From a virus, in the IMG/VR virus record IMGVR_UViG_3300023116_000031, positions 9,823-73,822 of that record: DNA of 64,000 nt. One strand, written 5' to 3'. Positions 1-64,000 of the stretch are shown here, piece by piece (within the stretch, counting starts at the first letter, position 1; the number at the start of each line of letters is the position of its first letter). The translations under genes and the position numbers were made by a program. The notes beneath the pieces are model-generated. The model did not search any database and was not told where the DNA came from. It worked only from the letters and a program-made list of their open reading frames with translations.

Positions 1-1140
1 TGATCCTACAGTTCGCGCTCCACACTGCCACAACGAACTGGTCTCATTCCACGCGATAGTGTCTCCGTTAGAACAACCTTGAAGTATTGCTAATTCGCCT
101 GACTGTGTGAACTCAAGCCCAGATAGATTGGAGTTTGATCCGACCCCGTCTACTGCTCCATTAAGATCAACAGCAAAGGTTGCTGTGTCTGGGTCGGCCG
201 TCGTATTGAGGCTGATAGTAACACCATCTCCGCCTCTCAGATCCAGTCGGTTGTTTCCATCTCCTGTTGCAACACCTTCAACATAAATTTCATCAGCGTT
301 GACATTGCCTGCTTCCATATTCGTCGCGACCCCGGCTTCGCACTTCTTCATGTTCGTGCCGTCATACCAAATGCCAGCCACTATTTCGCCCGCCCCTGTG
401 TTAGTGCCGCAGGTGAAGCCTGGGACCCCTGCCGAAATCGCAATACCAGCCCCGCTCAGTGTAAGCAATCCGCTCGATGTTATGGATGTTAGTGTTCCCA
501 CTTCAACAATGCTATTTGAGTCGAAAAATGCTGTGACAGCACTACCACTGGAATCGAAGCCGATGTTGATATTAGGTGATGTAAGCACACCAGTCTGGAA
601 AATCGGATCTGCGACTTCCGCCGCGGCCCCGCCGTCCGAGCCGGCGGCACCCGGGTCAACGCTAACCGTCGATCCACCAGCCGCTACAGGTTGACACTCC
701 CACCCATTCGTTGTGTCCCATTGGAGGACATCATTATCGAAGCAGGTTCGCAGTAGAGACAGATTAGTAGCATCGAACTCCAGACCAGGGCCTGTGCTAT
801 GGAGTGTGATGTTGAGCGTAACGGTGTCCGGGTTTGGAACCGTATCAAGATCAAGCTCAATACCATTACCATCCAAGAAGTTCACGGTGGAATCGGGTGT
901 GACAGTACCATTAATTTGAACAGCATCACCACCACCAGAAGTTAGCGAATTAACATCAGTTTTTATGGAATTAAGAACAGTATCAATCTGATTCATGTGT
1001 GTGGATGTGATGCGGTCACCTCGATTAAATCCGTTCGGTCTCCCATCAAACCCATCCCAAATAACAGTTGCAAAAGCCAGTCCGGGGAGTAGACTAAATA
1101 CTGTCAGAAGCGCAAGTGCCAGAGGCATCGTTCGTCTCAT
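1..1140 (-). CDS. Secreted tail-fibre-like protein, 3' end runs off the window (absent from ORF track)
   Basis: Translated by hand from ATG at 1140 (RBS AAGGAG; late promoter at 1174-1181): MRRTMPLALALLTVFSLLPGLAFA|TVIW..., open to position 1. Two fibre-type motifs CFDNDVLQWDTTNGWEC and CSNGDTIAWNETSSLWQC. The + strand ORFs at 299-919 are its shadows. Confidence 0.8.
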   Translation of the reverse strand, partial: MRRTMPLALALLTVFSLLPGLAFATVIWDGFDGRPNGFNRGDRITSTHMNQIDTVLNSIKTDVNSLTSGGGDAVQINGTVTPDSTVNFLDGNGIELDLDTVPNPDTVTLNITLHSTGPGLEFDATNLSLLRTCFDNDVLQWDTTNGWECQPVAAGGSTVSVDPGAAGSDGGAAAEVADPIFQTGVLTSPNINIGFDSSGSAVTAFFDSNSIVEVGTLTSITSSGLLTLSGAGIAISAGVPGFTCGTNTGAGEIVAGIWYDGTNMKKCEAGVATNMEAGNVNADEIYVEGVATGDGNNRLDLRGGDGVTISLNTTADPDTATFAVDLNGAVDGVGSNSNLSGLEFTQSGELAILQGCSNGDTIAWNETSSLWQCGARTVGS

Positions 1141-1173
1141 GTTTGAAATCTCCTTGCGTAAAAGTGCTGTCCC

Positions 1174-1181
1174 TATTTATG
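1174..1181 (-). promoter_or_regulatory. T4-like late promoter CATAAATA
   Basis: CATAAATAG context also found at 7588(-), 33645 and 39855; resembles the T4 gp55 late promoter TATAAATA. Confidence 0.65.
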
Positions 1182-1322
1182 CGAACAGAGAGCCGAGTAT
1201 GCCTAAGACAAATCGTATACGAGAGTCCATTCTTACCGAGAAAGAGATTGAGATCGTTCCTGTTCGAGATAAGATCATGGATCAACTTGACATAGCAGAA
1301 GATAATATACTGGAGATCACCG

Positions 1323-1700
1323 ATGAAGAACAAGATTGATGACATTCTGGCTGGCTATGACGACGGCGACTTTTCGTTTGAGGCTATCGACCTGCCTGAT
1401 CCTCCAGAAATCGAAGATCGTGAGCCATTTATTGCTGCTCCCCCCATGTCTACCGAACACCTTGAGGACATGATCGGTCAACTGAACGATCGACTGGATT
1501 CCATGCAATCTCACCTTGAGGGTGCAACACCAGAATATCAGAGAGACATGAAGTCTCTCGAACAGCTCATTATGCCTTTGTTAGTCAAGCTATCCAAAGG
1601 GGATCAAGAATACATTAAGTGGCCCAATCGACAAGATCAGGTCAAGAATCAAATGCAACGCATTCTAGCCATTACACGGAAGTATATAGTAGAGGAGTAG
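1323..1700 (+). CDS. Hypothetical protein, probably conserved in T4-like phages
   Basis: 125 aa, acidic N-terminus, C-terminal LIMPLL..L.K....YIKWPNR motif recalled from T4-like marine phages. Confidence 0.6.
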   Translation: MKNKIDDILAGYDDGDFSFEAIDLPDPPEIEDREPFIAAPPMSTEHLEDMIGQLNDRLDSMQSHLEGATPEYQRDMKSLEQLIMPLLVKLSKGDQEYIKWPNRQDQVKNQMQRILAITRKYIVEE

Positions 1701-1702
1701 GT

Positions 1703-2548
1703 ATGAAGTCTTTCAAAACTTTCATTACCGAGGCCGGCGCAAACTATGAGCGTCAAGAGAATGAACTAATCCGATCCATCAAGGCAGCTTACAAGAAGAA
1801 TGGTAGACGACCATTTACGCTGGTGGACAAGGAAGGTAAGCGCCTAAAGAACATCGTTGACGCAAAGAAGTTCGATGATAAGGTTACCACAGGACATGAG
1901 CCATATACTGATGTCCAGCTCATCACAAGCACGGGTCGCAAGATCAACCTGTCGAACAAGGGAGACAGCGCACCATCTGTGGCTGGTGGTGGAATCGAAG
2001 GCCTTGAAGAGATTGTACCTGGGATCACCAAGAATCTCTGTGCAGCAGCGCGGAAGTGGTATAAAGCCAACGGATATAAGACGGGAGACTATGGCGTTGA
2101 TCTGTTCGCGAAAGTCAATGAGGACGACAAGGAGAAGATCATCATCGGCACCAAGAAGATGGGCGGGCCCATTCACTATATGTACGTTGGACCAATGGAC
2201 GTAAAGTCTGACTGGGATGGTGAAGCAGGCGAGCTGACCGTCAATGGTAGAATGACCCCATCCAAGACATACGCTGCGAAGTACGAGATCCATTACCGCA
2301 TTCGCCGCCGACGCAAGCATATGCGACTCGACCTTGAATCCAAGGATCGACGTGGTTATTACTCGCTACTCGCAACACCACAGGACATCGAAGTCAAAGA
2401 TCCAAAGACGGGTAAAATGAAGTTCAACGAGAAGAAGTATGGAACAGAGGGCAAGAAAGAGTGGAATGCGAAGCCGAAGCGAGAAGTGAATCGCCGCATC
2501 GTCATTTCTAAAGCACCACCCAAGAACGCCAACATCGTAGTATTCTAA
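1703..2548 (+). CDS. PD-(D/E)xK-like nuclease with capsid-targeting leader
   Basis: Start re-assigned to ATG 1703 (RBS GAGGAG). Begins MKSFKTFITE|A. Motifs ERQE, PYTDV and LSNK. Paralog of 33678..34733. Confidence 0.65.
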   Translation: MKSFKTFITEAGANYERQENELIRSIKAAYKKNGRRPFTLVDKEGKRLKNIVDAKKFDDKVTTGHEPYTDVQLITSTGRKINLSNKGDSAPSVAGGGIEGLEEIVPGITKNLCAAARKWYKANGYKTGDYGVDLFAKVNEDDKEKIIIGTKKMGGPIHYMYVGPMDVKSDWDGEAGELTVNGRMTPSKTYAAKYEIHYRIRRRRKHMRLDLESKDRRGYYSLLATPQDIEVKDPKTGKMKFNEKKYGTEGKKEWNAKPKREVNRRIVISKAPPKNANIVVF

Positions 2549-2560
2549 TGGAGAGATGAC

Positions 2561-2725
2561 ATGACTTGGAGCAAGTTCAAAAGCGATTTGAGCGAGAGTT
2601 TCATTCTCGGTATGTTTGGATTTGCTATCGGGCTTGCGCTTCTGATCATATATATTCCGTATTTCATATTCTATGATGTACCACGCACAATAGACAAACT
2701 AATAACTCGACTGGTGAGAGGATGA
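2561..2725 (+). CDS. Small membrane protein
   Basis: 54 aa with one hydrophobic segment (FILGMFGFAIGLALLIIYIPYFIF); RBS GGAGA. Confidence 0.5.
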   Translation: MTWSKFKSDLSESFILGMFGFAIGLALLIIYIPYFIFYDVPRTIDKLITRLVRG

Positions 2726-3054
2726 TAATGAAGAGACTTGAGAGCTTTGCTCATGTGATGATGGGATTTGGTGCTGGGCTGGTGAACCTTCGGCTGCTAC
2801 TTAACATGCGTGAACTAAAACAACTGCCACCCGAGAACGACAAGAACCCTGTGTTATGGATACCATACATCGGAGAGAAGAACTGGGACTGGTGTAAAGC
2901 GTTTCGTGGCTCCGCATATGGTGGCAAGGAATACTGGTCAAAAGAAAGAGTGATGGACACACTCAACGACTCGTGGGAGTATCGTGTAGGGGAAACCATC
3001 TCTTGGTTCTTCGTGTTAGGTGGTGGCATGGCCATCGGAAAGTATCTGCTCTGA
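2722..3054 (+). CDS. Hypothetical protein with C-terminal hydrophobic segment
   Basis: ORF track; tightly packed between neighbours. Confidence 0.55.
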   Translation: MIMKRLESFAHVMMGFGAGLVNLRLLLNMRELKQLPPENDKNPVLWIPYIGEKNWDWCKAFRGSAYGGKEYWSKERVMDTLNDSWEYRVGETISWFFVLGGGMAIGKYLL

Positions 3055-3064
3055 GGAGACAACA

Positions 3065-3937
3065 ATGTATCGTATCATCATTACAATCGTGGCTGTATTG
3101 CTTTTCGTGTCACCATCACAGGCTGTTAAGGTAGATCAGGGTGGTAAGGTTCTGAACGAACATGCAGTTCAGATCGGTGGCAAGCGATCACCATTAGGGT
3201 CAAATGCTCCTGTTCAATCATCTGCTGGCACTTTCTATGGTGTTAGTTTTGCTCCAGCTTACACACCTGCATGTGCATCACCATATAGCGGATTTCCGAT
3301 TGATTTTGAGGGATCTGGAACTTGTGCTGCTCAAGAGGCCCAAATCACATTCGCCACGAGCGGCACCGATTGTGACTACACAACAACTGTGCTGGAGGGA
3401 TCGGAGTCTGCTTATCTAAATGGACAAGAACTTAGAATGCTACTTGGAGGAGTGGCAACTGACTATAAATCGGCTAAGACTCGAATGGCATGGAGATATA
3501 GATATGTCACTGAACCCAATAATAATCGTCTTTTCGTTCAGCCCATGAATGGAGCTACCGTGACTCCAGTTTCATGTACCTCAAGTCATTGTATGAAACT
3601 ATACAGTCTTGTTAGTAGCCCGAACATACAATATAGATTTTATGATACTGAAGGCGCCCCTCCTTACTTCAGCTCGACTAGCACAGGTAGTTCACTCGTA
3701 ACTGGAACAACGTATCTAATGTGCTATGAATATGATCCATCGGTTGATACATCTTGGTTCTTCGTTGATGAGGTAGACGGAGAATGGTGCGCTGGAGCCT
3801 ATGCTTCTTTGAACTGGGCAGGGAATGGCGCAAATGTCGCTGTCACCGACTTTAACGCATTTGGTATCACAGCAGATTTTGGTGCCAATCTATATGAAGC
3901 TATTGTTGATGAGATCACAGCTTGTGATGCTCCATAA
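3065..3937 (+). CDS. Secreted Cys-rich beta-sandwich (lectin/LamG-like) protein, paralog A
   Basis: Start at ATG 3065 after GAGGAG. Signal peptide MYRIIITIVAVLLFVSPSQA|. Beta-rich C-terminal domain with several Cys. Confidence 0.7.
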   Translation: MYRIIITIVAVLLFVSPSQAVKVDQGGKVLNEHAVQIGGKRSPLGSNAPVQSSAGTFYGVSFAPAYTPACASPYSGFPIDFEGSGTCAAQEAQITFATSGTDCDYTTTVLEGSESAYLNGQELRMLLGGVATDYKSAKTRMAWRYRYVTEPNNNRLFVQPMNGATVTPVSCTSSHCMKLYSLVSSPNIQYRFYDTEGAPPYFSSTSTGSSLVTGTTYLMCYEYDPSVDTSWFFVDEVDGEWCAGAYASLNWAGNGANVAVTDFNAFGITADFGANLYEAIVDEITACDAP

Positions 3938-3957
3938 CACATTTTAAGGAGATACTA

Positions 3958-4806
3958 ATGTATCGTATCATTTTTACAATCGTGGCTGTATTGCTTTTCG
4001 TGGGCCCTTCGCAAGCTGTTAAGGTAGAGCAAGGCGGTAAGGTTCTGACTGAGCATGTAGTCCAAATGGGAGGCAAACGATCACCATTAGGGCCAAATGC
4101 TCCTGTTCAATCATCTGCTGGCACTTTCTATGGTGTTAGTTTTGTCACAGAAACCCCAGCATGTGCATCACCATTCACCAACTTCCCTATGACGTTTGAA
4201 GGAACCGGAACTTGTGTTTCCCAAGAAGCTGCAATATCCACTGTCACCGGTACTGGAACAAACTGTGATTACACTGGGGTCGTGTTGCAAGGATCTGAAT
4301 CAGCACAAATTAACAGTGATGGAACTAACTTATGGTCCTCTATAAACGCAACTCAATCGTTTTCTGCACAGAATGGCAATATAAGAGCAGCGTTCTATTA
4401 TCATGTAGAGAACTGGCCTCTCTCAGCCAGACAATTTTTCAACTTCACAAAGGGAACGATAGGTCAATGGCCTTATATCTATCAGTATCCAGGCGTTGGC
4501 GCAGGCACAGGCACGATGCGAATTTTTGATCTTGGTGGAGATTCACAAATTGTGGTAGTCGCAAACATAAGCCTTAACACAACTTACAAAGTGTGTATAG
4601 ATTTTAACAATCCAACCGACCTGTTCACAGTTTATGTTGATGCTGTTGATGGTGAATGGTGTACCGGAGCTGTAGGAACGAACTCTACACAAGGAGTGAA
4701 TTTATCACCCGATATTGACGGCTTCTTGCTATCAGCATTCAGTAACAATGATGGAAATCAAGGAAAAACATGGGTGACTGACGAGATTTCCGTTTGTAAT
4801 TTCTAA
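3958..4806 (+). CDS. Secreted Cys-rich beta-sandwich protein, paralog B
   Basis: Signal peptide MYRIIFTIVAVLLFVGPSQA|. First ~62 aa nearly identical to paralog A; C-terminal part divergent. Confidence 0.75.
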   Translation: MYRIIFTIVAVLLFVGPSQAVKVEQGGKVLTEHVVQMGGKRSPLGPNAPVQSSAGTFYGVSFVTETPACASPFTNFPMTFEGTGTCVSQEAAISTVTGTGTNCDYTGVVLQGSESAQINSDGTNLWSSINATQSFSAQNGNIRAAFYYHVENWPLSARQFFNFTKGTIGQWPYIYQYPGVGAGTGTMRIFDLGGDSQIVVVANISLNTTYKVCIDFNNPTDLFTVYVDAVDGEWCTGAVGTNSTQGVNLSPDIDGFLLSAFSNNDGNQGKTWVTDEISVCNF

Positions 4807-4829
4807 TGATACCCCAACGTGAGAATCGA

Positions 4830-4870
4830 CTAAATAGAAGCAGCATTTAGGGAAAACTCCTAATGCTGCT
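4830..4870 (+). promoter_or_regulatory. Late promoter CTAAATA followed by a hairpin
   Basis: CTAAATA 4830-4836; stem AGCAGCATT(T)AGG...CCTAATGCTGCT 4839-4870. Confidence 0.5.
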
Positions 4871-4899
4871 GCTCGAAACTCTCACGCAAGGATCAAAAA

Positions 4900-5235
4900 A
4901 TGGATGCCGAACCCGTCAACTATGTAACTGCACAAATAGCAATGGCTCCATACTACTTGGAGGGAGTGGCCGCAGTTGGAACGGTGTTCGCAGGAGCAAT
5001 CTATCGTCTATGGCAGCGTGTTGACCATGACCACAAAGTCACAAAGGTCGAACTTCAGAAGTGTCTTGATGAGCATAGTCTGACAAAGCAAGAGATGTCT
5101 GACATTCGCGAAGAGCTTGGCTTTGTACGCGGGCGCCAAGACGGCATCGAAGATATGTCACGCAATGTGCTGGATACCATCGCACGCGGAAATTGTGCGA
5201 GAATGGATAGCGGCACATCACCAAAAAACGACTAA
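4900..5235 (+). CDS. Membrane-anchored coiled-coil protein
   Basis: N-terminal hydrophobic helix followed by a heptad-like helix. Confidence 0.6.
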   Translation: MDAEPVNYVTAQIAMAPYYLEGVAAVGTVFAGAIYRLWQRVDHDHKVTKVELQKCLDEHSLTKQEMSDIREELGFVRGRQDGIEDMSRNVLDTIARGNCARMDSGTSPKND

Positions 5236-6227
5236 CGCACCGATCCTCGAATCTCACCACGGCGTCGAGCATCACCTACTGCTCGTGTGAACTCGGATGC
5301 TGTGTCGTGATAACTGAATGTAAACTTATATTTCTTGGCCAATGCGAACATCATGCGATTGATGCTAAGTAGCACGTCAGGGTTCGTTTCAATCTCACTC
5401 ACCCATGTCTTCTCACGGGGAAAGAACGCAGTGATAAAGTCACTGTAGAAACTATGGTTTCGATAGATGTAGAGGTGCTTGATGTCGAAGTTGTTGACCA
5501 CAAGCTCATCCCAACTCTCATCGTATTCGTCTGGATTTCTATCATACGCAGCTTGCATAAGCTCTCTCGCGACGATCTTTTTGTGCTTCTTCATGAGTGC
5601 TTCGAGCCCATCAATGTATTCTCTAACGATCCGCCCCTTGATAGTCTTGACGTTTGTTGATTGGTTTCCAACCTTCATGTTCCAGCCATAAACAGCGCCT
5701 TCAATGTCCTTCCACCGATTGTTGATTTCTCGACGATCCCGAGTGTCAGCCACATTCCACGCACTTGCGTCCATGCCTGCATACTTCGCAAGTAGTTCGA
5801 GTCGCAGACTCAAAATCTTGTCAATCACGTCACGCCCCGGACCATCCCAACTAAACACGTTCTGTGCAGCTACCCATCGTCTGCCATTACCATCCGGCTG
5901 CGACATAATGTCCTCTGGGTAGTCGATCAAAATGTCCGCATCAATGTCCGCAACGACACCACCTCTCGTCTGAACACCACTCACCAGAGATGTCGCACCC
6001 ATATGAGTGAACGCGCTGATGCTCTTTCTCTTGCCTTGGAGCTTGAAAAACTCCTTCATTTTTGAAGCATCCATCAAGTGTCGCACGCGATCACGAGGAA
6101 CATTGCCCATGACACGTTTCATAATCGTCGAACTAACAGGCACAAACAAAGAGGAAGTAAAGATAAACTCGGTGACTTTCTTTGTCCACGCTGGCGCTTC
6201 TTCCAGATACTCATTAAATCCCTTCAT
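5232..6227 (-). CDS. Hypothetical protein with capsid-targeting leader (putative internal head protein)
   Basis: Start re-assigned to 6227 (RBS AGGAG). Begins MKGFNEYLEE|A. Confidence 0.7.
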   Translation of the reverse strand: MKGFNEYLEEAPAWTKKVTEFIFTSSLFVPVSSTIMKRVMGNVPRDRVRHLMDASKMKEFFKLQGKRKSISAFTHMGATSLVSGVQTRGGVVADIDADILIDYPEDIMSQPDGNGRRWVAAQNVFSWDGPGRDVIDKILSLRLELLAKYAGMDASAWNVADTRDRREINNRWKDIEGAVYGWNMKVGNQSTNVKTIKGRIVREYIDGLEALMKKHKKIVARELMQAAYDRNPDEYDESWDELVVNNFDIKHLYIYRNHSFYSDFITAFFPREKTWVSEIETNPDVLLSINRMMFALAKKYKFTFSYHDTASEFTRAVGDARRRGEIRGSVR

Positions 6228-6238
6228 GGGTAGTTCTC

Positions 6239-6676
6239 CTAGTAGAAAATCTTGACCTGATCGTCTTTGGCTAAAGCCTTCAGCGTGCGAGACTTGTTCA
6301 ACCATTTCTTGTTGTTGCCCTTTGTCATCACGTCATTGGTGAAGAATACACTTACGGGCGTATTCGCACCATAAGAAACCGTCCCTTGCCCAAAGTCATC
6401 ACCATCTGCGATTGCCATTCCACCACGATCCAACTTCAATCCAAGTTCGCCAGCAGCGACTTGTGCGTGTAGAGCAGAACTCGCATTCCAAGCATAGAAA
6501 TCACCAGCCGGGCTAATAATGAACCGCAGCTCGTCATATTTTTTGATAGCCGCTTCAAGCTCTCGTCGTGTCGGATTGATTAGCCCATCCACAGTTCGAG
6601 CAGGTGCACCCGGCATACGAATATACATCAGGTCGCGCCGTTTTTCAGTCAACACATAACATCCAAACCGTTTCAT
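6239..6676 (-). CDS. Hypothetical protein with capsid-targeting-like leader
   Basis: MKRFGCYVLTE|K; part of the late minus-strand operon. Confidence 0.65.
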   Translation of the reverse strand: MKRFGCYVLTEKRRDLMYIRMPGAPARTVDGLINPTRRELEAAIKKYDELRFIISPAGDFYAWNASSALHAQVAAGELGLKLDRGGMAIADGDDFGQGTVSYGANTPVSVFFTNDVMTKGNNKKWLNKSRTLKALAKDDQVKIFY

Positions 6677-7269
6677 CGCCCCACCCTCCGAATGGCTCCA
6701 TTCACCACCAAATGCTTGCGAAACTCAATGCTCGTGAACTCCTTGGCCAGCTCATCCAGTATATTCACGTTGGGAGCATGATCATCATAGATGCTCACCA
6801 CCGAGGGAGAAAATCGCCCAATGAACTTGCGTATGATATAAGCCTTTCGCTCCTCGACTGTTCCACGCTTCAAATTGCCCGAAAGCTCAAGCCTCAAGTT
6901 CGGTGCATTGACACGAAGGCTATGATCCAACAGAGCATCCTTGAACAACCGATTGCTGTCAAACGAGGCCCGCGCTGTCAACAACACAACCATCGTATTC
7001 GAAGCCCTTAGCTGTTTTTTCACTCGCTCCAACGATCCCGAAATAGCCTCCGATGTCGCACGAAAGAAAGCAGCATTACGAAACTGGCCATAGTCAAAAG
7101 TCTCACCCGGACCCAATCGGTAACTATTGTATTCTGCATTACTCAAAGCCCGAACCACACGCGAGCCCCGCATAACATTCACCCGCGCACGAGTCCTAAA
7201 AATCGTGTCGTCAATATCCCAGAAGGAAAGGTGATCATAGCTGCGTCGCCCCTCGACTAACAACATCAC
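6673..7269 (-). CDS. HAD-superfamily phosphatase (Pnkp 3'-phosphatase-like)
   Basis: Motif I DIDDT, motif II LTAR, K (EERK), motif IV YDD; N-terminus MMLLVE|G. Confidence 0.75.
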   Translation of the reverse strand: MMLLVEGRRSYDHLSFWDIDDTIFRTRARVNVMRGSRVVRALSNAEYNSYRLGPGETFDYGQFRNAAFFRATSEAISGSLERVKKQLRASNTMVVLLTARASFDSNRLFKDALLDHSLRVNAPNLRLELSGNLKRGTVEERKAYIIRKFIGRFSPSVVSIYDDHAPNVNILDELAKEFTSIEFRKHLVVNGAIRRVGR

Positions 7270-7433
7270 TATCTTCGCAACCTCCGAACCACAATACGAT
7301 ACCCAATCACCGCAAAGACAACCACAACCACCGCATACTCGTGACTAATAAGAAAGTCAAGGCCTGTGTCGATTACTCTCTCTACAGTCTTCAAAAGGTC
7401 TTTGGTAAACTTTGCTATTGCATCCATTCCAGT

Positions 7434-7562
7434 CTACCTCTGATTCATCTTCCGTATTGTGGAAATCAGCCCAACCAACAATGCTGTTGCTGTAGCCAAT
7501 ACAATAGCGATGTCATATTCAACTAACACATCATGGATGGTGTGAACGATCTCTTCTGACAT
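7434..7562 (-). CDS. Small membrane protein (42 aa), first gene of the late minus-strand operon
   Basis: Hand translation MSEEIVHTIHDVLVEYDIAIVLATATALLVGLISTIRKMNQR; RBS AAGGAG. Confidence 0.45.
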   Translation of the reverse strand: MSEEIVHTIHDVLVEYDIAIVLATATALLVGLISTIRKMNQR

Positions 7563-7587
7563 TACCTTCTCCTTGTTAGGTTCCCCC

Positions 7588-7595
7588 TATTTATG
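7588..7595 (-). promoter_or_regulatory. Late promoter CATAAATA driving the 7562->5232 operon
   Basis: Reverse complement of TATTTATG; same motif as at 1174, 33645 and 39855. Confidence 0.65.
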
Positions 7596-7707
7596 CATGT
7601 TAGTTTAGCCGAAACCATGACACGTTGCGTCAAAAGGTCAAAAAAGCTATTCAAAAGAGATAGAAAAGAAGCCAAATCGTGTAGGAAGAGGTCAGGAACA
7701 GCAGCCA

Positions 7708-7777
7708 GGAACAGCCGATGTAGCGCGCGGAAGGACAGAAGAACAGCCGATGTAGCGCGCGAAGCGCGCGTAAAGGT
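7708..7777. repeat. Direct repeat GAACAGCCGATGTAGCGCGCG x2 plus left arm of a 28-bp inverted repeat
   Basis: Copies at ~7708 and 7741; left arm ATGTAGCGCGCGAAGCGCGCGTAAAGGT at 7750-7777. Confidence 0.8.
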
Positions 7778-7825
7778 GTGCTAATCAGTCATCTCAGCCC
7801 GCGTGTCAAGGGCGGCTGCACGCCC

Positions 7826-7946
7826 TTCCCCTGCGGGGAAAATCCGCAGAATCAGCCGCAACCCCTTGATTTTGCTCCGCTTTTCAGCCGAACGTGACCC
7901 CGAGTCATCTTTTACCCCTTGACACGGGCTCGCAGGGAGCTACCTT
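7826..7946 (+). promoter_or_regulatory. Early promoter cassette 1
   Basis: Palindrome TTCCCC-TGC-GGGGAA 7826; IHF consensus (reverse strand) 7859-7871; TGAC-N5-GTCA 7895-7907; TTGACA-N16-TACCTT 7919-7946. Confidence 0.65.
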
Positions 7947-7985
7947 TTGGATGCTGGGGGGAGTTCCCGGCGGAAAGGTGATCCC

Positions 7986-8144
7986 ATGACTCTGACTGGT
8001 TTCTGTTTCGCGGCTGGAATGGCTGCCCTCGCGGGATGCGTCGCGTCCTATAAACGAGTCCACTGGATCGACTGCATCGGCATCTCGATCCTGGCTTTCG
8101 CCACTGGAGGCCTTCTCGTCATCACATTGGAGCCTGCACACTAA
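7986..8144 (+). CDS. Small two-TM membrane protein
   Basis: First ORF after the promoter; hydrophobic. Confidence 0.5.
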   Translation: MTLTGFCFAAGMAALAGCVASYKRVHWIDCIGISILAFATGGLLVITLEPAH

Positions 8145-8308
8145 TGCACTTAGAAACAGCACACTATACACCCACCACTGAAGAGGCTCTCGAAACCGTT
8201 CGAGCTGAACGAGCCTTTTTGATTGAACTCTGCGCCGAGCTGCGGCGAGAGAATGAACGACTCCGAGCCGCTTTGATCGGTGTCCCTGAAGAGGAGCTTC
8301 CTTTCTAA
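8144..8308 (+). CDS. Small coiled-coil protein ending EEELPF
   Basis: Hand translation, 54 aa; TAATG overlaps at both ends. Confidence 0.55.
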   Translation: MHLETAHYTPTTEEALETVRAERAFLIELCAELRRENERLRAALIGVPEEELPF

Positions 8309-8640
8309 TGAACGTCCATGCTTTCCCCATCTCTATTACTCGTCTCGAACTCTACTTTCCCGTTTCGGGCGAGGCTGAGGAAGTCTTTGCGCGGGAGGCT
8401 GCTATCGCGCCAGCCTTGGCTGCGCGTAAAGACGTAGGAGCCTCAGCCATCACTCGTCTGATCTTTACCGAGAACGAGGCTGTCTCAGCCGCTACGAATG
8501 CCATGCACCTGCGGAACCTGAAGGCCGCAGCCAAAGCCTACAACATGGCCTTCTTCTCGAAGTGGGTTTCGGCTGAGGCTGTGTTCGAGTGCGTGTCGAA
8601 CTGGGCGCGAGGGGCTGCCTACGAGCTGACGGAGGTTTGA
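8308..8640 (+). CDS. Hypothetical early protein
   Basis: RBS GAGGAG; translationally coupled. Confidence 0.6.
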   Translation: MNVHAFPISITRLELYFPVSGEAEEVFAREAAIAPALAARKDVGASAITRLIFTENEAVSAATNAMHLRNLKAAAKAYNMAFFSKWVSAEAVFECVSNWARGAAYELTEV

Positions 8641-8799
8641 AATGTCATTGATCGCCTGTGAAGTATGCACCACTGTTCTAGAGGCCGCGGCTGGCGACAC
8701 GGTTGTCTGGGATGACCTGAGCCCCCTCTGTGTCGATTGCGCCGATGAGATTCCCCCGTGGGGACGACGCCCAGCTCGACTACAGCGGCGTATGGCTCT

Positions 8800-8950
8800 G
8801 AATTATTTTCAGCCCTAGCCGGTCCTATCGCACCTACAAAAAATAGTCTAAAACCCCTTTAAAATCAAGGGGTTGCGGCGGCGCAAATATTTGATTTCTG
8901 ACCCATCTGGGCTATAATATGGGTGTAGTGAGTGAGGAGAAAAGAGAGAT
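8800..8950 (+). promoter_or_regulatory. Early promoter cassette 2 (repeat copy A)
   Basis: 39-bp core 8836-8874 identical to 11958-11996; IHF consensus AATCAAGGGGTTG 8863-8875; TTGATT-N16-TATAAT 8891-8918. Confidence 0.75.
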
Positions 8951-9076
8951 GATCGAAACCCAAGCCCGAGTCCCCTTCCTTGAGGGTCACGTCGAAACCT
9001 TCCAATTTGAGATGATCGCCGTCGCTGTCGCGATCTTCCTCGCTCCCGTTTTCACCCTTCTCTAAAGGAAACCCAA

Positions 9077-9349
9077 ATGCCCAAAGCAATCACCGTATCT
9101 ACCTTCAATCGCGAAGCTGGCGAGCTGAAATGGGAGTGTTCGTCGGTCGTCAGACCCAGCGATCTCTTTCGCCCGTGGGAACCCGAGAACATGGTCTCGG
9201 CGGCTACGAACTCGTTCGGAACCAGCGTCCTCATCAATGTCGATTCGGTCGAAACCTCGATGATGGCGAAACTGTCGCTCGAAGAAGCCATCGCGCTTCG
9301 CAAGGAACTCAACAAGGCGATCAACGCCGTCCGAAAGGAACTCAACTAA
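9077..9349 (+). CDS. Hypothetical early protein
   Basis: RBS AAGGA; codon usage matches neighbours. Confidence 0.6.
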   Translation: MPKAITVSTFNREAGELKWECSSVVRPSDLFRPWEPENMVSAATNSFGTSVLINVDSVETSMMAKLSLEEAIALRKELNKAINAVRKELN

Positions 9350-9350
9350 C

Positions 9351-9692
9351 ATGATGAAAGAAGAAATCCTCGGTCGCCTCGCGGTCCTGATCGGTCGTAT
9401 TGACGAGAAGCTCGTCGCCTATTACGCGAAAACCTATGACTTCGTTGAGCCGCCCGAGCTGCGGGTCCGTCTGGGGCGCCGCTACGCCAAGATCGTGCGG
9501 ACCGGTGCTGGGCGTGGCGAATCGGTCTACTTCTTCGTAGACCTCGACAACGGCGACCTGCTGAAGGCTGCGTCCTACAAGGCCCCTGCGAAGGGCGCTC
9601 GGGCCTCGCTGTTCGACGACGATCTGGGCATCTCTGCTGTGGGCCCGCACGGTGCGGGCTACGCTGGTGTCAACTACGATGGAGCATGGTGA
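9351..9692 (+). CDS. Conserved phage early protein (GRRYAKI...FVD..NGDLLKAASYKAPAK family)
   Basis: Motif recalled from many phage hypothetical proteins. Confidence 0.7.
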   Translation: MMKEEILGRLAVLIGRIDEKLVAYYAKTYDFVEPPELRVRLGRRYAKIVRTGAGRGESVYFFVDLDNGDLLKAASYKAPAKGARASLFDDDLGISAVGPHGAGYAGVNYDGAW

Positions 9693-9874
9693 TGGGTGAG
9701 TATGATGAAATGACGGCTGAAGAGCTGCTGGCTGAGATTCGGCTCGTTCAAGGCATTCTGGAGTTCGAGACGGGTTTCGCGGCTGAGACGATGGAAGCCT
9801 TCTCGGAGGTTCTGGGCGAGCTGATCGAAGCACATCGGCTGAGGGCTGCTGGCGAGACGGCAGAGGGGTTCTGA
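9686..9874 (+). CDS. Small acidic hypothetical protein
   Basis: ORF track; overlaps previous stop. Confidence 0.5.
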   Translation: MVMGEYDEMTAEELLAEIRLVQGILEFETGFAAETMEAFSEVLGELIEAHRLRAAGETAEGF

Positions 9875-10135
9875 CGGCTTTCGGTATACTTGTTAGTCGT
9901 AGCGCGCTCTGCGCGCGTAGAACGGCTTTCGGCAGTATATTGTTATAATACCGCCTGGGACTCCTAGCCGCTAGACCCCCCCAATACAATGGGGGAGAGG
10001 GTTAGCGTGAATGCCGGAATCAAAATTTTTTCCGGCACCCCAGCACACCCCCAGACCTTTACGCGCGCTGCGCGCGCTACATTAACGAAGTTCCTTACCT
10101 TACCCTTCACCTTCCCACCTTCCCACAAAGGAAAC
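9870..10135. repeat. Structured non-coding region with the right arm of the 28-bp inverted repeat (candidate origin)
   Basis: ACGGCTTTCGG x2; GTAGCGCGC-N3-GCGCGCGTA ~9899; hairpins CCCCC..GGGGG and TGCCGGAA..TTCCGGCA; right arm 10055-10082; pyrimidine tract with CCTTAC/CCTTCCCA repeats. Confidence 0.65.
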
Positions 10136-10326
10136 ACATCGTTATGAACGAACTGAAAGCATACAAGCAAGCTCTCCACCTCGCGCTCAAGACGCTCGCT
10201 GAGACTGAACTGGCTCCCACCGAGGCTCTGCTCGACCTTGAACAGGCTGTCGCGTTTCTCGAATACAAATATAATTTTACCTCGGAAAATTTCTGCGGTA
10301 GTCTTTCGTCGGAAGACTTCTGAAAA

Positions 10327-10659
10327 ATGGCAAAACGAAAGATGTGGAAAGAGGGCTCGAAGGAATACTCCCTTCACGAGTCGGGATCGCTCGCGATTAC
10401 GGTAAAGCTGAAGAGCATCAACTCTGCTCTGATGGTTATCGTAAATACGGCTACGAACCCTCCGCAATATGATAGTGGAGCATGGTGGCCACTTCGGCTC
10501 GATGGCGGATTTTCAGCGGAGCCTGTCGAGTTTGGCTACACCCCCGGAGAGCCTGGCTCTGCATGGCCGTGGAATTGTCTGTCAGAGGAAGACGAGGCTT
10601 TGGTTGACGATCTGGTGACAGAGGTTGGTTGCATGTTGTTTGATCATCAAAGGAGTTGA
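10327..10659 (+). CDS. Hypothetical early protein
   Basis: ORF track. Confidence 0.55.
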   Translation: MAKRKMWKEGSKEYSLHESGSLAITVKLKSINSALMVIVNTATNPPQYDSGAWWPLRLDGGFSAEPVEFGYTPGEPGSAWPWNCLSEEDEALVDDLVTEVGCMLFDHQRS

Positions 10660-10787
10660 TTGAGAATGGACCTTTACATTTTTCTTGGTGTTGTTTCGTG
10701 GTTTGTTCTTTCACTTGTCTTCGGTGTTTTCATCGGTGGGCTTTTGAAAAGAAATTCTGATTACTATGATGTAGTAGGAGAGGAGGA

Positions 10788-11030
10788 GTGATGGCTATGG
10801 GCGAGAAACGAAGGTTTTCTGTGGTGTGGAGAGAATATCGAGATTGCGAAGCGGTGATCGAAGCAGACTCGATCGAGGAAGCGGAGGCAATGATTGTCGA
10901 TGATGATGGCGACTTGGTGTCCGCAGCCGAGATGGAATCTGTGGTGGAGGAGCTGTGGCGCAGCGATCTGTTCGTTGAGTCTGGTTCAGAGTTTCTCGAT
11001 GAGATTGTGGAGGAGGATGACGATGAGTGA
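10788..11030 (+). CDS. Acidic hypothetical protein
   Basis: Strong RBS GGAGAGGAGG; very acidic. Confidence 0.55.
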   Translation: MMAMGEKRRFSVVWREYRDCEAVIEADSIEEAEAMIVDDDGDLVSAAEMESVVEELWRSDLFVESGSEFLDEIVEEDDDE

Positions 11031-11332
11031 CAGCAGGCTCGAAATCTTTGAAGAACTGGCTGATCATGCAGAATCTCTGGAGGAGGTTCTGGTTCGCATG
11101 TGCGAGCTGGTCTCGGACCTGGAGATGAGCATCAACGAGGATGAGAGGCTTCGCTCGGAAAGTCGATTGTTTGAGTTTGCGAGTGAGGCTGCAAGGATGG
11201 TTCAGGAGGGTCGATAGCGATGGAAAATGAAGTGGTCAAAGAAATCTTGGCTCCGTTGGAGGAGGCTCTCGATCAGGTGCGTTCGGACCTTTTGAGGTTG
11301 TTTGCAAAGATGTTTGAGGAGGACTGAGAAAA

Positions 11333-11881
11333 ATGGCGGCAGGGCGTCGATACCATAGGGCGGTTGGATACTGCGAAAATAGTGACTGTGTGCAGAAGCA
11401 TCGCGGAGTGTTTCTTCTGAACAATCCGGGGGAGTTCTATTGCCCGAGTTGTCGAGAGGAGGGGTTCGTCGAATCGGAGGAAGGAAGTTTCTCTGGCAAT
11501 CCAGAGATGTTCAACGAGGTTCGTGTTGAGTTTGATTTTGCTCCTGCGGATCGAACCTATTCAGCCACAGCCATTGTTCGTGATGAGAGCTTGGGTGATG
11601 TGAACCAGCATGGCATTCCGCATGGCGTCTATGTTATTCGATCGCCTTTGGTCAAGACGCATGTTCGCGCATTGAAGGTGGCTGAGTCGGTGCTTTCTAC
11701 TCTGAGCGTCTATGGCGGGCTGGACGAGAAGAGCGAGCTGCCGAGGTCGAGCGAGGTTCTGCTGAGCTTCGATAAGCCGAGGGCTGAGTTTGCCAAGGAT
11801 CTCGTTCGGCTAGCCGAGAGCTGGGAGGCTGGGCCGAAGGCCAACATCGAAGCGGAGCCGTTCCTTCCCCGAGGGAAGTGA
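11333..11881 (+). CDS. Zn-ribbon-containing hypothetical protein
   Basis: CENSDC...CPSC; RBS GAGGAGG. Confidence 0.65.
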   Translation: MAAGRRYHRAVGYCENSDCVQKHRGVFLLNNPGEFYCPSCREEGFVESEEGSFSGNPEMFNEVRVEFDFAPADRTYSATAIVRDESLGDVNQHGIPHGVYVIRSPLVKTHVRALKVAESVLSTLSVYGGLDEKSELPRSSEVLLSFDKPRAEFAKDLVRLAESWEAGPKANIEAEPFLPRGK

Positions 11882-11919
11882 AACCGAAAAAACGTAGCGA
11901 AAACAGGGAGTTAGCCGGT

Positions 11920-12075
11920 TCAAACTATTTTTCGCCCTCGCCGGTTCTACGGGGTCCACAAAAAATAGTCTAAAACCCCTTTAAAATCAAGGGGTTCCCG
12001 AGGGGACAAGGCTTTACTTTTTGGCTGAACTGTCCGATAATATAAGTGTAGTGAGAAAAAAGGAGTTCCCGAGAA
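11920..12075 (+). promoter_or_regulatory. Early promoter cassette 3 (repeat copy B)
   Basis: ACTATTTTT...AAAAATAGT stem; 39-bp core 11958-11996; TTTACT-N17-GATAAT 12013-12041. Confidence 0.75.
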
Positions 12076-12257
12076 TGGTTGACGGTTGGATTGCGTTCTA
12101 CAAAGGAAAGAGCGTCGAGATTCCGCGCGACGATAGCTTGCCCGATCTTTGGGCAGTCAAGCTCCGCGCGATCGAGTTGCTGAACGTGCCCAAGTCTGGG
12201 CGAGGGCTGCTGGCCATTGCTCCGGCCTACAACGAGGAGAACACTGAGAATGAGTGA
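12075..12257 (+). CDS. Small early protein, paralog of 12390..12575
   Basis: MVDGWIAFYKGK...VPKSGRGLLAIAP. Confidence 0.7.
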   Translation: MVDGWIAFYKGKSVEIPRDDSLPDLWAVKLRAIELLNVPKSGRGLLAIAPAYNEENTENE

Positions 12258-12387
12258 AGAGCTGGAAGAGTTGAAACGAACCGTCGAGGCTCTTCGTGAA
12301 GAGCGCGAGTGGCTTCTGAATGAGCTTGCTCGTTTCGTAAACTGGTGTGCCAAGAATCATGGTGCCTGCAACAGTGAGGAAAACTGA
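12250..12387 (+). CDS. Small coiled-coil protein, paralog of the N-terminus of 12578..12979
   Basis: Hand translation MSEELEELKRTVEALREEREWLLNELARF..., 45 aa. Confidence 0.6.
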   Translation: MSEELEELKRTVEALREEREWLLNELARFVNWCAKNHGACNSEEN

Positions 12388-12389
12388 GA

Positions 12390-12575
12390 ATGAGTGATGG
12401 ATGGAAAATGGAAGGATGGATCGCAATTTATAAGGGAAAGCGGATCGAGATTCGCTTGGACGAAACCGATAGTCTCTGGGGCGCGGAGCAGATTGCCATC
12501 GAGCGGCTTAGGGTTCCGAAGAGTAAACGAGGTCTGCTGGCAATCGCTCCCGGCTACAGTGAGGAGAACGGCTGA
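12390..12575 (+). CDS. Small early protein, paralog of 12075..12257
   Basis: MEGWIAIYKGK...VPKSKRGLLAIAP. Confidence 0.7.
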   Translation: MSDGWKMEGWIAIYKGKRIEIRLDETDSLWGAEQIAIERLRVPKSKRGLLAIAPGYSEENG

Positions 12576-12577
12576 GA

Positions 12578-12979
12578 ATGATTGAAGAACTGAAAGGAAT
12601 CGTCAAGGATCTTCGCGAAGAACGCGAGCGGATTCTGGGTGTGCTTGATCGTTTTGCGATGCCTGCGGGCAGGGGAAAGAGGAAAACTGAAATGAGTGAT
12701 GATGTGATTTTTCTGAATAGTGTCGGATCTGCTTTGGTTCGTTCGACGCTTCACGTTTACCCCGTCGAACCCAATGGGCATGTGATCTTCGATCCTTGTC
12801 TCGGCACTCCTTTGGAGAACTGCGAGGCTGAGTGGGTCAATGCGCTCGACGAGACTGACTGGAGCCTGATCGCTGACGCTGCGTATCTCACTGAAGGTGA
12901 GGTTGCGTTTGCCAAAAAGCTCGCGCGCGAGTGGAATGACGAGCCGCTGTTTGCGGCTGATCCTCGCGGAAATGACTGA
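12578..12979 (+). CDS. Hypothetical protein, probably a fusion with an internal start at 12692
   Basis: Internal GAGGAAAACTGAAATG junction resembles the neighbouring gene junctions. Confidence 0.6.
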   Translation: MIEELKGIVKDLREERERILGVLDRFAMPAGRGKRKTEMSDDVIFLNSVGSALVRSTLHVYPVEPNGHVIFDPCLGTPLENCEAEWVNALDETDWSLIADAAYLTEGEVAFAKKLAREWNDEPLFAADPRGND

Positions 12980-12986
12980 GGGAGAA

Positions 12987-13205
12987 ATGAAAGTTCGATT
13001 GATCGGCAAATCGAGACACGGCAAAAACCGTGTTCGTGAACATGGCGAGTTGTGGAATGTCGAAGCAGAGTGCGCGACATTGATTGCTCGACCGGGAGCA
13101 AATGGTCCATTTCTGTTTCTGCGACCAGCAAACGGTTCCGATGATATGCGGTGGGTTGCAGAAAACAACGATCCCAACTTCAACCTTGAGTTTGTGGAGG
13201 ATTGA
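12987..13205 (+). CDS. Small phage protein (GKSRHGKNRVREHG family)
   Basis: RBS GGGAGA; motif recalled from phage hypothetical proteins. Confidence 0.6.
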   Translation: MKVRLIGKSRHGKNRVREHGELWNVEAECATLIARPGANGPFLFLRPANGSDDMRWVAENNDPNFNLEFVED

Positions 13206-13208
13206 GAG

Positions 13209-13454
13209 ATGGACATTCCCAACTGGACTGCGACGTGTCCCGAGAACGAGACGGTTCACGCGAAGATCGAGCGAGAACTGCGCGCGAACGTCTACGACGA
13301 CCTGACTCTGGGTCGAGCGATCGGGTTCGCGTTCTACAAGCTGGGTTATCAGAAGTGGCGCGCTGCTCCGTTCGCTGAGTGGGTGATACGGAATCTGGAA
13401 ACGAAGGAACAGTGGGCTGCTCGAATGGGCAGAATTATGGAAGGTAAGGGATGA
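13209..13454 (+). CDS. Hypothetical protein
   Basis: RBS GGAGG. Confidence 0.55.
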   Translation: MDIPNWTATCPENETVHAKIERELRANVYDDLTLGRAIGFAFYKLGYQKWRAAPFAEWVIRNLETKEQWAARMGRIMEGKG

Positions 13455-13918
13455 GGACGATCGACGTTTACAATCGAGAGCAGTTTCGGATGCTCGTGCC
13501 CGATCCCGATATGTGCGTGATTTCCTGCCAGACTCCTCCGACGACGTGGGGAGAGGGGACTCTTTCCGAGATCCCGAATGGCTGGGGTGATACTCTGGTT
13601 CTGGAGTTTCACGACGTGCTTCAACAGTCTTCCCCGGAGATGGTGGTCTTCGATGCGAAGATGGCAGATCGGGTTGTCGATTTCGTTGAGAAGGGAGGTC
13701 GCCGGTTCGTGGTTCACTGCGATGCTGGTCAATCTCGATCGGTGGCAATCGGTCTGTGGTTGAGTCAGTATCACGATTACGACGAGGAGACTCCGATGCG
13801 TCTCCACGCTGCTCCGCATATGGGTGGCTACAACTCGACGGTTCTGCGTGAGCTTCGGCAAGCAGAGAATCGTTACTGGTATGGTGAAGACTATACCGTT
13901 CCAACAGAAGAGGATTGA
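13451..13918 (+). CDS. Protein tyrosine/dual-specificity phosphatase-like
   Basis: P-loop HCDAGQSRS (CX5R) with upstream F.D acid loop. Confidence 0.8.
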   Translation: MRTIDVYNREQFRMLVPDPDMCVISCQTPPTTWGEGTLSEIPNGWGDTLVLEFHDVLQQSSPEMVVFDAKMADRVVDFVEKGGRRFVVHCDAGQSRSVAIGLWLSQYHDYDEETPMRLHAAPHMGGYNSTVLRELRQAENRYWYGEDYTVPTEED

Positions 13919-13921
13919 GAA

Positions 13922-14227
13922 ATGATTTCAGTACGTTCAAATGAATTTCCGAATCGAGGCGAGGTGAGTAATGTTCGGTTCACGTTCGACAACGGGCACT
14001 CTGTTTCACTCGGCGTGTCTGCTTTTCACTACTGCTCTCCGCGCACGCAGCAGGGATTGAACCCTGAGCGTGAAGGCGTGGAGCTTGCGGTCATTCTGGA
14101 AAGCGGAGGATGGGGTACGCGCGAAGCGGTCTACGAGGTTCTGGGATATGATCCCGGTGACGATGTAGCCGCGAATCTCACGGCTGACGAGGTTGCGCGA
14201 ATGATCGCGCACGTTCAGAGTTGGTGA
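13922..14227 (+). CDS. Hypothetical protein (F.NG.SVS family)
   Basis: RBS GAGGA; coupled to neighbours. Confidence 0.6.
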   Translation: MISVRSNEFPNRGEVSNVRFTFDNGHSVSLGVSAFHYCSPRTQQGLNPEREGVELAVILESGGWGTREAVYEVLGYDPGDDVAANLTADEVARMIAHVQSW

Positions 14228-14382
14228 TCAGATGAAGCTCACGAGCAACACGACCAATGACACAATCAAGGCGATCAAGCGTGCTGCTCGTGAGCTTCAC
14301 AAGGATATGCCGGCTGGTGGTCGGCACGGAACGAAAAAGGGCAAGCGTGGCTATACTCGCAAGCCCAAACACAAGAAGGTAA

Positions 14383-14598
14383 ATGATGAGCGATAATGAT
14401 TTTTTCGATTGCGTGATCTGCGAAGAAGATGTTGACCCGCGCCGGGTTGCTCTCGGATACAAGACCTGCCTCGAATGTGGCGGCAGGGTTGCTGAGCAAG
14501 AGCGCGCTCGCAAGGCTCGATCGTCTGCTCCTGCGTTCAACAAGGGTGCGTATATGTATGTTACGAGCCGACGAATGGCTCTCGATGTGGGGAGGTGA
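14383..14598 (+). CDS. DksA/TraR-type C4 zinc-finger protein
   Basis: CVIC-EEDVDPRRVALGYKT-CLEC pattern. Confidence 0.65.
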   Translation: MMSDNDFFDCVICEEDVDPRRVALGYKTCLECGGRVAEQERARKARSSAPAFNKGAYMYVTSRRMALDVGR

Positions 14599-14852
14599 TT
14601 ATGCTAAATAGGCACGAGAGCAAAAGGAGCTTCAATGTGAGAGAGGTCTTTTTGACCATTTGCCCTGAATGCGTGCGCTGGATCATCAACGATGGTCCCA
14701 AAACACGCTCCGGCTCTGACCCCATTGATGCTACCAATACTCCATACAATGACTTGATTGCGTTCGGATTGAAAAACGCAGTAGGAGCCCACCGAGGATT
14801 GACCTCGGTGGTTTTGCATATTGAAGATGAGAGGTGGGTTTGTCGGTTGTAG
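14595..14852 (+). CDS. Hypothetical protein
   Basis: RBS GGAGG; CPEC motif. Confidence 0.45.
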   Translation: MIMLNRHESKRSFNVREVFLTICPECVRWIINDGPKTRSGSDPIDATNTPYNDLIAFGLKNAVGAHRGLTSVVLHIEDERWVCRL

Positions 14853-15097
14853 TAAATGAAGATGTTGCAGTTAGAAGAGGGCAGACAAAACTCGAATCGT
14901 TTTTTGAGCAAGCGGGAGCAACCGTATTTCTATTATGTCTAACTTTCTTTACCGCTCAATTCATCGTCTATCCTCTATTCGATGTTCCAATATCATCAGC
15001 ACAAAACGTGGGCGTGACGCTTTGGTTCGCGTGCCAGAATACGACCATTCGATATATAATACGAAGACGTGTCGAAAGGCAGCTCAAGCTACAATGA
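14834..15097 (+). CDS. Small membrane protein (QTKLESFFE family)
   Basis: Two hydrophobic segments; R.Y.IRR C-terminal motif. Confidence 0.6.
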   Translation: MGLSVVVNEDVAVRRGQTKLESFFEQAGATVFLLCLTFFTAQFIVYPLFDVPISSAQNVGVTLWFACQNTTIRYIIRRRVERQLKLQ

Positions 15098-15258
15098 TGC
15101 TTGGTTGTCTTTTTCTCTTTGGTTGTGCTGAGTTGAATGGAAGAACCGCAAAATGGGTTCGCGATGACTGCATCAATTATGAGATATACGAAGATGTCCG
15201 CGTTTGTACGGACGGCAACAATGCGATGGTTCAGATGCAGTTTTAGCGGAGGCGGTTT

Positions 15259-15585
15259 ATGGCAGTAATGAAGGACATCAGGATTGACATGGAAGGGTTG
15301 ACTGAAGAGAAGTGGCGGAAAATACTCAAGCGTGTCGAACGGCGTGTGACAGAAGCAAAAACAGAGAGAGAGCGTCGTAGCAGACCTTACGTCAGCAGTG
15401 TGGATGCTGAGGCAATCGCATCCCATAACGAGTTCCTTGAGAGATACAGAGCAATACTGGCAAATCGTGCTGCCATGGTCGAGTCCGAAGCATCAGCGTG
15501 GGGTGTGTATTCTATGTTCGGAATACCTCCGGCTGAATACGAAGACGATGACGACGATGACGATTTGGAAACAGAGGATAGGTAA
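15259..15585 (+). CDS. Hypothetical protein with acidic tail
   Basis: RBS GGAGG. Confidence 0.55.
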   Translation: MAVMKDIRIDMEGLTEEKWRKILKRVERRVTEAKTERERRSRPYVSSVDAEAIASHNEFLERYRAILANRAAMVESEASAWGVYSMFGIPPAEYEDDDDDDDLETEDR

Positions 15586-15701
15586 ATGAGCGAAGAAGCA
15601 CTTTTGATCCATGCCATTTGGATCTTCATTGTTGTTTACGCTGCTGTTGTTTTTCGGAATGCGTGAGTGAGGAGAAAATCTAAATACCAATATACACCAC
15701 T

Positions 15702-16463
15702 ATGGGAGGTTGGATAGTGACCAAACGTGAGCGCCGGCGAATGCGAAAAGCTGAACGTCAACTGCAACTCGTAGGATCAGTAGAACCATTAGAAAAGGAA
15801 AAGCCACAAAGAAGATCAAAGAAAGTGGAAATCAAACCACGGAACTTCAGGCAGCGGCGACTGCTCGCTGCGCTGAACAACGAGGACAATTCAATCGTCC
15901 TCGCGACCGGTCCTGCTGGAACCGGCAAAACCCTCCTGGCGACATTGCACGCCATTAAGGCGCTTCAAGAGAAGACGATCCGAAAGATCGTGATCACGCG
16001 CCCCGCCGTATCGGTTGAGGAACAACATGGCTTCCTCCCCGGCGACATCAATGACAAAATGATGCCATGGCTCATGCCAATCATCGACGTGTTCGAGGAG
16101 TATTATCATCCAGAACAGGTCAAACAGATGATCAAGGATAAGGTCATCGAGGTTGCTCCGCTCGCGTACATGCGTGGACGAACCTTCAAGGATGCCATCG
16201 TCATTCTCGACGAAGCCCAGAACACAACCCCATCCCAAATGAAAATGATTACCACTCGCCTCGGCGATAACTGTCGCTTGTTTATTACGGGCGATGGCGA
16301 TCAATACGATCGAGGTTATGCGAGGAATGGGCTTGGAGACTTTGCCGATCGGTTGCGAGCATACGGCTCGGATCATATTGCCGTTGTGGCATTTGATTCC
16401 GGTGATGTCGAGCGCGCGCCAATCGTGGCTGAGGTGCTGGCGCTCTACGCCGAAGAAGGTTGA
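15702..16463 (+). CDS. phoH: PhoH-family ATPase
   Basis: GPAGTGKT, ITRPAV, GFLPGD, PLAYMRGRTF, ILDEAQN, TGD..Q. Confidence 0.95.
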   Translation: MGGWIVTKRERRRMRKAERQLQLVGSVEPLEKEKPQRRSKKVEIKPRNFRQRRLLAALNNEDNSIVLATGPAGTGKTLLATLHAIKALQEKTIRKIVITRPAVSVEEQHGFLPGDINDKMMPWLMPIIDVFEEYYHPEQVKQMIKDKVIEVAPLAYMRGRTFKDAIVILDEAQNTTPSQMKMITTRLGDNCRLFITGDGDQYDRGYARNGLGDFADRLRAYGSDHIAVVAFDSGDVERAPIVAEVLALYAEEG

Positions 16464-16479
16464 TCCCCGGCGTACCCCG

Positions 16480-16695
16480 GAGAGCCCTACCGATCGACGA
16501 GCCGCGCAAGACGGCTCGCGGTCGGCTCGCGTCGGGGGCCGCCGCAACCCCTTGATTTTATTACGCTTTTCGGCATCTGCCGTAAGTGCTTGATTTTGTT
16601 TATGTTTTCGGTTTATGAAAAATGACTCCCGGTCACGAAAAATCGACATTCCCCGAGGGGAAACCCATTGACTTCCGACCTCAGGTTGCTACCTT
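16480..16695 (+). promoter_or_regulatory. Early promoter cassette 4
   Basis: GC hairpin CGAGCCG..CGGCTCG; IHF consensus (reverse strand) 16545-16557 and 16583-16595; TGAC-N5-GTCA 16623; TTCCCCGAGGGGAA 16649; TTGACT-N16-TACCTT 16668-16695. Confidence 0.7.
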
Positions 16696-16724
16696 TACGC
16701 AGTAACAAAAAAGAGGTGTGTCGC

Positions 16725-16913
16725 ATGACCGATTCCAGAGAGACCGTTGCCGAGTTCCTTTCCCGTGGGGGAAAGATCACCCGAGGGAAAACCCGCAAGG
16801 CGAACGGCTTTGCTTCCCTGACCACCGGCGTCCGCGTCGGCTCGACCAAGTGTCGCGGTCGGGAGATGGCGATCCGGGCTGCGGTCAAGGTCGAGCGCGC
16901 CGTCAGAAAGTGA
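16725..16913 (+). CDS. Small basic protein (AEFL.RGGKIT motif)
   Basis: RBS GAGG; motif typical of small phage transcription-regulator-like proteins. Confidence 0.6.
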   Translation: MTDSRETVAEFLSRGGKITRGKTRKANGFASLTTGVRVGSTKCRGREMAIRAAVKVERAVRK

Positions 16914-16973
16914 CCGCGAGTCATCTTCTTCCCCCGCAGGGATAGTTGACACTCACTCCTCTGCGCTTATATT
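16911..16973 (+). promoter_or_regulatory. Early promoter cassette 5, upstream of the AAA ATPase
   Basis: TGAC-N5-GTCA 16911-16923; CCCCGCAGGG; TTGACA-N16-TATATT 16946-16973. Confidence 0.65.
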
Positions 16974-17031
16974 TTCCAAAGCTCGCGAGAGTTGCGAGCG
17001 AACCCAAAACCCAAAGTGAGGTATTTTCATC

Positions 17032-18258
17032 ATGGCACAGGCACCCTACTCCGGCAAGCCCAAGCAGGATGCGTTCCTGCGCGCGGCTGACGCGGCTGGC
17101 TTTCCCGCTGGCTCCATCGTCGGCTACGCCGAGATTGACTCCATCATCGGCGACGCTACTCGCCCGTGGTGGCTGATCAACGCGATCGAGCATCGCGCTG
17201 GTCGCGGCAAGTTTCTTCTGCCCGCGATCGGCGGTGCGGTTGCGGCTGCTCCGAAGCCCGCGCCCAAGCGCGCTCCTGCTCCGAAGCGCGCTGCGGCTCC
17301 TGCTCCGGTCGCGGCTCCTGCTGCGGTCGAGCCTGTTGTTGCTCCGATTATGAAGGTCAGCTCGGTTTCCTACTCGGCTGTTCCTTCCAAGTCGGACAAC
17401 TTCGTTCCGTTCGGACACTTCTCCGATCTGAAGCAGGTCTTCGACTCTGGCTTCTTCTATCCCGCCTTCATCACCGGAATGTCCGGCAACGGCAAGACGT
17501 TCGCTGTCGAGCAGGCTGCGGCTCGCTCGGGTCGCGAGTTGTTTCGCGTCAACGTGACCGTCGAGACGGACGAGGATGACCTCCTCGGTGGCTTCCGCCT
17601 CGTCGATGGCGAGACGCGATGGTTCGATGGTCCCGTCGTCGAGGCCATGCGACGCGGAGCGATCCTGCTCCTCGACGAGATTGACCTTGCGTCTAATCGG
17701 ATCATGTGCCTCCAGCCTGTCCTCGAAGGCAAGCCTGTGCTGCTGAAGAAGATCAATGAGATCATCACTCCTGCTGATGGCTTCACGATCGTCGCGACGG
17801 CGAACACGAAGGGCAAGGGGTCCGACGATGGTCGCTACGTTGGGACCAACGTGCTGAACGATGCGTTCCTTGAGCGATTCGCGATCACGTTCGAGTGGGA
17901 CTATCCGTCCGCTCCGGTCGAGACCAAGATCATCTCTGGGACTCTCGCCAAGCTCGGTGTGGACGATAAGGAGTGGGCGAAGCAGCTCGTGACTTGGGCT
18001 GGCATCACTCGCGCGTCCTTCGCTGAAGGTGCGGTTGACGAGTTGATCGCCACTCGACGGCTTGAGAAGATCGCCCAGGCTTTCGCCATCTTCGGTGACA
18101 AGCGCAAGGCTGTCGAGCTTTCGCTCAATCGCTTCGATGCCGAGACCAAGGAGGCCTTCATTGACCTCTACGACAAGGTCGTCGGTGACGAGCCGATCGA
18201 GGCTGCGGAGCGACACGCGGCCCCCGACGGCAGCGAGTCCTCGGAGGTTCCCTTCTAA
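17032..18258 (+). CDS. MoxR/CbbQ/CobS-like AAA+ ATPase
   Basis: Walker A GMSGNGKT, Walker B LLLDEID, ATANTKG.G, AFLERF, C-terminal TRRL; Ala/Pro linker after an N-terminal domain. Confidence 0.9.
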   Translation: MAQAPYSGKPKQDAFLRAADAAGFPAGSIVGYAEIDSIIGDATRPWWLINAIEHRAGRGKFLLPAIGGAVAAAPKPAPKRAPAPKRAAAPAPVAAPAAVEPVVAPIMKVSSVSYSAVPSKSDNFVPFGHFSDLKQVFDSGFFYPAFITGMSGNGKTFAVEQAAARSGRELFRVNVTVETDEDDLLGGFRLVDGETRWFDGPVVEAMRRGAILLLDEIDLASNRIMCLQPVLEGKPVLLKKINEIITPADGFTIVATANTKGKGSDDGRYVGTNVLNDAFLERFAITFEWDYPSAPVETKIISGTLAKLGVDDKEWAKQLVTWAGITRASFAEGAVDELIATRRLEKIAQAFAIFGDKRKAVELSLNRFDAETKEAFIDLYDKVVGDEPIEAAERHAAPDGSESSEVPF

Positions 18259-18292
18259 TCATCGAGCCGCGCGCTCGACGCGCGCAGGCTCC

Positions 18293-18338
18293 CCCGCCCC
18301 GTAAGGTTTTGGGTTCCCTTACGAGGCGGGGTTTCTTT
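18293..18338 (+). terminator. Rho-independent terminator
   Basis: CCCGCC(C)CGTAAGG...CCTTACG(A)GGCGGG followed by GTTTCTTT. Confidence 0.7.
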
Positions 18339-18345
18339 CATGAGC

Positions 18346-18423
18346 CCTTCGACGTTTAGTCGAAGGCCTTCGACGTTTAGTCGAATGCGACGTTTAGTCG
18401 AAGGCCTTCGACGTTTAGTCGGG
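18346..18423. repeat. Four tandem palindromic units CCTTCGAC-GTTTA-GTCGAAGG
   Basis: Units at 18346, 18367, 18388 (truncated) and 18405; no unique spacers. Confidence 0.85.
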
Positions 18424-18572
18424 TTTCTTTTGATGAACGAGGTAAATGGTATGGATGATCTGGAGTTTCATCTGGAGCGGCTTGCTGATGCGAGCGCGGA
18501 GCGTGTCAATGAGTTCGTGGCACATTGGCTTGAGGTCGAGAGCATCGTCGAGATGTTCGAGGAGGCATAGTA

Positions 18573-19115
18573 ATGTCGGATCTGTTCGGCGGCGATTGGA
18601 AAAAGGTACAAACCTTTGAGATAGACTTTCGTGACCGGGCGTTCGCAAAGGGCTTTAGTTCGCCGCCGATCGACGCGGAGTCGCAGCGATTGGAATATTA
18701 TGATGAGTTCACTGAACTTGGCGTTCGTCTAATATCAAACGACTATGATCAATCGCCATATGCGGTAATGTTCGTGAACCGTGACGTTGACTGGTCGAAG
18801 ATTAGGGACAGGGCGGGGTGGGAAGAGTTCTACCGCGTTGACCCGGACAAGTTCTGGTTAGTATCGGTTCGCCAGCGCAAGGAATCGCTGCCTAATGTCT
18901 TTACCTTGCTATGGTTCCGTTGGAGCAGGGATCTGTCCCATGATCATCCTGATTTTTCGAGGGCGTCGAACGCTTTGGGTGTTCCGTTTGAATCCGAACC
19001 AGTCGAAGAGTGGATCTGGAACTACGAAACGAACACATTCATCACGCCCAAAAAGGATAAGGAAGGGCGAAAAGCACCTTCTCGATCTTGGGCCCCAACC
19101 TCTATGTCTAAATAA
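18573..19115 (+). CDS. Hypothetical protein
   Basis: 180 aa; RBS GGAGG. Confidence 0.65.
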   Translation: MSDLFGGDWKKVQTFEIDFRDRAFAKGFSSPPIDAESQRLEYYDEFTELGVRLISNDYDQSPYAVMFVNRDVDWSKIRDRAGWEEFYRVDPDKFWLVSVRQRKESLPNVFTLLWFRWSRDLSHDHPDFSRASNALGVPFESEPVEEWIWNYETNTFITPKKDKEGRKAPSRSWAPTSMSK

Positions 19116-19138
19116 CTCTTCATTCATAGGAGGAATAT

Positions 19139-19375
19139 ATGGCTGCCAATAATTCAATCGCCTGTACGGTGACTGATGGTGATCCCGACCATATAGAGGA
19201 TTTGAGTGACAATCTGGAACAGCTTCTTATTGAAGCTGCGAAAGACATTGCGGACAGGATACCTGAACTATCAAGCGACTACGGCACAGCCCCCGACGGC
19301 ATCGACCTCATTCGTTTTCATGTGCGAGAGATTCTGATGGAGAACGTCTATCTAAAAATTATGATGCCAACTTGA
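19139..19375 (+). CDS. Small acidic protein
   Basis: RBS AGGAGG; CTAAATA upstream. Confidence 0.6.
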   Translation: MAANNSIACTVTDGDPDHIEDLSDNLEQLLIEAAKDIADRIPELSSDYGTAPDGIDLIRFHVREILMENVYLKIMMPT

Positions 19376-19442
19376 AATGGCATGTGACTTGCGGCTTCTA
19401 GTGTGCTATATACTAGGAGCCCTTTTTATTATGGAGGATTGA

Positions 19443-20429
19443 ATGAAGAAGGAAATTTCGATTGAAGAGTTGCGAACGAGAAAGATTTTTGTTGCGACTC
19501 CGATGTATGGTGGTCAATGTCATGGCATGTATGCAAAGTCTTCGACTGACCTAGCCACTCAAGCTGCCAAGTATGGCATGGATGTTCGGTTCTTTTACCT
19601 GTTCAATGAGAGCTTGATTACTCGTGCGCGTAACTATTTGGTCGATGAGTTTCTTCGATCAGACTGTACGCACTTGATGTTTCTTGATTCAGACATTGGA
19701 TTTGCTGCTCAGGATGTTCTGGCTCTGGCTGCTATTGCGGAACCCGGATCTGACTATGACATTGTGTGTGGTCCGTACCCGAAGAAGTGCATTGCATGGG
19801 AGCGCGTAGTTGCTGCTGTCAAGTCTGGGCTGACCGACCAACATGGCGCACAATGGCTTGAGAATATCGTCGGCGACTTCGTGTTCAATCCCGTCGAGGG
19901 TGGAGACAAGATCGACCTTGGCACTCCAGTTGAAGTGCTTGAAGGTGGAACTGGCTTTATGATGATTCAGAGGCATGTGTTTGAGAAGTGGAATGAAGCA
20001 TATCCTGAGCTTCAGTATACTCCTGACCACAACCGATCCGCGCACTTCGATGGCACGCGAAAGATCATGTGCTACTTCGATACCGTTATCGAGGATGAAC
20101 ACAACCGCTACCTCTCCGAAGACTATATGTTCTGTCAGTGGTCGCGAAAGATCGGGTTGAAGATTTGGATGTGCCCGTGGATGGTGATGTCGCATCAGGG
20201 TGCTTACGGGTTCAATGGAAACCTTCCTGCGATTAGTGCGGTTCCAAATGCGACGCACGGAGGAATGGTTGGGCAACCTTTGCCGAACAAGGTGAACCCT
20301 TTGACTCCGCCTCCTGCTGTATCGCCTGAACGGGCTGAAGGGCTTGCGTCACGAGCAGCACGGAGACGAGAAGCTGCTCGGAAGCGTCGTGAAGAGCGTA
20401 AGGCAAAGAAGTCGAATGATTCTGCATAA
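19443..20429 (+). CDS. GT-A-fold glycosyltransferase-like protein (ATPMYGG family)
   Basis: FVATPMYGG, ESLITRARN, MFLDSD (DxD), GTGFMMI, YLSEDY.FC. Confidence 0.8.
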   Translation: MKKEISIEELRTRKIFVATPMYGGQCHGMYAKSSTDLATQAAKYGMDVRFFYLFNESLITRARNYLVDEFLRSDCTHLMFLDSDIGFAAQDVLALAAIAEPGSDYDIVCGPYPKKCIAWERVVAAVKSGLTDQHGAQWLENIVGDFVFNPVEGGDKIDLGTPVEVLEGGTGFMMIQRHVFEKWNEAYPELQYTPDHNRSAHFDGTRKIMCYFDTVIEDEHNRYLSEDYMFCQWSRKIGLKIWMCPWMVMSHQGAYGFNGNLPAISAVPNATHGGMVGQPLPNKVNPLTPPPAVSPERAEGLASRAARRREAARKRREERKAKKSNDSA

Positions 20430-20841
20430 GACGATAGCGACAGCAGGAAAGTTTGACTGGCTCACGGATCTTGATGTCAAGTTTCTAAACTATGTCAGTG
20501 AGCTTGGGGATGACCTCGTTGTTATTCTATACAACGATCGTCGAGTTGATATGGGAGTTACCAATCGAGGCAATCGTGTCAATGCTCGAATCAAACAGCT
20601 TGAAGCACTCGATTGTGTGGATTCGGTTCTTGTTACTAATCACGGAGCAGATTTTCGATACGCTCCATTTACGGACATTGAGCCGGATGACCTGAGTGTT
20701 GGTTATGAGATTGAGCAGTTGCGGCCGCACTTGTTTGTTACGCACCAACAGAAGGTGTGGGTTCATAATGAAAAGGCGTGTGAGGAATTGAAAGTTCCTA
20801 TGCGTTTTGTGACAATGGAGGAATATTTTCCAGATGAGTGA
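20416..20841 (+). CDS. Degenerate cytidylyltransferase-like protein
   Basis: TAGKFD..., LGDDLVV..ND, LEALDCVD.V, LRP; HxGH replaced by TDLD. Confidence 0.65.
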   Translation: MILHKTIATAGKFDWLTDLDVKFLNYVSELGDDLVVILYNDRRVDMGVTNRGNRVNARIKQLEALDCVDSVLVTNHGADFRYAPFTDIEPDDLSVGYEIEQLRPHLFVTHQQKVWVHNEKACEELKVPMRFVTMEEYFPDE

Positions 20842-21148
20842 TTTCAAGTTTCGTGAAGACGAGTTGATGCAGGAGCTTCGCGAGTATATCGAATCTACCT
20901 ATGGGCAACATTACGTTGGCGGTGCAGGTGGCAAGGAAGCACTTCAGATTCAGGAGTTGTTTCATTCGATCGGCATCGCTGTTCCGTTCTGTCAGGCTAA
21001 CGCGATCAAGTATCTTTCGCGCTGGGGTAAGAAGGGAGGCAAGAATCGCAAGGATCTGCTCAAGGCTCTCCACTATACCATTCTGCTGATGTATTTCGAT
21101 GATGATAATGTGCCATCTTCGGACGATCAGTTGACATTTGTGCTTTAG
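20834..21148 (+). CDS. DUF3310 / T7 gp1.7-like protein
   Basis: TY.QHY, FCQANAIKY..RWGKK....DLLKA.HY. Confidence 0.75.
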   Translation: MSDFKFREDELMQELREYIESTYGQHYVGGAGGKEALQIQELFHSIGIAVPFCQANAIKYLSRWGKKGGKNRKDLLKALHYTILLMYFDDDNVPSSDDQLTFVL

Positions 21149-21158
21149 TAACTATACT
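21131..21158 (+). promoter_or_regulatory. Sigma70-type promoter for the replication operon
   Basis: TTGACA-N16-TATACT. Confidence 0.7.
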
Positions 21159-21201
21159 ATACAAGAACGACTCGTAGAGTCTCTGATAAGGAAAATACAT
21201 A

Positions 21202-21876
21202 ATGAAGATTTCAAGTGAAACCATTTCCATTCTCCAGAATTTTGCCTCGATCAACAACGGGCTTCAGGTCAAGGCTGGAAATATTCTGCGAACCATTTCT
21301 CCCGGTAAGGCTTTGCTCGCGAGCGCAGTTGTCTCTGAGACATTCGATGACTTTTGCGTTTATGATCTGAGCCAGTTCCTTGGCACTCTTTCTCTGTTCA
21401 ATGATCCTGACGTTGTGTTTGAGGATGGATATGCTGTCATTACCGATGGTAACAGCAAGGTCAGGTATGTCTATGCTGATCCGAATACAATCGTAACCGT
21501 TCCTGATCGTGAGTTGACGATTGATCCTGCCATCAAGGTTGTCATCAAGAAGGAAAATCTCCAGAAGGCTCTCAAGGCAGCGAATGTGCTTGGGCTTCCC
21601 AACATCGTCATTGCGGGAGATGAACAAGGAGACGTGGAGCTTCGCGCAACCGATGTAAAGAACAGCACATCAAACCAGATCGCTGTTGCACTTCAGGACG
21701 ACGAGGTTGTTACTTCTCCCGGCAACTCGTTTTCGATGGTCTTCAAGCTCGACAATCTGAAGATCATTCAGGATGATTACGTTGTGAGCATTGCAACCAA
21801 CGGAATCTCTGAGTTTGTTGGAAATACTGCGCGTTATTTTGTTGCAGTAGAGCAGGCTGACTCAAAGTTCAACTAA
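21202..21876 (+). CDS. g45: Sliding clamp gp45
   Basis: MKIS.ETI.IL.NFA.IN..., YDL..FL..LSL; T4 synteny. Confidence 0.92.
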   Translation: MKISSETISILQNFASINNGLQVKAGNILRTISPGKALLASAVVSETFDDFCVYDLSQFLGTLSLFNDPDVVFEDGYAVITDGNSKVRYVYADPNTIVTVPDRELTIDPAIKVVIKKENLQKALKAANVLGLPNIVIAGDEQGDVELRATDVKNSTSNQIAVALQDDEVVTSPGNSFSMVFKLDNLKIIQDDYVVSIATNGISEFVGNTARYFVAVEQADSKFN

Positions 21877-21897
21877 ATAAACAGGATCAACTACTAA

Positions 21898-22845
21898 ATG
21901 AGTTTGAACAATGAAGAGTTCCTTTGGGTCGAAAAGTATAGACCCAAAACGATTGATGAATGTATCCTACCGTCAAGTATCAAAGCCACTTTCGATGAAT
22001 TCCTCAAGGCTGGGGATATTCCTAATCTTCTGCTGGCTGGTTCTGCTGGAACTGGCAAGACGACAGTAGCTCGTGCTTTGTGCGAGCAGATTGGTGCGGA
22101 CTACATCATCATCAATGGGTCAGAGGAAAGCGGGATTGATGTTCTACGAACGAAGATCAAGCAGTTTGCCTCTACGGTAAGTTTCAGTGGCGCGAGAAAG
22201 ATGGTCATCCTCGATGAGGCCGACTATCTTAATCCTTCCTCGACGCAGCCTGCACTTCGTGGGTTCATCGAGGAGTTCTCTGGAAACTGCGGATTCGTTT
22301 TCACTTGTAACTACAAGAATCGAATTATTGATCCCATTCACTCTCGCTGTAGCGTGATCGACTTTCGTATCAACAATGCAGACAAGCCTCAGATTGCAAG
22401 CCAGTTTATGGCTCGCATGGAGCATGTTCTGACCAGCGAGGGGATCGACTTCGACCGCAGAGTTATCGCGGAGCTTATCAAGAAGCACTTCCCTGATTTC
22501 AGGCGAGTAATCAATGAGCTTCAACGATATTCAGTCAGTGGGAAAATTGATACTGGTATTCTGGTACAAGTTGCTGATGTTTCTATCAAGACGCTGATGG
22601 GAGCCCTGCGTGAGAAGGACTTCAAGTCCATGCGAAAGTGGGTTGTTGAAAACATCGACAATGACCCGACGCGAATCTTCCGTAAGATTTATGATTCATT
22701 GTATGAATATATCGAACCGGAAAGCATTCCGCAGACTGTGGTTACGTTAGCGGACTACAGTTACAAGCACGCCTTCTGTGCAGATGGTGAGTTGAATCTT
22801 GTAGCCTGTTTAACCGAACTAATGGTGGACGCTAAGTTCAAGTGA
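21898..22845 (+). CDS. g44: Clamp loader large subunit gp44
   Basis: WVEKYRP, G.AGTGKTT, DEAD, SRC. Confidence 0.95.
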   Translation: MSLNNEEFLWVEKYRPKTIDECILPSSIKATFDEFLKAGDIPNLLLAGSAGTGKTTVARALCEQIGADYIIINGSEESGIDVLRTKIKQFASTVSFSGARKMVILDEADYLNPSSTQPALRGFIEEFSGNCGFVFTCNYKNRIIDPIHSRCSVIDFRINNADKPQIASQFMARMEHVLTSEGIDFDRRVIAELIKKHFPDFRRVINELQRYSVSGKIDTGILVQVADVSIKTLMGALREKDFKSMRKWVVENIDNDPTRIFRKIYDSLYEYIEPESIPQTVVTLADYSYKHAFCADGELNLVACLTELMVDAKFK

Positions 22846-22849
22846 GGGG

Positions 22850-23134
22850 ATGATGGGTGCATTGAAATATGTAAAGTGGCCAGTCAAATCTCAGTTCGAC
22901 GATCCAATGACGAAAACTGAATGGGAATGGCTCGATAATAAGATGCGAGACTATATCACAGAAAGAGTGGCTGGATGTGATACCCAACAGGCAGTCTTTG
23001 CACTTGGTGAGTTGATGGCGGAACTGCACTCACAAAAAACAAAAACAGGTAACGTAAAAAATCAACGTAAGCTAGGCTTACAGCATGACTACACACTTTT
23101 TGTGTATGACCATTTGTTTGAAAGGATTCTTTAA
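22850..23134 (+). CDS. Hypothetical protein
   Basis: ORF track; RBS GAGGG. Confidence 0.5.
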   Translation: MMGALKYVKWPVKSQFDDPMTKTEWEWLDNKMRDYITERVAGCDTQQAVFALGELMAELHSQKTKTGNVKNQRKLGLQHDYTLFVYDHLFERIL

Positions 23135-23135
23135 T

Positions 23136-24596
23136 ATGGGTTTGGGACGAGGAGATTGGAAGCTGATTACAATTACGGTTGGTGAATTCATGGGCGATCC
23201 ACTTACTGCATGGAATGTTGAGCCTTCTCTAAATCAGCGTGCATATTGTGATACGGCTGCAAAGTTAAAACTGCGTGAGCCTATTCTTAGATCAGTTCTA
23301 ATAGGAGAACCCATTGGACCGTTCCATCTTGTAGATAAGTATCGCGAACAAACGGGAAAGACCGGGAAATATCGAGGACAAAGGGGAAAGTATTGGATTG
23401 AGGATGCGAACCATCGCAGAACTCATCTCATCGAGTTTGTTCAAAATAGAGTTTCTATTGAATGGGAGGGTAAGACTGTATATTTTCGTGATCTGTCTCT
23501 ATCCGATAGAAAGAATTTGTTGGAATATGAATTGCACATATATGTCTATTTCAATGCTACAGCAGAAGAGCGCGCCAGACTATTCCGTCAATTAAATTCG
23601 GGAATCCCCCTTAGTGTATATGAAGTGATGAATGCTTATATGAACGATGCTATGAACATCATTCGTATAACCACTGGGCTCGGAGAACGGTGGGAGGGTG
23701 AGGATGAGTATAAGATTCCTGAAATCTTTGATGAGCTTCCATTGAAGCGAAAACAGAGACACCCGTTGTGGGCTGATTTTGAAAGAGGAGAATGGTACCA
23801 CACAGCCAGTCTCAAAAATCGGATTGACTTTGCATCAAAGATGTTTATGGTTTTTTGTAAGAAGAATGATCCGAATAATGATTCTAGTATCTATTCAGCG
23901 TATAGCATGTCCATGAATGATCAAGGAGTGCTTCGACTTCTTCGCAGTAAGAATGATGGGCCTGGATATTGGCAGATGATTCAGAATCGTGAAGATGGGT
24001 TGTCTAAGAAAATTTTGACAGAGTATTATGATTTTTTGGATGAATTGAATAAGGTATTGCGAGCCGCACCAAAGGGTCGTAAGGATTTCACCACTCCTAT
24101 TATGATCGAAGGCATTGCGATGTTCATGTTGGGGATTGAGAATTGGCAGGAAAAGAAGATCGGAAAGCTGATTAAAGATTATGGATTGTTCGCTTCGAGC
24201 TTCATTGAAGCGCACGAATATATGCGCGAAAATCCTGAAGAGGATACGAAATATTTTGCATATACAAAGGCCTGCGGAAGAAAGAATGAAGAAGAGTGGA
24301 AGCTCAAGAATGACATTCTAAGGGAGTATTTTTCGGAAAACTACAACAATTTCGATCATAAGGTATGCGGAATTAATCTGGTAAATAAGGGGCAGAAGCG
24401 ATTCTTTACCCGAGCAGTGAAAATGCGAGTATTGCGTAATCAGGGAAATGTATGCTCTGGGTGCGAGAAGCCGCTAACCTTGGACGAATCGCACGCACAT
24501 CACATCATTCCGGTTGTTGTGGGTGGAGATACTGTGGAATCTAATTGTGAAATGCTTCATCAAACATGCCACATGGTCAAACACTTGGGGCTGTAA
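23136..24596 (+). CDS. DUF262 (ParB-like, GmrS/SspE type) plus C-terminal HNH nuclease
   Basis: NQR, IED(ANH)R (DGQQR variant), LFRQLNSGIPL; HNH CSGC...HAHHIIP..VGG...SNC.MLH..CH. Confidence 0.75.
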   Translation: MGLGRGDWKLITITVGEFMGDPLTAWNVEPSLNQRAYCDTAAKLKLREPILRSVLIGEPIGPFHLVDKYREQTGKTGKYRGQRGKYWIEDANHRRTHLIEFVQNRVSIEWEGKTVYFRDLSLSDRKNLLEYELHIYVYFNATAEERARLFRQLNSGIPLSVYEVMNAYMNDAMNIIRITTGLGERWEGEDEYKIPEIFDELPLKRKQRHPLWADFERGEWYHTASLKNRIDFASKMFMVFCKKNDPNNDSSIYSAYSMSMNDQGVLRLLRSKNDGPGYWQMIQNREDGLSKKILTEYYDFLDELNKVLRAAPKGRKDFTTPIMIEGIAMFMLGIENWQEKKIGKLIKDYGLFASSFIEAHEYMRENPEEDTKYFAYTKACGRKNEEEWKLKNDILREYFSENYNNFDHKVCGINLVNKGQKRFFTRAVKMRVLRNQGNVCSGCEKPLTLDESHAHHIIPVVVGGDTVESNCEMLHQTCHMVKHLGL

Positions 24597-25021
24597 TGAG
24601 TGACATTTACAACAAATCGTTCTACGATGAACGCATCAAGCAAATGCCGCTAATCTATGTTGGTGGAAGATTTAGTGATGGTGGTAAGTTACCGGAGGAG
24701 GATCAAAAAAAGAATCGCGACCTCCTCCGGTATCACTCTGCTGTGTTTACCAATCTCGGGTGGGCAGTTATATGCCCGCTGGAGATGGATATGTGGGCGT
24801 ATGATCGTGGGTTAATGAAGTATGAGGACTGTATTGGCAAGGATCTGGTGTTGATTTCTCGTTCAGATATGCTATTCTTAGCACCGGGCTGGGAGAAGGG
24901 AACAGGCACTCAAATTGAGTTTGAGTTTGCCCAAGACCACAACATTCCGATCATTCACGATCATATGTCTGCCCACGAGTTTCTACATGGCACATGGAGA
25001 CGAATAGATGAAGTTGGGTGA
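24596..25021 (+). CDS. Nucleoside 2-deoxyribosyltransferase-like protein (DUF1937/DUF4406)
   Basis: IYVGGRFS...D...I.RSD.LFL.PGWEKG.G..IE..FA. Confidence 0.7.
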   Translation: MSDIYNKSFYDERIKQMPLIYVGGRFSDGGKLPEEDQKKNRDLLRYHSAVFTNLGWAVICPLEMDMWAYDRGLMKYEDCIGKDLVLISRSDMLFLAPGWEKGTGTQIEFEFAQDHNIPIIHDHMSAHEFLHGTWRRIDEVG

Positions 25022-25397
25022 TTTTCTCACCTCCATCAATAAGAGCAAGCAGCCGTTGATGGACGAAGACGAGTTTGCGGAAAAAGAGTATCCTCCGTTT
25101 CCGATCAATCGGACTCTGAGTTACTTCTCGGATACCGTATTGTTCGCAAATGAGATGAACCGAAGACATTGGATCGACCATAAGCTCCAGTTCGATTATC
25201 TACGAACAGCCGTTCGTCAGAAGAGCCGATTTAGTCGATGGCACAAAGCGAACATTGAGGACGATGTGAAGGTCATTCAGCAGGTGTATGGGTATTCCTC
25301 GCAGCGTGCAATGGAAGTTGCCGATTTGCTCACACCAGAGCAAATGTCAGAGTTGCGTCAGAAACTCAACACTGGCGGTAAGGGTAAGATTCGCTAA
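25008..25397 (+). CDS. g62: Clamp loader small subunit gp62
   Basis: YPPF.INR.LS...D....NEMN, LQFDYL; C-terminal GG. Confidence 0.9.
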   Translation: MKLGDFLTSINKSKQPLMDEDEFAEKEYPPFPINRTLSYFSDTVLFANEMNRRHWIDHKLQFDYLRTAVRQKSRFSRWHKANIEDDVKVIQQVYGYSSQRAMEVADLLTPEQMSELRQKLNTGGKGKIR

Positions 25398-25425
25398 ATA
25401 GTCACTCCGAGGAAGGAGTGACAAA

Positions 25426-25845
25426 ATGGCAGATGATGATATTTTCAATGGACTGGGTGTTGAAGTTACGTTACCGAATGATGAAAACTTCCTGAAGGTC
25501 AAAGAAACCCTTACAAGAATTGGTATAGCATCCAAGCAAAATATGACACTGAGTCAATCCTGTCATATATTACATAAGCGTGGAAGATATGCTATACTAC
25601 ATTTCAAGGAATTGTTTATTCTCGATGGCAAAAGTGGTCGAACGAACTTCACGGATGAGGATGCACAAAGGCGAAATACAATCGCTGCGTTGCTCGCAGA
25701 GTGGGGATTGGTCGATTTAGTCGATGATGTTGATGAAAAGCTCTCAATGAGAAGCATCAAGATTGTGCCACATCGAGAAAAAGCACAATGGAATCTCGTG
25801 TCTAAGTATACGATAGGAAATGATAGAAATGAAAACTCTACTTGA
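25426..25845 (+). CDS. regA: Translational repressor RegA
   Basis: FLKVKETLTRIGIA...QSCHILHK.GRY.I.HFKELF.LDG. Confidence 0.95.
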   Translation: MADDDIFNGLGVEVTLPNDENFLKVKETLTRIGIASKQNMTLSQSCHILHKRGRYAILHFKELFILDGKSGRTNFTDEDAQRRNTIAALLAEWGLVDLVDDVDEKLSMRSIKIVPHREKAQWNLVSKYTIGNDRNENST

Positions 25846-26419
25846 AGCAAGTCTTACCCGAATTTATCAGAAAACGCAAAAGTATGCTGTTGGCGCAGTA
25901 ACGGCTGAGCGTGGTGGTAGATCCAGGGCCGAGAACAAGGCCAATAACAAGAAAGTTTTAGCCTATCTTCTCGACAAAGGTTACTCGGTCATCAAGGTGA
26001 AGGGTAGCTACATGGAGAATTTCGGAAGTGAAGACGAGCGCGAAGTCGGAGAAGAGTCATTCTTTGTAGCCAATCACAAGGTTGATGGTGATGATGGCGG
26101 AGAGCTTGAGCGCGATCTTATCAAGCTCGGTCGTCTATACGATCAGGATAGTATCCTGAGCGTTCCCTTCGGTAAGAAGGGATACCTATACGGAACGTCG
26201 AAGCGCAGCAACGCCTTTCCTGACTACAATCAGAAGCACGTTGTCGGAAAGCCTGTGTTTGGAGATGCGAAAGGACAGTTCTTCTCTCGTGTTCGCGGCC
26301 GGAAGTTTGCAGTCGAGGCAGCAGAGGAGTTGGAAGTTCCGAATACTCGTAACGGTAAATGGGCAATGAGTCTAATGGCCGTTGAAGTGAGAAATGCAAT
26401 GAATAACCTTGAGGAGTGA
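25829..26419 (+). CDS. Hypothetical protein with short capsid-targeting-like leader
   Basis: MKTLLE|ASL.R; G.Y.E, E.SFFV, G..Y.QDSI motifs. Confidence 0.7.
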   Translation: MKTLLEASLTRIYQKTQKYAVGAVTAERGGRSRAENKANNKKVLAYLLDKGYSVIKVKGSYMENFGSEDEREVGEESFFVANHKVDGDDGGELERDLIKLGRLYDQDSILSVPFGKKGYLYGTSKRSNAFPDYNQKHVVGKPVFGDAKGQFFSRVRGRKFAVEAAEELEVPNTRNGKWAMSLMAVEVRNAMNNLEE

Positions 26420-26859
26420 TAGTGCGTTATTATAGAATGTTTGATGAAGTCGAGCATCCCTCGCTCGCAACCGCTGGTTCAGCCTGTGTTGATATTAGAG
26501 CATATTGTCCGAATGGTTCTTACATCATTGATCCAGGGCAGAGACTTTTAATTCGCACCGGGCTCATTTTTGACATTCCCGACGGGTATAGCATTCGGCT
26601 TCATCCTCGGTCGGGATTGTCTATTAAGAACGGCATCACACTTATCAACGCAGAGGGTGTGATTGACTCTGATTATGTGGAAGAAGTGAAGATTCCTATC
26701 ATCAATCTTGGGCATCATCAGTTTACCGTTAATCATGGAGAGCGTGTATGTCAGGCTGAGCTTGTCGAAAATTACATTGCGTATCCTCAAGAGATCATGG
26801 AACCTCCTGCGCGGAAGACAACTCGGGCGGGAGGATTTGGTTCTACAGGAGTAAACTGA
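26416..26859 (+). CDS. dut: Trimeric dUTPase
   Basis: GSA..D, PRSGL, G.IDSDY, ER..Q, R.GGFGSTG. Confidence 0.93.
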   Translation: MIVRYYRMFDEVEHPSLATAGSACVDIRAYCPNGSYIIDPGQRLLIRTGLIFDIPDGYSIRLHPRSGLSIKNGITLINAEGVIDSDYVEEVKIPIINLGHHQFTVNHGERVCQAELVENYIAYPQEIMEPPARKTTRAGGFGSTGVN

Positions 26860-26860
26860 T

Positions 26861-27586
26861 ATGATTATGGATGGGCGGCCGCCGACGACAACACCGCTTT
26901 ATCGAAAACCAGAGACGCGAATCATCAACAAGGTATTTCTTCATTGCTCTGCTTCGGGTCTTCCTGAACATGCTCGTGTTGATGTGATTGATATGTGGCA
27001 TCGTAAGCGAGGGTTTGATGAGATCGGCTATCACTACTTCATTGATTTTGAAGGAAAGATATGGCATGGTCGAGACATTGAAAAGAAGCCAGCAGCACAG
27101 AAGGGGCACAACACAGGATCAGTTGCGATTTGTTTGGCAGGATTACGACAGACAGACTTTCGTTTAGTTCAGCTCGATTCATTGATTCACTTGTGTTACG
27201 AGATCAATCACGCACACAACGGCAATGTTACCTTTCATGGGCATTGTGAAGTATCAAACAAATCGTGCCCAGTCTTTGATTACAAACATTATCTAAAGCT
27301 CGATGCTGATGGTGTGCTTGGAGGAAATAGAACAGACATTACGGCTGCACTTGAACTGTTCGATACCGGAGTTGCGATTGTTCAACTTCAGCGGCAACTA
27401 AATCATTGGTTAGGTTCCAATGGAAAACGAATGGTTCATGTTGATGGCGTGTTTGGTAATGAAACTGCTCAAGCAGTTATTGATTTTCAAATTGCAAACG
27501 ACTTGCCACCAACAGGCAGGGTCGATAGTTTAACGAAGCTACAGCTTCCGATACTTGTATATCATGGAGGACAAGAAAATGAGTGA
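26861..27586 (+). CDS. N-acetylmuramoyl-L-alanine amidase endolysin with C-terminal PG-binding domain
   Basis: T7-lysozyme-like FLHCSA, IGYHY, GH.....K.CP; LQRQLN...DG.FG..T..AV..FQ. Confidence 0.88.
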   Translation: MIMDGRPPTTTPLYRKPETRIINKVFLHCSASGLPEHARVDVIDMWHRKRGFDEIGYHYFIDFEGKIWHGRDIEKKPAAQKGHNTGSVAICLAGLRQTDFRLVQLDSLIHLCYEINHAHNGNVTFHGHCEVSNKSCPVFDYKHYLKLDADGVLGGNRTDITAALELFDTGVAIVQLQRQLNHWLGSNGKRMVHVDGVFGNETAQAVIDFQIANDLPPTGRVDSLTKLQLPILVYHGGQENE

Positions 27587-27857
27587 AGTGAAAGTGATTC
27601 ATCCTATCAGCGGGTCCGCTCCGATCATTGCCAAAGTATCAAAACTTCATCGAGATGAGTATTATACACTTGAAAATCCTCTTTCGTTGGTGTATTATAA
27701 AGACGAAGAGAACAAAGAAAGAGTTAGTGTTATCAATATCCTTGTATATGCCAAAGATAAAAAGGTAGATATAAGAGCCGATCATATTCTGTTCATCTAT
27801 GAACCTTCGGATGAAACTCTCGAATTTTACAACAAGAAAGTGATTGATGTCGGTTGA
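27579..27857 (+). CDS. Small Sm-like hypothetical protein upstream of g43
   Basis: Position and L.NP..L...P...YN pattern. Confidence 0.6.
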   Translation: MSEVKVIHPISGSAPIIAKVSKLHRDEYYTLENPLSLVYYKDEENKERVSVINILVYAKDKKVDIRADHILFIYEPSDETLEFYNKKVIDVG

Positions 27858-30354
27858 CAGACTTTACACTAGCGTAGAAAACTTCAAAGGGAAGCTACTC
27901 TATCGCGGTTACGAGGATGGGCGACGGGTTCAGCAGCGTGCTAACTTCAAGCCCACTCTATATGTCCCGTCTAACGAACCTACCGGATGGCAGGCGTTGG
28001 ATGGGACTTTCGTGCTTCCGCGTCCTCAAGAGAGCATCAAAGCGTCTCGTGATTTCATCGACCGCTATAAGGGAATGTCTAACTTCAATGTGTATGGCAA
28101 CATTCCCCCGCAATACGAGTTCATCAACAAAGCATTTCCCAAGACGATTGATTACAATGCTGATTTGATTCGTGTAGCGTATCTGGACATCGAGGTTGAA
28201 ACCCGAAACGGATTTGCTGAACCCGCTGATGCGGATCAGCCGATTACTGCTATCTCTCTAAAGAGTGCTGGAAAGTATTACGTCTTCGGTCTGAAGGACT
28301 ATGACGTTCGACAGGGTAATGTTGAGTATTACCTTGCGGAAGACGAAGAGGATCTTCTTCAGCAGTTCATTGCGACATGGCGTGCTTTGGATGTGGATGT
28401 TGTGACTGGATGGAATGTTCAGTTCTTTGATATTCCATATCTGGTCAATCGTATTACGAATGTGTTTGATCTGGATACCGCGCGAAAGCTGTCTCCATGG
28501 GGGCACTTCACAACGCGCAACGCGATCATTCATGGACGTGAACAAATGGCTATGACACTTGTTGGAATTGCCATTCTTGATTATCTTGAGCTTTATAAGA
28601 AGTTCACCTTCACGCAGCAATCGAGCTACAAGCTGAACCATATCGCATATATCGAGTTGGGGCAGGAGAAGGTTGACTACTCCGAGTATGGCACTCTACA
28701 TGATTTGTATGACAACGACTATCAGAAGTTCATCGACTACAACATTCAAGACGTTGAGCTTATCGAGCGGCTTGAAGCAAAGATGAAGTTCATTGAGCAA
28801 GCCTATGCTCTGGCTTACTCTGCGAAAGTCAATCTCAACGATGTGTTCTCGCAAGTGCGTATGTGGGATGTGATGATCCACAACTATTTGATGGAGCGCC
28901 ACATTGTCATTCCGCAAAAGAAGGAGTCCAAGAAGGATGAAAAGTATGCGGGTGCTTATGTCGCTGAACCCATTACTGGTATGCACGACTGGGTTGTGAG
29001 TTTCGACCTTGCGTCTCTGTATCCGCATTTGATTATGATGTATAACATTTCGCCGGAGACATTGACTTCACATACCGAGAAAATTAGCATTCAGGATGTG
29101 ATTGATCGCAAGGTATCGTTCAAAAACTCGGATGTTTGTGTTGCTGCGAATGGTCACACATTCCGGCGCGATGTTCGTGGATTTCTCCCTGAGATGATGC
29201 AGATGTTGTATAATCAGCGCAAGGAATACAAGCGGTCGATGATTGAAGCAGAGCAGGAGCTTGTTGATTGTACCGGTGGGCTGGCTGAACGTGATGCGAT
29301 CAAGAACAAGATCGCGAAGTTCAAAAACTTTCAGCTTGCTAGAAAAGTTCAGCTCAACTCAGCTTATGGCGCTTTGGGGAATCAATACTTTCGCCACTAT
29401 GATCTGCGACAAGCAGAAGCGATCACAATGTCCGGGCAGCTTTCTATTCGTTGGATCGCGACTCGATTGAATGAGTTTCTGAACAAAGCATGTGGAACAG
29501 AGGACAACCAGTTCGTCATCGCGGGTGACACAGATTCGGTTTATCTGAATCTCAAGCCTGTAGTGGATAAGTTCTACGGCGACAATCTCCCTGAAACAAG
29601 CAAGGTCATTGATTTCCTTGACAGTCTGTGCCAGAAAAAGATCCAACCTTTCATTGACAAGTCGTATCAGGAGTTGTCCGATACGATGAATGCCTATGAA
29701 CAGAAGATGGATATGGAACGAGAGGTCATCGCGGATCGTGGAGTGTGGGTCGCCAAGAAGCGTTACATGCTCAACGTCCATGATAGCGAAGGTGTGCGCT
29801 ACGATGAGCCGAAGCTGAAGATCATGGGTCTGGAAGCAGTCAAGTCTTCGACTCCGGCAGCTTGCCGGGACAATCTCAAGAAAGTGATGCGACTGATTCT
29901 GACCCATACCGAAAGCGATGTGATTGATTTCATTGAAGCGTTTCGTAAGGAGTTCAAGACGTTGCCTTTGGATGATATTGCGTTTCCTCGTGGCGTTAAT
30001 GGTCTGCGAAAGTATCGGTCAGCAGATACCATTTGGAAGAAAAGCACTCCGATTCATGTCAAGGGAGCATTGATATATAATCACATGCGCGAGGAGCGTG
30101 GTGTTGCGAAGAAGTATGAAGAGATTCGTGACGGCGACAAGCTCAAGTTTGTTCATCTTCGTGAACCGAACGAAGCCATGGCTCCGGTCATCTCGTTCCC
30201 TGATGAGCGCATTCCGGCTGAGTTTAATCTAAGCAATGTGATCGACCATGACACTCAGTTCGATAAGGCGTTCGTCGAACCGTTGAAAATCATTCTCGAT
30301 ACGATTGGATGGCAAACAGAACGCAAATCCACTTTGGAGGCATTCTTCTCGTGA
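27847..30354 (+). CDS. g43: Family B DNA polymerase gp43
   Basis: Exo DIEV, FDIPY; pol SFDLASLYP, K..LNS.YG, GDTDS, KKRY; no intein visible. Confidence 0.97.
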   Translation: MSVDRLYTSVENFKGKLLYRGYEDGRRVQQRANFKPTLYVPSNEPTGWQALDGTFVLPRPQESIKASRDFIDRYKGMSNFNVYGNIPPQYEFINKAFPKTIDYNADLIRVAYLDIEVETRNGFAEPADADQPITAISLKSAGKYYVFGLKDYDVRQGNVEYYLAEDEEDLLQQFIATWRALDVDVVTGWNVQFFDIPYLVNRITNVFDLDTARKLSPWGHFTTRNAIIHGREQMAMTLVGIAILDYLELYKKFTFTQQSSYKLNHIAYIELGQEKVDYSEYGTLHDLYDNDYQKFIDYNIQDVELIERLEAKMKFIEQAYALAYSAKVNLNDVFSQVRMWDVMIHNYLMERHIVIPQKKESKKDEKYAGAYVAEPITGMHDWVVSFDLASLYPHLIMMYNISPETLTSHTEKISIQDVIDRKVSFKNSDVCVAANGHTFRRDVRGFLPEMMQMLYNQRKEYKRSMIEAEQELVDCTGGLAERDAIKNKIAKFKNFQLARKVQLNSAYGALGNQYFRHYDLRQAEAITMSGQLSIRWIATRLNEFLNKACGTEDNQFVIAGDTDSVYLNLKPVVDKFYGDNLPETSKVIDFLDSLCQKKIQPFIDKSYQELSDTMNAYEQKMDMEREVIADRGVWVAKKRYMLNVHDSEGVRYDEPKLKIMGLEAVKSSTPAACRDNLKKVMRLILTHTESDVIDFIEAFRKEFKTLPLDDIAFPRGVNGLRKYRSADTIWKKSTPIHVKGALIYNHMREERGVAKKYEEIRDGDKLKFVHLREPNEAMAPVISFPDERIPAEFNLSNVIDHDTQFDKAFVEPLKIILDTIGWQTERKSTLEAFFS

Positions 30355-30599
30355 GTTACTATATGATGATCAGCAAAGACAACTGCCCATATTGCGTAAA
30401 AGCAAAGGCGTTGTTCAAGACGTATGATGTTCCCGTTGATGTGCTGAATGTTCCTGATGATCTTAGTCGGGATGAGTTCATCCATATATTTGAAGGTATG
30501 GAACAACCTCTGACTGTTCCGAAGGTATATGCTGGAAATGAAGTGATCGGCGGATACCGAGAATTGGTTGAATATTTTAGGGAGCTTGGTGAAAGATGA
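30351..30599 (+). CDS. Glutaredoxin (NrdH/NrdC-like)
   Basis: CPYC, TVP, IGGY. Confidence 0.88.
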
Positions 30600-31630
30600 G
30601 TTTTTTCAAAGACATTACACGGTCGATCAGTAAGATCAATCCTGATGTAAATGAGTTCGGTGATGTTGAAGCGTGGGTGGATACTGGTTCGTATGTGCTG
30701 AATGCTCTTTTGAGCGGAAGCATTTATGGTGGCATTCCAAATAACAAGATCGTCGCGCTGGCTGGTGAGAGTTCTACTGGTAAGACGTTTTTCACTCTGG
30801 GTATTGTCAAACAATTTCTTAAAGACAATCCTGAAGGTGCGTGCTTCTACTTTGAGAGTGAGGATGCCATTACGAAGCAGATGTTGATCGAGCGTGACAT
30901 TGATCCTGATCGTGTTATCTCTGTTCCGGTCGCGACCGTTCAGGAGTTTCGGCATCAAGCTGTTACGATTCTCGACAAGTATCTGGAGGTAGCCGAGAAG
31001 GATCGCCCTCCGATGATGTTCTGTTTGGATAGTCTCGGAATGCTCTCGACGACCAAGGAGATTGAGGATACCGCTGAAGGTAAAGAGACACGAGACATGA
31101 CGCGAGCGCAGCTCGTTCGTGCAACCTTTCGTGTGTTGACGTTGAAGCTCGGTAAGGCTGGTGTTCCGATGATCGTCACCAATCACACCTACGAGACAAT
31201 GGGTATGTTCTCGACGAAGGAGATGAGTGGTGGCGCTGGTCTGAAGTATGCCTCTGACTACATCGTGTTTCTTTCAAAGAAGAAGGAGAAGGATGGAACT
31301 GAGGTTGTTGGAAACATCATTCATTGTCTGAACAAGAAGAGCCGATTGACCAAAGAAAATATGATGATTGATGTGTTGCTTCGCTACGATAGTGGTTTGT
31401 CGCGACACTATGGGCTTCTTGAGTTGGCTGTTGAAGCTGGTGTGTTCAAGAAGATGTCAACCAAGTTCGAGCTGCCTGATGGAACAACCCAGTTCGGCAA
31501 GACGATCCTAAAGAACCCGGAGAAGTATTTCACAAAGGAAGTGTTGGATGCGATCGACGGCGTTTGTAAAGCGAAGTTCTGTTATGGGTCTGCGATTGTA
31601 GAGGAGGAAACCGATGAGCAAGGTGAGTGA
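30596..31630 (+). CDS. uvsX: RecA-like recombinase UvsX
   Basis: [32 protein letters not shown]. Confidence 0.95.
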
Positions 31631-31973
31631 ACGATACGAGATGGTCCCTGATCTCGATGGCACAGAAGATGCTTGGTGTATTCGTCTGAAAGAAGAGCCA
31701 TTTGAGGGTGTCATTTATCGGTACGGTAAAGTGAAGCTACAGGTAAATGAAGAGAGTGATGATCATTTGACAGCCAACTTCGTCTATGATATTCTTGTTG
31801 TTCCTGAACAGTTACAGGAGCAGACTTTTGAGGATGAAGTCAAGTGGGACTTTGAGAGATTGATCGGAGATATTCTGATGGACATTGTTCAGACCGCGAT
31901 CGACAACTCGGAAGTAACCGAAACAGAAGATGAAGATGGAAACCTTACCATCAAGAGAAAGGTAACTTTTTAG
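31614..31973 (+). CDS. gp40-like head vertex assembly chaperone
   Basis: Synteny between uvsX and g41; G..YRYGKV...F.Y....F...IGDIL. Confidence 0.6.
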
Positions 31974-33355
31974 TGGATAGAGTGGAATACACAATCATTC
32001 GCAACCTGGTCCGTAACGAGGACTTTGCGCGAAAGGTCGTTCCGTTTATTGATCCTGAGTATTTCAGCATCAAGGCGGAGCGAACCATCATTGAACAAAT
32101 CGTTGAGTTCTTTTCGGAATATAATGCGTCCCCAACTCCAGAGACGCTTGCGATTGACTTGAATGAAAAACGTGGAATCACCGAGACTGAGTTCAAAGAT
32201 ATTCAAGAGACATTGAATCAAATCTCTTCCAATGCTCCGGCCCCCGACGCTGACTGGCTCGTCGATACTACAGAGAAGTTCTGTAAGGATCGCGCGGTGT
32301 TCAATGCTGTGCGTGAGAGTATTGCTATTCTGGACGGGCAAGGGCAGGTGACGAAGGAGGCTATTCCCGACATTCTATCGAAAGCTCTGGGTGTTTCTTT
32401 TGATACCAACGTCGGGCATGATTATCTTGAAGACGCAGACGAACGATTTAACTTCTATCACAACACCGAAACGCACATTCCGTTTGACCTTGATTATTTC
32501 AACAAGATCACAAACGGTGGATTGGTTCCGAAAACATTCAATGTTCTGATGGGTGGACCCGGAACTGGTAAGACACTTGTTATGTGTCATATGGCAGCAG
32601 CGTATCTTGCTCAAGGCAAAGACGTTCTTTATATCACGATGGAAATGGCGGAGGAGCGCATCTCTGAGCGTATTGATGCAAACCTGCTGAACGTGCCTAT
32701 CAAGGATATTCAGCACTTGAGCAAAGAAAAGTATGACGAGAAGATCGGGAAGCTGAGAAAGAAAACGGACGGCAAACTAATTGTAAAAGAGTATCCCACT
32801 TCACAAGCTGGATCTGCTCACTTCCGTCATCTGCTCAACGAGCTGAAGCTGAAGAAGGATTGGCAGCCCGAGATTATCTTTGTCGATTATCTCAACATCT
32901 GTATGTCATCTCGTTTCAAGTTCGGAGCAAACGTGAACTCATACACTTATATTAAAAGCATCGCAGAGGAGCTTCGCGGTCTTGCCGTGGAGCGAGAGGT
33001 TATTCTCATCTCCGCAACCCAAGTCAATCGAGAAGGATATGGATCGAGTGACATTGCGATGGAAAATGTATCCGAGAGCTTTGGGCTCCCGGCTACTGCG
33101 GACTTGTTTCTTGGAATCATCACTAACGACGAGCTTCAGCAGTTGAACCAGTTGATGATCAAACAGTTGAAAAATCGCTACAACGACCCTACCGAGAACG
33201 CGAAGTTCGTGGTAGGCGTGGATCGGAGCAAAATGAGACTGTATGATTGTGAGCAATCGGCTCAAAAGGATGTGGACGATGGCCCTGCATTCGATAAGAC
33301 CGAGTTCGGCAGTCGAGAGTCTGGGAGAGATTTTTCTGGGATCAAGGTACTCTAA
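31973..33355 (+). CDS. g41: Replicative helicase gp41
   Basis: GHDY, GGPGTGKT, EMAEE, KEYPT, VDYLNI, SATQ, SESFG, QLK.RY. Confidence 0.95.
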   Translation: MDRVEYTIIRNLVRNEDFARKVVPFIDPEYFSIKAERTIIEQIVEFFSEYNASPTPETLAIDLNEKRGITETEFKDIQETLNQISSNAPAPDADWLVDTTEKFCKDRAVFNAVRESIAILDGQGQVTKEAIPDILSKALGVSFDTNVGHDYLEDADERFNFYHNTETHIPFDLDYFNKITNGGLVPKTFNVLMGGPGTGKTLVMCHMAAAYLAQGKDVLYITMEMAEERISERIDANLLNVPIKDIQHLSKEKYDEKIGKLRKKTDGKLIVKEYPTSQAGSAHFRHLLNELKLKKDWQPEIIFVDYLNICMSSRFKFGANVNSYTYIKSIAEELRGLAVEREVILISATQVNREGYGSSDIAMENVSESFGLPATADLFLGIITNDELQQLNQLMIKQLKNRYNDPTENAKFVVGVDRSKMRLYDCEQSAQKDVDDGPAFDKTEFGSRESGRDFSGIKVL

Positions 33356-33402
33356 ATACGGGTGGAGGATTGATCCTTCACCTTTTGCAAAAGGAGAACA
33401 TC

Positions 33403-33579
33403 ATGGAATGGCTAACAGCTAACATTGGCAACATCTTTCAGATTATTACAGGTGTTGTTGGTATTGCTGCTATCGTTGCGACCATGACACCGAACGACAG
33501 CGATAATGAGCTTATTCAGAAGATTCTGGATTTCGTTAATCTGCTTGGCGCAAACGTCGGTAACGCACGCAACGCATAG
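33403..33579 (+). CDS. Small membrane protein, holin-like
   Basis: MEWL..., TM segment, TP...DN; CTAAATA upstream (33352). Confidence 0.6.
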   Translation: MEWLTANIGNIFQIITGVVGIAAIVATMTPNDSDNELIQKILDFVNLLGANVGNARNA

Positions 33580-33599
33580 CACGAATCTGATTGATTCAC

Positions 33600-33629
33600 A
33601 GCCCGCTATCTTCGGATGGCGGGCTTTTT
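33600..33629 (+). terminator. Rho-independent terminator with UUCG tetraloop
   Basis: AGCCCGCTATC-TTCG-GATGGCGGGCT-TTTT. Confidence 0.88.
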
Positions 33630-33644
33630 CAGGTCCTGCTGTGG

Positions 33645-33652
33645 CATAAATA
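33645..33652 (+). promoter_or_regulatory. Late promoter CATAAATA
   Basis: Immediately after the terminator and before the late block. Confidence 0.7.
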
Positions 33653-33677
33653 GGGGAGGTTATCGGGAGGATTTGTC

Positions 33678-34733
33678 ATGGCAAATTATGGAGCAATAAA
33701 GACTGGAACAGAAATGACCAGTTGGGATTACTATATTCTTGGTAACAAAGATATGCTCAAAAAGACATTCAAAACCGACAAGGCTGGGGACATCCTAGAT
33801 GACCGCGACAGGAAGATCGCCAAATTTGCCAAAGGGGTGAGTCTGAAACTTCTCGACACCGGAACCTATCCAGGGCCAGGAAGGGTTCCTTACGCTAGAG
33901 TCAATCTAGCCGGGACGATTGGATACATCAAGATTTCATGTATCCAAAAACTAACATCAGGAACAACTAAAGTATCGGGTAAAGCTGGAATCCGACCTCA
34001 AGAGAGACAAGAATTTGGTGTGATCGAGGCGATCACCAATTTCTACAATTCATATGGAAAGCCAATCACAATTCTGAACGCGAACAATAAGTATCCCAAG
34101 ATCACAGGGGTAACTGGTGCTAGTAAAAATGATGGAACGAATCAGTATGGAAAAGAACCATATGCTGATGTTTGGGTACACAGGAGAGGGACAAAGTTAG
34201 GGGTTTCAAATAAGGGTGAATCTGCTCCGTCTGTGGCTGGTGGTGGATTGGAGGGAATGTATAGGATGGACGCAGCCTATATGCACAAGATATTCAACAA
34301 AGCACTCAGCGAATCAATGAAATCAGAAGGATTTGAGATCGGATCGCACACAAAATTGTCTGACATTTTCGTTAAGGTTGATTCTACCGATTTCATCAAG
34401 AAGATGTTCGTCGGAACGACGGAGATGGGTGGTCCCGTTGACTATATGTATATCGGTGACATGGATGTTGCATTTGAGGTAGACAGCAAAAAGGGAACTC
34501 TAAAATTCACGAACGGAAACTTCATTTCCGTTGCCACATACGTTCGCGAACACCCTAACATTTACTTTAGAATCAGAAGAAGAGATGTAGGCTTCTACTA
34601 CACAAGTGAGCTTGATGAAAGATTCATGCTGAATGGCAAGGGTCTTCCGTACATTTTCAAAAAAGGCAATACTGCAAGATCACGATTGGTCGTGGTTACC
34701 AAACCGACCGCCGGGTCTTTGGTTATCACATGA
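33678..34733 (+). CDS. PD-(D/E)xK-like nuclease with extra N-terminal (SH3-like) domain
   Basis: ERQE, EPYADV, VSNKGESAPSVAGGG, MGGP..YMY.G.MDV, Y.RIRRR all shared with 1703..2548. Confidence 0.65.
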   Translation: MANYGAIKTGTEMTSWDYYILGNKDMLKKTFKTDKAGDILDDRDRKIAKFAKGVSLKLLDTGTYPGPGRVPYARVNLAGTIGYIKISCIQKLTSGTTKVSGKAGIRPQERQEFGVIEAITNFYNSYGKPITILNANNKYPKITGVTGASKNDGTNQYGKEPYADVWVHRRGTKLGVSNKGESAPSVAGGGLEGMYRMDAAYMHKIFNKALSESMKSEGFEIGSHTKLSDIFVKVDSTDFIKKMFVGTTEMGGPVDYMYIGDMDVAFEVDSKKGTLKFTNGNFISVATYVREHPNIYFRIRRRDVGFYYTSELDERFMLNGKGLPYIFKKGNTARSRLVVVTKPTAGSLVIT

Positions 34734-35638
34734 CATTCAACGACTTCTTGACAGAGAATAATACCTTTCGCGGAGATGCGAATGAGATCGTTCTGGGAGT
34801 TCAGCTCGCAGGATCATGGGATAGTATTATCAACTCATCAGAAGTCAAGAAAGCTCTCAAGGTTCGTCGCGATGCACTCGATCCAGAAGAATACGCAGAG
34901 GAGGAACGCAGAGCGAAGACCATGGCACCCGAGCTGAGAACTTGGTTCGATGAACAAGGTTTCGGTAAGATCAAGACAGTCGAGTGGGTGGGCAGAACGA
35001 CATCTGATTCGCCCAACGCTGTGGATTTGATCGTGACATTTACTGACGGAAAGACATTTGGTGTCTCTGCGAAGAGTACCGGGCAGGGAAGAGAGATTGT
35101 CTATCAGTCAGCAGGGCTTGGTACGATTGACTCTGCGCTCAAGACCAATCTCGTGGACACCCGAAACAGAGCAGAGCAGCGATTTATTGACAAATACAAC
35201 CTATCGGATCAGCCTATTCGCCGGAAGGAAGAGATTCGAGGAAATCCTATTATGACAAAGAAGGCGAACGAAGAGCGCAGCGTAATACTTCGGAACATTA
35301 GAAATACGCTATATCGTAAACTAGACATGCTACCACAACCCAAACTGAAGCAGTTCATTTCCACCCAACTGTTAGGTGATAACACCCATTCTTTGGGTTA
35401 TGTTCAAGTGACGGGGCATGGATCTGGTAAAGTCACGATCACAAATCCGAAGAAGAACGAAAAGCGAACAGCCCTGAAGACACAGAAGGTCGTCATGGAC
35501 AAAAGCGGTAATGACTCAATTACATTCAAAGCAGGGGACATAAATATAGCAAGGGTAAGAATCAAGTATGGTACAGTTCCGCTTGCGACCCCGATTGAAG
35601 TTTCTATTGATCCTTGGTCTATTGTGAGGAGTGAGTAA
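34730..35638 (+). CDS. Restriction-endonuclease-like PD-(D/E)xK protein with capsid-targeting leader
   Basis: MTFNDFLTE|N; GDANE helix; NAVDLIV...FGVSAK. Confidence 0.65.
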   Translation: MTFNDFLTENNTFRGDANEIVLGVQLAGSWDSIINSSEVKKALKVRRDALDPEEYAEEERRAKTMAPELRTWFDEQGFGKIKTVEWVGRTTSDSPNAVDLIVTFTDGKTFGVSAKSTGQGREIVYQSAGLGTIDSALKTNLVDTRNRAEQRFIDKYNLSDQPIRRKEEIRGNPIMTKKANEERSVILRNIRNTLYRKLDMLPQPKLKQFISTQLLGDNTHSLGYVQVTGHGSGKVTITNPKKNEKRTALKTQKVVMDKSGNDSITFKAGDINIARVRIKYGTVPLATPIEVSIDPWSIVRSE

Positions 35639-35959
35639 ATGAGTATTGAATTAGGAAAACATATGACAATCATTACTGGTGTGATTGCAATTATAGGCGC
35701 TCTTTTTGCTAGTGTCGAAGGTTATCGTGCTTTTTTGAATCGCATTGATGAGCTTCACGATCAGATCGCTCGGCTTGAAGAGGTTGAGGAACAACTTGAA
35801 GAGCAAGTCGAGAGGATGGATTATAGACTCACTATTCACAGTAATCGCTGGGCAGCGCATTACGGTCTTTGGGGTGATAGTATTGAACGCAAGTCTATTG
35901 AGACTGGAATAGATGTTCGTGCTTTAAGACCTGTGGGGTCGTCAGAAACATTGGAGTAG
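35639..35959 (+). CDS. TM plus coiled-coil protein
   Basis: N-terminal hydrophobic helix followed by heptads. Confidence 0.6.
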   Translation: MSIELGKHMTIITGVIAIIGALFASVEGYRAFLNRIDELHDQIARLEEVEEQLEEQVERMDYRLTIHSNRWAAHYGLWGDSIERKSIETGIDVRALRPVGSSETLE

Positions 35960-35963
35960 TTCA

Positions 35964-37550
35964 ATGCGTAAGCTATTTTACATACTGGTCTGTATTGTTG
36001 CTGTTCTTCAACTCGGATCATTTATTAGCCTCAACCTTGGTGGCGGGACTAGTGCTGTGCCTAGAGAACAGGGTTTGCAAACTAATATAGAAGAACTTAC
36101 TCGATTCCATGATCTCTGGGTTAATGAAGGCGGAACTGGACCTGTTACTACTGATCGTGGGTTACTGGCCACAGATGCGGGTGCCGCGAAAGATAGCTGG
36201 GCATATTCTATTGATGCTGGAGATTGGGAATGGGATTACATTCCAGAGCCAACATGCATTCCCGTTGGCGCGCTCGGGTTGGGCCCGGAATACGATCTTG
36301 ATGGTGCTGCTTCAGACATTCTAGCCATGGCACTATACGGTGCTTTACTGGATATTAATTCACCCGGAACAGGAGATGCCTATTTTTCTGCTGTTAAGAC
36401 ACGCATATTAGAATTTACTAACATAACGGGATTTGGGGGAATTTTCGAAGTCCCTGAAGTAATGCTTCAAAATGGGTGTATTTTTGCAATTTCGTCTGCT
36501 ATTCCGCAGATACTTGAAGCAGCATGGCTGATTGAGGAGGCTGGATATACTGAAACTAATGAATGGGAATCTTCCGATCGACAGACTCTTGCTTTTTGGG
36601 CAGTAAATGTTGTGTTTCCACTTGCAAGTTTTGATGCTAGACAACGTAAAGAATATCAGGGAATTACTGGATTGGGTGCGACAATGGCTATCGCAGCATA
36701 TTCTGTTGGTATACAAAATACAGGTATAGTTGAAACATGGGATGGCTATAGGACTACGCCGAATAACTGGCTGTTGCAACCATCAACTGATCATTTACTA
36801 GAGTGGTTGGACAATTCTACAGGCCAGGCGAAAGGGATTCGAAATAGTGCGTGTTTTCAACAAAATCGTACTTTTGGGCTTCAGTCAAATGGTAGGTTCC
36901 CCGATGAAACTAGACAGGTGGAACAGAATACTTTTGGTATGCCTCCTTATGGTGGATTTATTGACGATAGTGGGAGAACTCCTTTCCCATCCAACAACGT
37001 CGCTTCATGTGATTATGGGAGTCTTGGTGCGGTCGCGGGCGATCCGCTCGAAGATCCAAATGGAACCTGTAGCACACTTTCCGGGCAAATTACATCTGGA
37101 TGCCTAAGTCATGTCCAATTTCAACAGTTGGCAACAAATTCTTTTGCTCGCACCTGTGAGATATTTCGACGGTTAGACAAAGGCGGCGGCCGCTGTTTCG
37201 ATTTAGACGTGCATAACCCAGGAGGCGGAACAACAGCACTAAATTCTGCTATTTTGTTTTCAACGACAGAACTTTTGGCAGCCGGAGATGTCCGGTACCG
37301 AACTTTTGGGCCATATCAAGATTTCTGGACACACGATGAACTTCAAGGATACATTCATGTTGCATCAACTTATTATGACAACTATTGTTCATATATTGCT
37401 CTAACAGACGGAGATGTTCCTCTTCAGGGTGGGGATATGTATCCGTATACAAGAATCACACACAGAGACGGTGTAGCTCATGTCGGCCCTCTTTCTGCGG
37501 GATCGACTTGGGATTGCGCTACATGGGATAACACGTTATGGTCAAATTAG
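35964..37550 (+). CDS. Secreted protein with alginate-lyase-like (alpha/alpha) toroid fold
   Basis: Signal/anchor MRKLFYILVCIVAVLQLGS; helical pattern LEAAWLI..W...D...L..W; G.FPDETR; many Cys. Confidence 0.55.
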   Translation: MRKLFYILVCIVAVLQLGSFISLNLGGGTSAVPREQGLQTNIEELTRFHDLWVNEGGTGPVTTDRGLLATDAGAAKDSWAYSIDAGDWEWDYIPEPTCIPVGALGLGPEYDLDGAASDILAMALYGALLDINSPGTGDAYFSAVKTRILEFTNITGFGGIFEVPEVMLQNGCIFAISSAIPQILEAAWLIEEAGYTETNEWESSDRQTLAFWAVNVVFPLASFDARQRKEYQGITGLGATMAIAAYSVGIQNTGIVETWDGYRTTPNNWLLQPSTDHLLEWLDNSTGQAKGIRNSACFQQNRTFGLQSNGRFPDETRQVEQNTFGMPPYGGFIDDSGRTPFPSNNVASCDYGSLGAVAGDPLEDPNGTCSTLSGQITSGCLSHVQFQQLATNSFARTCEIFRRLDKGGGRCFDLDVHNPGGGTTALNSAILFSTTELLAAGDVRYRTFGPYQDFWTHDELQGYIHVASTYYDNYCSYIALTDGDVPLQGGDMYPYTRITHRDGVAHVGPLSAGSTWDCATWDNTLWSN

Positions 37551-38587
37551 ACGAAGTATATAAGAACTCAGGGCTTGGTAAATGGTTCCACAAGCAATCT
37601 GCTGGTGGAGAGCCTGGATGGGATCGATACAACAGCAAAGGCGAGAAAGCTGGAAAGTGCGGTGACAGCAAGCCAGGTGAGCCTTATGCTGCGTGTCTAT
37701 CCAAGCAGAAAGCAGCCAAGCTAGGAAAGAAGGGTGTCAAGTCCTTTGTTTTACGCAAGCGAGCAAAGCAGCGCGAGCTAGGCAAAGGAAAGAAAGATAT
37801 TAGTGGTAAAGGAAACAAGCCTATCAATGTAAAGACAGGCGTGACGGACAAAGATCCTAACAAGAGAGGAATACAAGAAATGAGTAAGTCATTCGACGAT
37901 TTTCGCACGGAACTACAAGAGAAGAATGTTCCTACAAACCCTAAGTTGTGGTCTTCTGTTCTCGCAACGACCCGTTCAAAGTTTGATGTGTATCCTTCAG
38001 CATATGCTAACGCATGGGCAGCAAAGGAATATAAGAAGAAGGGTGGAGGCTGGCGCAAGTCCAAGGGTAAGGTGGACGAGGCGATTATGGTCGCTCTTGA
38101 CGAGAAGTCTGCGGCAGATAAGCTCAAGGCGCACATGAAGGCTGGCGAGAAGTATCGAAGGAAAGATGGAGATCGCAGAAAGGGTCCAATTTTCCGACCA
38201 ATGAGTGATAAAGAGAAGGATGAGCGTATTGCTCATACCAAGCGAGAAATCCAGCTTCGGAAGCAGGTTGAGCGAGAGCGAGCAAAGCGACGTAACGAAG
38301 AGGTCGAGCAGGTTGACGAGAAGTCTGCTGCGTGGCAACGCAAGGAAGGCAAGAATCAGGAAGGTGGTCTGAACGCAAAGGGTCGTGCTTCATACGAACG
38401 CGAGAATCCCGGCAGCGATCTGAAAGCTCCCGTTTCCGCAGCGCAAGCAAAGAAGAGCAAGGGTGGAAAGGCTGCGAAGCGTCGCAAGTCATTCTGCGCT
38501 CGAATGGGTGGAATGCCCGGACCAATGAAGGATGAGAAAGGTCGCCCAACACGCAAGGCACTTGCTTTGAGAAAGTGGGATTGTTAA
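37538..38587 (+). CDS. Basic multi-domain virion-associated protein (DUF5872-like plus DUF6321-like)
   Basis: KFDVYPSAYANAWAAKEYKKKGGGW; AAWQRKEGKN.EGGLN.KG...RRKSFCARM...RKWDC. Confidence 0.75.
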   Translation: MVKLDEVYKNSGLGKWFHKQSAGGEPGWDRYNSKGEKAGKCGDSKPGEPYAACLSKQKAAKLGKKGVKSFVLRKRAKQRELGKGKKDISGKGNKPINVKTGVTDKDPNKRGIQEMSKSFDDFRTELQEKNVPTNPKLWSSVLATTRSKFDVYPSAYANAWAAKEYKKKGGGWRKSKGKVDEAIMVALDEKSAADKLKAHMKAGEKYRRKDGDRRKGPIFRPMSDKEKDERIAHTKREIQLRKQVERERAKRRNEEVEQVDEKSAAWQRKEGKNQEGGLNAKGRASYERENPGSDLKAPVSAAQAKKSKGGKAAKRRKSFCARMGGMPGPMKDEKGRPTRKALALRKWDC

Positions 38588-39841
38588 GTGGAATCATTCC
38601 GCCAATATATTGTTGAAGAGAAGGGGCAAAAGAACCTTCATATGACTCATTTGGAAGAGCTTATTCTTCTGAATGGGGTGACTGGCGGTCGTGATTCGAT
38701 CAACTTTCTGCGTTCGGTTCGAGACATGCTAGCCGGGCAGAGCAAGAAATCAGTCAACATAACAGTCAAATGGGATGGCGCACCTGCGATTTTTGCTGGC
38801 ATTGATCCAGAAGACGGAAAGTTTTTTGTTGGAACCAAAGGAGTGTTCAACAAGACACCCAAGTATGTCAAATCGAAAGCTGATCTGTCACAATATGGTT
38901 CTGGATTACAGGACAAATTGAGTATCGCATTTGATGAACTCAAAAAGATGAATATACCAAAGGGAATTGTTCTTCAAGGTGACATGCTGTATGGGCCTGG
39001 TGATTTAGAAGAGAAAGACTTTGATGGTGTGAGTCATGTGACATTTACTCCGAATACGATCACATATGCTATTCCAAGCAATTCTGCTCTGGCCAAGCGA
39101 GTGAAGAAAAGTAAAATAGGAGTCATCTTTCATACCACATATACGGGTGACACGCTACAGGACATGACAGCCTCATTTGGTGCTGATGTGTCTAAGCTAC
39201 GAAGAACGGGTAGTGTGTTTTTTGATAACGCAGACTATCGTGACGTATCAGGAACAGCTACACTGACAGCGAAGGAAACAACTGAAGTCACTCGTTATCT
39301 GTCTCGTGCGGGAACAGTATTTCAAAAGATTCCCGGGCCAGCTCTACGAAAGTTTCTGACGTTTCAGCAATCGTTGTCTGGATCGGTTTCTGGAGCTTCT
39401 TTTGCCACATATACCAATAGTCTGATTCGTCAGGGCAAGACGATTACAGATCCGCGTAAGCATACCAGAGAATATAGAGAGTATTTCAAGAACTACTGGG
39501 AGACGAAGGTGATTGCGAAGGTGAAGAGCCCCGCGAAGATCGAAGAGAAGCGTCGGCTCCTGAAGGAGCATTTGCGGGCTATTGCGGAGATCGAAGTTAC
39601 CCTACGAAGTGTCATTGAGTTTCAAATTAACATCATGGCAGCAAAGAATATGTTGGTAAGAAAACTCAACACTGCTGGAGGAATGGCGAGAACCTTTGTG
39701 AAGGTGAATGACGGCTATCGTGCGACTACACCAGAAGGATTTGTTGCGATTGACAGAATGAGCGGAAACGCAGTTAAACTTGTGGATAGACTGGAGTTCT
39801 CTCATCTCAACTTCACAGTAGCCAAGAATTGGGACAAGTAG
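38588..39841 (+). CDS. DUF6267-like ATP-dependent ligase-superfamily nucleotidyltransferase
   Basis: Motif I KWDG, III QGD, IV EGFV, V AVK; N-terminus MESFRQYIVEE|. Confidence 0.75.
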   Translation: MESFRQYIVEEKGQKNLHMTHLEELILLNGVTGGRDSINFLRSVRDMLAGQSKKSVNITVKWDGAPAIFAGIDPEDGKFFVGTKGVFNKTPKYVKSKADLSQYGSGLQDKLSIAFDELKKMNIPKGIVLQGDMLYGPGDLEEKDFDGVSHVTFTPNTITYAIPSNSALAKRVKKSKIGVIFHTTYTGDTLQDMTASFGADVSKLRRTGSVFFDNADYRDVSGTATLTAKETTEVTRYLSRAGTVFQKIPGPALRKFLTFQQSLSGSVSGASFATYTNSLIRQGKTITDPRKHTREYREYFKNYWETKVIAKVKSPAKIEEKRRLLKEHLRAIAEIEVTLRSVIEFQINIMAAKNMLVRKLNTAGGMARTFVKVNDGYRATTPEGFVAIDRMSGNAVKLVDRLEFSHLNFTVAKNWDK

Positions 39842-39854
39842 AGTTACCGTAACA

Positions 39855-39862
39855 CATAAATA
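39855..39862 (+). promoter_or_regulatory. Late promoter CATAAATA
   Basis: 8 nt upstream of ATG 39871. Confidence 0.6.
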
Positions 39863-39870
39863 GAGACACT

Positions 39871-40245
39871 ATGGCAAAAGACCTGTCTGAAATGCGCGAG
39901 GAGCTACAAGAAGCCCTAACGACTGCTCAACGAATGAAGCGGCGAATGGTGTTCCGTCGGTCAAAAGCCAGAATCAAGATAGCACGAGAACGCGCCCAGA
40001 AGAAACTCGCACCAAAAGAAAAGCTAGAAAAGCGAGCAATGAAGCAGGCTAGAAAGAAGATCGAGATGAAAATTCTTGGAGGTAAGAAAAAAGACGATCT
40101 TCCGTTTGCAGCACGAACCGCGATTGAAAAGAAAGTGGATCAGCGATCTGCTGCTATTAAGCGCCTAGCAAAACGAATGTTTCCTGGCGTCCGAAAAGCT
40201 GAACTTGAGAGACTTCAAGCATATCGGAGAGGTGGACCAAAATGA
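39871..40245 (+). CDS. Highly basic helical protein
   Basis: K/R-rich after an LQE|A leader. Confidence 0.7.
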   Translation: MAKDLSEMREELQEALTTAQRMKRRMVFRRSKARIKIARERAQKKLAPKEKLEKRAMKQARKKIEMKILGGKKKDDLPFAARTAIEKKVDQRSAAIKRLAKRMFPGVRKAELERLQAYRRGGPK

Positions 40246-41099
40246 GTACCGCAGTAGTCACATTCGGTCGATTTAATCCTCCTCACATTGGGCACAAGCT
40301 CGTGGTGGATACGGTCAAGAAGATCGCAAAGAAAGAGAAAGGAACGCCTTTGGTGTTTCTTTCCCACACTCAGAATCAGAAGAAAGATCCTCTGACATAT
40401 GATCAGAAAATCAAGTTTGGAAAGTCTTTTTTCGGTAACGTAATACAAAAGACGAATGCGAAGAACATCGTTCAGATTGCTCAGGAACTCGATGACAGCT
40501 ATGATAATCTCGTGATGGTTGTGGGCGCAGATCGTGTCAAAGAATTTGATAATATGCTTCAGAGATACAACGGAAAGGACTTTGACTTCGACAGTGTAAA
40601 AGTCATTTCCGCAGGAGAGCGAGATCCAGACGCAGATGATGTAACCGGAATGAGTGCGTCAAAAATGCGAAAGCTCGCTGCTGATGACAACTTTGCCGAG
40701 TTCAAGAAGGGTGTTCCGAAGGCAACTATGGCTCGTGCGCTGTTTGATGCAACTCGACAGGGAATGAGAGTTAATGAGAGATTTGAAAAGGATGGTGTAT
40801 TTGATCTAATTGAAGCTCTTGAGGAGCGAGAAGATTGGGACGATCTTACCGAAGATATTATAAATAACAGACGATTCAACTCACTTTTGAGATTTGGTCT
40901 TGTTGCAGATCGAGATATTCCGATTACAAAAAGAGCTTTCTCTGACTTGAAACGAGCAAATGTTGACTGGACACTGAGGGACATGGTGTTTCAGGTAACA
41001 CAAACTATGGCCGATTACATTTTAGAGGATGATCTACTCTACAACAGATTACTGTTACTCGTTCAGCGAGATCAGTTCTTCAATAATAAAAAAGACTAG
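40242..41099 (+). CDS. HIGH-family nucleotidyltransferase (T4-like 'cytidyltransferase')
   Basis: TFGRFNPPHIGH, KDPL, VGADR, SAG.RDPD....GMSASKMR. Confidence 0.88.
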   Translation: MSTAVVTFGRFNPPHIGHKLVVDTVKKIAKKEKGTPLVFLSHTQNQKKDPLTYDQKIKFGKSFFGNVIQKTNAKNIVQIAQELDDSYDNLVMVVGADRVKEFDNMLQRYNGKDFDFDSVKVISAGERDPDADDVTGMSASKMRKLAADDNFAEFKKGVPKATMARALFDATRQGMRVNERFEKDGVFDLIEALEEREDWDDLTEDIINNRRFNSLLRFGLVADRDIPITKRAFSDLKRANVDWTLRDMVFQVTQTMADYILEDDLLYNRLLLLVQRDQFFNNKKD

Positions 41100-41108
41100 G
41101 AGATAACT

Positions 41109-41963
41109 ATGTTTGGGAAGAAACCTGTTTCAAATTCGCTGATTGACGCAGTGAAGAGTGTCGTATCGGCAACGCAAGAAGACGCTGCTGGTGTTCAGAT
41201 CGAGGCTGGAGAAGCTGTATATGTTATTGAGGGTGCCTATGAAGGAAATTCTGGAAAGATTTTAGAGTTTCCTACGGCTGGTAAAGCACTCGTTCAGCTC
41301 GATCATGGTCGCGCAGTTCCAATTACCAATGATAGCTTTGTTTGTGAACATACGATTGAATTATTTGAGGCAAAGAAGCTCGATCCAGTTGGTCAGGAAG
41401 ACGATGACGTTGACAACGACGGTGATTCTGATGAGTCGGATGAGTATCTAATGAAGCGCCGAAAGGCAATCAAGAAGGCCATGAAGGAAGGAAACTGCGG
41501 TTGCTGTGACGGTGAGTGCCAGTGTTCTGCTGATTGCTCTGATTGTGACTGTAACGAAGAAATCGAGCAGGTTGACGAGCTAAAGGTTTCCACAAAGATT
41601 CGAGCAGCAGCACAACGCGCGGCTGATGCCTCCGGCGATCGTATTGATGCTCGGTGGGCTACCACCGATTCGGGCGCGAGAGATGCGGAAAAGTCAGCCG
41701 TAAAGAACCAACGCTCGGCTGATAAGATGCGAAGTCAGATTGCAAAGAAGCACGGAGAGCGAGCAGCTAAGGGTGTCGATAACCTCGCCAATATCCGATC
41801 TGGTAAGAAGATGTCACATTCGCGTGTGAGAAACTCTCAGAAGTCTGACAGTCTTGCGAATCGACCAAGCACAAGCATCGCCAAGAGTGGAGAGCGCAAG
41901 GGTAAGATTACGCGAGCAAGCGCAGAACGGCTCAAGTCCGCTATTCGTAATCGACGAAAGTAA
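41109..41963 (+). CDS. Putative internal virion protein with KOW-like, DxDxDG and Cys-rich segments
   Basis: LDPVGQEDDDVDNDGDSDESDEYL.KRR; CGCCDGECQCSADCSDCDC. Confidence 0.7.
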   Translation: MFGKKPVSNSLIDAVKSVVSATQEDAAGVQIEAGEAVYVIEGAYEGNSGKILEFPTAGKALVQLDHGRAVPITNDSFVCEHTIELFEAKKLDPVGQEDDDVDNDGDSDESDEYLMKRRKAIKKAMKEGNCGCCDGECQCSADCSDCDCNEEIEQVDELKVSTKIRAAAQRAADASGDRIDARWATTDSGARDAEKSAVKNQRSADKMRSQIAKKHGERAAKGVDNLANIRSGKKMSHSRVRNSQKSDSLANRPSTSIAKSGERKGKITRASAERLKSAIRNRRK

Positions 41964-41975
41964 AGGAGAACTAAA

Positions 41976-42656
41976 ATGCCTAACTGGACAGGAAATTCAG
42001 CACCAAATTGGTTTAAGGATTTGTCTGATAGTCAATCCGCAGATCGGCCTAATCATCCAAATGGACCGATTGGTGATCTTTATTTGGATGCTCGTGGGTG
42101 GGTACGAGAAGTATCATACACCGATCAACACGGTCGCAGCCGAACAAAAGAAGAAGTTGTCATTGCAGACCGACAAGCACAGTCAGAGAGCGGAACCGTG
42201 TTTGTTACAGACATTCGTGTTGCGAATGCTGCTGACTTTACAACCACACCTCCTACCGCTGCCGCGGCTGCTAGTGGCTCCGGTACTAAGTGGGTGATTA
42301 CATTCAATCAGCCAGTTGCTACTGGAGGGAGTACCACATTTACATGGGGTGGATCAGCAGACGATGGGCCAGGAACCGTGACTGCATTTGAGGCTACTTA
42401 TGTATCAGGAAATTTGACAAATCAAATTACAGTCGAATATGATACAAGCACATTTGCTGCTACTAGCCCCGTTGGTCTGACTGGTGTATGCACGCTTGGT
42501 GTTGATGCCTATGATACTTCTGCGGAAGCAGCCATATCATCCGCAACTGTAAAAAATATTCCTGCTGGATCTGATATTACATCGTATGCTACTGGTGTTG
42601 TTGCATCTACCGTAACATTTGTTGATGGAGCAACAGCTAACGTCGTTGTTGGATAA
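41976..42656 (+). CDS. Putative structural (Ig-like) protein
   Basis: RGWV...R...E.VI N-terminal motif; Thr/Gly-rich beta C-terminus. Confidence 0.65.
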   Translation: MPNWTGNSAPNWFKDLSDSQSADRPNHPNGPIGDLYLDARGWVREVSYTDQHGRSRTKEEVVIADRQAQSESGTVFVTDIRVANAADFTTTPPTAAAAASGSGTKWVITFNQPVATGGSTTFTWGGSADDGPGTVTAFEATYVSGNLTNQITVEYDTSTFAATSPVGLTGVCTLGVDAYDTSAEAAISSATVKNIPAGSDITSYATGVVASTVTFVDGATANVVVG

Positions 42657-42667
42657 GGAGCATAGCT

Positions 42668-43114
42668 ATGCGCGCGTTTATTACAATGTTGATCGTGCTG
42701 TTGATGACAGCTCCAGTGTTTGCAGCAGATTATACCAAAAAGGTTCCAACCAACAAGTGTTCGGCTCCTGTTAGTATCACAGACGGAGACAACTGGTATT
42801 GGGATATTGGTTATTCATCAAACGCTGAAGCTGCTCCTGTTTCTGTTTTTCTTGATCACGACATCGGCGATACTTCGATTTCAGCTCAGAGATTGACTCT
42901 TTACGCCTGTTTAACTGCTGAAGATGCCAATAGTTGTATTGCTCTTCAGTGGGACTCCGATGCTGATGGTGTCCCAGATACCAATGTCATGGGTGCGACT
43001 GCTGCGTTGACGGATACTGGTGTGACAGGAATCAGTGGATTCCCATATCTTCGTATTGAAGAGACAGGCACAGTAGATTCAAATGCAAGATATGTTGTTT
43101 GTAGGGGATTTTAG
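42668..43114 (+). CDS. Small secreted Cys-containing beta protein
   Basis: Signal peptide MRAFITMLIVLLMTAPVFA|; 4 Cys. Confidence 0.7.
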   Translation: MRAFITMLIVLLMTAPVFAADYTKKVPTNKCSAPVSITDGDNWYWDIGYSSNAEAAPVSVFLDHDIGDTSISAQRLTLYACLTAEDANSCIALQWDSDADGVPDTNVMGATAALTDTGVTGISGFPYLRIEETGTVDSNARYVVCRGF

Positions 43115-43135
43115 TATAGCATACATATCTACATT

Positions 43136-43525
43136 ATGGCAGATGACTTGAATGATAACACGATTGATATGTATATGCTTAGATCATACATGAACCCTCA
43201 ATGTATTGGCATTGAGGAATATAATGATGATGTGAGTCGTATTAAGTATATCAAAAGGTTACTAAACAGGTATGCCACAAATGGAGAGTTAAAAGAACAA
43301 CTACTATTGAATCATGTGATTATCATATACAATGTGTTTGGTGTGATTCCAGCCACTAGAATATTGTTCTATAATATACAGGAGGAACACTGGTCAGCAC
43401 TTAAAACGATTATGGTGTTTCTTCAAACTATGCCTGATGTAGTAAGAGGCATCAAAGGTAGGGACATTTTAGACTCGGACATTGCGGTTGATTTAGAGAT
43501 CGCAAGGAGATTGCGAGAAATATGA
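43136..43525 (+). CDS. Conserved T4-like hypothetical protein (Y.NP.C...EE..D..R.KY.KRL family)
   Basis: L.LNH.I..YNVFG motif; located upstream of primase. Confidence 0.8.
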   Translation: MADDLNDNTIDMYMLRSYMNPQCIGIEEYNDDVSRIKYIKRLLNRYATNGELKEQLLLNHVIIIYNVFGVIPATRILFYNIQEEHWSALKTIMVFLQTMPDVVRGIKGRDILDSDIAVDLEIARRLREI

Positions 43526-43875
43526 AATCATTTGAAGAACTACGAGAAATGATGGGTATGGGTGGAGGAGGCATTGCTGGGTCTGCTGAAGCTGGTGATG
43601 ATCCACCAGTCCGAAAGAAGGATCAAGCAAAGCTGATTCGTCGCAACAGATTTATGAAGAATGAGGTATTTGAAGTTCCTGCTGATGTGTATAATCGTAT
43701 TCTACGCCCCAAGTTCAATTCAGAGAGATTCAACTCTATTGTGGGAGCAGATGAGATTGGAGAAGCGATTCGTCAGTATGCCAAAGACAACCCAGGTAAA
43801 GGCATTCTAGTTCAATGTGAAAATACTGGGTGTATGACATGGTTGAGACTACCTCGCGTAAGGAAGGCTAAATAG
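43522..43875 (+). CDS. Hypothetical protein with capsid-targeting-like leader
   Basis: MKSFEELRE|; IRQYA..NP...I..Q...TG.M..LR. Confidence 0.7.
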   Translation: MKSFEELREMMGMGGGGIAGSAEAGDDPPVRKKDQAKLIRRNRFMKNEVFEVPADVYNRILRPKFNSERFNSIVGADEIGEAIRQYAKDNPGKGILVQCENTGCMTWLRLPRVRKAK

Positions 43876-43876
43876 C

Positions 43877-44122
43877 ATGTGGGAAACAATTATTGGTGGA
43901 GTAGTTACTTTAGTTGTCGGATTATTCGGTATCTGGTGGAAAAATAGAAGCGACAAGACAAAGCAAGAAGAACTCGGCGAACAGAGAATTTCTAATCTGC
44001 ACCATCAGAAAAATGCAGCAGCCAAGAAAGCTGCCGACAAAAGACTCGGACAGGATTTACCCGAAGGGAAGGAGTTAATAGATGCGCTGGAAGAAGACGC
44101 TCGCCGCTCTGGTCGCGATTAG
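43877..44122 (+). CDS. Putative inner-membrane spanin (Rz-like)
   Basis: N-terminal TM plus short helical periplasmic domain; CTAAATA immediately upstream. Confidence 0.5.
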   Translation: MWETIIGGVVTLVVGLFGIWWKNRSDKTKQEELGEQRISNLHHQKNAAAKKAADKRLGQDLPEGKELIDALEEDARRSGRD

Positions 44123-47100
44123 TATATCTGGATTAGCATATGCTGGACAGTTAACTCCCGGTACCGACACTACAACATTTACTTCAGGTACCAATATTAG
44201 TTCATCTGAAGTTAATACTAACTTTAACAATATCATTAATGATGGAGTGAATGACAACGCCACTGATATTAATAATCTGACTAACCGAGTTGTTGTTCTT
44301 GAACCTCAGGTTATAACTGTTGCATCATCAAATATAGTCCCCATAACAATAAACTCATTCCACACAATTACTGGTAATACAGAAATCAAAAATTTTGTTG
44401 TGGCAGCTAACGCCGCGCCTGAGGCGGGTTCAAAATTTACAGTTAAATTTCAAAACAATATTGTTTTGGCTCACGATGATTCGAGTGTTCAGGCCGCCGG
44501 CCGGCTTTCTCTTCTTGGTTCAGCGGATACTGAATATCTCGCAGGCGACATTGTTGAATTTATATCGGACGGAACAATTCTATATGAAATTCCCCAAGCG
44601 CCGAGAGATTTCATCTTCGGAAATATTGACCCCGACCCCAACTCAATCAAGTCGATGCACACTATGACAACTATTGCTTCTAGGGATGATGGATATATCG
44701 ACAATTTTAGACTTGAATCTCCATATCACGCGAGAACGACCGCGATTACTTCACGATGGGCAATAGATGGTGAGAAGGTTTATTGTACCGCAGCCGGCTG
44801 GCCAACTACGAGAACAGAGACAGGCTGGAACTTAAACACAGCGAAGCCTTGGAAGGAGTGCCCAGCTACAAACGAAAGCGGTACAATTAGTTTCCCAGCA
44901 ACGCTCAAAACAAAGACGACTGCACTCAACCTGGATCATACGAATGCAACAGCGAGTGAGGCTCATGCTCTGGCAATCCAGCTTTGGTCTGCTGGTGATA
45001 CTGATCCCAATGGTGTTCACCTCAACCTCTGGCTTGGAGGTGGATCTCAAACTGGTGGGGACGAGGGACCAAACATTATGCGTCTGACAGTGGACGACTC
45101 CACTCATACGCCATCAGGATATACTGTTGTTCCTGCCACTGTTTCAGGGTTGGACCCTGCTACGCTCGTAACGCTTAATGTAGTAAATAGCGGCGGCGGC
45201 GACGCGGTGATGGGAGAAACAGCAACGAAGGGTGTCGGTGAAGGGAGACTTATTGTCTTCAAGCCAAGCGGGGGATACATCACCTCGACAGGAAATACCA
45301 TTCAGCCTCCAGGTACAACCTCTGGTGGCGCGCCGTATGCTATAGATCAAACGGAACCTATTCCACAGGACAGGTTACCCTATGCTCAAGGTTCGTTCCC
45401 TCCCCTCCGAGGCCAATCAGGAGGATATGGAGGGCATGATGGATGGTGGTACATCACTGGAGCAGATCCAACCGGATGGGCATCAGTTGAAGTGGGTTGG
45501 TGTGTAAAGGATGATCTTTCCGATTACACACCGGCGGTTGCATATGTTCCGCTCGACGGCAGCTTGGGCTATGAAGACTCAGCTCAATGGCTTTACATCA
45601 GGGATGTGGGAACCTGGGACGACAACGGAACAACACGACCAAGGTTCAGAACAGAATGGTTCTCGCAGAGTCGAGACTACCACTATCCATCAGGAACACT
45701 TTGGGGAGGTAACTATACATTCGCTCCGTGCGCGCATGTTGTGAATCCAATCTATAGTGACACGAACCCGAGTCAAGTTACGTCGATAGAAGTGTTCAAA
45801 GAGACAAGCTGGAGTAGTAGTAGTGGTGTTGTTGAGTTCTATGTACCTTCATATGGTGACATGCCATTCCAAGGTATTACACTCACATTCAACTCCAAGC
45901 TGGGCTCGGGCAATAACGGAACAGGACTGGAGCTTATTCAGCTTCTCGGAAATTCAGGCCCTGGCACGGTGCAACCGACCCGATCTGGTCGATATGCGAT
46001 GGGAACAGGCCTCAGGATGACCACATCAGGTGGGGCCTATAATGGAGAAATTCAGGTCATAAACAACTCACTCAAGGACGGAAAGTATCACCCGTGGGAT
46101 AGAGGAGTTGAGTGTGATTTAGGAGCCTGTAGGATTGGGATCGACTACGACTACTACGATTATCATCAAACGTCGGGTTCTACGGTGATCTCAATTACTC
46201 CGCCGGACAATCCTGCGAAGGCCTTCGGAGGCGCACAAAACTGCGGAAACGGAGGGCTTGATGTGCCCGGCGGCGCGCCGGCCGGCGGCGGATCTTGGGG
46301 AACGGGTGATGGTCTGCTTGAAGCATGTTGGGGCAATGGATACGGAACCTCAAACTACATGAACGTGGTTGACGTAGAAGGACATACCGAGCTGGATCTT
46401 CGACTGACTCGTGTTGGATGGGGAACGGGACGAGGATACTTCCCCGTCATTGGAAAATCTGTATCGGCCGTGGCGCCTGGCGCAGCCAAGGATGGTCAGG
46501 CTGTGGTCTGGGATGATACAAATCAGTATCACGAATACGCTCCGATTCTTGATCTTACAGCTCTGGAAACAGGCATTCAAAGTGATTACGTTATCAAGTG
46601 GAATGGCGCAAATTGGACAGCAGCCCCGGATGCTGGTGGATTGGGATCAACGACGGTCGCGGGAATGTCGGATACTACTATCGCATCTCCATCGGCGGGA
46701 GAGGTGTTGTTATACAATGATGATACCAACACCTGGAAAAACGAAAAGTCTTTGGTCCCAAGGCAAACATTCGCCGGGTCCTCGGGCGTGACGCAACCCT
46801 CTACATACGCAACCGCTGTTGTGTATGACGTATCGTTAGCACCGGCTGAAACGGGATTTGGACGAAAACATAAAGTGACATTCAATAACTTGTATCACAA
46901 TACAAATGGCAATTTTCAGAAGATCGGAATCGAACTCAGTAGTGATGGCGGAGCTAATTGGATCAACTCCGGTCTTTACTACAACTTCATTACACAAAAG
47001 GCAAACGGGCTCTTCACCGGAAGTGCTGGGTTCGGTTCAAATGCGACCCAAGTATACATTCAAACCGAAGGCTCTGGGCAGTCAATCACAGGCGTCAAAG

Positions 47101-47357
47101 AACTTACATTTGAGATTGACCAAGCGTACTCAGGGGGGAGTCCGACAGGAATTAAGGTTGATGGGTTGCTTACCATGCTAATCGGCGGAAATCAACAGCT
47201 TGCAAGGGTGACTGGATTTATAAACACAACTGGTACCACGGTAATTACGAATGATGTCACAAATATTCGATTGTCATTTGGCACCCAGGCGCCAGGAAGT
47301 CCAGATCAAAGTGTAATCAGTTCGTTGTGGACATCGGAGACGTATCTTATTGACTAA
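44082..47357 (+). CDS. Large secreted tail-fibre-like protein
   Basis: Signal peptide MRWKKTLAALVAISISGLAYA|; FTSGTNISSSEVNTNF plus coiled coil; fibre repeats GQAVVWD, VIKWNGANW, SDTTIASPSAGEVLLYN...W.N. Confidence 0.75.
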   Translation: MRWKKTLAALVAISISGLAYAGQLTPGTDTTTFTSGTNISSSEVNTNFNNIINDGVNDNATDINNLTNRVVVLEPQVITVASSNIVPITINSFHTITGNTEIKNFVVAANAAPEAGSKFTVKFQNNIVLAHDDSSVQAAGRLSLLGSADTEYLAGDIVEFISDGTILYEIPQAPRDFIFGNIDPDPNSIKSMHTMTTIASRDDGYIDNFRLESPYHARTTAITSRWAIDGEKVYCTAAGWPTTRTETGWNLNTAKPWKECPATNESGTISFPATLKTKTTALNLDHTNATASEAHALAIQLWSAGDTDPNGVHLNLWLGGGSQTGGDEGPNIMRLTVDDSTHTPSGYTVVPATVSGLDPATLVTLNVVNSGGGDAVMGETATKGVGEGRLIVFKPSGGYITSTGNTIQPPGTTSGGAPYAIDQTEPIPQDRLPYAQGSFPPLRGQSGGYGGHDGWWYITGADPTGWASVEVGWCVKDDLSDYTPAVAYVPLDGSLGYEDSAQWLYIRDVGTWDDNGTTRPRFRTEWFSQSRDYHYPSGTLWGGNYTFAPCAHVVNPIYSDTNPSQVTSIEVFKETSWSSSSGVVEFYVPSYGDMPFQGITLTFNSKLGSGNNGTGLELIQLLGNSGPGTVQPTRSGRYAMGTGLRMTTSGGAYNGEIQVINNSLKDGKYHPWDRGVECDLGACRIGIDYDYYDYHQTSGSTVISITPPDNPAKAFGGAQNCGNGGLDVPGGAPAGGGSWGTGDGLLEACWGNGYGTSNYMNVVDVEGHTELDLRLTRVGWGTGRGYFPVIGKSVSAVAPGAAKDGQAVVWDDTNQYHEYAPILDLTALETGIQSDYVIKWNGANWTAAPDAGGLGSTTVAGMSDTTIASPSAGEVLLYNDDTNTWKNEKSLVPRQTFAGSSGVTQPSTYATAVVYDVSLAPAETGFGRKHKVTFNNLYHNTNGNFQKIGIELSSDGGANWINSGLYYNFITQKANGLFTGSAGFGSNATQVYIQTEGSGQSITGVKELTFEIDQAYSGGSPTGIKVDGLLTMLIGGNQQLARVTGFINTTGTTVITNDVTNIRLSFGTQAPGSPDQSVISSLWTSETYLID

Positions 47358-47369
47358 ATGAGGGCAAGA

Positions 47370-47615
47370 ATGAAGTATTCTCTATTTCTATTATTGATTA
47401 TAACACTTACTACCGGATGCGCTTCTTGGTGGAAAACTGACGTTGTGGTATCCTACGAGCCTCCAAGGTGTGATATTATCTGGGAGTCGGATGATCGCGC
47501 AGAATTAATTGCCTTTATGGACAGCGAGCTACCATCAGATAAGGTATTCGAGAAGATTGCCGAATATCGGCGGTATTGTAACGCTGTGAATGATTATATC
47601 AACGGAGCTGAGTAG
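47370..47615 (+). CDS. Lipoprotein, putative outer-membrane spanin (Rz1-like)
   Basis: Lipobox LTTG|C; Pro and Cys in the mature part; alternative start 47358. Confidence 0.6.
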   Translation: MKYSLFLLLIITLTTGCASWWKTDVVVSYEPPRCDIIWESDDRAELIAFMDSELPSDKVFEKIAEYRRYCNAVNDYINGAE

Positions 47616-47621
47616 AAACAC

Positions 47622-47650
47622 TTGACATATGTGCTTCGCGTGATTATACT
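47622..47650 (+). promoter_or_regulatory. Sigma70-type promoter, near-leaderless primase transcript
   Basis: TTGACA-N17-TATACT; ATG 6 nt downstream of the -10 box. Confidence 0.7.
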
Positions 47651-47656
47651 TTCAGC

Positions 47657-48667
47657 ATGAAGTATATCGACGTAAAATATCTTCGGCTACTGTCCCCGCA
47701 GCTCAATCTATTTACCGATAAAGGCAATGATCTGTTCAACTTTCGTTGCCCTATCTGTGGTGACTCTGAACGGGATCGAACTCGTGCGCGGGGGTATGTT
47801 TTTCCTGCGGACAATCGCCTGATCTTCAAATGCCATAACTGCGGTGACAGTCGCGGTATTGGCAATCTTCTACGTTCGGTTGATCCTCGTCTTGCTGACG
47901 AATACCGAATGGAGATGTTCGAGGCGAAGTTCGGCAACAAGCCACAGAAGAAGTCTGTGGAGAAGCTGATCACTCCAGCCCCTCTCTTTCAATCAAACTC
48001 GCCATCAAAGGTGCTGCTTGCGCTCGATGGTGTAAAAAGACTTTCTGATCTTCCAAACGATCACGAAGCGTGTCAGTATATGCGTTCGCGCAAGATTGAC
48101 GATTTAAGTGGGCTTTTCTATTGTGACGATGATAACGTGCTGGAGAAGCTGTCTACTGCTTATATTGGAAGGATTAGAGGAGGGGTGTCAAGAATTTTGA
48201 TTCCCTTCACAGATCGGACTGGAAACCTTGTCGGATTGACTGGGAGAGCCTTGTCCCCCGACGCATTGCGCTATCTACATATCAAGATTACCGAAGATCC
48301 CCTGATCTATGGGCTCGACAAGTGGGAGCCTACGGAGTATACATATGTTGTAGAAGGGCAGTTCGATTCGATGTTTCTTCCCAACGCCCTGGCTGTTGGT
48401 GGATCTGATCTCGCCAAGATGACCGAGATTGTTGATAAGCACAATACGGTATTTGTGTTTGACAACGAGCCTCGCAATCGCGAGAATATAAAGAAACTAA
48501 GAAAGCTCGTAGCTGAGGGGTATTCTGTTTGTGTCTGGCCGAGCCAGATTGAGCAGAAAGATGTAAATGATATGGTGATGGCTGGCATCGACGTGAAGAA
48601 GATCATTGATCTAAATACGGAACGTGGTCTGAGTGCGGAGCTGGCAATAAATGATTGGAGTAGATAA
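47657..48667 (+). CDS. g61: DNA primase gp61
   Basis: NFRCPICGDS...CHNCG; TOPRIM EG.FDS, FDNEPRN, KDVND. Confidence 0.95.
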   Translation: MKYIDVKYLRLLSPQLNLFTDKGNDLFNFRCPICGDSERDRTRARGYVFPADNRLIFKCHNCGDSRGIGNLLRSVDPRLADEYRMEMFEAKFGNKPQKKSVEKLITPAPLFQSNSPSKVLLALDGVKRLSDLPNDHEACQYMRSRKIDDLSGLFYCDDDNVLEKLSTAYIGRIRGGVSRILIPFTDRTGNLVGLTGRALSPDALRYLHIKITEDPLIYGLDKWEPTEYTYVVEGQFDSMFLPNALAVGGSDLAKMTEIVDKHNTVFVFDNEPRNRENIKKLRKLVAEGYSVCVWPSQIEQKDVNDMVMAGIDVKKIIDLNTERGLSAELAINDWSR

Positions 48668-49299
48668 TGAGAGCTGAGTATGTGGATCACATGGGATCTG
48701 ATCTAACCGTTGTAAATGCTGCCCGGGTTTCGTTCGATAAACACGCTACGGAGTTCTCTGCCAGAGACGAAAAGCTCATCAAATACTTAGCTTCGCATAA
48801 TCACTTCACTCCCTTCACGCACCCGCAAATCACCGTGCGTGAGACTGTGCCGATCTTCGTTGCGCGTCAGCGTTTCAAGCACACGGTTGGATTCACCTAC
48901 AACGAGGTGTCTCGGAGATACGTTTCCGATGATCCTGAGTTCTTCATTCCCGAGGAGTGGCGAGCTTCTGCTGAAAATGTCAAGCAGGGATCATCAAGTG
49001 ATGCCGTAGAGGAGCCGTGGTTGACTGAAGCTGTTGAAGCACATCACGAAATGTCATTATCCCTATATAAGAAACTCATGGAATCGGGAGTCTGTAATGA
49101 GCAAGCTCGTATGGTTCTTCCACAGTCCATGTATACCTCATATTATGTGACAGGATCATTATCTGCGTGGGCTCGCGCATATATACTCCGCGCTGAAAAA
49201 ACAGCACAGAAAGAAATCCAAGAGCTTGCTCATATATGGGCGAGCATTCTTGTCCCCCTATTCCCAGCAAGCTGGGCTGCCCTTACGGAAGGAAAGTAA
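48667..49299 (+). CDS. thyX: Flavin-dependent thymidylate synthase
   Basis: VNAARVSF, H.TPF, RQ..KH, NE.SRRY, EQAR.VLP, AQ.EI. Confidence 0.93.
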   Translation: MRAEYVDHMGSDLTVVNAARVSFDKHATEFSARDEKLIKYLASHNHFTPFTHPQITVRETVPIFVARQRFKHTVGFTYNEVSRRYVSDDPEFFIPEEWRASAENVKQGSSSDAVEEPWLTEAVEAHHEMSLSLYKKLMESGVCNEQARMVLPQSMYTSYYVTGSLSAWARAYILRAEKTAQKEIQELAHIWASILVPLFPASWAALTEGK

Positions 49300-51210
49300 A
49301 TGTCAGTCGATCTACCTACGCTCTACCAGTCTTACATTCACCTTTCACGATACTCTCGATGGCTCCCCGAAAAGAACCGTCGTGAAACTTGGGAGGAAAC
49401 GGTAAAGCGTTATTTCGACTTCTTTGAATGGCATCTAGCTGAGAATACCACAGGAAAACTATCAGCGCAGACACGCAATGAGCTAGAACAAGCTGTATTG
49501 AATCTTGAGGTGATGCCTTCTATGCGTTGTCTGATGACAGCAGGTGACGCATTGGCTCGTGAAAATATCGCAGGTTATAACTGCTCGTATGTGGCTATCG
49601 ACAATCTTCGTGCGTTCGACGAAGTGTTGTATATTCTGATGAACGGCACAGGTGTTGGCTTCTCGGTTGAGGAGCATTATGTTCAACAGTTAGGTATTGT
49701 GAATGATGAGTTCAATCAAACCGATACCGTTATTGTTGTTCCCGATTCCAAGTTAGGATGGGCAAAGGCTCTTCGCGAGCTTCTTGCCATGCTCTATGCT
49801 GGGCAAGTTCCTCGATGGGATCTGTCTCGCCTGCGACCCGCTGGCGCGCCATTGAAGACATTTGGCGGCCGCGCATCTGGACCCGAGCCACTGGACACGC
49901 TTTTTAGGTTTTGCGTGAACACGCTAAAAGGTGCGGCTGGTCGCAGGTTAACTTCGCTCGAATGTCACGACATTGTTTGTAAGATCGCAGAGTCGATCGT
50001 TGTCGGTGGTGTTCGTCGGTCTGCCTTGATCTCTCTGTCTAATCTTTCTGATGAAAGAATGCGACATGCAAAGACTGGGCAGTGGTGGGATACAGAAGGG
50101 CAGCGAGCGTTGGCTAACAACTCTGCTGTATATAATGAGAAGCCTGAGATGGGTATCTTCATGCAGGAGTGGTTGTCTCTCTACGAATCAAAGTCGGGAG
50201 AACGTGGTATATTCTCGCGTGCTGCTTCTATCAAGCAATCATTGAAGAATGGTAGACGAGATGCTGAGTGGGAGTTTGGAACAAATCCTTGCTCCGAAAT
50301 TATTCTTCGCCCTCGCGAGTTCTGTAATCTGAGTGAAGTTGTGGTTCGCGCAGATGATACTGAAGAGTCGCTGAAGCGAAAGGTTCGTCTTGCTACCATT
50401 CTCGGAACAATGCAATCAACGCTGACCAACTTCCGCTTCATTAGTGCAGCATGGAAGAAGAACTGCGAAGAGGAACGATTGCTTGGTGTCTCGATGACAG
50501 GCATCATGGATTGCAATCTTACTAACGGTAAGAAGGTTGGATTGGCGAATCGCCTTGAAGAGCTTCGCAATGAAGCAATCAAAACAAATGAAGAGTGGGC
50601 AAAGAACTTCGGTGTCAACCAGTCTGCTGCGATTACTTGCGTCAAGCCTTCGGGAACCGTATCGCAGCTCGTGGATGCAGCGAGTGGTATTCATGCACGT
50701 CACAGCGAATACTATATTCGTACCATTCGAGCAGATAAGAAAGATCCGCTTGCGCGTATGATGGTAGAGAAAGGATTTCCGGTTGAGGATGATGTGATGC
50801 AGCCGGACCATAACTATGTTTTCTCGTTTCCCATCAAGTGCCCGAAGAACGCAATCTTTCGAGAGGATCTGACTGCTATCGAGCAGCTTGAGTTGTGGCT
50901 GACATATCAACGACATTGGTGCGAACACAAGCCTTCTGTTACGATCTCCGTCAAAGAACACGAATGGTTTGAAGTTGGAGCGTGGGTATACAAGCACTTT
51001 GATGAGATGAGTGGTGTATCATTCCTGCCATTCGTTGGGCACATTTATCAACAGGCTCCGTATCAAGATTGCGATAAGGAACAATATGAAAAAGTTTTGA
51101 AGCAGATGCCACAGAATGTAGACTGGGCCGATCTCGCCGAGTATGAAGTATCTGATCAAACCACAGGCAGCCAAGAGCTTGCGTGTGCAGCGGGAGGATG
51201 CGAAATATAA
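49300..51210 (+). CDS. nrdJ: Class II (adenosylcobalamin-dependent) ribonucleotide reductase
   Basis: YNC, GGVRRSA, TNPCSEI, CNL, KPSGT, C-terminal CAAGGCE; no beta subunit adjacent. Confidence 0.92.
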   Translation: MSVDLPTLYQSYIHLSRYSRWLPEKNRRETWEETVKRYFDFFEWHLAENTTGKLSAQTRNELEQAVLNLEVMPSMRCLMTAGDALARENIAGYNCSYVAIDNLRAFDEVLYILMNGTGVGFSVEEHYVQQLGIVNDEFNQTDTVIVVPDSKLGWAKALRELLAMLYAGQVPRWDLSRLRPAGAPLKTFGGRASGPEPLDTLFRFCVNTLKGAAGRRLTSLECHDIVCKIAESIVVGGVRRSALISLSNLSDERMRHAKTGQWWDTEGQRALANNSAVYNEKPEMGIFMQEWLSLYESKSGERGIFSRAASIKQSLKNGRRDAEWEFGTNPCSEIILRPREFCNLSEVVVRADDTEESLKRKVRLATILGTMQSTLTNFRFISAAWKKNCEEERLLGVSMTGIMDCNLTNGKKVGLANRLEELRNEAIKTNEEWAKNFGVNQSAAITCVKPSGTVSQLVDAASGIHARHSEYYIRTIRADKKDPLARMMVEKGFPVEDDVMQPDHNYVFSFPIKCPKNAIFREDLTAIEQLELWLTYQRHWCEHKPSVTISVKEHEWFEVGAWVYKHFDEMSGVSFLPFVGHIYQQAPYQDCDKEQYEKVLKQMPQNVDWADLAEYEVSDQTTGSQELACAAGGCEI

Positions 51211-51356
51211 TGGATGAATTGGATATTGACTGGGATGACATTGACCCAAGAATATGTCGAGCGTGCGAAGCGGAATTCATCGTTATTTTAGCCGATGATC
51301 TTTTGGAAGCGGATCATGCGTTTTGCCCGTTCTGCTCAGAGCCAATGATGGATTAG
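51210..51356 (+). CDS. Small Zn-ribbon protein
   Basis: Hand translation: CRAC...CPFC, 48 aa. Confidence 0.6.
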   Translation: MDELDIDWDDIDPRICRACEAEFIVILADDLLEADHAFCPFCSEPMMD

Positions 51357-51359
51357 CCA

Positions 51360-51941
51360 ATGTTAGTTGTAGGCATTGACTATTCTCTGACATCTCCTGC
51401 GATCTGTCTATATAATACAGACCATGAGTTCAAGTTTAGTAATACAAAGTGTCATTTTCTCGCAAGTAAGAAAATGCACGAAGCCTACGACGATGGCGTA
51501 ATCATATCTGAAAACTACCCGAAACTCTGGACAACGGATGAGGGGAGATATAGTTCGATCGCATATTGGGCAGAACAGGTGATATTCAATGCGTTGGGTC
51601 TATCTTCAAACAATGAAATTTCTATCTTCATTGAAGGTTATGCTTTCGGTGCTTCTGGTAAAGTATTCCACATTGCTGAGAACACTGCCATACTGAAACA
51701 TAAGCTATATAATGCTGGAGTCAGTTATGAAACTGTTGCTCCAACTGCGGTGAAGAAATTTGCAACAGGTAAAGGCAATGCCAATAAAGAGGCAATGTAT
51801 GAAGCATTTGTTGAAGAGACAGGAGAGGACTTGATGATGAAGCTATCCCCAAAAGCAGATAAAGTAAACTCTCCGGTATCTGACATTGTGGATGCTTACT
51901 ATATCTGTAAGTATGGAGTAGCATCCCTTCGGGATGCGTAG
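51360..51941 (+). CDS. RuvC-like (RNase H fold) nuclease/resolvase
   Basis: GIDYS, IEGY, AE, P..VKK.ATGKGNA.K, D..DA. Confidence 0.8.
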   Translation: MLVVGIDYSLTSPAICLYNTDHEFKFSNTKCHFLASKKMHEAYDDGVIISENYPKLWTTDEGRYSSIAYWAEQVIFNALGLSSNNEISIFIEGYAFGASGKVFHIAENTAILKHKLYNAGVSYETVAPTAVKKFATGKGNANKEAMYEAFVEETGEDLMMKLSPKADKVNSPVSDIVDAYYICKYGVASLRDA

Positions 51942-52087
51942 CGTAGCTACTACCTTATTACTATATCTACTTTGGTTTCGGCCGACTACATCTCTATATA
52001 TAAGACAAAGACACAAAAAACACTTGCCAATTTCATAGGCAATCAAAATGGCAAGCATACCATTTTTGACTTATTTCAAAATGATTG

Positions 52088-52115
52088 TTGACATGCTCCG
52101 ATTGGGAGCTATAAT
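52088..52115 (+). promoter_or_regulatory. Consensus sigma70 promoter
   Basis: TTGACA-N16-TATAAT. Confidence 0.75.
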
Positions 52116-52122
52116 ATGGAAC

Positions 52123-52398
52123 ATGATGAAGAACAGAAATTTCAAATGCGTTATTGAATGGCAGCTCAACTCAGCCGAAGGTGAGCTTGAACAGGCAAAT
52201 CAAAGTCTTTTTTGGGCAGAAGAAAATGCTGAAAAGAGAAAGGTAGAAAAGGCTGATGACGTGAATGTCATCGCTGGTATCAATCGTGTGAACTCAGCAC
52301 AAGTTCGCCTTCAGCGAGCAAAAGAGTTAATGGCGGAGCATAAATGTGAAACGCACGCCATTTGCGCCATTTTGAATAAAAGTAAAAATGGTAGTTAG
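52123..52398 (+). CDS. Helical hypothetical protein
   Basis: Start re-assigned to the first ATG downstream of the promoter. Confidence 0.55.
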   Translation: MMKNRNFKCVIEWQLNSAEGELEQANQSLFWAEENAEKRKVEKADDVNVIAGINRVNSAQVRLQRAKELMAEHKCETHAICAILNKSKNGS

Positions 52399-52503
52399 TT
52401 TTTCTGTGTAGTTTGACTACATAGTAATAAGAACAGAGCGGACGGTGCGACGGCGCCCCTTTGTTCTTTATGTAAATCTGTCGTATTTGAAAGGTAATAT
52501 ACT

Positions 52504-52725
52504 ATGGCATTTCGTTCTACTTCTACCAACCGCAAGGTCGTTGACTATCTCGCTTCGGGGAAGACCCTGACCGCTGCACAGGCAAAGGCGCGCTTCGGCG
52601 TCGCCAACCTCCGCGCAACGATCTCCGACATTCGATCGGTTGTCGAGGCTTACGGCAATCACGAGATTTTCTCGGAGACGACCGCTACGGGCAAGACTGC
52701 CTATGGAATGCGATCGTTCAACTAA
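52504..52725 (+). CDS. Small winged-helix DNA-binding protein
   Basis: L..G..LT......RFG..NLRA.IS.IR; strongly biased codons. Confidence 0.75.
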   Translation: MAFRSTSTNRKVVDYLASGKTLTAAQAKARFGVANLRATISDIRSVVEAYGNHEIFSETTATGKTAYGMRSFN

Positions 52726-52740
52726 TCCTAGTTGATAATG

Positions 52741-52834
52741 CTATATTAGAAACTTCGGAGCGTCCATCCGAGTCGGGTCTAATATAGTTTCGAGTCAGGG
52801 GGCTGCGGTCTGATCAGCCGTGGTCCCCTGACTC
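52741..52834 (+). other. Two tandem long RNA hairpins (structured intergenic element)
   Basis: CTATATTAGA...TCTAATATAG (52741-52787) and GAGTCAGGGG...CCCCTGACTC (52792-52834), each with inner pairing. Confidence 0.6.
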
Positions 52835-52848
52835 ATATGGAGGGCACG

Positions 52849-53823
52849 ATGAGCTTTGAGCTTAGTATCAAGAATGACCAAGAAGACAAGACACTTGTTC
52901 ACCCCAACTCGAATGGCGGAACCGAGCAGCTTTATCGTGAGCTGAAAGCGCGCATCGACCCTGACCTCTTTGATAAGTTTAACATCATTCCTTCGCGCGT
53001 TCGCGAAGATATGTTTGATGATCGCCCTACTATTCTCTGGCTTCACGATCTCCCTGAAGATCCAGAGTCAGCCATGCTGGCTAATGCAGAATACCGAAAG
53101 AAGTTCGACAAGATCGTCTTCGTTTCTAACTGGCAGCGCGACGCATACAACCGAGTGCTTGGCGTTCCGCTTGATGAAGGTGTTGTCATCAAGAACGCGA
53201 TTGAGCCTATCATGGATGAGCGCGATGCTCCTAATCCCGATGAGCCTATTCGTCTAACATACTTCTCCACTCCTCATCGTGGTCTTTCCTTGCTATATCC
53301 TGCGCTCCATGTGCTGCGGCAGCATCGTCAGGACTTTACCGTTGACATCTATTCTTCATTCGAGCTTTACGGATGGAAGGATAATGATGCTGCGTTTCAG
53401 GAGTTGTTTGATAAGCTGAGTGGCATTGACGGTGTGAAGCTCCACGGGACCGTGATGAACGCAAAGCTCCGTAATGAGCTTATCCATACCGACATTCTCG
53501 CATATCCCTCCATCTATCAAGAGACGAGCTGTCGCGTTCTGATCGAGTCGATGTGTGCTGGTTTGCTTCCGGTCATTCCTAACTACGCTGCACTTACTGA
53601 GACAGCTTGCGATTTCGCATTCATGTATGAGTGGAGTTCCGATCCGCAGAAGCATGTTGAGACGTTTACGAACACGTTGAACCACGCGATGGATTGTTTT
53701 CGTCTGCCATTTTATCAGAATGTCTTGAAAATGCAGAGAAGCTACTATCAGTATTTCTATGGTTGGGATCTTCGTGCTGCACAATGGACCGCAATGCTCA
53801 CAAAGATGTTGGAGAATAAGTAG
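52849..53823 (+). CDS. GT-B glycosyltransferase (GT4-like)
   Basis: GGTE, W.HD, FVS.WQ, NAI, Y.S.P.RGL, YPS...ET.C....E.M. Confidence 0.85.
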   Translation: MSFELSIKNDQEDKTLVHPNSNGGTEQLYRELKARIDPDLFDKFNIIPSRVREDMFDDRPTILWLHDLPEDPESAMLANAEYRKKFDKIVFVSNWQRDAYNRVLGVPLDEGVVIKNAIEPIMDERDAPNPDEPIRLTYFSTPHRGLSLLYPALHVLRQHRQDFTVDIYSSFELYGWKDNDAAFQELFDKLSGIDGVKLHGTVMNAKLRNELIHTDILAYPSIYQETSCRVLIESMCAGLLPVIPNYAALTETACDFAFMYEWSSDPQKHVETFTNTLNHAMDCFRLPFYQNVLKMQRSYYQYFYGWDLRAAQWTAMLTKMLENK

Positions 53824-54440
53824 TGGCTCATAAGAAAACTTCACTTGAGTTGTTATCAACTACCCCCATCATCTCTGGAATGGTAAATGCAGAACAAGTT
53901 GAATTGATTTTGGATCTTCTGGAAGAGGTTTTGGAATCTGGTATTGATGGTGATGTGGTCGAGTTGGGTTGTAATACCGGAACCACTTCTATCTTCATCA
54001 GAAAAATGCTAGATTTGTGGGAGTCTGATAAGGTGTATCACGTCTATGATTCATTTGAAGGATTGCCGGAGAAAAGTAAGCAAGATACTGGTGGTGGAAA
54101 TGCTGGAGAATGTAGAACAACTCGTGAAACATTTGAAGGTGTGTTTTCTCATTTCAATTTACATCTTCCTGTTGTTAACGAGGGGTGGTTTGCTAATATT
54201 CCAGATGATCGTTATCCAGATAAGATATGCTTTGCATTCTTTGACGGTGACTTTTATACCTCTATCATTGATAGCTTCGAAAAGACGTATCACAAACTAC
54301 AATCCGGCTGTGTTGTAGTTCTTCACGATTACGGAGCGGGGCTTCCGGGTGTTAAGGCTGCGTGTTCGGAGTTTCTTTCTGATAAGCCTGAATCTGTAAT
54401 TCAAGCAATCCCCGGTGTTGGTTATTTTATAAAGGAATAG
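53823..54440 (+). CDS. TylF/MycF-family sugar O-methyltransferase
   Basis: GDVVELG...G, YDSFEGLP, GWF, D.D.Y, HDY. Confidence 0.85.
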   Translation: MAHKKTSLELLSTTPIISGMVNAEQVELILDLLEEVLESGIDGDVVELGCNTGTTSIFIRKMLDLWESDKVYHVYDSFEGLPEKSKQDTGGGNAGECRTTRETFEGVFSHFNLHLPVVNEGWFANIPDDRYPDKICFAFFDGDFYTSIIDSFEKTYHKLQSGCVVVLHDYGAGLPGVKAACSEFLSDKPESVIQAIPGVGYFIKE

Positions 54441-54444
54441 TATA

Positions 54445-55155
54445 ATGGCTCATATTCTCTGTAAGATCCCGACGCGCACTCGTCCGCAGCAGTTCGACGC
54501 AACGCTTCGTTCGTTCGTTCAGCATCAGATTGATGCCGCCAAGGTCACATATATGATCTCGTGTGACAATGACGACGACACGATGAAGGAATATGTTGAC
54601 GCGAACAAATCTTGGCTTACCGAGATTGGTGCGAAGGTTGTTTGGGCGGATCGAGCAGGTAAGATCGGATCGGTCAATCGCGACATGGAGTATGCTCCCG
54701 AAGACTACGACATCGTGATGCAACCGGCTGATGACTTCACCTGCCAATACACTGGATGGGATCAGCGCGTCGTCGAGGAGCTTGATGCCTTCGATGACTA
54801 TGATGGTGTCGTGTGGTTCTTTGACGGATACCAGCCGAACATCGACACGCTATCAATTATGGGTCGAAAGTATTACGAGCGATTCGGATACATTTACTAT
54901 CCAGAGTATCGCACGTTCTGGGCAGACAACGAGTTCACCGAAGTCGCTGATCGTTTGGATCGTCTTGTATTCTGCGAGGAAGTCTTGTTCATCCATGAGC
55001 ATCCTGACTGGACACATTCTCGCGGATATTCTGGTGTGAATGAAGGATACGATCAGCTCTACGTTGAGAACGACAAACCCGAAGATCGCGACTGGGATGA
55101 GAAGTTGTTCCATGAACGAAAAGCAAGGAACTTTGATCTTGAAGGTATTAGCTAA
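54445..55155 (+). CDS. GT-A (GT2-like) glycosyltransferase
   Basis: PTR.RP, D.DD, ADD, GWD, IY.PEY...WADNE, H.HP. Confidence 0.75.
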   Translation: MAHILCKIPTRTRPQQFDATLRSFVQHQIDAAKVTYMISCDNDDDTMKEYVDANKSWLTEIGAKVVWADRAGKIGSVNRDMEYAPEDYDIVMQPADDFTCQYTGWDQRVVEELDAFDDYDGVVWFFDGYQPNIDTLSIMGRKYYERFGYIYYPEYRTFWADNEFTEVADRLDRLVFCEEVLFIHEHPDWTHSRGYSGVNEGYDQLYVENDKPEDRDWDEKLFHERKARNFDLEGIS

Positions 55156-55972
55156 CATCCAAGTAAAGAATGAGGCTCTGCTTTTAGAGCAGGTTCTACT
55201 TGAGTGGGACGATTATCCCATTGATCACTTCGTCTTTTATGATGATCAATCTACCGACCACACGCGCGATGTCATTCGCGAGGGGTTGGATGCGGAACGG
55301 TACACCATCCTATCGGATGATCGAGATTTCCACGAAGCACGCAATCGCTCTGCTATGCTGGAGTATTCGCGTGATCTTGCTGCTGATGTGGTCATCTCGA
55401 TTGATGCTGACGAGCTTCTGACGGAGAGTCTGCTTGACGACTTCGATGAAGTTATGAAGATGACGAAGCGGTACAAGCTCCTCACCTATCAATGGAATCT
55501 GGCTGGTGATATGAATCACTTCAGAACCGATCCTGCCTATAGATCCAACTATCGTGACTTCATCTTTCCGATGAAGCACACGGGCAAGTTCGACTTGTCG
55601 CTTGGTCAATATCACACACCACGCACGCCTCCGATTGATCTGGTTTCTCATACGATGACGGAGAGGTATGGATTCGTTCATCTTCAATCTGTAAACGTGA
55701 GGTTCTATGCGCTCAAGCAACTCTGGTATAAGACCTTTGAGTATGTCGAATATGGAAAGACTGTCGCTGAGATCAATGCTGCTTATGATCCCGTTGTCAA
55801 TGGTCTTGATCTGTGCCCTGTTGCTCTCCCTGCTGGTATTGTTCATTGGGACTCGTTTGATGCGTCTGTGTTCGATAAGATCGCAGAAGAGCGTGGATAT
55901 GTTGACTACATAGTAAAGAACAGCGTACCCGAGTTGATTACATTTGGTGAGGAGTATTTGAGATGCCTGTGA
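55133..55972 (+). CDS. GT2-family glycosyltransferase (start approximate)
   Basis: VKNE, DD.STD, RN, IDADE. Confidence 0.75.
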   Translation: MILKVLANIQVKNEALLLEQVLLEWDDYPIDHFVFYDDQSTDHTRDVIREGLDAERYTILSDDRDFHEARNRSAMLEYSRDLAADVVISIDADELLTESLLDDFDEVMKMTKRYKLLTYQWNLAGDMNHFRTDPAYRSNYRDFIFPMKHTGKFDLSLGQYHTPRTPPIDLVSHTMTERYGFVHLQSVNVRFYALKQLWYKTFEYVEYGKTVAEINAAYDPVVNGLDLCPVALPAGIVHWDSFDASVFDKIAEERGYVDYIVKNSVPELITFGEEYLRCL

Positions 55973-56343
55973 AGGTTGAAGTGTCTCTCGGTGAGTTAGT
56001 AGATAAGATCACAATCCTCACAATCAAGTCTGAACGAATCACCGACTCTGTTAATCTGGCTGCGGTGAACAGAGAACTCGATTCACTAAAGCTCACGTTG
56101 GAAGAGTATCCCGTAAGGGTCCATGAAGTGTTCGTCGAGAATCTATACAAGGTGAACAACGAGCTGTGGGACATTGAAGATCGTCTTAGGGAGTTGGAGA
56201 AGGATAAGCGATTTGATGCTGAGTTTGTGCGAAAAGCTAGGCAAGTGTATTACATGAATGACCACCGCTTTCGCTTGAAGGATCGAATCAATCAGCTTGA
56301 TCCATCAGGCTTTCGCGAAGTGAAGTCATACGAGGGTTACTAA
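55963..56343 (+). CDS. DUF6165-like protein
   Basis: VS.GEL.DKITIL.IK, L..VN..LWDIED, AR.VY..ND.R, EVKSY. Confidence 0.8.
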   Translation: MPVKVEVSLGELVDKITILTIKSERITDSVNLAAVNRELDSLKLTLEEYPVRVHEVFVENLYKVNNELWDIEDRLRELEKDKRFDAEFVRKARQVYYMNDHRFRLKDRINQLDPSGFREVKSYEGY

Positions 56344-57056
56344 TGGAGAAGGTACTAATGATTCAGCCCGGTGCTTTCGGGGATATTATCATTTGCGCTC
56401 CGATTGCTAAATGGTATGCTGACGCTGGATATGATGTATATTGGCCAGCGCGAGAGAAGTTTCTTCATAAGATGATTGAACCGTTGGGATACGTTCATCC
56501 TATTCTGCTTGACGAGCGAGTGCTTCACGAGGACTGGCTGCGATCTGATGTGATTAAGTGTCTGGAGATCGCTGGCCAGTATGATTACGTTTTGAACCTT
56601 GCGGATCGTGGTCCGCATCCTACTGCGGAATTGCCTGGTGAGGGATTTGAAAAAGCAAAGTACCGTATTGCTAATGTTCCATTTGAGGAAAAATATACGT
56701 TCATGTGGAATCGCGATCATGTAAAAGAAAATTATGTGTACGATCTGTATGTGAATTTACCAGGGCACGAGAAGTATGCCTTCGTACACAATACATCGTC
56801 TGACCTAAAAATTGTTGATCTACCCAACATTGATCTTCCCGTCGTGATCTGTGAGGACTTTAACCCAGACTACAACATCTATGATTGGTGGAAGGTGATC
56901 GCGAACGCGGAAGAGATTTACGTCACGGAAAGTTCGATCTGGGCATTTTGTGATGGTATTTTGGACGATATTACAGAGAACCGATACATTATTGATAGGG
57001 ATATGCGAGGATGCAATACGGTATCGTCGCATTGGAGGAGATTGACCAGTGAGTAG
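56343..57056 (+). CDS. GT-B glycosyltransferase-like protein (GT9-like N-terminus)
   Basis: IQPGAFGDIII..P; FVH; I.DW..VI.NA.EI...ESS. Confidence 0.6.
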   Translation: MEKVLMIQPGAFGDIIICAPIAKWYADAGYDVYWPAREKFLHKMIEPLGYVHPILLDERVLHEDWLRSDVIKCLEIAGQYDYVLNLADRGPHPTAELPGEGFEKAKYRIANVPFEEKYTFMWNRDHVKENYVYDLYVNLPGHEKYAFVHNTSSDLKIVDLPNIDLPVVICEDFNPDYNIYDWWKVIANAEEIYVTESSIWAFCDGILDDITENRYIIDRDMRGCNTVSSHWRRLTSE

Positions 57057-58311
57057 TGAACGAACGACGTGCCGAATTAGCGGAGAAGACCTGATTCCGC
57101 TTTTCTCTTTGGGGGACATCTATGTTTCTGATTTCTTGAAGCCCGATGAAGAGCCCGACCCAAACTCTAAAGTTCCTCTCTCTCTTGCTTTGGCTCCGAC
57201 ATCTGGGCTTGTTCAGTTGACGCATACTGCTGACTTTGATGCTATGTATAGGCGATATTGGTATCATTCTGGGCTGAATGCTTCGATGATCCGACAACTC
57301 GGAGACATTGTGGATTGTGTGTTCGATCGTGTTGATGTTGGTCCCGGTGACCTATGGGTCGATGTGGGGTGCAATGACGGAACACTTATGAGGCACGTCA
57401 AGGAAGGCTGCCGCGATGTCTTCTGTATTGGGGTAGATCCAGCCACCAACAATTGCGAGGCAGCAAAGGATGTGTGTGACGTGGTGGTCAATGACTACTT
57501 TTCTCGATCTGGTCCGCTCAAGAATTACTCGAATGTCAAGGTTATTACATCAATTGCGATGTTCTATGACCTTGAAGATCCCAATTCCTTCTGTGCTGAT
57601 GTGTACGACACTTTAGCTGATGATGGTGTTTGGGTGATTCAGTTGAGTTATCTTCCGTTGATGATTCGACAGATGGCATTTGATAACATCTGCCACGAGC
57701 ATCTTGAATACTATTCACTTGAATGTATCTCGGATCTGCTTCAGCGAAATGGATTCTACGTCACTGAAGCATCACTGAACGATACTAATGGTGGAAGCAT
57801 TCGAGTGTATGCGCGGAAGAAGGGAGCAAATGAAGAATCTTATGCTAGTGCGCCTCACCGTGATGTAGCACAGTATCAGATCAATGCACTTCTTGATCAC
57901 GAAGAGTCGTTGCTTTTGAAGTCGCCCACCACGCATTTCAAGTTCTTTGATGAGATTGAAAGTCTTAAACAGCAAACTGTAGATTTCGTTCGGAATGCCA
58001 AGAGTGATGGTAAAACTGTGTGGGCATATGGAGCGAGCACAAAGGGGAACACCCTACTTCAATACTTCGGTCTGACCAATGAAGATATTGGAGCAATTGC
58101 AGAGGTATCTCAGCCTAAGTTTGGACTCAAGACCGTTGGTACGAACATTCCGATCGTCAGTGAAGCTGAAATGCGTAAGGCGAATCCTGACTATATGCTG
58201 ATGCTGCCTTGGCACTTTGTTTCTGGATTCGTGAAACGAGAAGAAGAATATCTTGCTAATGGTGGAAAGTTCATCGTCCCTTGCCCAAATTTCAAGATCA
58301 TCGGAGGATAA
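57049..58311 (+). CDS. NDP-sugar C3-methyltransferase (TylCIII/NovU-like)
   Basis: CRISG, LVQL, D.G.NDG, D.I.HEH..Y, GGS.R, YGA.TKGN.LL, LPW.F. Confidence 0.88.
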   Translation: MSSERTTCRISGEDLIPLFSLGDIYVSDFLKPDEEPDPNSKVPLSLALAPTSGLVQLTHTADFDAMYRRYWYHSGLNASMIRQLGDIVDCVFDRVDVGPGDLWVDVGCNDGTLMRHVKEGCRDVFCIGVDPATNNCEAAKDVCDVVVNDYFSRSGPLKNYSNVKVITSIAMFYDLEDPNSFCADVYDTLADDGVWVIQLSYLPLMIRQMAFDNICHEHLEYYSLECISDLLQRNGFYVTEASLNDTNGGSIRVYARKKGANEESYASAPHRDVAQYQINALLDHEESLLLKSPTTHFKFFDEIESLKQQTVDFVRNAKSDGKTVWAYGASTKGNTLLQYFGLTNEDIGAIAEVSQPKFGLKTVGTNIPIVSEAEMRKANPDYMLMLPWHFVSGFVKREEEYLANGGKFIVPCPNFKIIGG

Positions 58312-58312
58312 A

Positions 58313-59251
58313 ATGAATATTGCTATGATCAATACTGTGCAGCCTAATTGTGGGGTGTATCAGTATGGTCTGAGGGTGAAGCAGAATCTAGGCGATTTGA
58401 TCACGTCGTACCACGAAATTGAGACGATGGGTGACTACACCGCTTTAGACTTGAGTGATGCCGAACTCGTTTTGTTCAACTATATTCGAACAGGAGCCCC
58501 GGACGGTCCTTTGGCGTGGCTTGATGATTGGCATTTAGCTCGTCTCCGAATGCAGGGAAAGATTCCGTGTCAACTTTATCACGCTTTTCCTACTCTTCAA
58601 TTCGACTACTACTTTCACCAGAGTCCGATTTGGAACAACACGGATAAGGTATTCTCTCTTCCGCGACCCCTTCCCGAGCCCGCAACGAGCGATCCAGAGA
58701 TGCCGGATGTTCCTGTTGTCGGAAGTTTTGGTTTAGCTAATGATGATAAGAATTTTCCAAAGATCATCCGTCTTGTGTCTGACCAGTTTGCGAAAGCAAA
58801 GGTAAGAATTAATTTCACAAATGGATATTATGGTGATGCGAGTGGTGAAACGGCAAAGAGAATCCATGATGAGTGTGTGTCCACTACCATTCATTCGGGA
58901 ATTGAGCTAGAGATTACTAATCGATTTCTACCTGAGTCTCAAATGGTTGAGTTTTTGCGCGGAAATGATCTTAACGTGTTTATGTATTACCACGATGGAT
59001 TTGGTGGAATCTCCAGCGTGATTGACTATGCGATTGCGGCTAGACGCCCATTTGCCATTGGTACTAGTAATATGTTCGACCACATATATCGCGATGAAAT
59101 TTGTTTAGACCGTACCACCCTTCCTAACATCATTGAGTATGGGTCTAAATACGTTGATGAGCTAGTTGATAGATATTCTCCAGATGCGATGCGATCTGCT
59201 TTCTCCGACGCATTGAGAATCATTGAAAGGAATCGATATGCGACTAACTGA
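58313..59251 (+). CDS. GT-B-like glycosyltransferase
   Basis: CGV..YG, GSFG....K.F, GISS..D.A.A..RP. Confidence 0.6.
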   Translation: MNIAMINTVQPNCGVYQYGLRVKQNLGDLITSYHEIETMGDYTALDLSDAELVLFNYIRTGAPDGPLAWLDDWHLARLRMQGKIPCQLYHAFPTLQFDYYFHQSPIWNNTDKVFSLPRPLPEPATSDPEMPDVPVVGSFGLANDDKNFPKIIRLVSDQFAKAKVRINFTNGYYGDASGETAKRIHDECVSTTIHSGIELEITNRFLPESQMVEFLRGNDLNVFMYYHDGFGGISSVIDYAIAARRPFAIGTSNMFDHIYRDEICLDRTTLPNIIEYGSKYVDELVDRYSPDAMRSAFSDALRIIERNRYATN

Positions 59252-59780
59252 ATCATACAGCCAGGCTGGGCAGGATTTTGCTGCCGCCGAAGTTTGCAAC
59301 AAGCGAAATGGATTCTTTTTGGACTTGGGGTGCAATGATCCAGTATTCCACAATAACACCTATGCGTTAGAGTTGGAATTGGACTGGACTGGTATTCTGT
59401 TGGACATCAATGGTCCGTTGATCAAGAAGTGTATGGAGCAGAGATCACCAGATAATAAATACCTAACGGTGGATCTGATTCACACAAATATCAATGATGT
59501 GCTCGATCAGCTTTCTTGTCCGAATTGGATTGATTACATTTCATTTGATGTGGATGCCGCTACTCCTACGGTACTTGATCAGATTGATCTTAGTCTGTAT
59601 CAGTTTGGGTTTATGACGTTTGAGCACGATTCATATCGTCTAGGTTCTGATCTCAAAATCCGAATGACGGAAAAGGCTTTGGAGTATGGTTATATAATGT
59701 ATAGGGAAGATGTCCCTGCTGATCAGGGAGAAATTTTTGAAGATTGGTGGATTCATCCATCTGTTCAGGCGGTGTTGTAA
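59238..59780 (+). CDS. FkbM-like SAM methyltransferase
   Basis: YSQAGQD, F.D.G....NNTY.LE, W.G, IDY.S.D.D, .FEH. Confidence 0.75.
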   Translation: MRLTESYSQAGQDFAAAEVCNKRNGFFLDLGCNDPVFHNNTYALELELDWTGILLDINGPLIKKCMEQRSPDNKYLTVDLIHTNINDVLDQLSCPNWIDYISFDVDAATPTVLDQIDLSLYQFGFMTFEHDSYRLGSDLKIRMTEKALEYGYIMYREDVPADQGEIFEDWWIHPSVQAVL

Positions 59781-59781
59781 T

Positions 59782-60753
59782 ATGAGTAGACGGGCGTTTA
59801 TCACTGGAATAACTGGACAAGATGGTAGTTACCTAGCTGAACATCTTTTGGATACAGGGTATGAAGTTTTTGGTATGATCCGAAGACACTCGGACACCAC
59901 TGTGCAATGTTCACGAATCAATCATCTTTTAGAAAATGATTTGGTCACGCTTGAGTATGGGGACTTGCTTGACTATACTAGTATGGAAGAGATGATTGGT
60001 GACATTCAGCCTACTCATATCTACAATCTAGCCGCACAAAGTCATGTGCAAGTTAGCACCAATCTTCCACAGTATACCATTGAGGTTAATGTTCTGGGAT
60101 TGGTGAATATGCTTGAATCGACGAAGCGCGCCGCGCCGAACGCGCGATTCTATCAGGCTTCGTCTTCTGAAATGTTTGGTAACGTAGTAGATTCGGATGG
60201 ATTTCAGAGGGAGAGTACCAAGATGGTTCCCGTGAGTCCATATGGATGCGCGAAACTCTTTGGGCACAATTACGTTCGGCACTACAGAGAAGCGTTTGAT
60301 ATGTTCGCTGTCAGTGGAATTCTGTTCAACCACGAATCCCCTCGTCGTGGATTGAATTTTGTGACAAACAAGCTAGTCAAGGCTGCTGTGGATGTGAGCC
60401 AAGGAAAAATTGATAGCGTTTCCCTCGGTAATCTGGATGCCCAGCGGGATTGGGGGCACGCTGAAGATTACATTCGTGCTATGTCATTGATCATCAATGC
60501 TGATGAACCAAAAGACTATGTTGTGTCTTCTGGTGAGACTCATAGTGTCCGAGAGGTCGGTGAGTATGTGTTCGACAAGATGGGACTAGATTTCAACAAG
60601 CACTATACGGTTGATCCTAAGTACCTTCGCGCAGAGGAACTTCATCGATTGCGAGGAGACTCGACTAGGATTCGCGAAGAGTTGGGATGGTCCCCAACGT
60701 ATAACTTTCATACTATGCTAGATGATATGATTGATTATTGGAATGAACAGTGA
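59782..60753 (+). CDS. gmd: GDP-mannose 4,6-dehydratase
   Basis: ITGITGQDGSYLAE, NLAAQSHV, QASSSE, SPY..AK, LFNHESPRR, LGNLDA.RDWGHA. Confidence 0.93.
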   Translation: MSRRAFITGITGQDGSYLAEHLLDTGYEVFGMIRRHSDTTVQCSRINHLLENDLVTLEYGDLLDYTSMEEMIGDIQPTHIYNLAAQSHVQVSTNLPQYTIEVNVLGLVNMLESTKRAAPNARFYQASSSEMFGNVVDSDGFQRESTKMVPVSPYGCAKLFGHNYVRHYREAFDMFAVSGILFNHESPRRGLNFVTNKLVKAAVDVSQGKIDSVSLGNLDAQRDWGHAEDYIRAMSLIINADEPKDYVVSSGETHSVREVGEYVFDKMGLDFNKHYTVDPKYLRAEELHRLRGDSTRIREELGWSPTYNFHTMLDDMIDYWNEQ

Positions 60754-60766
60754 AAGGCGATTGACA

Positions 60767-61765
60767 ATGAGTGAAGAAAAGACGATTCTGGTTTGTGGAG
60801 CGGGTGGTTTCATCGGAAACCATATGGTAAATCGTCTGGTTGATGATGGTCATGGTGTGATTGGTGTAGACATCAATCTTCCCGCATATGAGGATACTCG
60901 CGCAGAAGACTTCTTCCAGTGGGATCTTCGCGATCCCGAGAACGTGCGAAACATCTTTACTGAGTATGATTTCGATGAGGTGTATCAGTTCGCTGCCGAC
61001 ATGGGTGGTGCTGGGTATATCTTCACAGGCGAGCACGACGCAGACGTGATGCACAACAGCGCACTCGTGAACCTCAACATTGTTCGTGAGTGTGTCAAGA
61101 ATGAGGTCGAGCGTGTGTTCTACTCGTCGTCTGCATGTATCTATCCAGAGCATAATCAGCTCGATCCCAATAACCCAAACTGCGTCGAGGACTCTGCGTA
61201 CCCTGCGAATCCCGATAGTGAGTATGGATGGGAGAAGCTGTTCAGCGAGCGTCTTTATGAATCGTTCAGTCGTAACTATGGGCTGACCACACGCATCTGT
61301 CGATACCACAACATCTTCGGTCCTATGGGAACATGGGATGGTGGTCGCGAGAAGGCTCCCGCTGCGATGTGTCGTAAGGTTGCTGAAGCGAAGGACGGTG
61401 ATCAGATTGAAGTATGGGGACCGGGAGATCAGACTCGCTCGTTCCTCTACATCGACGATTGTATTCAAGCATCTTTGGATCTGATGGCAACTGAAGAGGA
61501 GTATTACTTCGGTCCCACGAACATCGGATCGGAAGAGATGGTCAGCATCAATCAGCTCGCACAGATGGCAATCGACATCTCCGGTAAGAACTTGTCTATT
61601 TGGAACAACCTCGATAATACTGCTCTGGGTGTGCGTGGACGCAACTCCGAGAACTCGCAGCTTCTATCTTCGATTGGGTGGAAGCCTATTCGCCCGTTGC
61701 GTGAGGGAATAGAACATACATACAAGTGGATTGCCGAGCAGGTCGCGAAGGGGGAAGAGGAGTGA
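60767..61765 (+). CDS. GDP-mannose 3,5-epimerase-like extended SDR
   Basis: GAGGFIG, FAADMGG.G, YSSSAC.YP, YG.EK, GGREKAPAA.CRK. Confidence 0.85.
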   Translation: MSEEKTILVCGAGGFIGNHMVNRLVDDGHGVIGVDINLPAYEDTRAEDFFQWDLRDPENVRNIFTEYDFDEVYQFAADMGGAGYIFTGEHDADVMHNSALVNLNIVRECVKNEVERVFYSSSACIYPEHNQLDPNNPNCVEDSAYPANPDSEYGWEKLFSERLYESFSRNYGLTTRICRYHNIFGPMGTWDGGREKAPAAMCRKVAEAKDGDQIEVWGPGDQTRSFLYIDDCIQASLDLMATEEEYYFGPTNIGSEEMVSINQLAQMAIDISGKNLSIWNNLDNTALGVRGRNSENSQLLSSIGWKPIRPLREGIEHTYKWIAEQVAKGEEE

Positions 61766-62676
61766 AGTTTTTGATTGCTCCTCTATGTTCTGATTTGACC
61801 AGACCGTTAGAGGTTACACGATGTGTGAATAGTATTCGCGACCAAGAAGAGCATCCATTTGAGTGGGATGTGAAGGTCGTTTGTAATACAAATGATGACG
61901 CTTATCATAAAACGATTGATGATATAATACCAGAGCATGAAGTCGTTCGCACGGAAAGCAATGGCGGAAATGGAATGGGGCACAATAGCGTCCTTCAGTT
62001 GTTTCGCGATCGTTACCGTGATGAAGGATACACACATCTGATTATGATCGACGCAGACGATTTGTTGTATCCTTGCGCGTTCGAGGTAATCAGCGATATT
62101 CTGATGCTTGCTCCCGAAACAGATTATTGTGGAGTCGGATCAAACGCAGACAGCGTGCGTCGGGGGCCGAGCGGAAATCCGAATGGAAGTATGGAACTGA
62201 TCCCCGGAATACATCTACATAGTAACTTCAACTGGAAATACCCTGTTCCGACGTATCCCATTTATGCGGGGATCGAAAACGGGTGCCCCGGTGGAGAAGT
62301 AACTCTGTTCGTATCCGCAAACGCTGTTGAGCGCGATCTTCATCATCTCGAATATCCCATGATACCTGATGACTTTACCCACATGCTCTGGGGCATCAAG
62401 CATCATCTTTTGGGTAATCTTCAGTATGTCAGCACAGACACGACTGATATATACGTTTATGACAAGACGAATTCCGTAGGTACAACAAATCAACCGGAGT
62501 TTAAGTTTGACCCAAAACAATGGCCAGCAGAAGCGGTAGATTATGTTCGAGATAACTTCAGCGACATTGTAGGGGTAACCAGAGCGCATTTGCCATTTCT
62601 AACATTGCCGCCAGTATTGTTCCCCGGCGAAAAGTGTGATTTCGTTCGCGACCAGTTACTTTTCTTCGACGAGTGA
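61762..62676 (+). CDS. GT-A-like glycosyltransferase
   Basis: R...SI, ESNG..G.G.NS, IDADD. Confidence 0.65.
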   Translation: MKFLIAPLCSDLTRPLEVTRCVNSIRDQEEHPFEWDVKVVCNTNDDAYHKTIDDIIPEHEVVRTESNGGNGMGHNSVLQLFRDRYRDEGYTHLIMIDADDLLYPCAFEVISDILMLAPETDYCGVGSNADSVRRGPSGNPNGSMELIPGIHLHSNFNWKYPVPTYPIYAGIENGCPGGEVTLFVSANAVERDLHHLEYPMIPDDFTHMLWGIKHHLLGNLQYVSTDTTDIYVYDKTNSVGTTNQPEFKFDPKQWPAEAVDYVRDNFSDIVGVTRAHLPFLTLPPVLFPGEKCDFVRDQLLFFDE

Positions 62677-62677
62677 C

Positions 62678-62705
62678 TTGACAGTCCTCATTCGGGGATT
62701 ATCTT
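62678..62705 (+). promoter_or_regulatory. Sigma70-type promoter
   Basis: TTGACA-N16-TATCTT. Confidence 0.6.
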
Positions 62706-62733
62706 ATAGTCAAATCACGAGAAGGAGTGTCCC

Positions 62734-63855
62734 TTGGCACGCAAAAAGATTACCGCTCCGGTCATCGACGATTGGAGCAATCTTACCGAAGTCGATCGCG
62801 TAGAAGCGATCAAGAACCATCCCCGTTGGTATCAAGAAAACATTGCCACTCCTAAACTTCGGCAATCATTCTTTGACTTTGCCAAAGCCCATCTGAGTGA
62901 AGATGACTTTACTCTCGTGCGAGCAGGCACTCCGTTCATCACAGACTTGGATGGTGCGCTCGCGCGTTGTATCGAAGATGGCTATGATCACGGGCCTTAC
63001 GTTCGGCGACTGCTGACCAAGCGCATTCCCCAGATCATTTCTCTCGTTCAAGAAAAGCAGAAGGAAAAAGCTGAGCTTGATGAGATCCTTGGGCGTATTC
63101 CGTCGAACATCACGGTCAAGACTCTGAGCATTCAGGAACGCATCGCTGACCAGACGCGATACATCATCGGGCACCTTGAAGCAGAGATTGACACCTTTCT
63201 AGCCGACAAATGTAAAAAGAGCAAGCTCGATGCCAAGAAGTTTCTCGTTCACCATGATGTCAAAGTGCCTCAGGCTAAACTGATTATTGAGTTCCTTGAT
63301 ACTAATATGGCTGAGATCAAGGAGTTGCTGGAACGCAAAGACGATCAGCTTACCGAAGCATATTCACATCTTACCAAATCGCAGCAGAAAAAGTTTTATG
63401 ACTTCCTTTCTTCTCTGAAGTATGCTACACTACAGAGGATTGATTCAGTCAAGCAAACGCGCAAGCCGCGCAAGCGAAAGGCAAAGACTCCGCAGCAGCT
63501 TGTGGCTAACTTGAAGTATCTCGACAAGAGTGAAGATGGCAAGCTGACTTCGATTGATCCTGCGAACATCGTTGGTGCGACGCAGTTGTGGTTGTACGAT
63601 ACCAAGACTCGTTTCCTGTTCCACTATCAGGCTCATATCGGACTCTCTGTTAAGGGATCAACACTTCAGGATTTTGATCCTGATGTATCTACCAGCAAGA
63701 AGGTGCGCGAGCAGTATACTGATGGTGTTATCGCTGACGTTCTGTCTGGCGGAAAGGTTAAGCTGCGACGTATCATGCCGAACATCAACGCAAAGGATAA
63801 AGAAGTGACCGGTCGAATCAACAAAAATCAAATCATCCTGAGAGCAATCAAGTGA
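62734..63855 (+). CDS. Conserved T4-like phage protein of unknown function
   Basis: C-terminal SI.P..I.GA..LW.Y.TK.R...GLSVKG.T...FD...GRIN...I.L recalled from T4-like genomes. Confidence 0.75.
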   Translation: MARKKITAPVIDDWSNLTEVDRVEAIKNHPRWYQENIATPKLRQSFFDFAKAHLSEDDFTLVRAGTPFITDLDGALARCIEDGYDHGPYVRRLLTKRIPQIISLVQEKQKEKAELDEILGRIPSNITVKTLSIQERIADQTRYIIGHLEAEIDTFLADKCKKSKLDAKKFLVHHDVKVPQAKLIIEFLDTNMAEIKELLERKDDQLTEAYSHLTKSQQKKFYDFLSSLKYATLQRIDSVKQTRKPRKRKAKTPQQLVANLKYLDKSEDGKLTSIDPANIVGATQLWLYDTKTRFLFHYQAHIGLSVKGSTLQDFDPDVSTSKKVREQYTDGVIADVLSGGKVKLRRIMPNINAKDKEVTGRINKNQIILRAIK

Positions 63856-64000
63856 CAACAAGAGATCATGTAGCAAAACTTGTGCGTGAAGCATACGACT
63901 TGGGAGCTGAAGACTTCAAGCTCCAAACAAATGAAGATCCTAGAATCTCGATTATGATGATCGTAGACGAGATCATGCAGCGTTGTGGTTGTACCTGCAC

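Follow-up and report, generated by a model that had tools for sequence, protein, structure and literature searches.

The tail fibres of tailed phages are textbook cytoplasmic assemblies. T4 gp34–37 and gp12, T7 gp17 and the S-CAM22-type fibres of cyanophages are modular trimers in which the N-terminus is conserved and the distal part varies, and they are hypervariable among close strains. They lack a signal peptide, and the assembly of all known T4-type fibres is cytoplasmic. In vitro, the fibres of T4 can be joined to particles as the final step. Small exported phage proteins are also known, among them T4 Imm, Sp and rI, the T5 lipoprotein Llp (which pairs with the receptor-binding protein), and cyanophage PetE and PstS. 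These are phage-encoded, Sec-routed to the envelope and single-domain. Long fibres built outside the cytoplasm are known from a predatory bacterium. In the mosaic adhesive trimer (MAT) fibres of Bdellovibrio bacteriovorus, a signal peptide precedes a long, mosaic, trimeric protein that resembles a phage fibre and whose distal parts can be exchanged (Caulton et al. 2024, PMC10769870). Secreted proteins of the phage-fibre-like kind are common among bacteria (PMC10769870). Genes for tail fibres and for lectin-like and carbohydrate-binding proteins are over-represented in the variable islands of marine phages, segments that differ among near-identical concurrent phage genomes (Mizuno et al. 2014, PMC3909814).

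The six genes analysed here encode predicted exported proteins that probably make up the repertoire, variable from strain to strain, with which an uncultured T4-like phage from a salt marsh recognises host surfaces. They lie in a window of 64,000 nt (the whole stretch of DNA that was analysed; Table 1), which is part of a 74-kb contig, a fragment without the structural module. The T4-like identity given in the initial annotation is borne out by a DNA polymerase (gp43) that is 50% identical to that of Kyanoviridae and by gp45, gp44, gp41, gp61 and UvsX, which together give a T4-type replisome set on the contig. The contig is syntenic with S-CAM22 from clamp to primase. Extending it to the left (with L005) or to the right (L016, L018) reached no gp23, gp20, gp18 or baseplate genes. 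All six open reading frames are present as annotated. The first one runs past the window edge, and the full gene occupies G000:C1 7045–10962 on the minus strand. The two fibres are encoded by a lytic phage, unlike the MAT fibres, with which they share no sequence similarity. In contrast to the small exported phage proteins, the exported proteins here are up to 1305 aa long (2595 aa for one in a relative), fibre-like and hypervariable.

Table 1. Positions in the window of the six genes, of the small genes beside two of them and of the late-type motif before the first.
Feature	Position	Strand	Remarks
P0030, predicted exported mosaic trimeric fibre	1–1140 (5′ 380 codons)	−	Whole gene 1305 aa, to G000:C1:7045
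ATAAATA within CATAAATAGGG	1174–1180	−	34 nt upstream of the 1305-aa fibre ATG; putative role
Predicted exported ConA-like jelly roll, paralogue 1, 290 aa	3065–3937	+	Signal, ~40-aa low-confidence linker, beta-sandwich
P0003, predicted exported ConA-like jelly roll, paralogue 2, 282 aa	3958–4806	+	AF2, Foldseek, VIA
106-aa protein, N-terminal TM + coiled coil (phrog_1009)	35639–35959	+	Conserved upstream partner of the lyase-fold gene
P0004, 528 aa, predicted (alpha/alpha)-toroid polysaccharide-lyase fold with N-terminal signal/anchor	35964–37550	+	AF2, VIA
P0005, predicted exported 148-aa protein, four Cys	42668–43114	+	No family match
81-aa protein, N-terminal TM + charged tail	43877–44122	+	3′ end overlaps the 1091-aa fibre start by 41 nt
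P0006, predicted exported 1091-aa fibre-like protein	44082–47357	+	Signal and C-terminal fibre motifs
85-aa lipobox protein (LTTG/C)	47358–47615	+	ATG abuts the 1091-aa fibre stop

The six N-termini start with one to three K/R residues, followed by an uncharged hydrophobic stretch (10-residue Kyte–Doolittle mean of 2.5–3.5). In five genes a small-x-small site comes after this stretch (AFA/T, SQA/V twice, VFA/A and AYA/G). By our own heuristic for Sec/SPase-I anatomy (charged n-region, h-region of 7–15 residues, small residues at −3 and −1), five of the six fit. The exception is the 35964 protein, with a TM-like h-region of ~20 residues and then GGGTSA/V, a more distant site. True starts further downstream are not supported, given the strong Shine–Dalgarno sequence (AAGGAG, GAGGAG or GGAG) 6–9 nt 5′ of all six ATGs and the next in-frame Met past the hydrophobic segment, which is 37 to ~190 codons away. 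Every full-length homologue in the four unrelated families searched retains a signal-like segment, often of different sequence; the homologues lacking one are fragments and a few proteins with truncated starts. The 1305-aa fibre has the signal MRRTMPLALALLTVFSLLPGLAFA/T, and all nine of its homologues with complete N-termini carry signals, with divergent endings such as ...GSASA/A, ...SSA/T and ...ANA/T. Distant members of the ConA family carry five different signals. The n/h/c anatomy with small −3/−1 residues thus persists while the sequence drifts. The signal peptides proposed in the initial annotation hold up as predictions on the strength of this anatomy, the Shine–Dalgarno-preceded starts and the retention across divergent homologues: five are Sec/SPase-I-type signals and one is a signal or signal-anchor. 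Judged from sequence, the N-termini behave as real export signals, which are translated and conserved as a feature. Tat export was rejected, since RR occurs in one family member only and in a motif unlike that of Tat. The idea of T9SS, PEP-CTERM or other sorting tails was dropped for lack of domain hits.

The isolated T4-like cyanophage S-CAM22, which is related, served as a control. Signal-like N-termini were found there, with one atypical exception, on proteins of <230 aa only, and PetE and OMP1 show a signal. None of the 31 S-CAM22 proteins of at least 400 aa, fibres included, has a canonical signal; the one atypical N-terminus is on a 971-aa baseplate protein. The fibre proteins of S-CAM22 are therefore without signals, and the contrast to ordinary T4-type fibres that the initial annotation drew is real.

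Tail-fibre repeats had been noted in two of the genes, and both sets are present. In the 1305-aa fibre, C-x3-DVLQWD-x5-W-x-C occurs at residues 133 and 356. Eleven homologues were found (9/11 at E 1e-134 or lower), and the family alignment shows six Cys pairs with 11 of the 12 cysteines invariant. A homotrimer model of residues 25–335 (the first 310 mature residues) scored 0.81 against 0.00 for the best control; the mark was reached by 20 of 30 solved pairs and 1 of 23 single chains in a calibration unlike this job, which had three copies and its own alignment. The modelled trimer is intertwined, with contacts along the full length, a partner pLDDT of at least 74 and agreement between runs in at least 80% of contacts. 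Its heptad-like contacts at residues 44–66 suggest a coiled coil and not a beta domain. This predicted coiled coil begins about 15–20 residues after the cleavage site, which is a further difference from the MAT fibres. Thus, two of the proteins are fibre-like, as annotated, and the 1305-aa fibre passes the homotrimer test at the level of a model. A PDB sequence search with the fibre profile gave chance-level rows only (best E 0.17).

The 1091-aa protein has the signal MRWKKTLAALVAISISGLAYA/G, a post-signal module TTTF..G..IS...VN.NFNNI and the motif SD..I.SP..GEVLLYN...W at residues 862–885. Its central domain is common to P0015 and L005:16-1659, and it had no match in the PDB sequence search. 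At this locus, the relative L006 carries two other fibres, both with the P0006 post-signal module; one shares the P0006 signal and the other has its own. The adjoining small proteins are retained. The 81-aa TM protein is 97.5% identical in L006, where the neighbouring fibre is replaced, and the lipoprotein encoded at 47358 is 98% identical in its mature part, with a different signal peptide. A T5 Llp-like cognate exclusion lipoprotein was therefore rejected for 47358, as the mature part is invariant while the fibre swaps; the Llp pairing with a receptor-binding protein has no parallel in co-variation here. The two small genes were also compared with a spanin pair. The 47358 product has a lipobox and a mature part with few prolines; the 43877 product, at just 81 aa, carries its positive charges behind the TM; the genes are 3.3 kb (one gene) apart.

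The AF2 model of P0004 has an overall pLDDT of 61, with a good N-terminal half and a low-confidence C-terminal half. The predicted fold, an (alpha/alpha)-toroid polysaccharide lyase, agrees with the "lyase-like" guess of the initial annotation. VIA (Z 18.6–24.9, rmsd 3.1–4.2 over 286–322 residues, sequence identity 7–13%) matched it to chondroitinase and GAG lyases (9o3q, 8khv) and to alginate lyases of PL5 (AlgL, 4ozw; A1-III, 4e1y), PL17 and PL38 (8bdq, 3nnb). AlgL is periplasmic; P0004 shares the fold, and differs in having no Pfam or NCBIfam membership. The top Foldseek match is PL38 (E 1e-2). Baculovirus ODV-E66, a virus-encoded, N-terminally anchored lyase, is a weak Foldseek row (E 2.1), and the likeness is by analogy only. 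Sequence alignment of the family gives N170, Y195, Y246, H417, Y470, Y471, H500 and R501 as invariant, together with six Cys. In the K-N-[NHY]-[WL]-G motif, P0004 has E where all seven homologues have N. The N-terminal segment is long and unusually conserved (Q16, G18, F20, I21), and in place of a signal peptide it may be an anchor that stays uncleaved. SAR-type release was rejected, since the segment, at ~28% Gly/Ala/Ser, is too hydrophobic.

The products of 3065 and 3958 are 87–90% identical over residues 1–60 and about 20% identical over the remainder. For P0003, the AF2 model (pLDDT 76.8) is a jelly roll by Foldseek (E 7e-7) and VIA (Z 14–19). The closest VIA match is the lectin-like domain of sialidase BT_1020 (Z 19.4), with PL14, PL20 and PL7 lyases, GH131, L-type lectins and a phage Dit CBM at Z 14–16. 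Foldseek matches to clostridial neurotoxin binding domains were set aside as a generic lectin-like sandwich. The earlier "lectin-like" label thus fits the modelled ConA-like fold, by which the pair would be carbohydrate-binding or carbohydrate-active jelly rolls. P0003 has 13 relatives, of which the distant ones retain signals. P0005 has no family and no isolate-phage match, and unnamed viral clusters alone resemble it. Upstream of 43522, L006 has no nucleotide homology to the window and carries genes for 482-aa and 2595-aa proteins, the latter signal-bearing with 54 Cys.

The six proteins had no match in Pfam, PHROGs or NCBIfam, nor did eight related or locus-replacing proteins in Pfam (and, for one of them, NCBIfam as well). 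Neither fibre matched anything in Pfam, and there is therefore no S74 match. Against 50,697 isolate-phage records, tblastn with whole proteins and post-signal modules gave chance-level rows only (E at least 1). The two fibres accordingly have no curated fibre family or isolate fibre match in Pfam, PHROGs, NCBIfam or tblastn, which sets them apart from the T4, T7 and cyanophage fibres despite the T4-like backbone. The ESM Atlas returned unnamed viral clusters only.

The strongest feature of these genes is their hypervariability, which the initial annotation missed. In near-identical strains the flanks are 90–97% identical in nucleotides and the flanking proteins 94–100% identical, whereas in the three genes with alleles there the mature parts are replaced or 35–37% identical. 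The breakpoints fall at codons 28, 54 and 79. What stays constant across strains is the signal and, directly after it, a stretch of a few to 55 mature residues. In the 1305-aa fibre, nucleotide homology with the near-identical strain L005 ends at window position 903 (codon 79). The variable cassettes at the lyase-fold and 1091-aa fibre genes are 36046–37523 and 44242–47412. In L002–L004, the 106-aa TM coiled-coil protein is 91.5% identical and the body of the downstream lyase-fold gene is swapped. The identity profile is mosaic, with 92–94% in one 100-residue block and 22–44% in the majority of the remaining aligned blocks. The segments with the ConA pair and 42668 are either missing from relatives or occupied there by other genes; in L013 and L014 the pair is missing and its flanking genes are adjacent. 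More distant relatives have a signal-bearing 2519–2528-aa fibre at the fibre locus, which lies beside the same phage genes even where flanking proteins are only 43–71% identical. All homologues are metagenomic, and the six homologue-bearing contigs inspected (L002–L005, L013 and L014) are all syntenic phage contigs. The genes are hypervariable cassettes of a phage lineage, probably for host recognition. Every cassette examined carries a signal, whereas the term "signal peptide" occurs zero times in the account of metaviromic islands (PMC3909814).

Two parts of the initial annotation need revision. It had described the six proteins as Cys-rich, which is true of the four small ones (2.1–2.8% Cys; genome mean 1.3%) and not of the two fibres (0.7–0.9%). 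Paired cysteines in the mature parts are conserved in the alignments, fibres included. It had also placed the genes in late-gene regions, with late-type motifs upstream of four. The neighbours are instead clamp, clamp loader, dUTPase, polymerase, UvsX, helicase, primase, ThyX and RNR genes. MTAAATA occurs 18 times in the window (10.7 expected), a count reached by 5 of 100 shuffles. Several matches are stop codons at gene ends (...C-TAA-ATA), and others stand before replication genes. The exact T4-type late promoter TATAAATA has one site in the window, inside a gene, and was not found upstream of the six genes; no late motif lies within 1.8 kb before 42668. The only well-placed late-promoter-like site among the six is CATAAATAGGG before gene 1, and its GCATAAATAGGG context recurs at 7588 (−) and 33646 (+). 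Late-promoter control of the six genes was therefore rejected, as the relaxed motif is weakly enriched and not specific to them. No common regulation could be shown, and the genes form four separate strain-variable islands instead of one operon-like system. Metatranscriptome contigs from four runs of a salt-marsh series matching the source are short and mostly 100% identical to the window, spanning 35816–36246, 42711–43012, 44257–44543, 45566–45824 and 46387–47383. Their depth is 2–5 and DNA carry-over is possible, so they were not counted as evidence for transcription.

It is the most strain-variable proteins of the phage that carry export signals, so the set of proteins for recognising host surfaces appears to be built outside the cytoplasm. 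Export would serve oxidative folding, with the conserved Cys pairs joined in the periplasm, assuming a diderm host. Their targets may be envelope polysaccharides that differ from strain to strain. The N-terminal stretch that stays constant would be a docking or handling element, and the small conserved membrane proteins (the TM protein and the lipoprotein on either side of 44082, and the TM coiled-coil protein encoded upstream of 35964) may hold or place them. For the fate of the proteins, the initial annotation had suggested addition to virions at or after lysis, or display on the infected cell, for instance as decoys. Action at or from the envelope of the infected cell, or in free form after release by lysis, is a serious possibility that stops short of probable; the roles there could be capsule or receptor stripping or masking, exclusion, and adhesion. 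Docking of the fibres on progeny virions, once holin lesions or lysis mix periplasm and cytoplasm, is conceivable but doubtful. The remainder of our expectation falls to other fates.

The docking fate would amount to a tentative two-compartment assembly. Fibres exported by Sec and disulfide-bonded in the periplasm, apart from the particles, would dock when holin lesions or lysis merge the compartments, and signal plus docking peptide would form the unchanging end of host-range cassettes that can be exchanged. The fibres, possibly together with the lectin and lyase proteins, would then be virion receptor-binding proteins, matured in the periplasm and joined to fibreless progeny via the post-signal N-terminal peptide. 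A constant N-terminus, a mosaic variable body and swaps among near-identical strains are what such proteins would show; fibres of 1000–2500 aa are too long for work across the periplasm, and the joining of fibres as a last step is known for T4 in vitro. Fibre, lectin and lyase are also the usual virion recognition set (PMC3909814). However, we found no tailed-phage precedent in the literature, the genes sit amid replication genes, and the lyase-fold protein looks membrane-anchored. The mature N-terminus, about 15–20 residues before the coiled coil, is without a globular docking domain (compare T7 gp17 and MAT). We regard this role in the virion as possible, though unlikely.

A recognition repertoire of the phage itself is better placed than a moron origin, in which bacterial adhesin or glycan-enzyme genes in variable islands would bring an incidental benefit with no dedicated role in the infection cycle. 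The islands are insertion-prone, as the ConA pair missing in L013 and L014 illustrates, and phage-fibre-like secreted proteins are common in bacteria (PMC10769870). Against this, a pattern scan of 185,579 species' genomes (two peptide patterns only) found no fibre-family relative, the inspected contigs with homologues are those of phages, the fibre locus keeps its phage neighbours in spite of diverged flanks, and the cassettes share phage-specific constant 5′ ends. Such an origin is quite improbable. Least credible of all is that the hydrophobic N-termini are not export signals and belong to cytoplasmic virion fibres or enzymes as a membrane tether, an assembly handle or a mis-called start: the cytoplasmic assembly of known T4-type fibres and the 35964 segment, more conserved than a typical signal peptide, would fit, but the Shine–Dalgarno-preceded ATGs with no alternative Met nearby, the n/h/c anatomy kept despite drift in four unrelated families, Cys pairs that suit an oxidising compartment and the 31 large S-CAM22 proteins lacking canonical segments all speak against it.

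For the exported recognition repertoire that we favour, the consequences can be stated. Four protein families without any annotation are now named, and phage fibres are linked to the secreted fibre adhesins of predatory and host-dependent bacteria. That all the variable recognition proteins within this 74-kb fragment bear export signals would imply either a part for the periplasm in virion completion or a second, envelope-located recognition arm. Capsule stripping, receptor masking and adhesion are conceivable tasks of such an arm, which would evolve as fast as receptor-binding proteins. Either reading offers a concrete, testable way to approach how host range evolves in uncultured phages of marine and sediment habitats.

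All six signal-bearing ORFs proposed in the initial annotation are real; the first runs past the window edge, and its full length is 1305 aa. Each ATG has AAGGAG, GAGGAG, or GGAG 6–9 nt upstream, and the next in-frame Met that would bypass the hydrophobic segment lies 37 to ~190 codons downstream in the six genes. The hydrophobic segments are therefore translated. Five of them have the classical n/h/c anatomy, with predicted cleavage sites AFA/T, SQA/V (twice), VFA/A, and AYA/G. The protein encoded at 35964 departs from this pattern: a segment of ~20 residues is followed by GGG and TSA/V. Residues Q16, G18, F20, and I21 are kept in its homologues, and the segment may be an uncleaved anchor. 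Full-length homologues in the 1305-aa fibre, lyase-fold (35964), jelly-roll, and 1091-aa fibre families have a signal-like N-terminus, often with unrelated sequence (fragments and a few truncated starts are left out of this statement). Such conservation across homologues is the best surrogate for signal prediction. Judged by their sequences, the six proteins bear export-type N-termini.

The isolated T4-like cyanophage S-CAM22 (209 ORFs) served as a control. The same crude signal test flagged 14 of its ORFs, and the real-looking signals were on small proteins of <230 aa (plastocyanin, OMP1, an annotated phosphodiesterase, and a few others). In one baseplate protein the start is hydrophobic but atypical. 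All annotated fibre and structural proteins are among the 31 S-CAM22 proteins of at least 400 aa, and a canonical signal was found in none of these. The 74-kb fragment has a signal on three proteins of >500 aa. The observation holds and exceeds chance.

The window corresponds to bases 9823–73822 of one 73.8-kb contig from salt-marsh metagenomes. That contig comes from a T4-like phage, as had been suggested, and covers part of its genome. Its DNA polymerase (27844–30354) is 50% identical to Synechococcus myovirus polymerases, and the clamp-to-primase gene order parallels that of S-CAM22. PHROGs named a sliding clamp, clamp loader, dUTPase, amidase endolysin, UvsX, gp41-type helicase, primase, ThyX, and RNR; Pfam named PhoH and a CobS-like AAA_5 ATPase. 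Neither the 74-kb contig nor the few kilobases added by relatives at either end hold a capsid, tail, or baseplate gene. The six genes therefore lie in a genome part devoted to replication and nucleotide metabolism and not in late-gene regions, where they had been placed. The late-motif argument is also weak. The motif MTAAATA was counted 18 times, with 10.7 expected; this count was reached in 5 of 100 shuffles, and many matches are stop-codon contexts or lie upstream of replication genes. Of the six genes, the 1305-aa one alone has a late-type site in a suitable position.

Several other features of the genome were observed. Between 7800 and 15700 the G+C content is 0.50–0.57 versus ~0.45, ORFs overlap on both strands, and there are no convincing gene calls. 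Pfam gave no match for ORFs 9342, 11333, and 12888, and much of this region may be non-coding, or its genes may be unusual. Two genes 3′ of the clamp-loader gene, a 503-aa ORF (23085–24596, +) carries a C-terminal HNH endonuclease domain and is possibly a mobile homing element. A sugar-modifying block at the window end (52837–63855) holds a glycosyltransferase and a nucleotide-sugar epimerase (PHROGs), and two more dehydratase/epimerase-like N-termini were spotted by eye. Within it, 60731–61765 is strain-variable (44% identity in the related contigs L016 and L018).

The six proteins gave no match to Pfam, PHROGs, or NCBIfam, nor to 50,697 isolate phage records. Two structure predictions and a homotrimer test bore out the lyase, lectin, and fibre character. 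The 35964–37550 model, built with an eight-sequence alignment and confident in its N-terminal half, aligns with Z scores of 18.6–24.9 to (alpha/alpha)-toroid polysaccharide lyases. These include chondroitinase, GAG lyase, and PL5, PL17, and PL38 alginate lyases, among them the periplasmic AlgL; the best Foldseek match is PL38 (E = 1e-2). At residues 228–234 (window 36645–36665), seven of seven homologues read K-N-[NHY]-[WL]-G-[IY], reminiscent of NNHSYW, a PL5 lyase motif. The copy in the window reads K-E-Y-Q-G-I, and because of this departure its activity may be altered or lost.

The 3958–4806 model is a ConA-like jelly roll (pLDDT 76.8) preceded by a low-confidence linker of ~40 residues. 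It matches the lectin-like domain of a Bacteroides sialidase at Z 19.4. PL14, PL20, and PL7 lyases, GH131, L-type lectins, and a phage Dit carbohydrate-binding module follow at Z 14–16. The fibre motifs seen earlier are present as repeats in the 1305-aa protein. Three copies of its residues 25–335 scored 0.81 as a homotrimer, a measure of model confidence; the best control reached 0.00. The model has >1000 contacts spread over its entire length, heptad-like in pattern at residues 44–66, with a partner pLDDT of 74 or higher. The 1091-aa fibre has a post-signal module, TTTF..G..IS...N.NFN.I, that recurs in other fibres of the lineage; its central domain recurs in two further metagenomic proteins. 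In the models, three of the six proteins have carbohydrate-directed folds and the tested fibre is a trimer.

Their description as Cys-rich holds for the four small proteins (2.1–2.8% versus 1.3% overall) but not for the fibres, at only 0.7–0.9%. The 1305-aa fibre has six close Cys pairs, and 11 of its 12 cysteines are invariant; the lyase-fold family has six invariant Cys.

Near-identical strains were found among IMG/VR and JGI contigs. Their flanking proteins are 94–100% identical to those of the window and the DNA 90–97%, and nucleotide homology breaks exactly at the signal-bearing genes.

Signal-bearing loci, the positions at which nucleotide homology stops and resumes, and what other contigs carry there
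Locus	Window coordinates	Homology stops	Homology resumes	Counterpart
1305-aa fibre	1–1140 (−)	903 (codon 79)	just beyond stop	L005: 1084-aa allele, 35% identical
ConA pair	3065–3937, 3958–4806			L005: protein resembling central domain of 1091-aa fibre
Lyase-fold gene	35964–37550	36046 (codon 28)	37523	L002–L004: 792-aa allele, 37% identical
42668 gene	42668–43114			L006: no nucleotide homology in this segment; 482-aa and 2595-aa genes upstream of 43522 homologue, where window has 41976–43525
1091-aa fibre	44082–47357	44242 (codon 54)	47412	L006: two other fibre genes

The 792-aa allele has an extra domain and shares its first 28 residues with the window copy. Both replacement fibres in L006 carry the post-signal module of the 1091-aa fibre, and one also has the signal found in the window. 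At this locus, homology restarts beyond the signal peptide of the lipoprotein encoded next. The lipoprotein (47358–47615) and its L006 counterpart (15737–16021) are 98% identical in the mature part and differ in the signal peptide; the recombination breakpoint lies just 3′ of the lipobox region. The 2595-aa protein of L006 (1641–9428, +) bears a signal and 54 cysteines, and had no match in Pfam. In more distant relatives, the genes flanking the ConA pair are directly adjacent.

The 1305-aa fibre family is mosaic, with 92–94% identity in one 100-residue block and 22–44% in most other aligned blocks. More distant relatives (flanking proteins 43–71% identical) have a signal-bearing fibre of 2519–2528 aa at this locus, with the same neighbours, a basic protein and an ARC-type ATPase. 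The gene bodies behave like cassettes whose 5′ end stays constant. Such breaks match what has been described for metaviromic islands, variable segments in which fibre, lectin-like, and carbohydrate-binding genes are enriched; signal peptides are never mentioned in that paper (PMC3909814).

The basic protein is encoded directly 3′ of the 1305-aa fibre, on the part of the contig left of the window (L001:4524–7091, −). It has 855 aa, is extremely K/R/E-rich with one Cys, and matches no family. Its counterparts in L005 and L014, the two relatives with a readable downstream region, have 619 and 781 aa, respectively, and likewise stand beside the fibre and the ARC ATPase. The 533-aa AAA ATPase (L001:2870–4471, +; 5.3–6.9 kb left of the window) has both proteasomal-ATPase OB domains (PF17758, 5.5e-16; PF16450, 1.8e-12) and is an ARC/Mpa-type unfoldase. 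Conservation in L005 is 98%, and the 270 residues available from L014 match at 68.5% identity.

Among the nearest described systems are the Bdellovibrio MAT fibres (PMC10769870), which are bacterial and have a different N-domain, and small exported phage proteins. Ordinary T4, T7, and cyanophage fibres lack a signal, unlike those found here. Toroid polysaccharide lyases have only the fold in common with the 35964–37550 protein.

Where the proteins act can be read in more than one way. A non-virion role, either at the envelope or after release, is plausible, if tentative; the proteins might strip or mask capsule or receptor, or serve in exclusion or adhesion. Such a role is favoured by the anchor-like segment of the lyase-fold protein and by the membrane proteins encoded beside these genes: small, conserved 81-aa TM and 85-aa lipoprotein neighbours bracket the 1091-aa fibre, and a conserved 106-aa TM coiled-coil protein directly precedes the lyase-fold gene. 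Docking on progeny virions at lysis is rather unlikely; the architecture resembles receptor-binding proteins and the fibre lengths are ill-suited to a periplasmic workplace, but we found no precedent in the literature. It is very improbable that the genes are incidental morons, and we give almost no credence to a misreading of non-exported proteins.

Overall, of what was proposed at the outset, the export and the fibre, lectin, and lyase character stand; the placement in late regions and the control by late promoters do not hold. The proteins probably cross the membrane via Sec and fold oxidatively, and would then act on strain-specific envelope polysaccharide.

Follow-up and report, generated by a model that had tools for sequence, protein, structure and literature searches.

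What places the same short N-terminal leader on unrelated proteins scattered along a phage genome? The window analysed here, 64,000 nucleotides in length, is part of a 73.8-kb contig fragment (∼40% complete) from an uncultured marine myophage of T4-like type, whose relatives include the OM43 phage Melnitz and cyanophages (Kyanoviridae). In T4, the capsid targeting sequence (CTS) of the internal proteins IPII and IPIII is MKTYQEFIAE|A, that of IPI is 19 residues long, and the gp21 prohead protease processes these leaders (Mullaney & Black 1996; review PMC9026906). Amber-suppressor genetics in T4 assigned CTS positions 4 and 7 to targeting and positions 8 and 10 to processing (PMC9026906). A T4-style CTS on unrelated proteins of the marine phage is well supported, based on family-wide leader boundaries, a cross-check against T4, the published proteomes of virions from two relatives, and late promoters. 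At least four proteins (1703, 6227, 34730 and 38588, named by their start positions) have a genuine homologue of the T4 signal, which the 6676, 39871 and 43522 proteins and a polyprotein-like protein at 37538 probably share.

The ten N-termini quoted in the first-pass annotation were all found by direct reading of the sequence. Among the called proteins of the whole contig (23,868 residues), the core [FY]xx[FY][ILVR]xE has 8 matches, five of which start 2–4 residues past the start codon (1703, 6227 on the minus strand, 34730, 37880 and 38588), compared with ∼0.06 strict matches expected for ∼100 N-termini. When 2,476 possible starts were scanned with matrices built from leaders outside the contig, 1703, 6227 and 38588 were the best three, with 1703 the contig's highest score, and the 37880 start was above background. 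As had been claimed, the replication proteins do not carry the leader: none of gp45, gp44, gp62, RegA, gp43, UvsX, gp41, primase, ThyX and RNR scores. Among 3,030 T4 starts, a matrix for which marine leaders were the sole training set placed gp61.1, IPIII and IPII in the first three ranks and IPI 6th. To our knowledge gp61.1, which has a near-perfect motif, is not an established head protein, and this counts against the capsid-targeting reading.

The boundary of the leader is most clearly defined in the 1703 family. The 1703 protein (1703..2548, plus strand) is a restriction-endonuclease-like protein of 281 residues with the leader MKSFKTFITE|AG (nt 1703–1732). Its 118 anchored homologues divide into 74 with the leader and 44 that are leaderless and start M|AGxxxERQE, exactly at the predicted post-cleavage residue. 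Glutamate ends the prefix in 70 of 74 leaders, P3 is leucine or isoleucine in 69 of 73, the modal length is exactly 10 residues, and the four best-conserved positions, 4, 7, 8 and 10, coincide with the positions defined by T4 genetics. In four members the order is leader + ELLL + M + AG, with the leader joined N-terminal to a kept start methionine. The AF2 model (pLDDT 88) has a low-confidence leader on a well-folded body that is structurally closest to MspI (Z 6.7), HinP1I (6.0) and HhaI endonuclease (5.4). No recognisable late promoter was found for the 1703 gene, and an active endonuclease packed beside the genome would need a safeguard; both points count against capsid targeting. A leaderless paralogue of 351 residues (33678..34733, plus strand) has an unrelated 108-residue N-terminal domain, and its residues 109–302 align to residues 16–203 of the 1703 protein with 38% identity (BLASTP, E 2e-32). 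A 54-residue membrane protein (2561..2725, plus strand; start MTWSKFKSDLSE; matrix score 8), which contains a hydrophobic helix, is a weak extra candidate and is probably not cargo.

The minus-strand protein encoded at 5232..6227 (331 residues, fold without assignment) begins MKGFNEYLEE|APAW. Nearly all of 60 homologues begin MK[ST]FKQY[IL]xE, some with MKTYQQLLFE, and in this family the leader is followed by a variable linker of 0–10 residues and then a conserved APAWT body. The 145-residue protein at 6239..6676 (minus strand), whose gene has a GGAGG ribosome-binding site, starts with an 11-residue variant, MKRFGCYVLTE|K. A search with this protein retrieved no homologues, and its leader was graded only as plausible for that reason; the same 11-residue pattern, as MQSFKSFLLTE|AG, is seen in P0002, a homologue 79% identical to the 1703 protein. 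The first large gene of this late operon (6673..7269, minus strand) encodes a HAD-like protein of 198 residues that has a DIDDT motif and matches Pfam HAD_SAK_1 at 22.2 bits, below the cut-off of 25.6. Its proposed leader, VMLLVE|G, lacks aromatic residues at positions 4 and 7, has a background matrix score and is not supported, and the HAD phosphatase suggested as cargo depends on this sub-threshold match and an unconvincing leader. Also unsupported is the leader MKTLLE|A of the S-adenosylmethionine (SAM) lyase (25829..26419, plus strand; Pfam PF23780, 41 bits), the gene for which lies between regA and the dUTPase gene and has no late promoter. The lyase segment MKTLLEASLTRIYQK aligns to residues 14–29 of ORF6 of S-CREM2, past the leader of ORF6 itself, MKDFDSFLEEFDR.

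The remaining candidates are on the plus strand. The 34730 protein (34730..35638, 302 residues) has the leader MTFNDFLTE|NN, which is one residue shorter than that of T4 with identical spacing and is kept N-terminal to a conserved FRGD in 7 of 7 informative homologues. Its ESM Atlas neighbours carry RE_HaeIII or R-HinP1I (score 0.95), so that it is possibly restriction-endonuclease-like; of the two nucleases originally proposed, the 1703 protein is supported by its fold and the 34730 protein is only a lead. The 417-residue DUF6267 protein (38588..39841; Pfam E 4e-98) begins VESFRQYIVE|EKGQKNLH. Most of 150 DUF6267 representatives have a leader and about 17 are leaderless, starting M[AS]KN[TL]H, and comparison of the leader forms (...E-x-KN[LT]H) with the leaderless forms (M-x-KN[TL]H) again places the start at the predicted post-cleavage residue. 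In the AF2 model (pLDDT 89) residues 1–13 are below 50 and the body is well folded. The body is RNA-ligase-like, matching NgrRnl (Z 8.9), T4 Rnl2 (7.9) and REL1 (7.7), and the KxDG, EG and K motifs of the family are invariant; motifs and fold therefore bear out the earlier description of a ligase-like nucleotidyltransferase.

Position 37880 had been taken as a gene start, but it lies inside ORF 37538..38587 (plus strand), an ORF that relatives conserve over its full length and that encodes a basic multi-module protein of 349 residues with a C-terminal DUF6321 (Pfam and PHROG matches, phrog_727 covering the entire ORF). The motif is real but internal, reading IQE|MSKSFDDFRTELQE|K at nt 37880–37921; relatives L063 and L055 retain IQE-MKSFRELTAELQE-KNEP, and L062 has IQE-KNEP, minus the 13 residues. 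The C-terminus of the 37538 protein resembles the S-CREM2 virion protein ORF137. A very basic protein of 124 residues (39871..40245, plus strand) has a long-form leader variant, MAKDLSEMREELQE|A, resembling this internal copy, and its Melnitz orthologue (38% identity) starts MKKFSELTSELIE. The cytidylyl/adenylyltransferase at 40242..41099 (plus strand; Pfam CTP_transf_like, HIGH motif) has no leader in this phage, though it is tagged in relatives. The 117-residue protein at 43522..43875 (plus strand) has a short leader-like start, MKSFEELRE|MM, and its homologues in relatives are C-terminal modules of roughly 900–1000-residue ORFs with internal xFSKFITE|GR motifs. Judged on sequence, the close matches to the T4 CTS (1703, 6227, 34730 and 38588) are strong candidates and the variants 6676, 39871 and 43522 are plausible ones. 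The shared leader thus stands for these, and as an internal copy for 37880, but not for 25829 or 7269, and the about ten cargo proteins first envisaged reduce to about 5–8 credible ones.

The sequence CATAAATAGRG has four exact matches in the window, all 15–34 nt 5′ of a correctly oriented start codon, and three of the four head leader-gene blocks. A T4-type late-promoter-like element, CATAAATAGGG (7585..7595, minus strand), lies 5′ of a small ORF (7562–7434) and the 7269/6676/6227 operon. Direct reading and a pattern search located a hairpin resembling a terminator, with a T run, and after it CATAAATAGGG at 33645–33655 (together 33599..33655, plus strand), and the late-promoter-like element CATAAATAGAG (39855..39865, plus strand) lies 5 nt 5′ of the 39871 start. 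In S-CREM2, (T/G)ATAAATA precedes every leader gene by 19–22 nt.

Related phages provide a link between leader and virion. With the same marine matrix, the top 3 of 4,841 S-CREM2 starts were ORF14 (kinase), ORF154 (cytidylyltransferase) and ORF6 (SAM hydrolase), all three listed as non-structural proteins found in virions purified on CsCl (PMC10665884 Table 3); ORF13 and ORF136, with looser leaders, are also reported as virion-detected (PMC10665884). The cytidylyltransferase orthologues begin MKNFSSFLTEA in S-CREM2, MRFRQFIIEA in S-SZBM1 and MKKFSEIIEA in Melnitz, and those of S-CREM2 and S-SZBM1 are both reported from virions. The leaderless DUF6267 of S-SZBM1 does not appear in its virion table, nor is the leaderless DUF6267-like ORF87 among the reported S-CREM2 virion proteins. 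The leader on a given enzyme varies by lineage, DUF6267 being tagged and the cytidylyltransferase untagged here and the reverse in S-SZBM1; since both forms occur among homologues in gp21-encoding phages, the leader is optional rather than required. The correlation is also imperfect, and both points count against capsid targeting: S-SZBM1_139 is listed in virions with no obvious leader, and S-CREM2 ORF175 (55 residues) has a leader-like start and is not listed. The authors' published caveat that abundant late proteins may co-purify (PMC10665884) weighs in the same direction. So does the finding that gp21, gp22 and gp23 are all missing from the 73.8-kb, ∼40%-complete contig, in which no head genes, including the head protease, were found; we therefore infer the head machinery from relatives, and the gp21-type protease found in Melnitz and in large related contigs supports the reading.

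We regard capsid targeting as the likely explanation of the leader proteins as a whole. The leader might instead direct entry into the prohead of proteins that are not injected effectors, but act in the capsid or its assembly (for example on the DNA inside, or as accessory components of core or scaffold) or are degraded or retained at ejection. The relatives' proteomes document virion presence only, the 39871 and 37538 proteins, among others, are very basic and DNA-binding-like, as structural internal proteins are, and polyprotein-like ORFs with many (I/L/V)xE sites resemble chopped-up core proteins. This is nevertheless unlikely, as T4 internal proteins and CTS fusions reach the host (PMC9026906), and a SAM lyase, a kinase, an NMNAT-like transferase and a ligase have no obvious substrate in a capsid.

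A shared start could also be a general trait of highly expressed late proteins with no sorting role, such as a Lys- and AT-rich start favouring translation, a first helix that is amphipathic, or a recombination cassette. Many proteins start with MK, the least convincing of the claimed cases (7269 and 25829) resemble ordinary N-termini and the motif occurs on gp61.1, for which we know of no head role. We consider this very unlikely because it does not account for the exact E|A boundary with leaderless homologues starting at P1′, the conservation of the four residues mapped functionally in T4, the match between leader and reported virion detection in S-CREM2 and S-SZBM1, or the absence of the motif from other late or abundant proteins. 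Recognition by another partner, whether a modifying enzyme, a chaperone or a secretion route, is highly improbable: the motif almost exactly matches the CTS defined by experiment in T4, and no maturase or transporter accompanies the leader genes within the window.

Capsid targeting is developed here by analogy with T4 IPII and IPIII. The leader genes would be transcribed late from CATAAATAGRG promoters, and the 10-residue leader would dock on the scaffolding core of the assembling prohead through the aromatic residues at positions 4 and 7. A gp21-type prohead protease would then cut after (I/L)-x-E (positions 8 and 10), and the mature enzyme would stay alongside the DNA inside the head and probably enter the next host on ejection. 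What is observed directly is the motif, how strongly it is enriched, the exactness of its modular boundary, its identity to the signal of T4 and its late-promoter context; packaging, docking, cleavage and ejection in this phage are proposed from the analogy.

Like the T4 CTS, the leader is N-terminal, has a modal length of 10 residues, carries aromatics at 4 and 7, I/L at 8 and E at 10, and is followed past the cut by a small residue; the form MKTYKEFILE|AG is seen in some environmental homologues. Further similarities are TATAAATA-type late promoters, a constant leader on hypervariable unrelated bodies and longer two-part leaders (as in IPI). Unlike the small, basic, anti-restriction internal proteins of T4, the cargo here consists of mid-sized enzymes (restriction-endonuclease-like, RNA-ligase-like and others without assignment), and the genes are found partly between those for helicase and primase and partly in a minus-strand operon of their own rather than beside gene e. 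T4 is also remote in host group and phage family, and the phage studied here is known from sequence alone. In ejection proteins of the giant phages SPN3US and phiKZ and in T4 Alt, enzymes are likewise head-loaded and trimmed by a head protease at x-x-E sites, but their propeptides are long rather than a common 10-residue N-terminal tag, and the cleavage motif and protease family differ in detail.

Virion-associated 'non-structural' enzymes, namely cytidylyltransferase/NMNAT, APH/ChoK-like kinase and SAM hydrolase, have been reported in the T4-like cyanophages S-CREM2, S-SZBM1, S-SCSM1 and S-SM1 (PMC10665884, PMC9146016, PMC9602691, PMC3037559). The families are homologous to those found here, with a syntenic block of DUF6267, basic protein and then cytidylyltransferase, and the leader-bearing members are those reported in virions. 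The available text of these papers mentions no targeting sequence and leaves contamination possible, and our literature search found no paper extending the CTS idea to marine T4-like phages. Unrelated leader-tagged enzymes are probably packed into the virus particle and, if so, this would account for the recurrence of such enzymes in purified cyanophage particles.

The ten N-termini that the first-pass annotation had likened to the capsid targeting sequence (CTS) of T4 were all found in the sequence where they had been placed. The strict core of the motif, [FY]xx[FY][ILVR]xE, occurs eight times in the 23,868 residues of the called proteins, and five of the eight matches lie directly after a start codon, compared with ∼0.06 expected. 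When N-termini were scored with position-weight matrices built from leaders of other genomes, outside the 73.8-kb contig, the proteins starting at 1703, 6227(−) and 38588 were the top three among 2,476 possible starts, and the start at 37880 scored clearly over background. None of the core replication proteins scored, as had been claimed. The leaders at 1703, 6227 and 38588 have Phe at position 4, Phe or Tyr at position 7 and, as in the gp21 site (I/L)xE, Ile or Leu at position 8 followed by Glu at 10, while that at 34730 has the same motif with equal spacing one residue nearer the Met; LTE is found in 34730 and 6676. The protein bodies that follow are mutually unrelated. Two of the proposed leaders, at 7269 and 25829, lack the pattern of targeting residues at positions 4 and 7. 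The start at 7269(−), VMLLVEG, has no aromatic pair, and at 25829 the segment MKTLLEASLTRIYQK aligns to residues 14–29 of ORF6 of cyanophage S-CREM2, downstream of the leader of ORF6 itself (MKDFDSFLEEFDR), so that the S-adenosylmethionine lyase of this phage has no tag. T4-type leaders are credible on about 5–8 of the approximately ten cargo proteins that had been proposed, and the motif is best read as a set of T4-type capsid-targeting leaders on these proteins of a marine T4-like phage.

The boundary between leader and body is sharply defined in the homologue families. Among 118 homologues of the 1703 protein, anchored on an invariant ERQE, a leader is present in 74 and absent from 44. Leaderless members start M-AGxxxERQE and the others leader-E↓AGxxxERQE, where the arrow marks the predicted cleavage site. 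Ten residues is the modal length of the prefix (43 of 74), which ends with Glu (P1) in 70 of 74; Leu or Ile is found at P3 in 69 of 73, Phe at position 4 in 52 of 73 and Tyr or Phe at position 7 in 57 of 73, giving the consensus M-K-[ST]-F-K-[EQ]-[YF]-[LI]-x-E↓AG. In four members (leader-ELLL-M-AG) the leader is fused upstream of a retained start Met. The DUF6267 protein (38588) behaves similarly: in the best 150 of 2,569 representatives most start M-x-[ST]-F-x-x-[FY]-[LI]-x-E-x-K-N-[LT]-H and ∼17 are leaderless, starting M-[AS]-K-N-[TL]-H. In both families the leaderless homologues begin exactly at the predicted P1′ residue, which is indirect evidence for the predicted proteolytic loss of the leader and ejection of the mature protein. 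The 6227 family has a variable linker of 0–10 residues between the leader and a conserved APAWT body (the single protein as query retrieved no related loci, and an alignment was needed as query), and the leader is kept throughout the 34730 family. In the AlphaFold models of the 1703 and DUF6267 proteins, the body is predicted with confidence and the leader hangs off it with low confidence. The window also encodes a leaderless paralogue of the 1703 protein (33678–34733, 38% identity). Leaderless homologues could be confined to genomes that lack a T4-type head, but this is ruled out by leaderless 1703-family copies in contigs that encode gp21 and gp23, one of them complete at 167 kb. Since both forms occur in contigs encoding gp21 and gp23, the leader is an optional module that is gained and lost by lineages.

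[quoted passage not shown] The internal proteins IPII and IPIII of T4 begin MKTYQEFIAE↓A, and some environmental members of the 1703 family begin MKTYKEFILE↓AG. Amber-suppressor work by Mullaney and Black showed that targeting by the T4 CTS is mainly via residues 4 and 7 (Tyr4 and Phe7), while residues 8 and 10 govern processing (PMC9026906); positions 4, 7, 8 and 10 are the four best conserved in the leaders of the 1703 family. For cross-validation, a matrix trained only on marine 1703-family leaders was run on other genomes. Among 3,030 possible starts in T4 the top three were gp61.1, IPIII and IPII, with IPI sixth. The highest score in the T4 genome, ahead of both IPII and IPIII, belongs to the start MKTFKEFIKED of gp61.1, a 54-residue hypothetical protein beside the primase gene (AF158101, 18966–19130 (−), locus L108). 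The 43522 protein was considered as a homologue of gp61.1 and rejected, the likeness being confined to the first residues. We know of no report of gp61.1 as a head protein. In phage Melnitz the scan picked syntenic genes that include an ATP-grasp protein and DUF6267, and the cytidylyltransferase of that phage starts MKKFSEIIEA. The 34730 protein has no similarity to the syntenic leader protein Melnitz 12203 and is not its orthologue.

The window, bases 9,823–73,822 of the contig, encodes a T4-type replication module (the gp45 sliding clamp, gp44/gp62, RegA, the family-B polymerase gp43, UvsX and the gp41 helicase) together with a primase, ThyX and a class II ribonucleotide reductase. By its DUF6267 protein the nearest cultured relative is the Methylophilales phage Melnitz of the Kyanoviridae (50% identity), and this protein has matches in hundreds of cyanophages as well. 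Neither head genes nor a match to the gp21-type prohead protease (Peptidase_S77, PF03420) was found in the 73.8-kb contig, which is rated ∼40% complete in its IMG/VR record; Melnitz does encode a PF03420 protease, as do large related contigs in which homologues of the leader proteins are found. Several other features of the window were recorded. The G+C content is ∼0.51–0.55 at 8000–19400 compared with ∼0.44–0.48 across most of the remainder, and long antisense ORFs are found there. At 16921–18216 a simple gene caller chose the wrong strand, and the real gene is probably 17032–18258(+), a MoxR/CobS-like ATPase similar to S-CREM2 ORF56; phoH lies at 15702–16463. Between gp44 and gp62, the clamp-loader genes, lies an inserted ORF of 503 residues (23085–24596) that ends in an HNH endonuclease domain; its internal motif match, MTEYYDFLDE at 24015, is probably due to chance.

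Virion proteomes of related phages give indirect evidence on whether such proteins are packaged. For S-CREM2 (Kyanoviridae), 52 of 219 ORFs are listed as detected in CsCl-purified virions (Table 3 of PMC10665884). The matrix, run on 4,841 possible starts of this phage, placed at the top ORF14, an APH/ChoK-like kinase (VKRFDAFLTEE), ORF154, a cytidylyltransferase (MKNFSSFLTEA), and ORF6, an S-adenosylmethionine hydrolase (MKDFDSFLEE). These are the virion-detected proteins that the authors termed ‘regulatory, non-structural’ and could not account for (PMC10665884), and the same source lists ORF13, ORF136, ORF15 and ORF155, which have looser leaders. Phage S-SZBM1 provides a natural control: its cytidylyltransferase starts MRFRQFIIEA and is listed in the virion table, while the adjacent DUF6267 protein, 39% identical to that of the window, is leaderless (start MAKNTHLEHLED) and absent from that table (PMC9146016). 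The leaderless DUF6267 homologues of both phages are not among the proteins that these tables give as virion-detected. The reverse arrangement is found in the phage studied here, which has a tagged DUF6267 protein and an untagged cytidylyltransferase (40242), a swap that fits the reading of the leader as an optional module. The tabulated proteomes also contain exceptions: S-SZBM1_139 is listed although it shows no obvious leader, and the 55-residue ORF175 of S-CREM2 has a leader-like start and was undetected. Cytidylyltransferase is also reported in S-SM1 virions (Sullivan et al., PMC3037559). Several cyanophage papers describe cytidylyltransferase/NMNAT, kinases and S-adenosylmethionine hydrolase in purified virions, and the authors were unable to decide whether they are cargo or contamination. 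Packaging of the leader proteins is strongly suggested by these relatives and is predicted for the window phage.

Late transcription was assessed from promoter-like elements. The canonical TATAAATA is not enriched in the window (one match compared with one expected). The informative element is CATAAATAGRG, the core of T4-type late promoters. It has four exact copies, each 15–34 nt 5′ of a correctly oriented start codon, and three of them head blocks of leader genes: 7585–7595 (−) precedes the operon of 7269, 6676 and 6227; 33645–33655 (+), which follows a terminator-like hairpin, precedes the unit extending from 33678 to the DUF6267 gene; and 39855–39865 (+) precedes the unit beginning at 39871. 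The fourth, at 1171–1181 (−), stands before the gene of a 1,305-residue protein with a signal-peptide-like start (window 1–1181 (−)). Downstream on the same strand, past the window start, is an 855-residue ORF; both products are possibly structural or fibre proteins. No such element was found upstream of the 1703 gene, nor at the untagged S-adenosylmethionine lyase gene (25829), which lies in a regA–dUTPase cluster. In S-CREM2 each leader gene has (T/G)ATAAATA 19–22 nt upstream, and in Melnitz TATAAATAG lies ahead of the first leader gene. From these sequence elements, the units headed by CATAAATAG would be transcribed late.

A ligase-like NTase had been listed among the cargo, and the DUF6267 protein has the motifs and possibly the fold that fit this description. 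Across 46 sequences there is no variation at K61, D63, G64, E383, G384 and K397, which supply motif I (KxDG) of the ATP-dependent RNA/DNA ligase (covalent nucleotidyltransferase) superfamily, including its catalytic Lys, as well as motifs IV (EGxV) and V (K). The closest structures to the model by VIA-align are RNA ligases, with NgrRnl (5cot) at Z 8.9 over 191 residues (rmsd 3.9), T4 Rnl2 at Z 7.9, REL1 at Z 7.7 and many other ligases following. With Foldseek nothing matched at E≤0.001, and the profile retrieved nothing relevant among PDB sequences, only a spurious match to a ribosomal protein. In many relatives DUF6267 is fused to an N-terminal HIGH-motif cytidylyl/adenylyltransferase, and in one to a P-loop kinase (P0174, P0204, P0223, P0225, P0235, P0251, P0252, P0265, P0267 and P0175); P0251 consists of leader, transferase and DUF6267. 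These fusions point to a shared pathway and to a functional link between the neighbouring genes 38588 and 40242.

The 1703 protein is, as judged from its model (pLDDT 88), probably restriction-endonuclease-like at the level of the fold, an assignment considered for the 33678 paralogue as well. Its top VIA matches are all nucleases of the PD-(D/E)xK fold, namely MspI (Z 6.7, 174 residues), I-Ssp6803I (6.3), HinP1I (6.0), HhaI endonuclease (5.4) and Hjc, every Z being <8, and E19, E66, D70, S84 and K86 are invariant; a Foldseek search of the model was negative at E≤0.001. For the 34730 protein, ESM Atlas neighbours with RE_HaeIII or R-HinP1I domains provide only a lead towards a similar assignment. 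Pfam and PHROGs gave no match for the 1703, 6227, 6676 and 34730 proteins. The 7269 protein scores 22.2 bits against HAD_SAK_1, under the cut-off of 25.6, and has DIDDT at residues 19–23. The 25829 protein matches the S-adenosylmethionine lyase family PF23780 (41 bits; cut-off 28) and is homologous to virion-borne S-CREM2 ORF6 minus its leader. Melnitz encodes an HhaI-type cytosine methyltransferase (L003, 4010–5227) with a leader-like start, MKYFRYTLDE; a packaged methyltransferase or nuclease pair might be connected with the 1703 protein, whose fold is HinP1I/HhaI-like. The contig does not avoid GCGC, CCGG or GGCC in a way that would hint at the target of the nuclease. The site that is strongly depleted is GTAC, which occurs 74 times in the contig where a second-order model predicts 207. 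Counts of TGCA, AATT and CTAG are low too, and those of GCGC, CCGG and GATC are not. In Melnitz it is GATC that is nearly absent (24 compared with 499).

The start at 37880 is a good leader copy, yet it lies inside a 349-residue ORF (37538–38587) that is conserved at full length. Relatives have IQE-MKSFRELTAELQE-KNEP at this site, and one has IQE-KNEP, lacking exactly those 13 residues. The 117-residue 43522 protein (43522–43875) is homologous to the C-terminal module of ORFs of 900–1000 residues in related phages (L031, L052, L057, L022 and L088). These ORFs consist of modules connected through EEVE[LI]DE linkers, and leader-like motifs, xFSKFITE↓GR, occur within them. From their sequences they resemble polyproteins in which (I/L/V)xE sites are numerous, a pattern that the internal leader copy at 37880 fits.

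A tentative proposal is that in marine T4-like phages the 10-residue CTS may act as a switch, added to ordinary enzymes or removed from them by different lineages. On it would depend whether the host cell receives an enzyme pre-formed, along with the DNA, or the enzyme is synthesized once infection has begun. The kit of the window phage would comprise restriction-endonuclease-like nucleases and an RNA-ligase-like enzyme, and some cargo may be synthesized in polyprotein form, with internal CTS copies and (I/L/V)xE linkers that the head protease would cut. That a CTS portable between enzymes, a delivered nuclease- and ligase-like kit and protease-cut polyprotein cargo all hold jointly is a tentative and somewhat doubtful proposal. 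In the literature searched, no paper beyond one T4 review ties ‘capsid targeting’ to cyanophages and none mentions DUF6267. A T4-type leader on exactly those enzymes found in virions would explain mechanistically why they are there and yield a rule for predicting cargo from sequence, and natural leader variants are candidates for T4-based protein-delivery vectors. The rule would extend a concept from laboratory work on T4 to phages that are abundant in the ocean and infect SAR11- and OM43-type hosts or cyanobacteria, and it flags the uncharacterised DUF6267, 1703, 6227 and 34730 families as likely effectors in the first minutes of infection. If the switch proposal holds, sequence would be enough to read off the injected proteome of uncultured phages.
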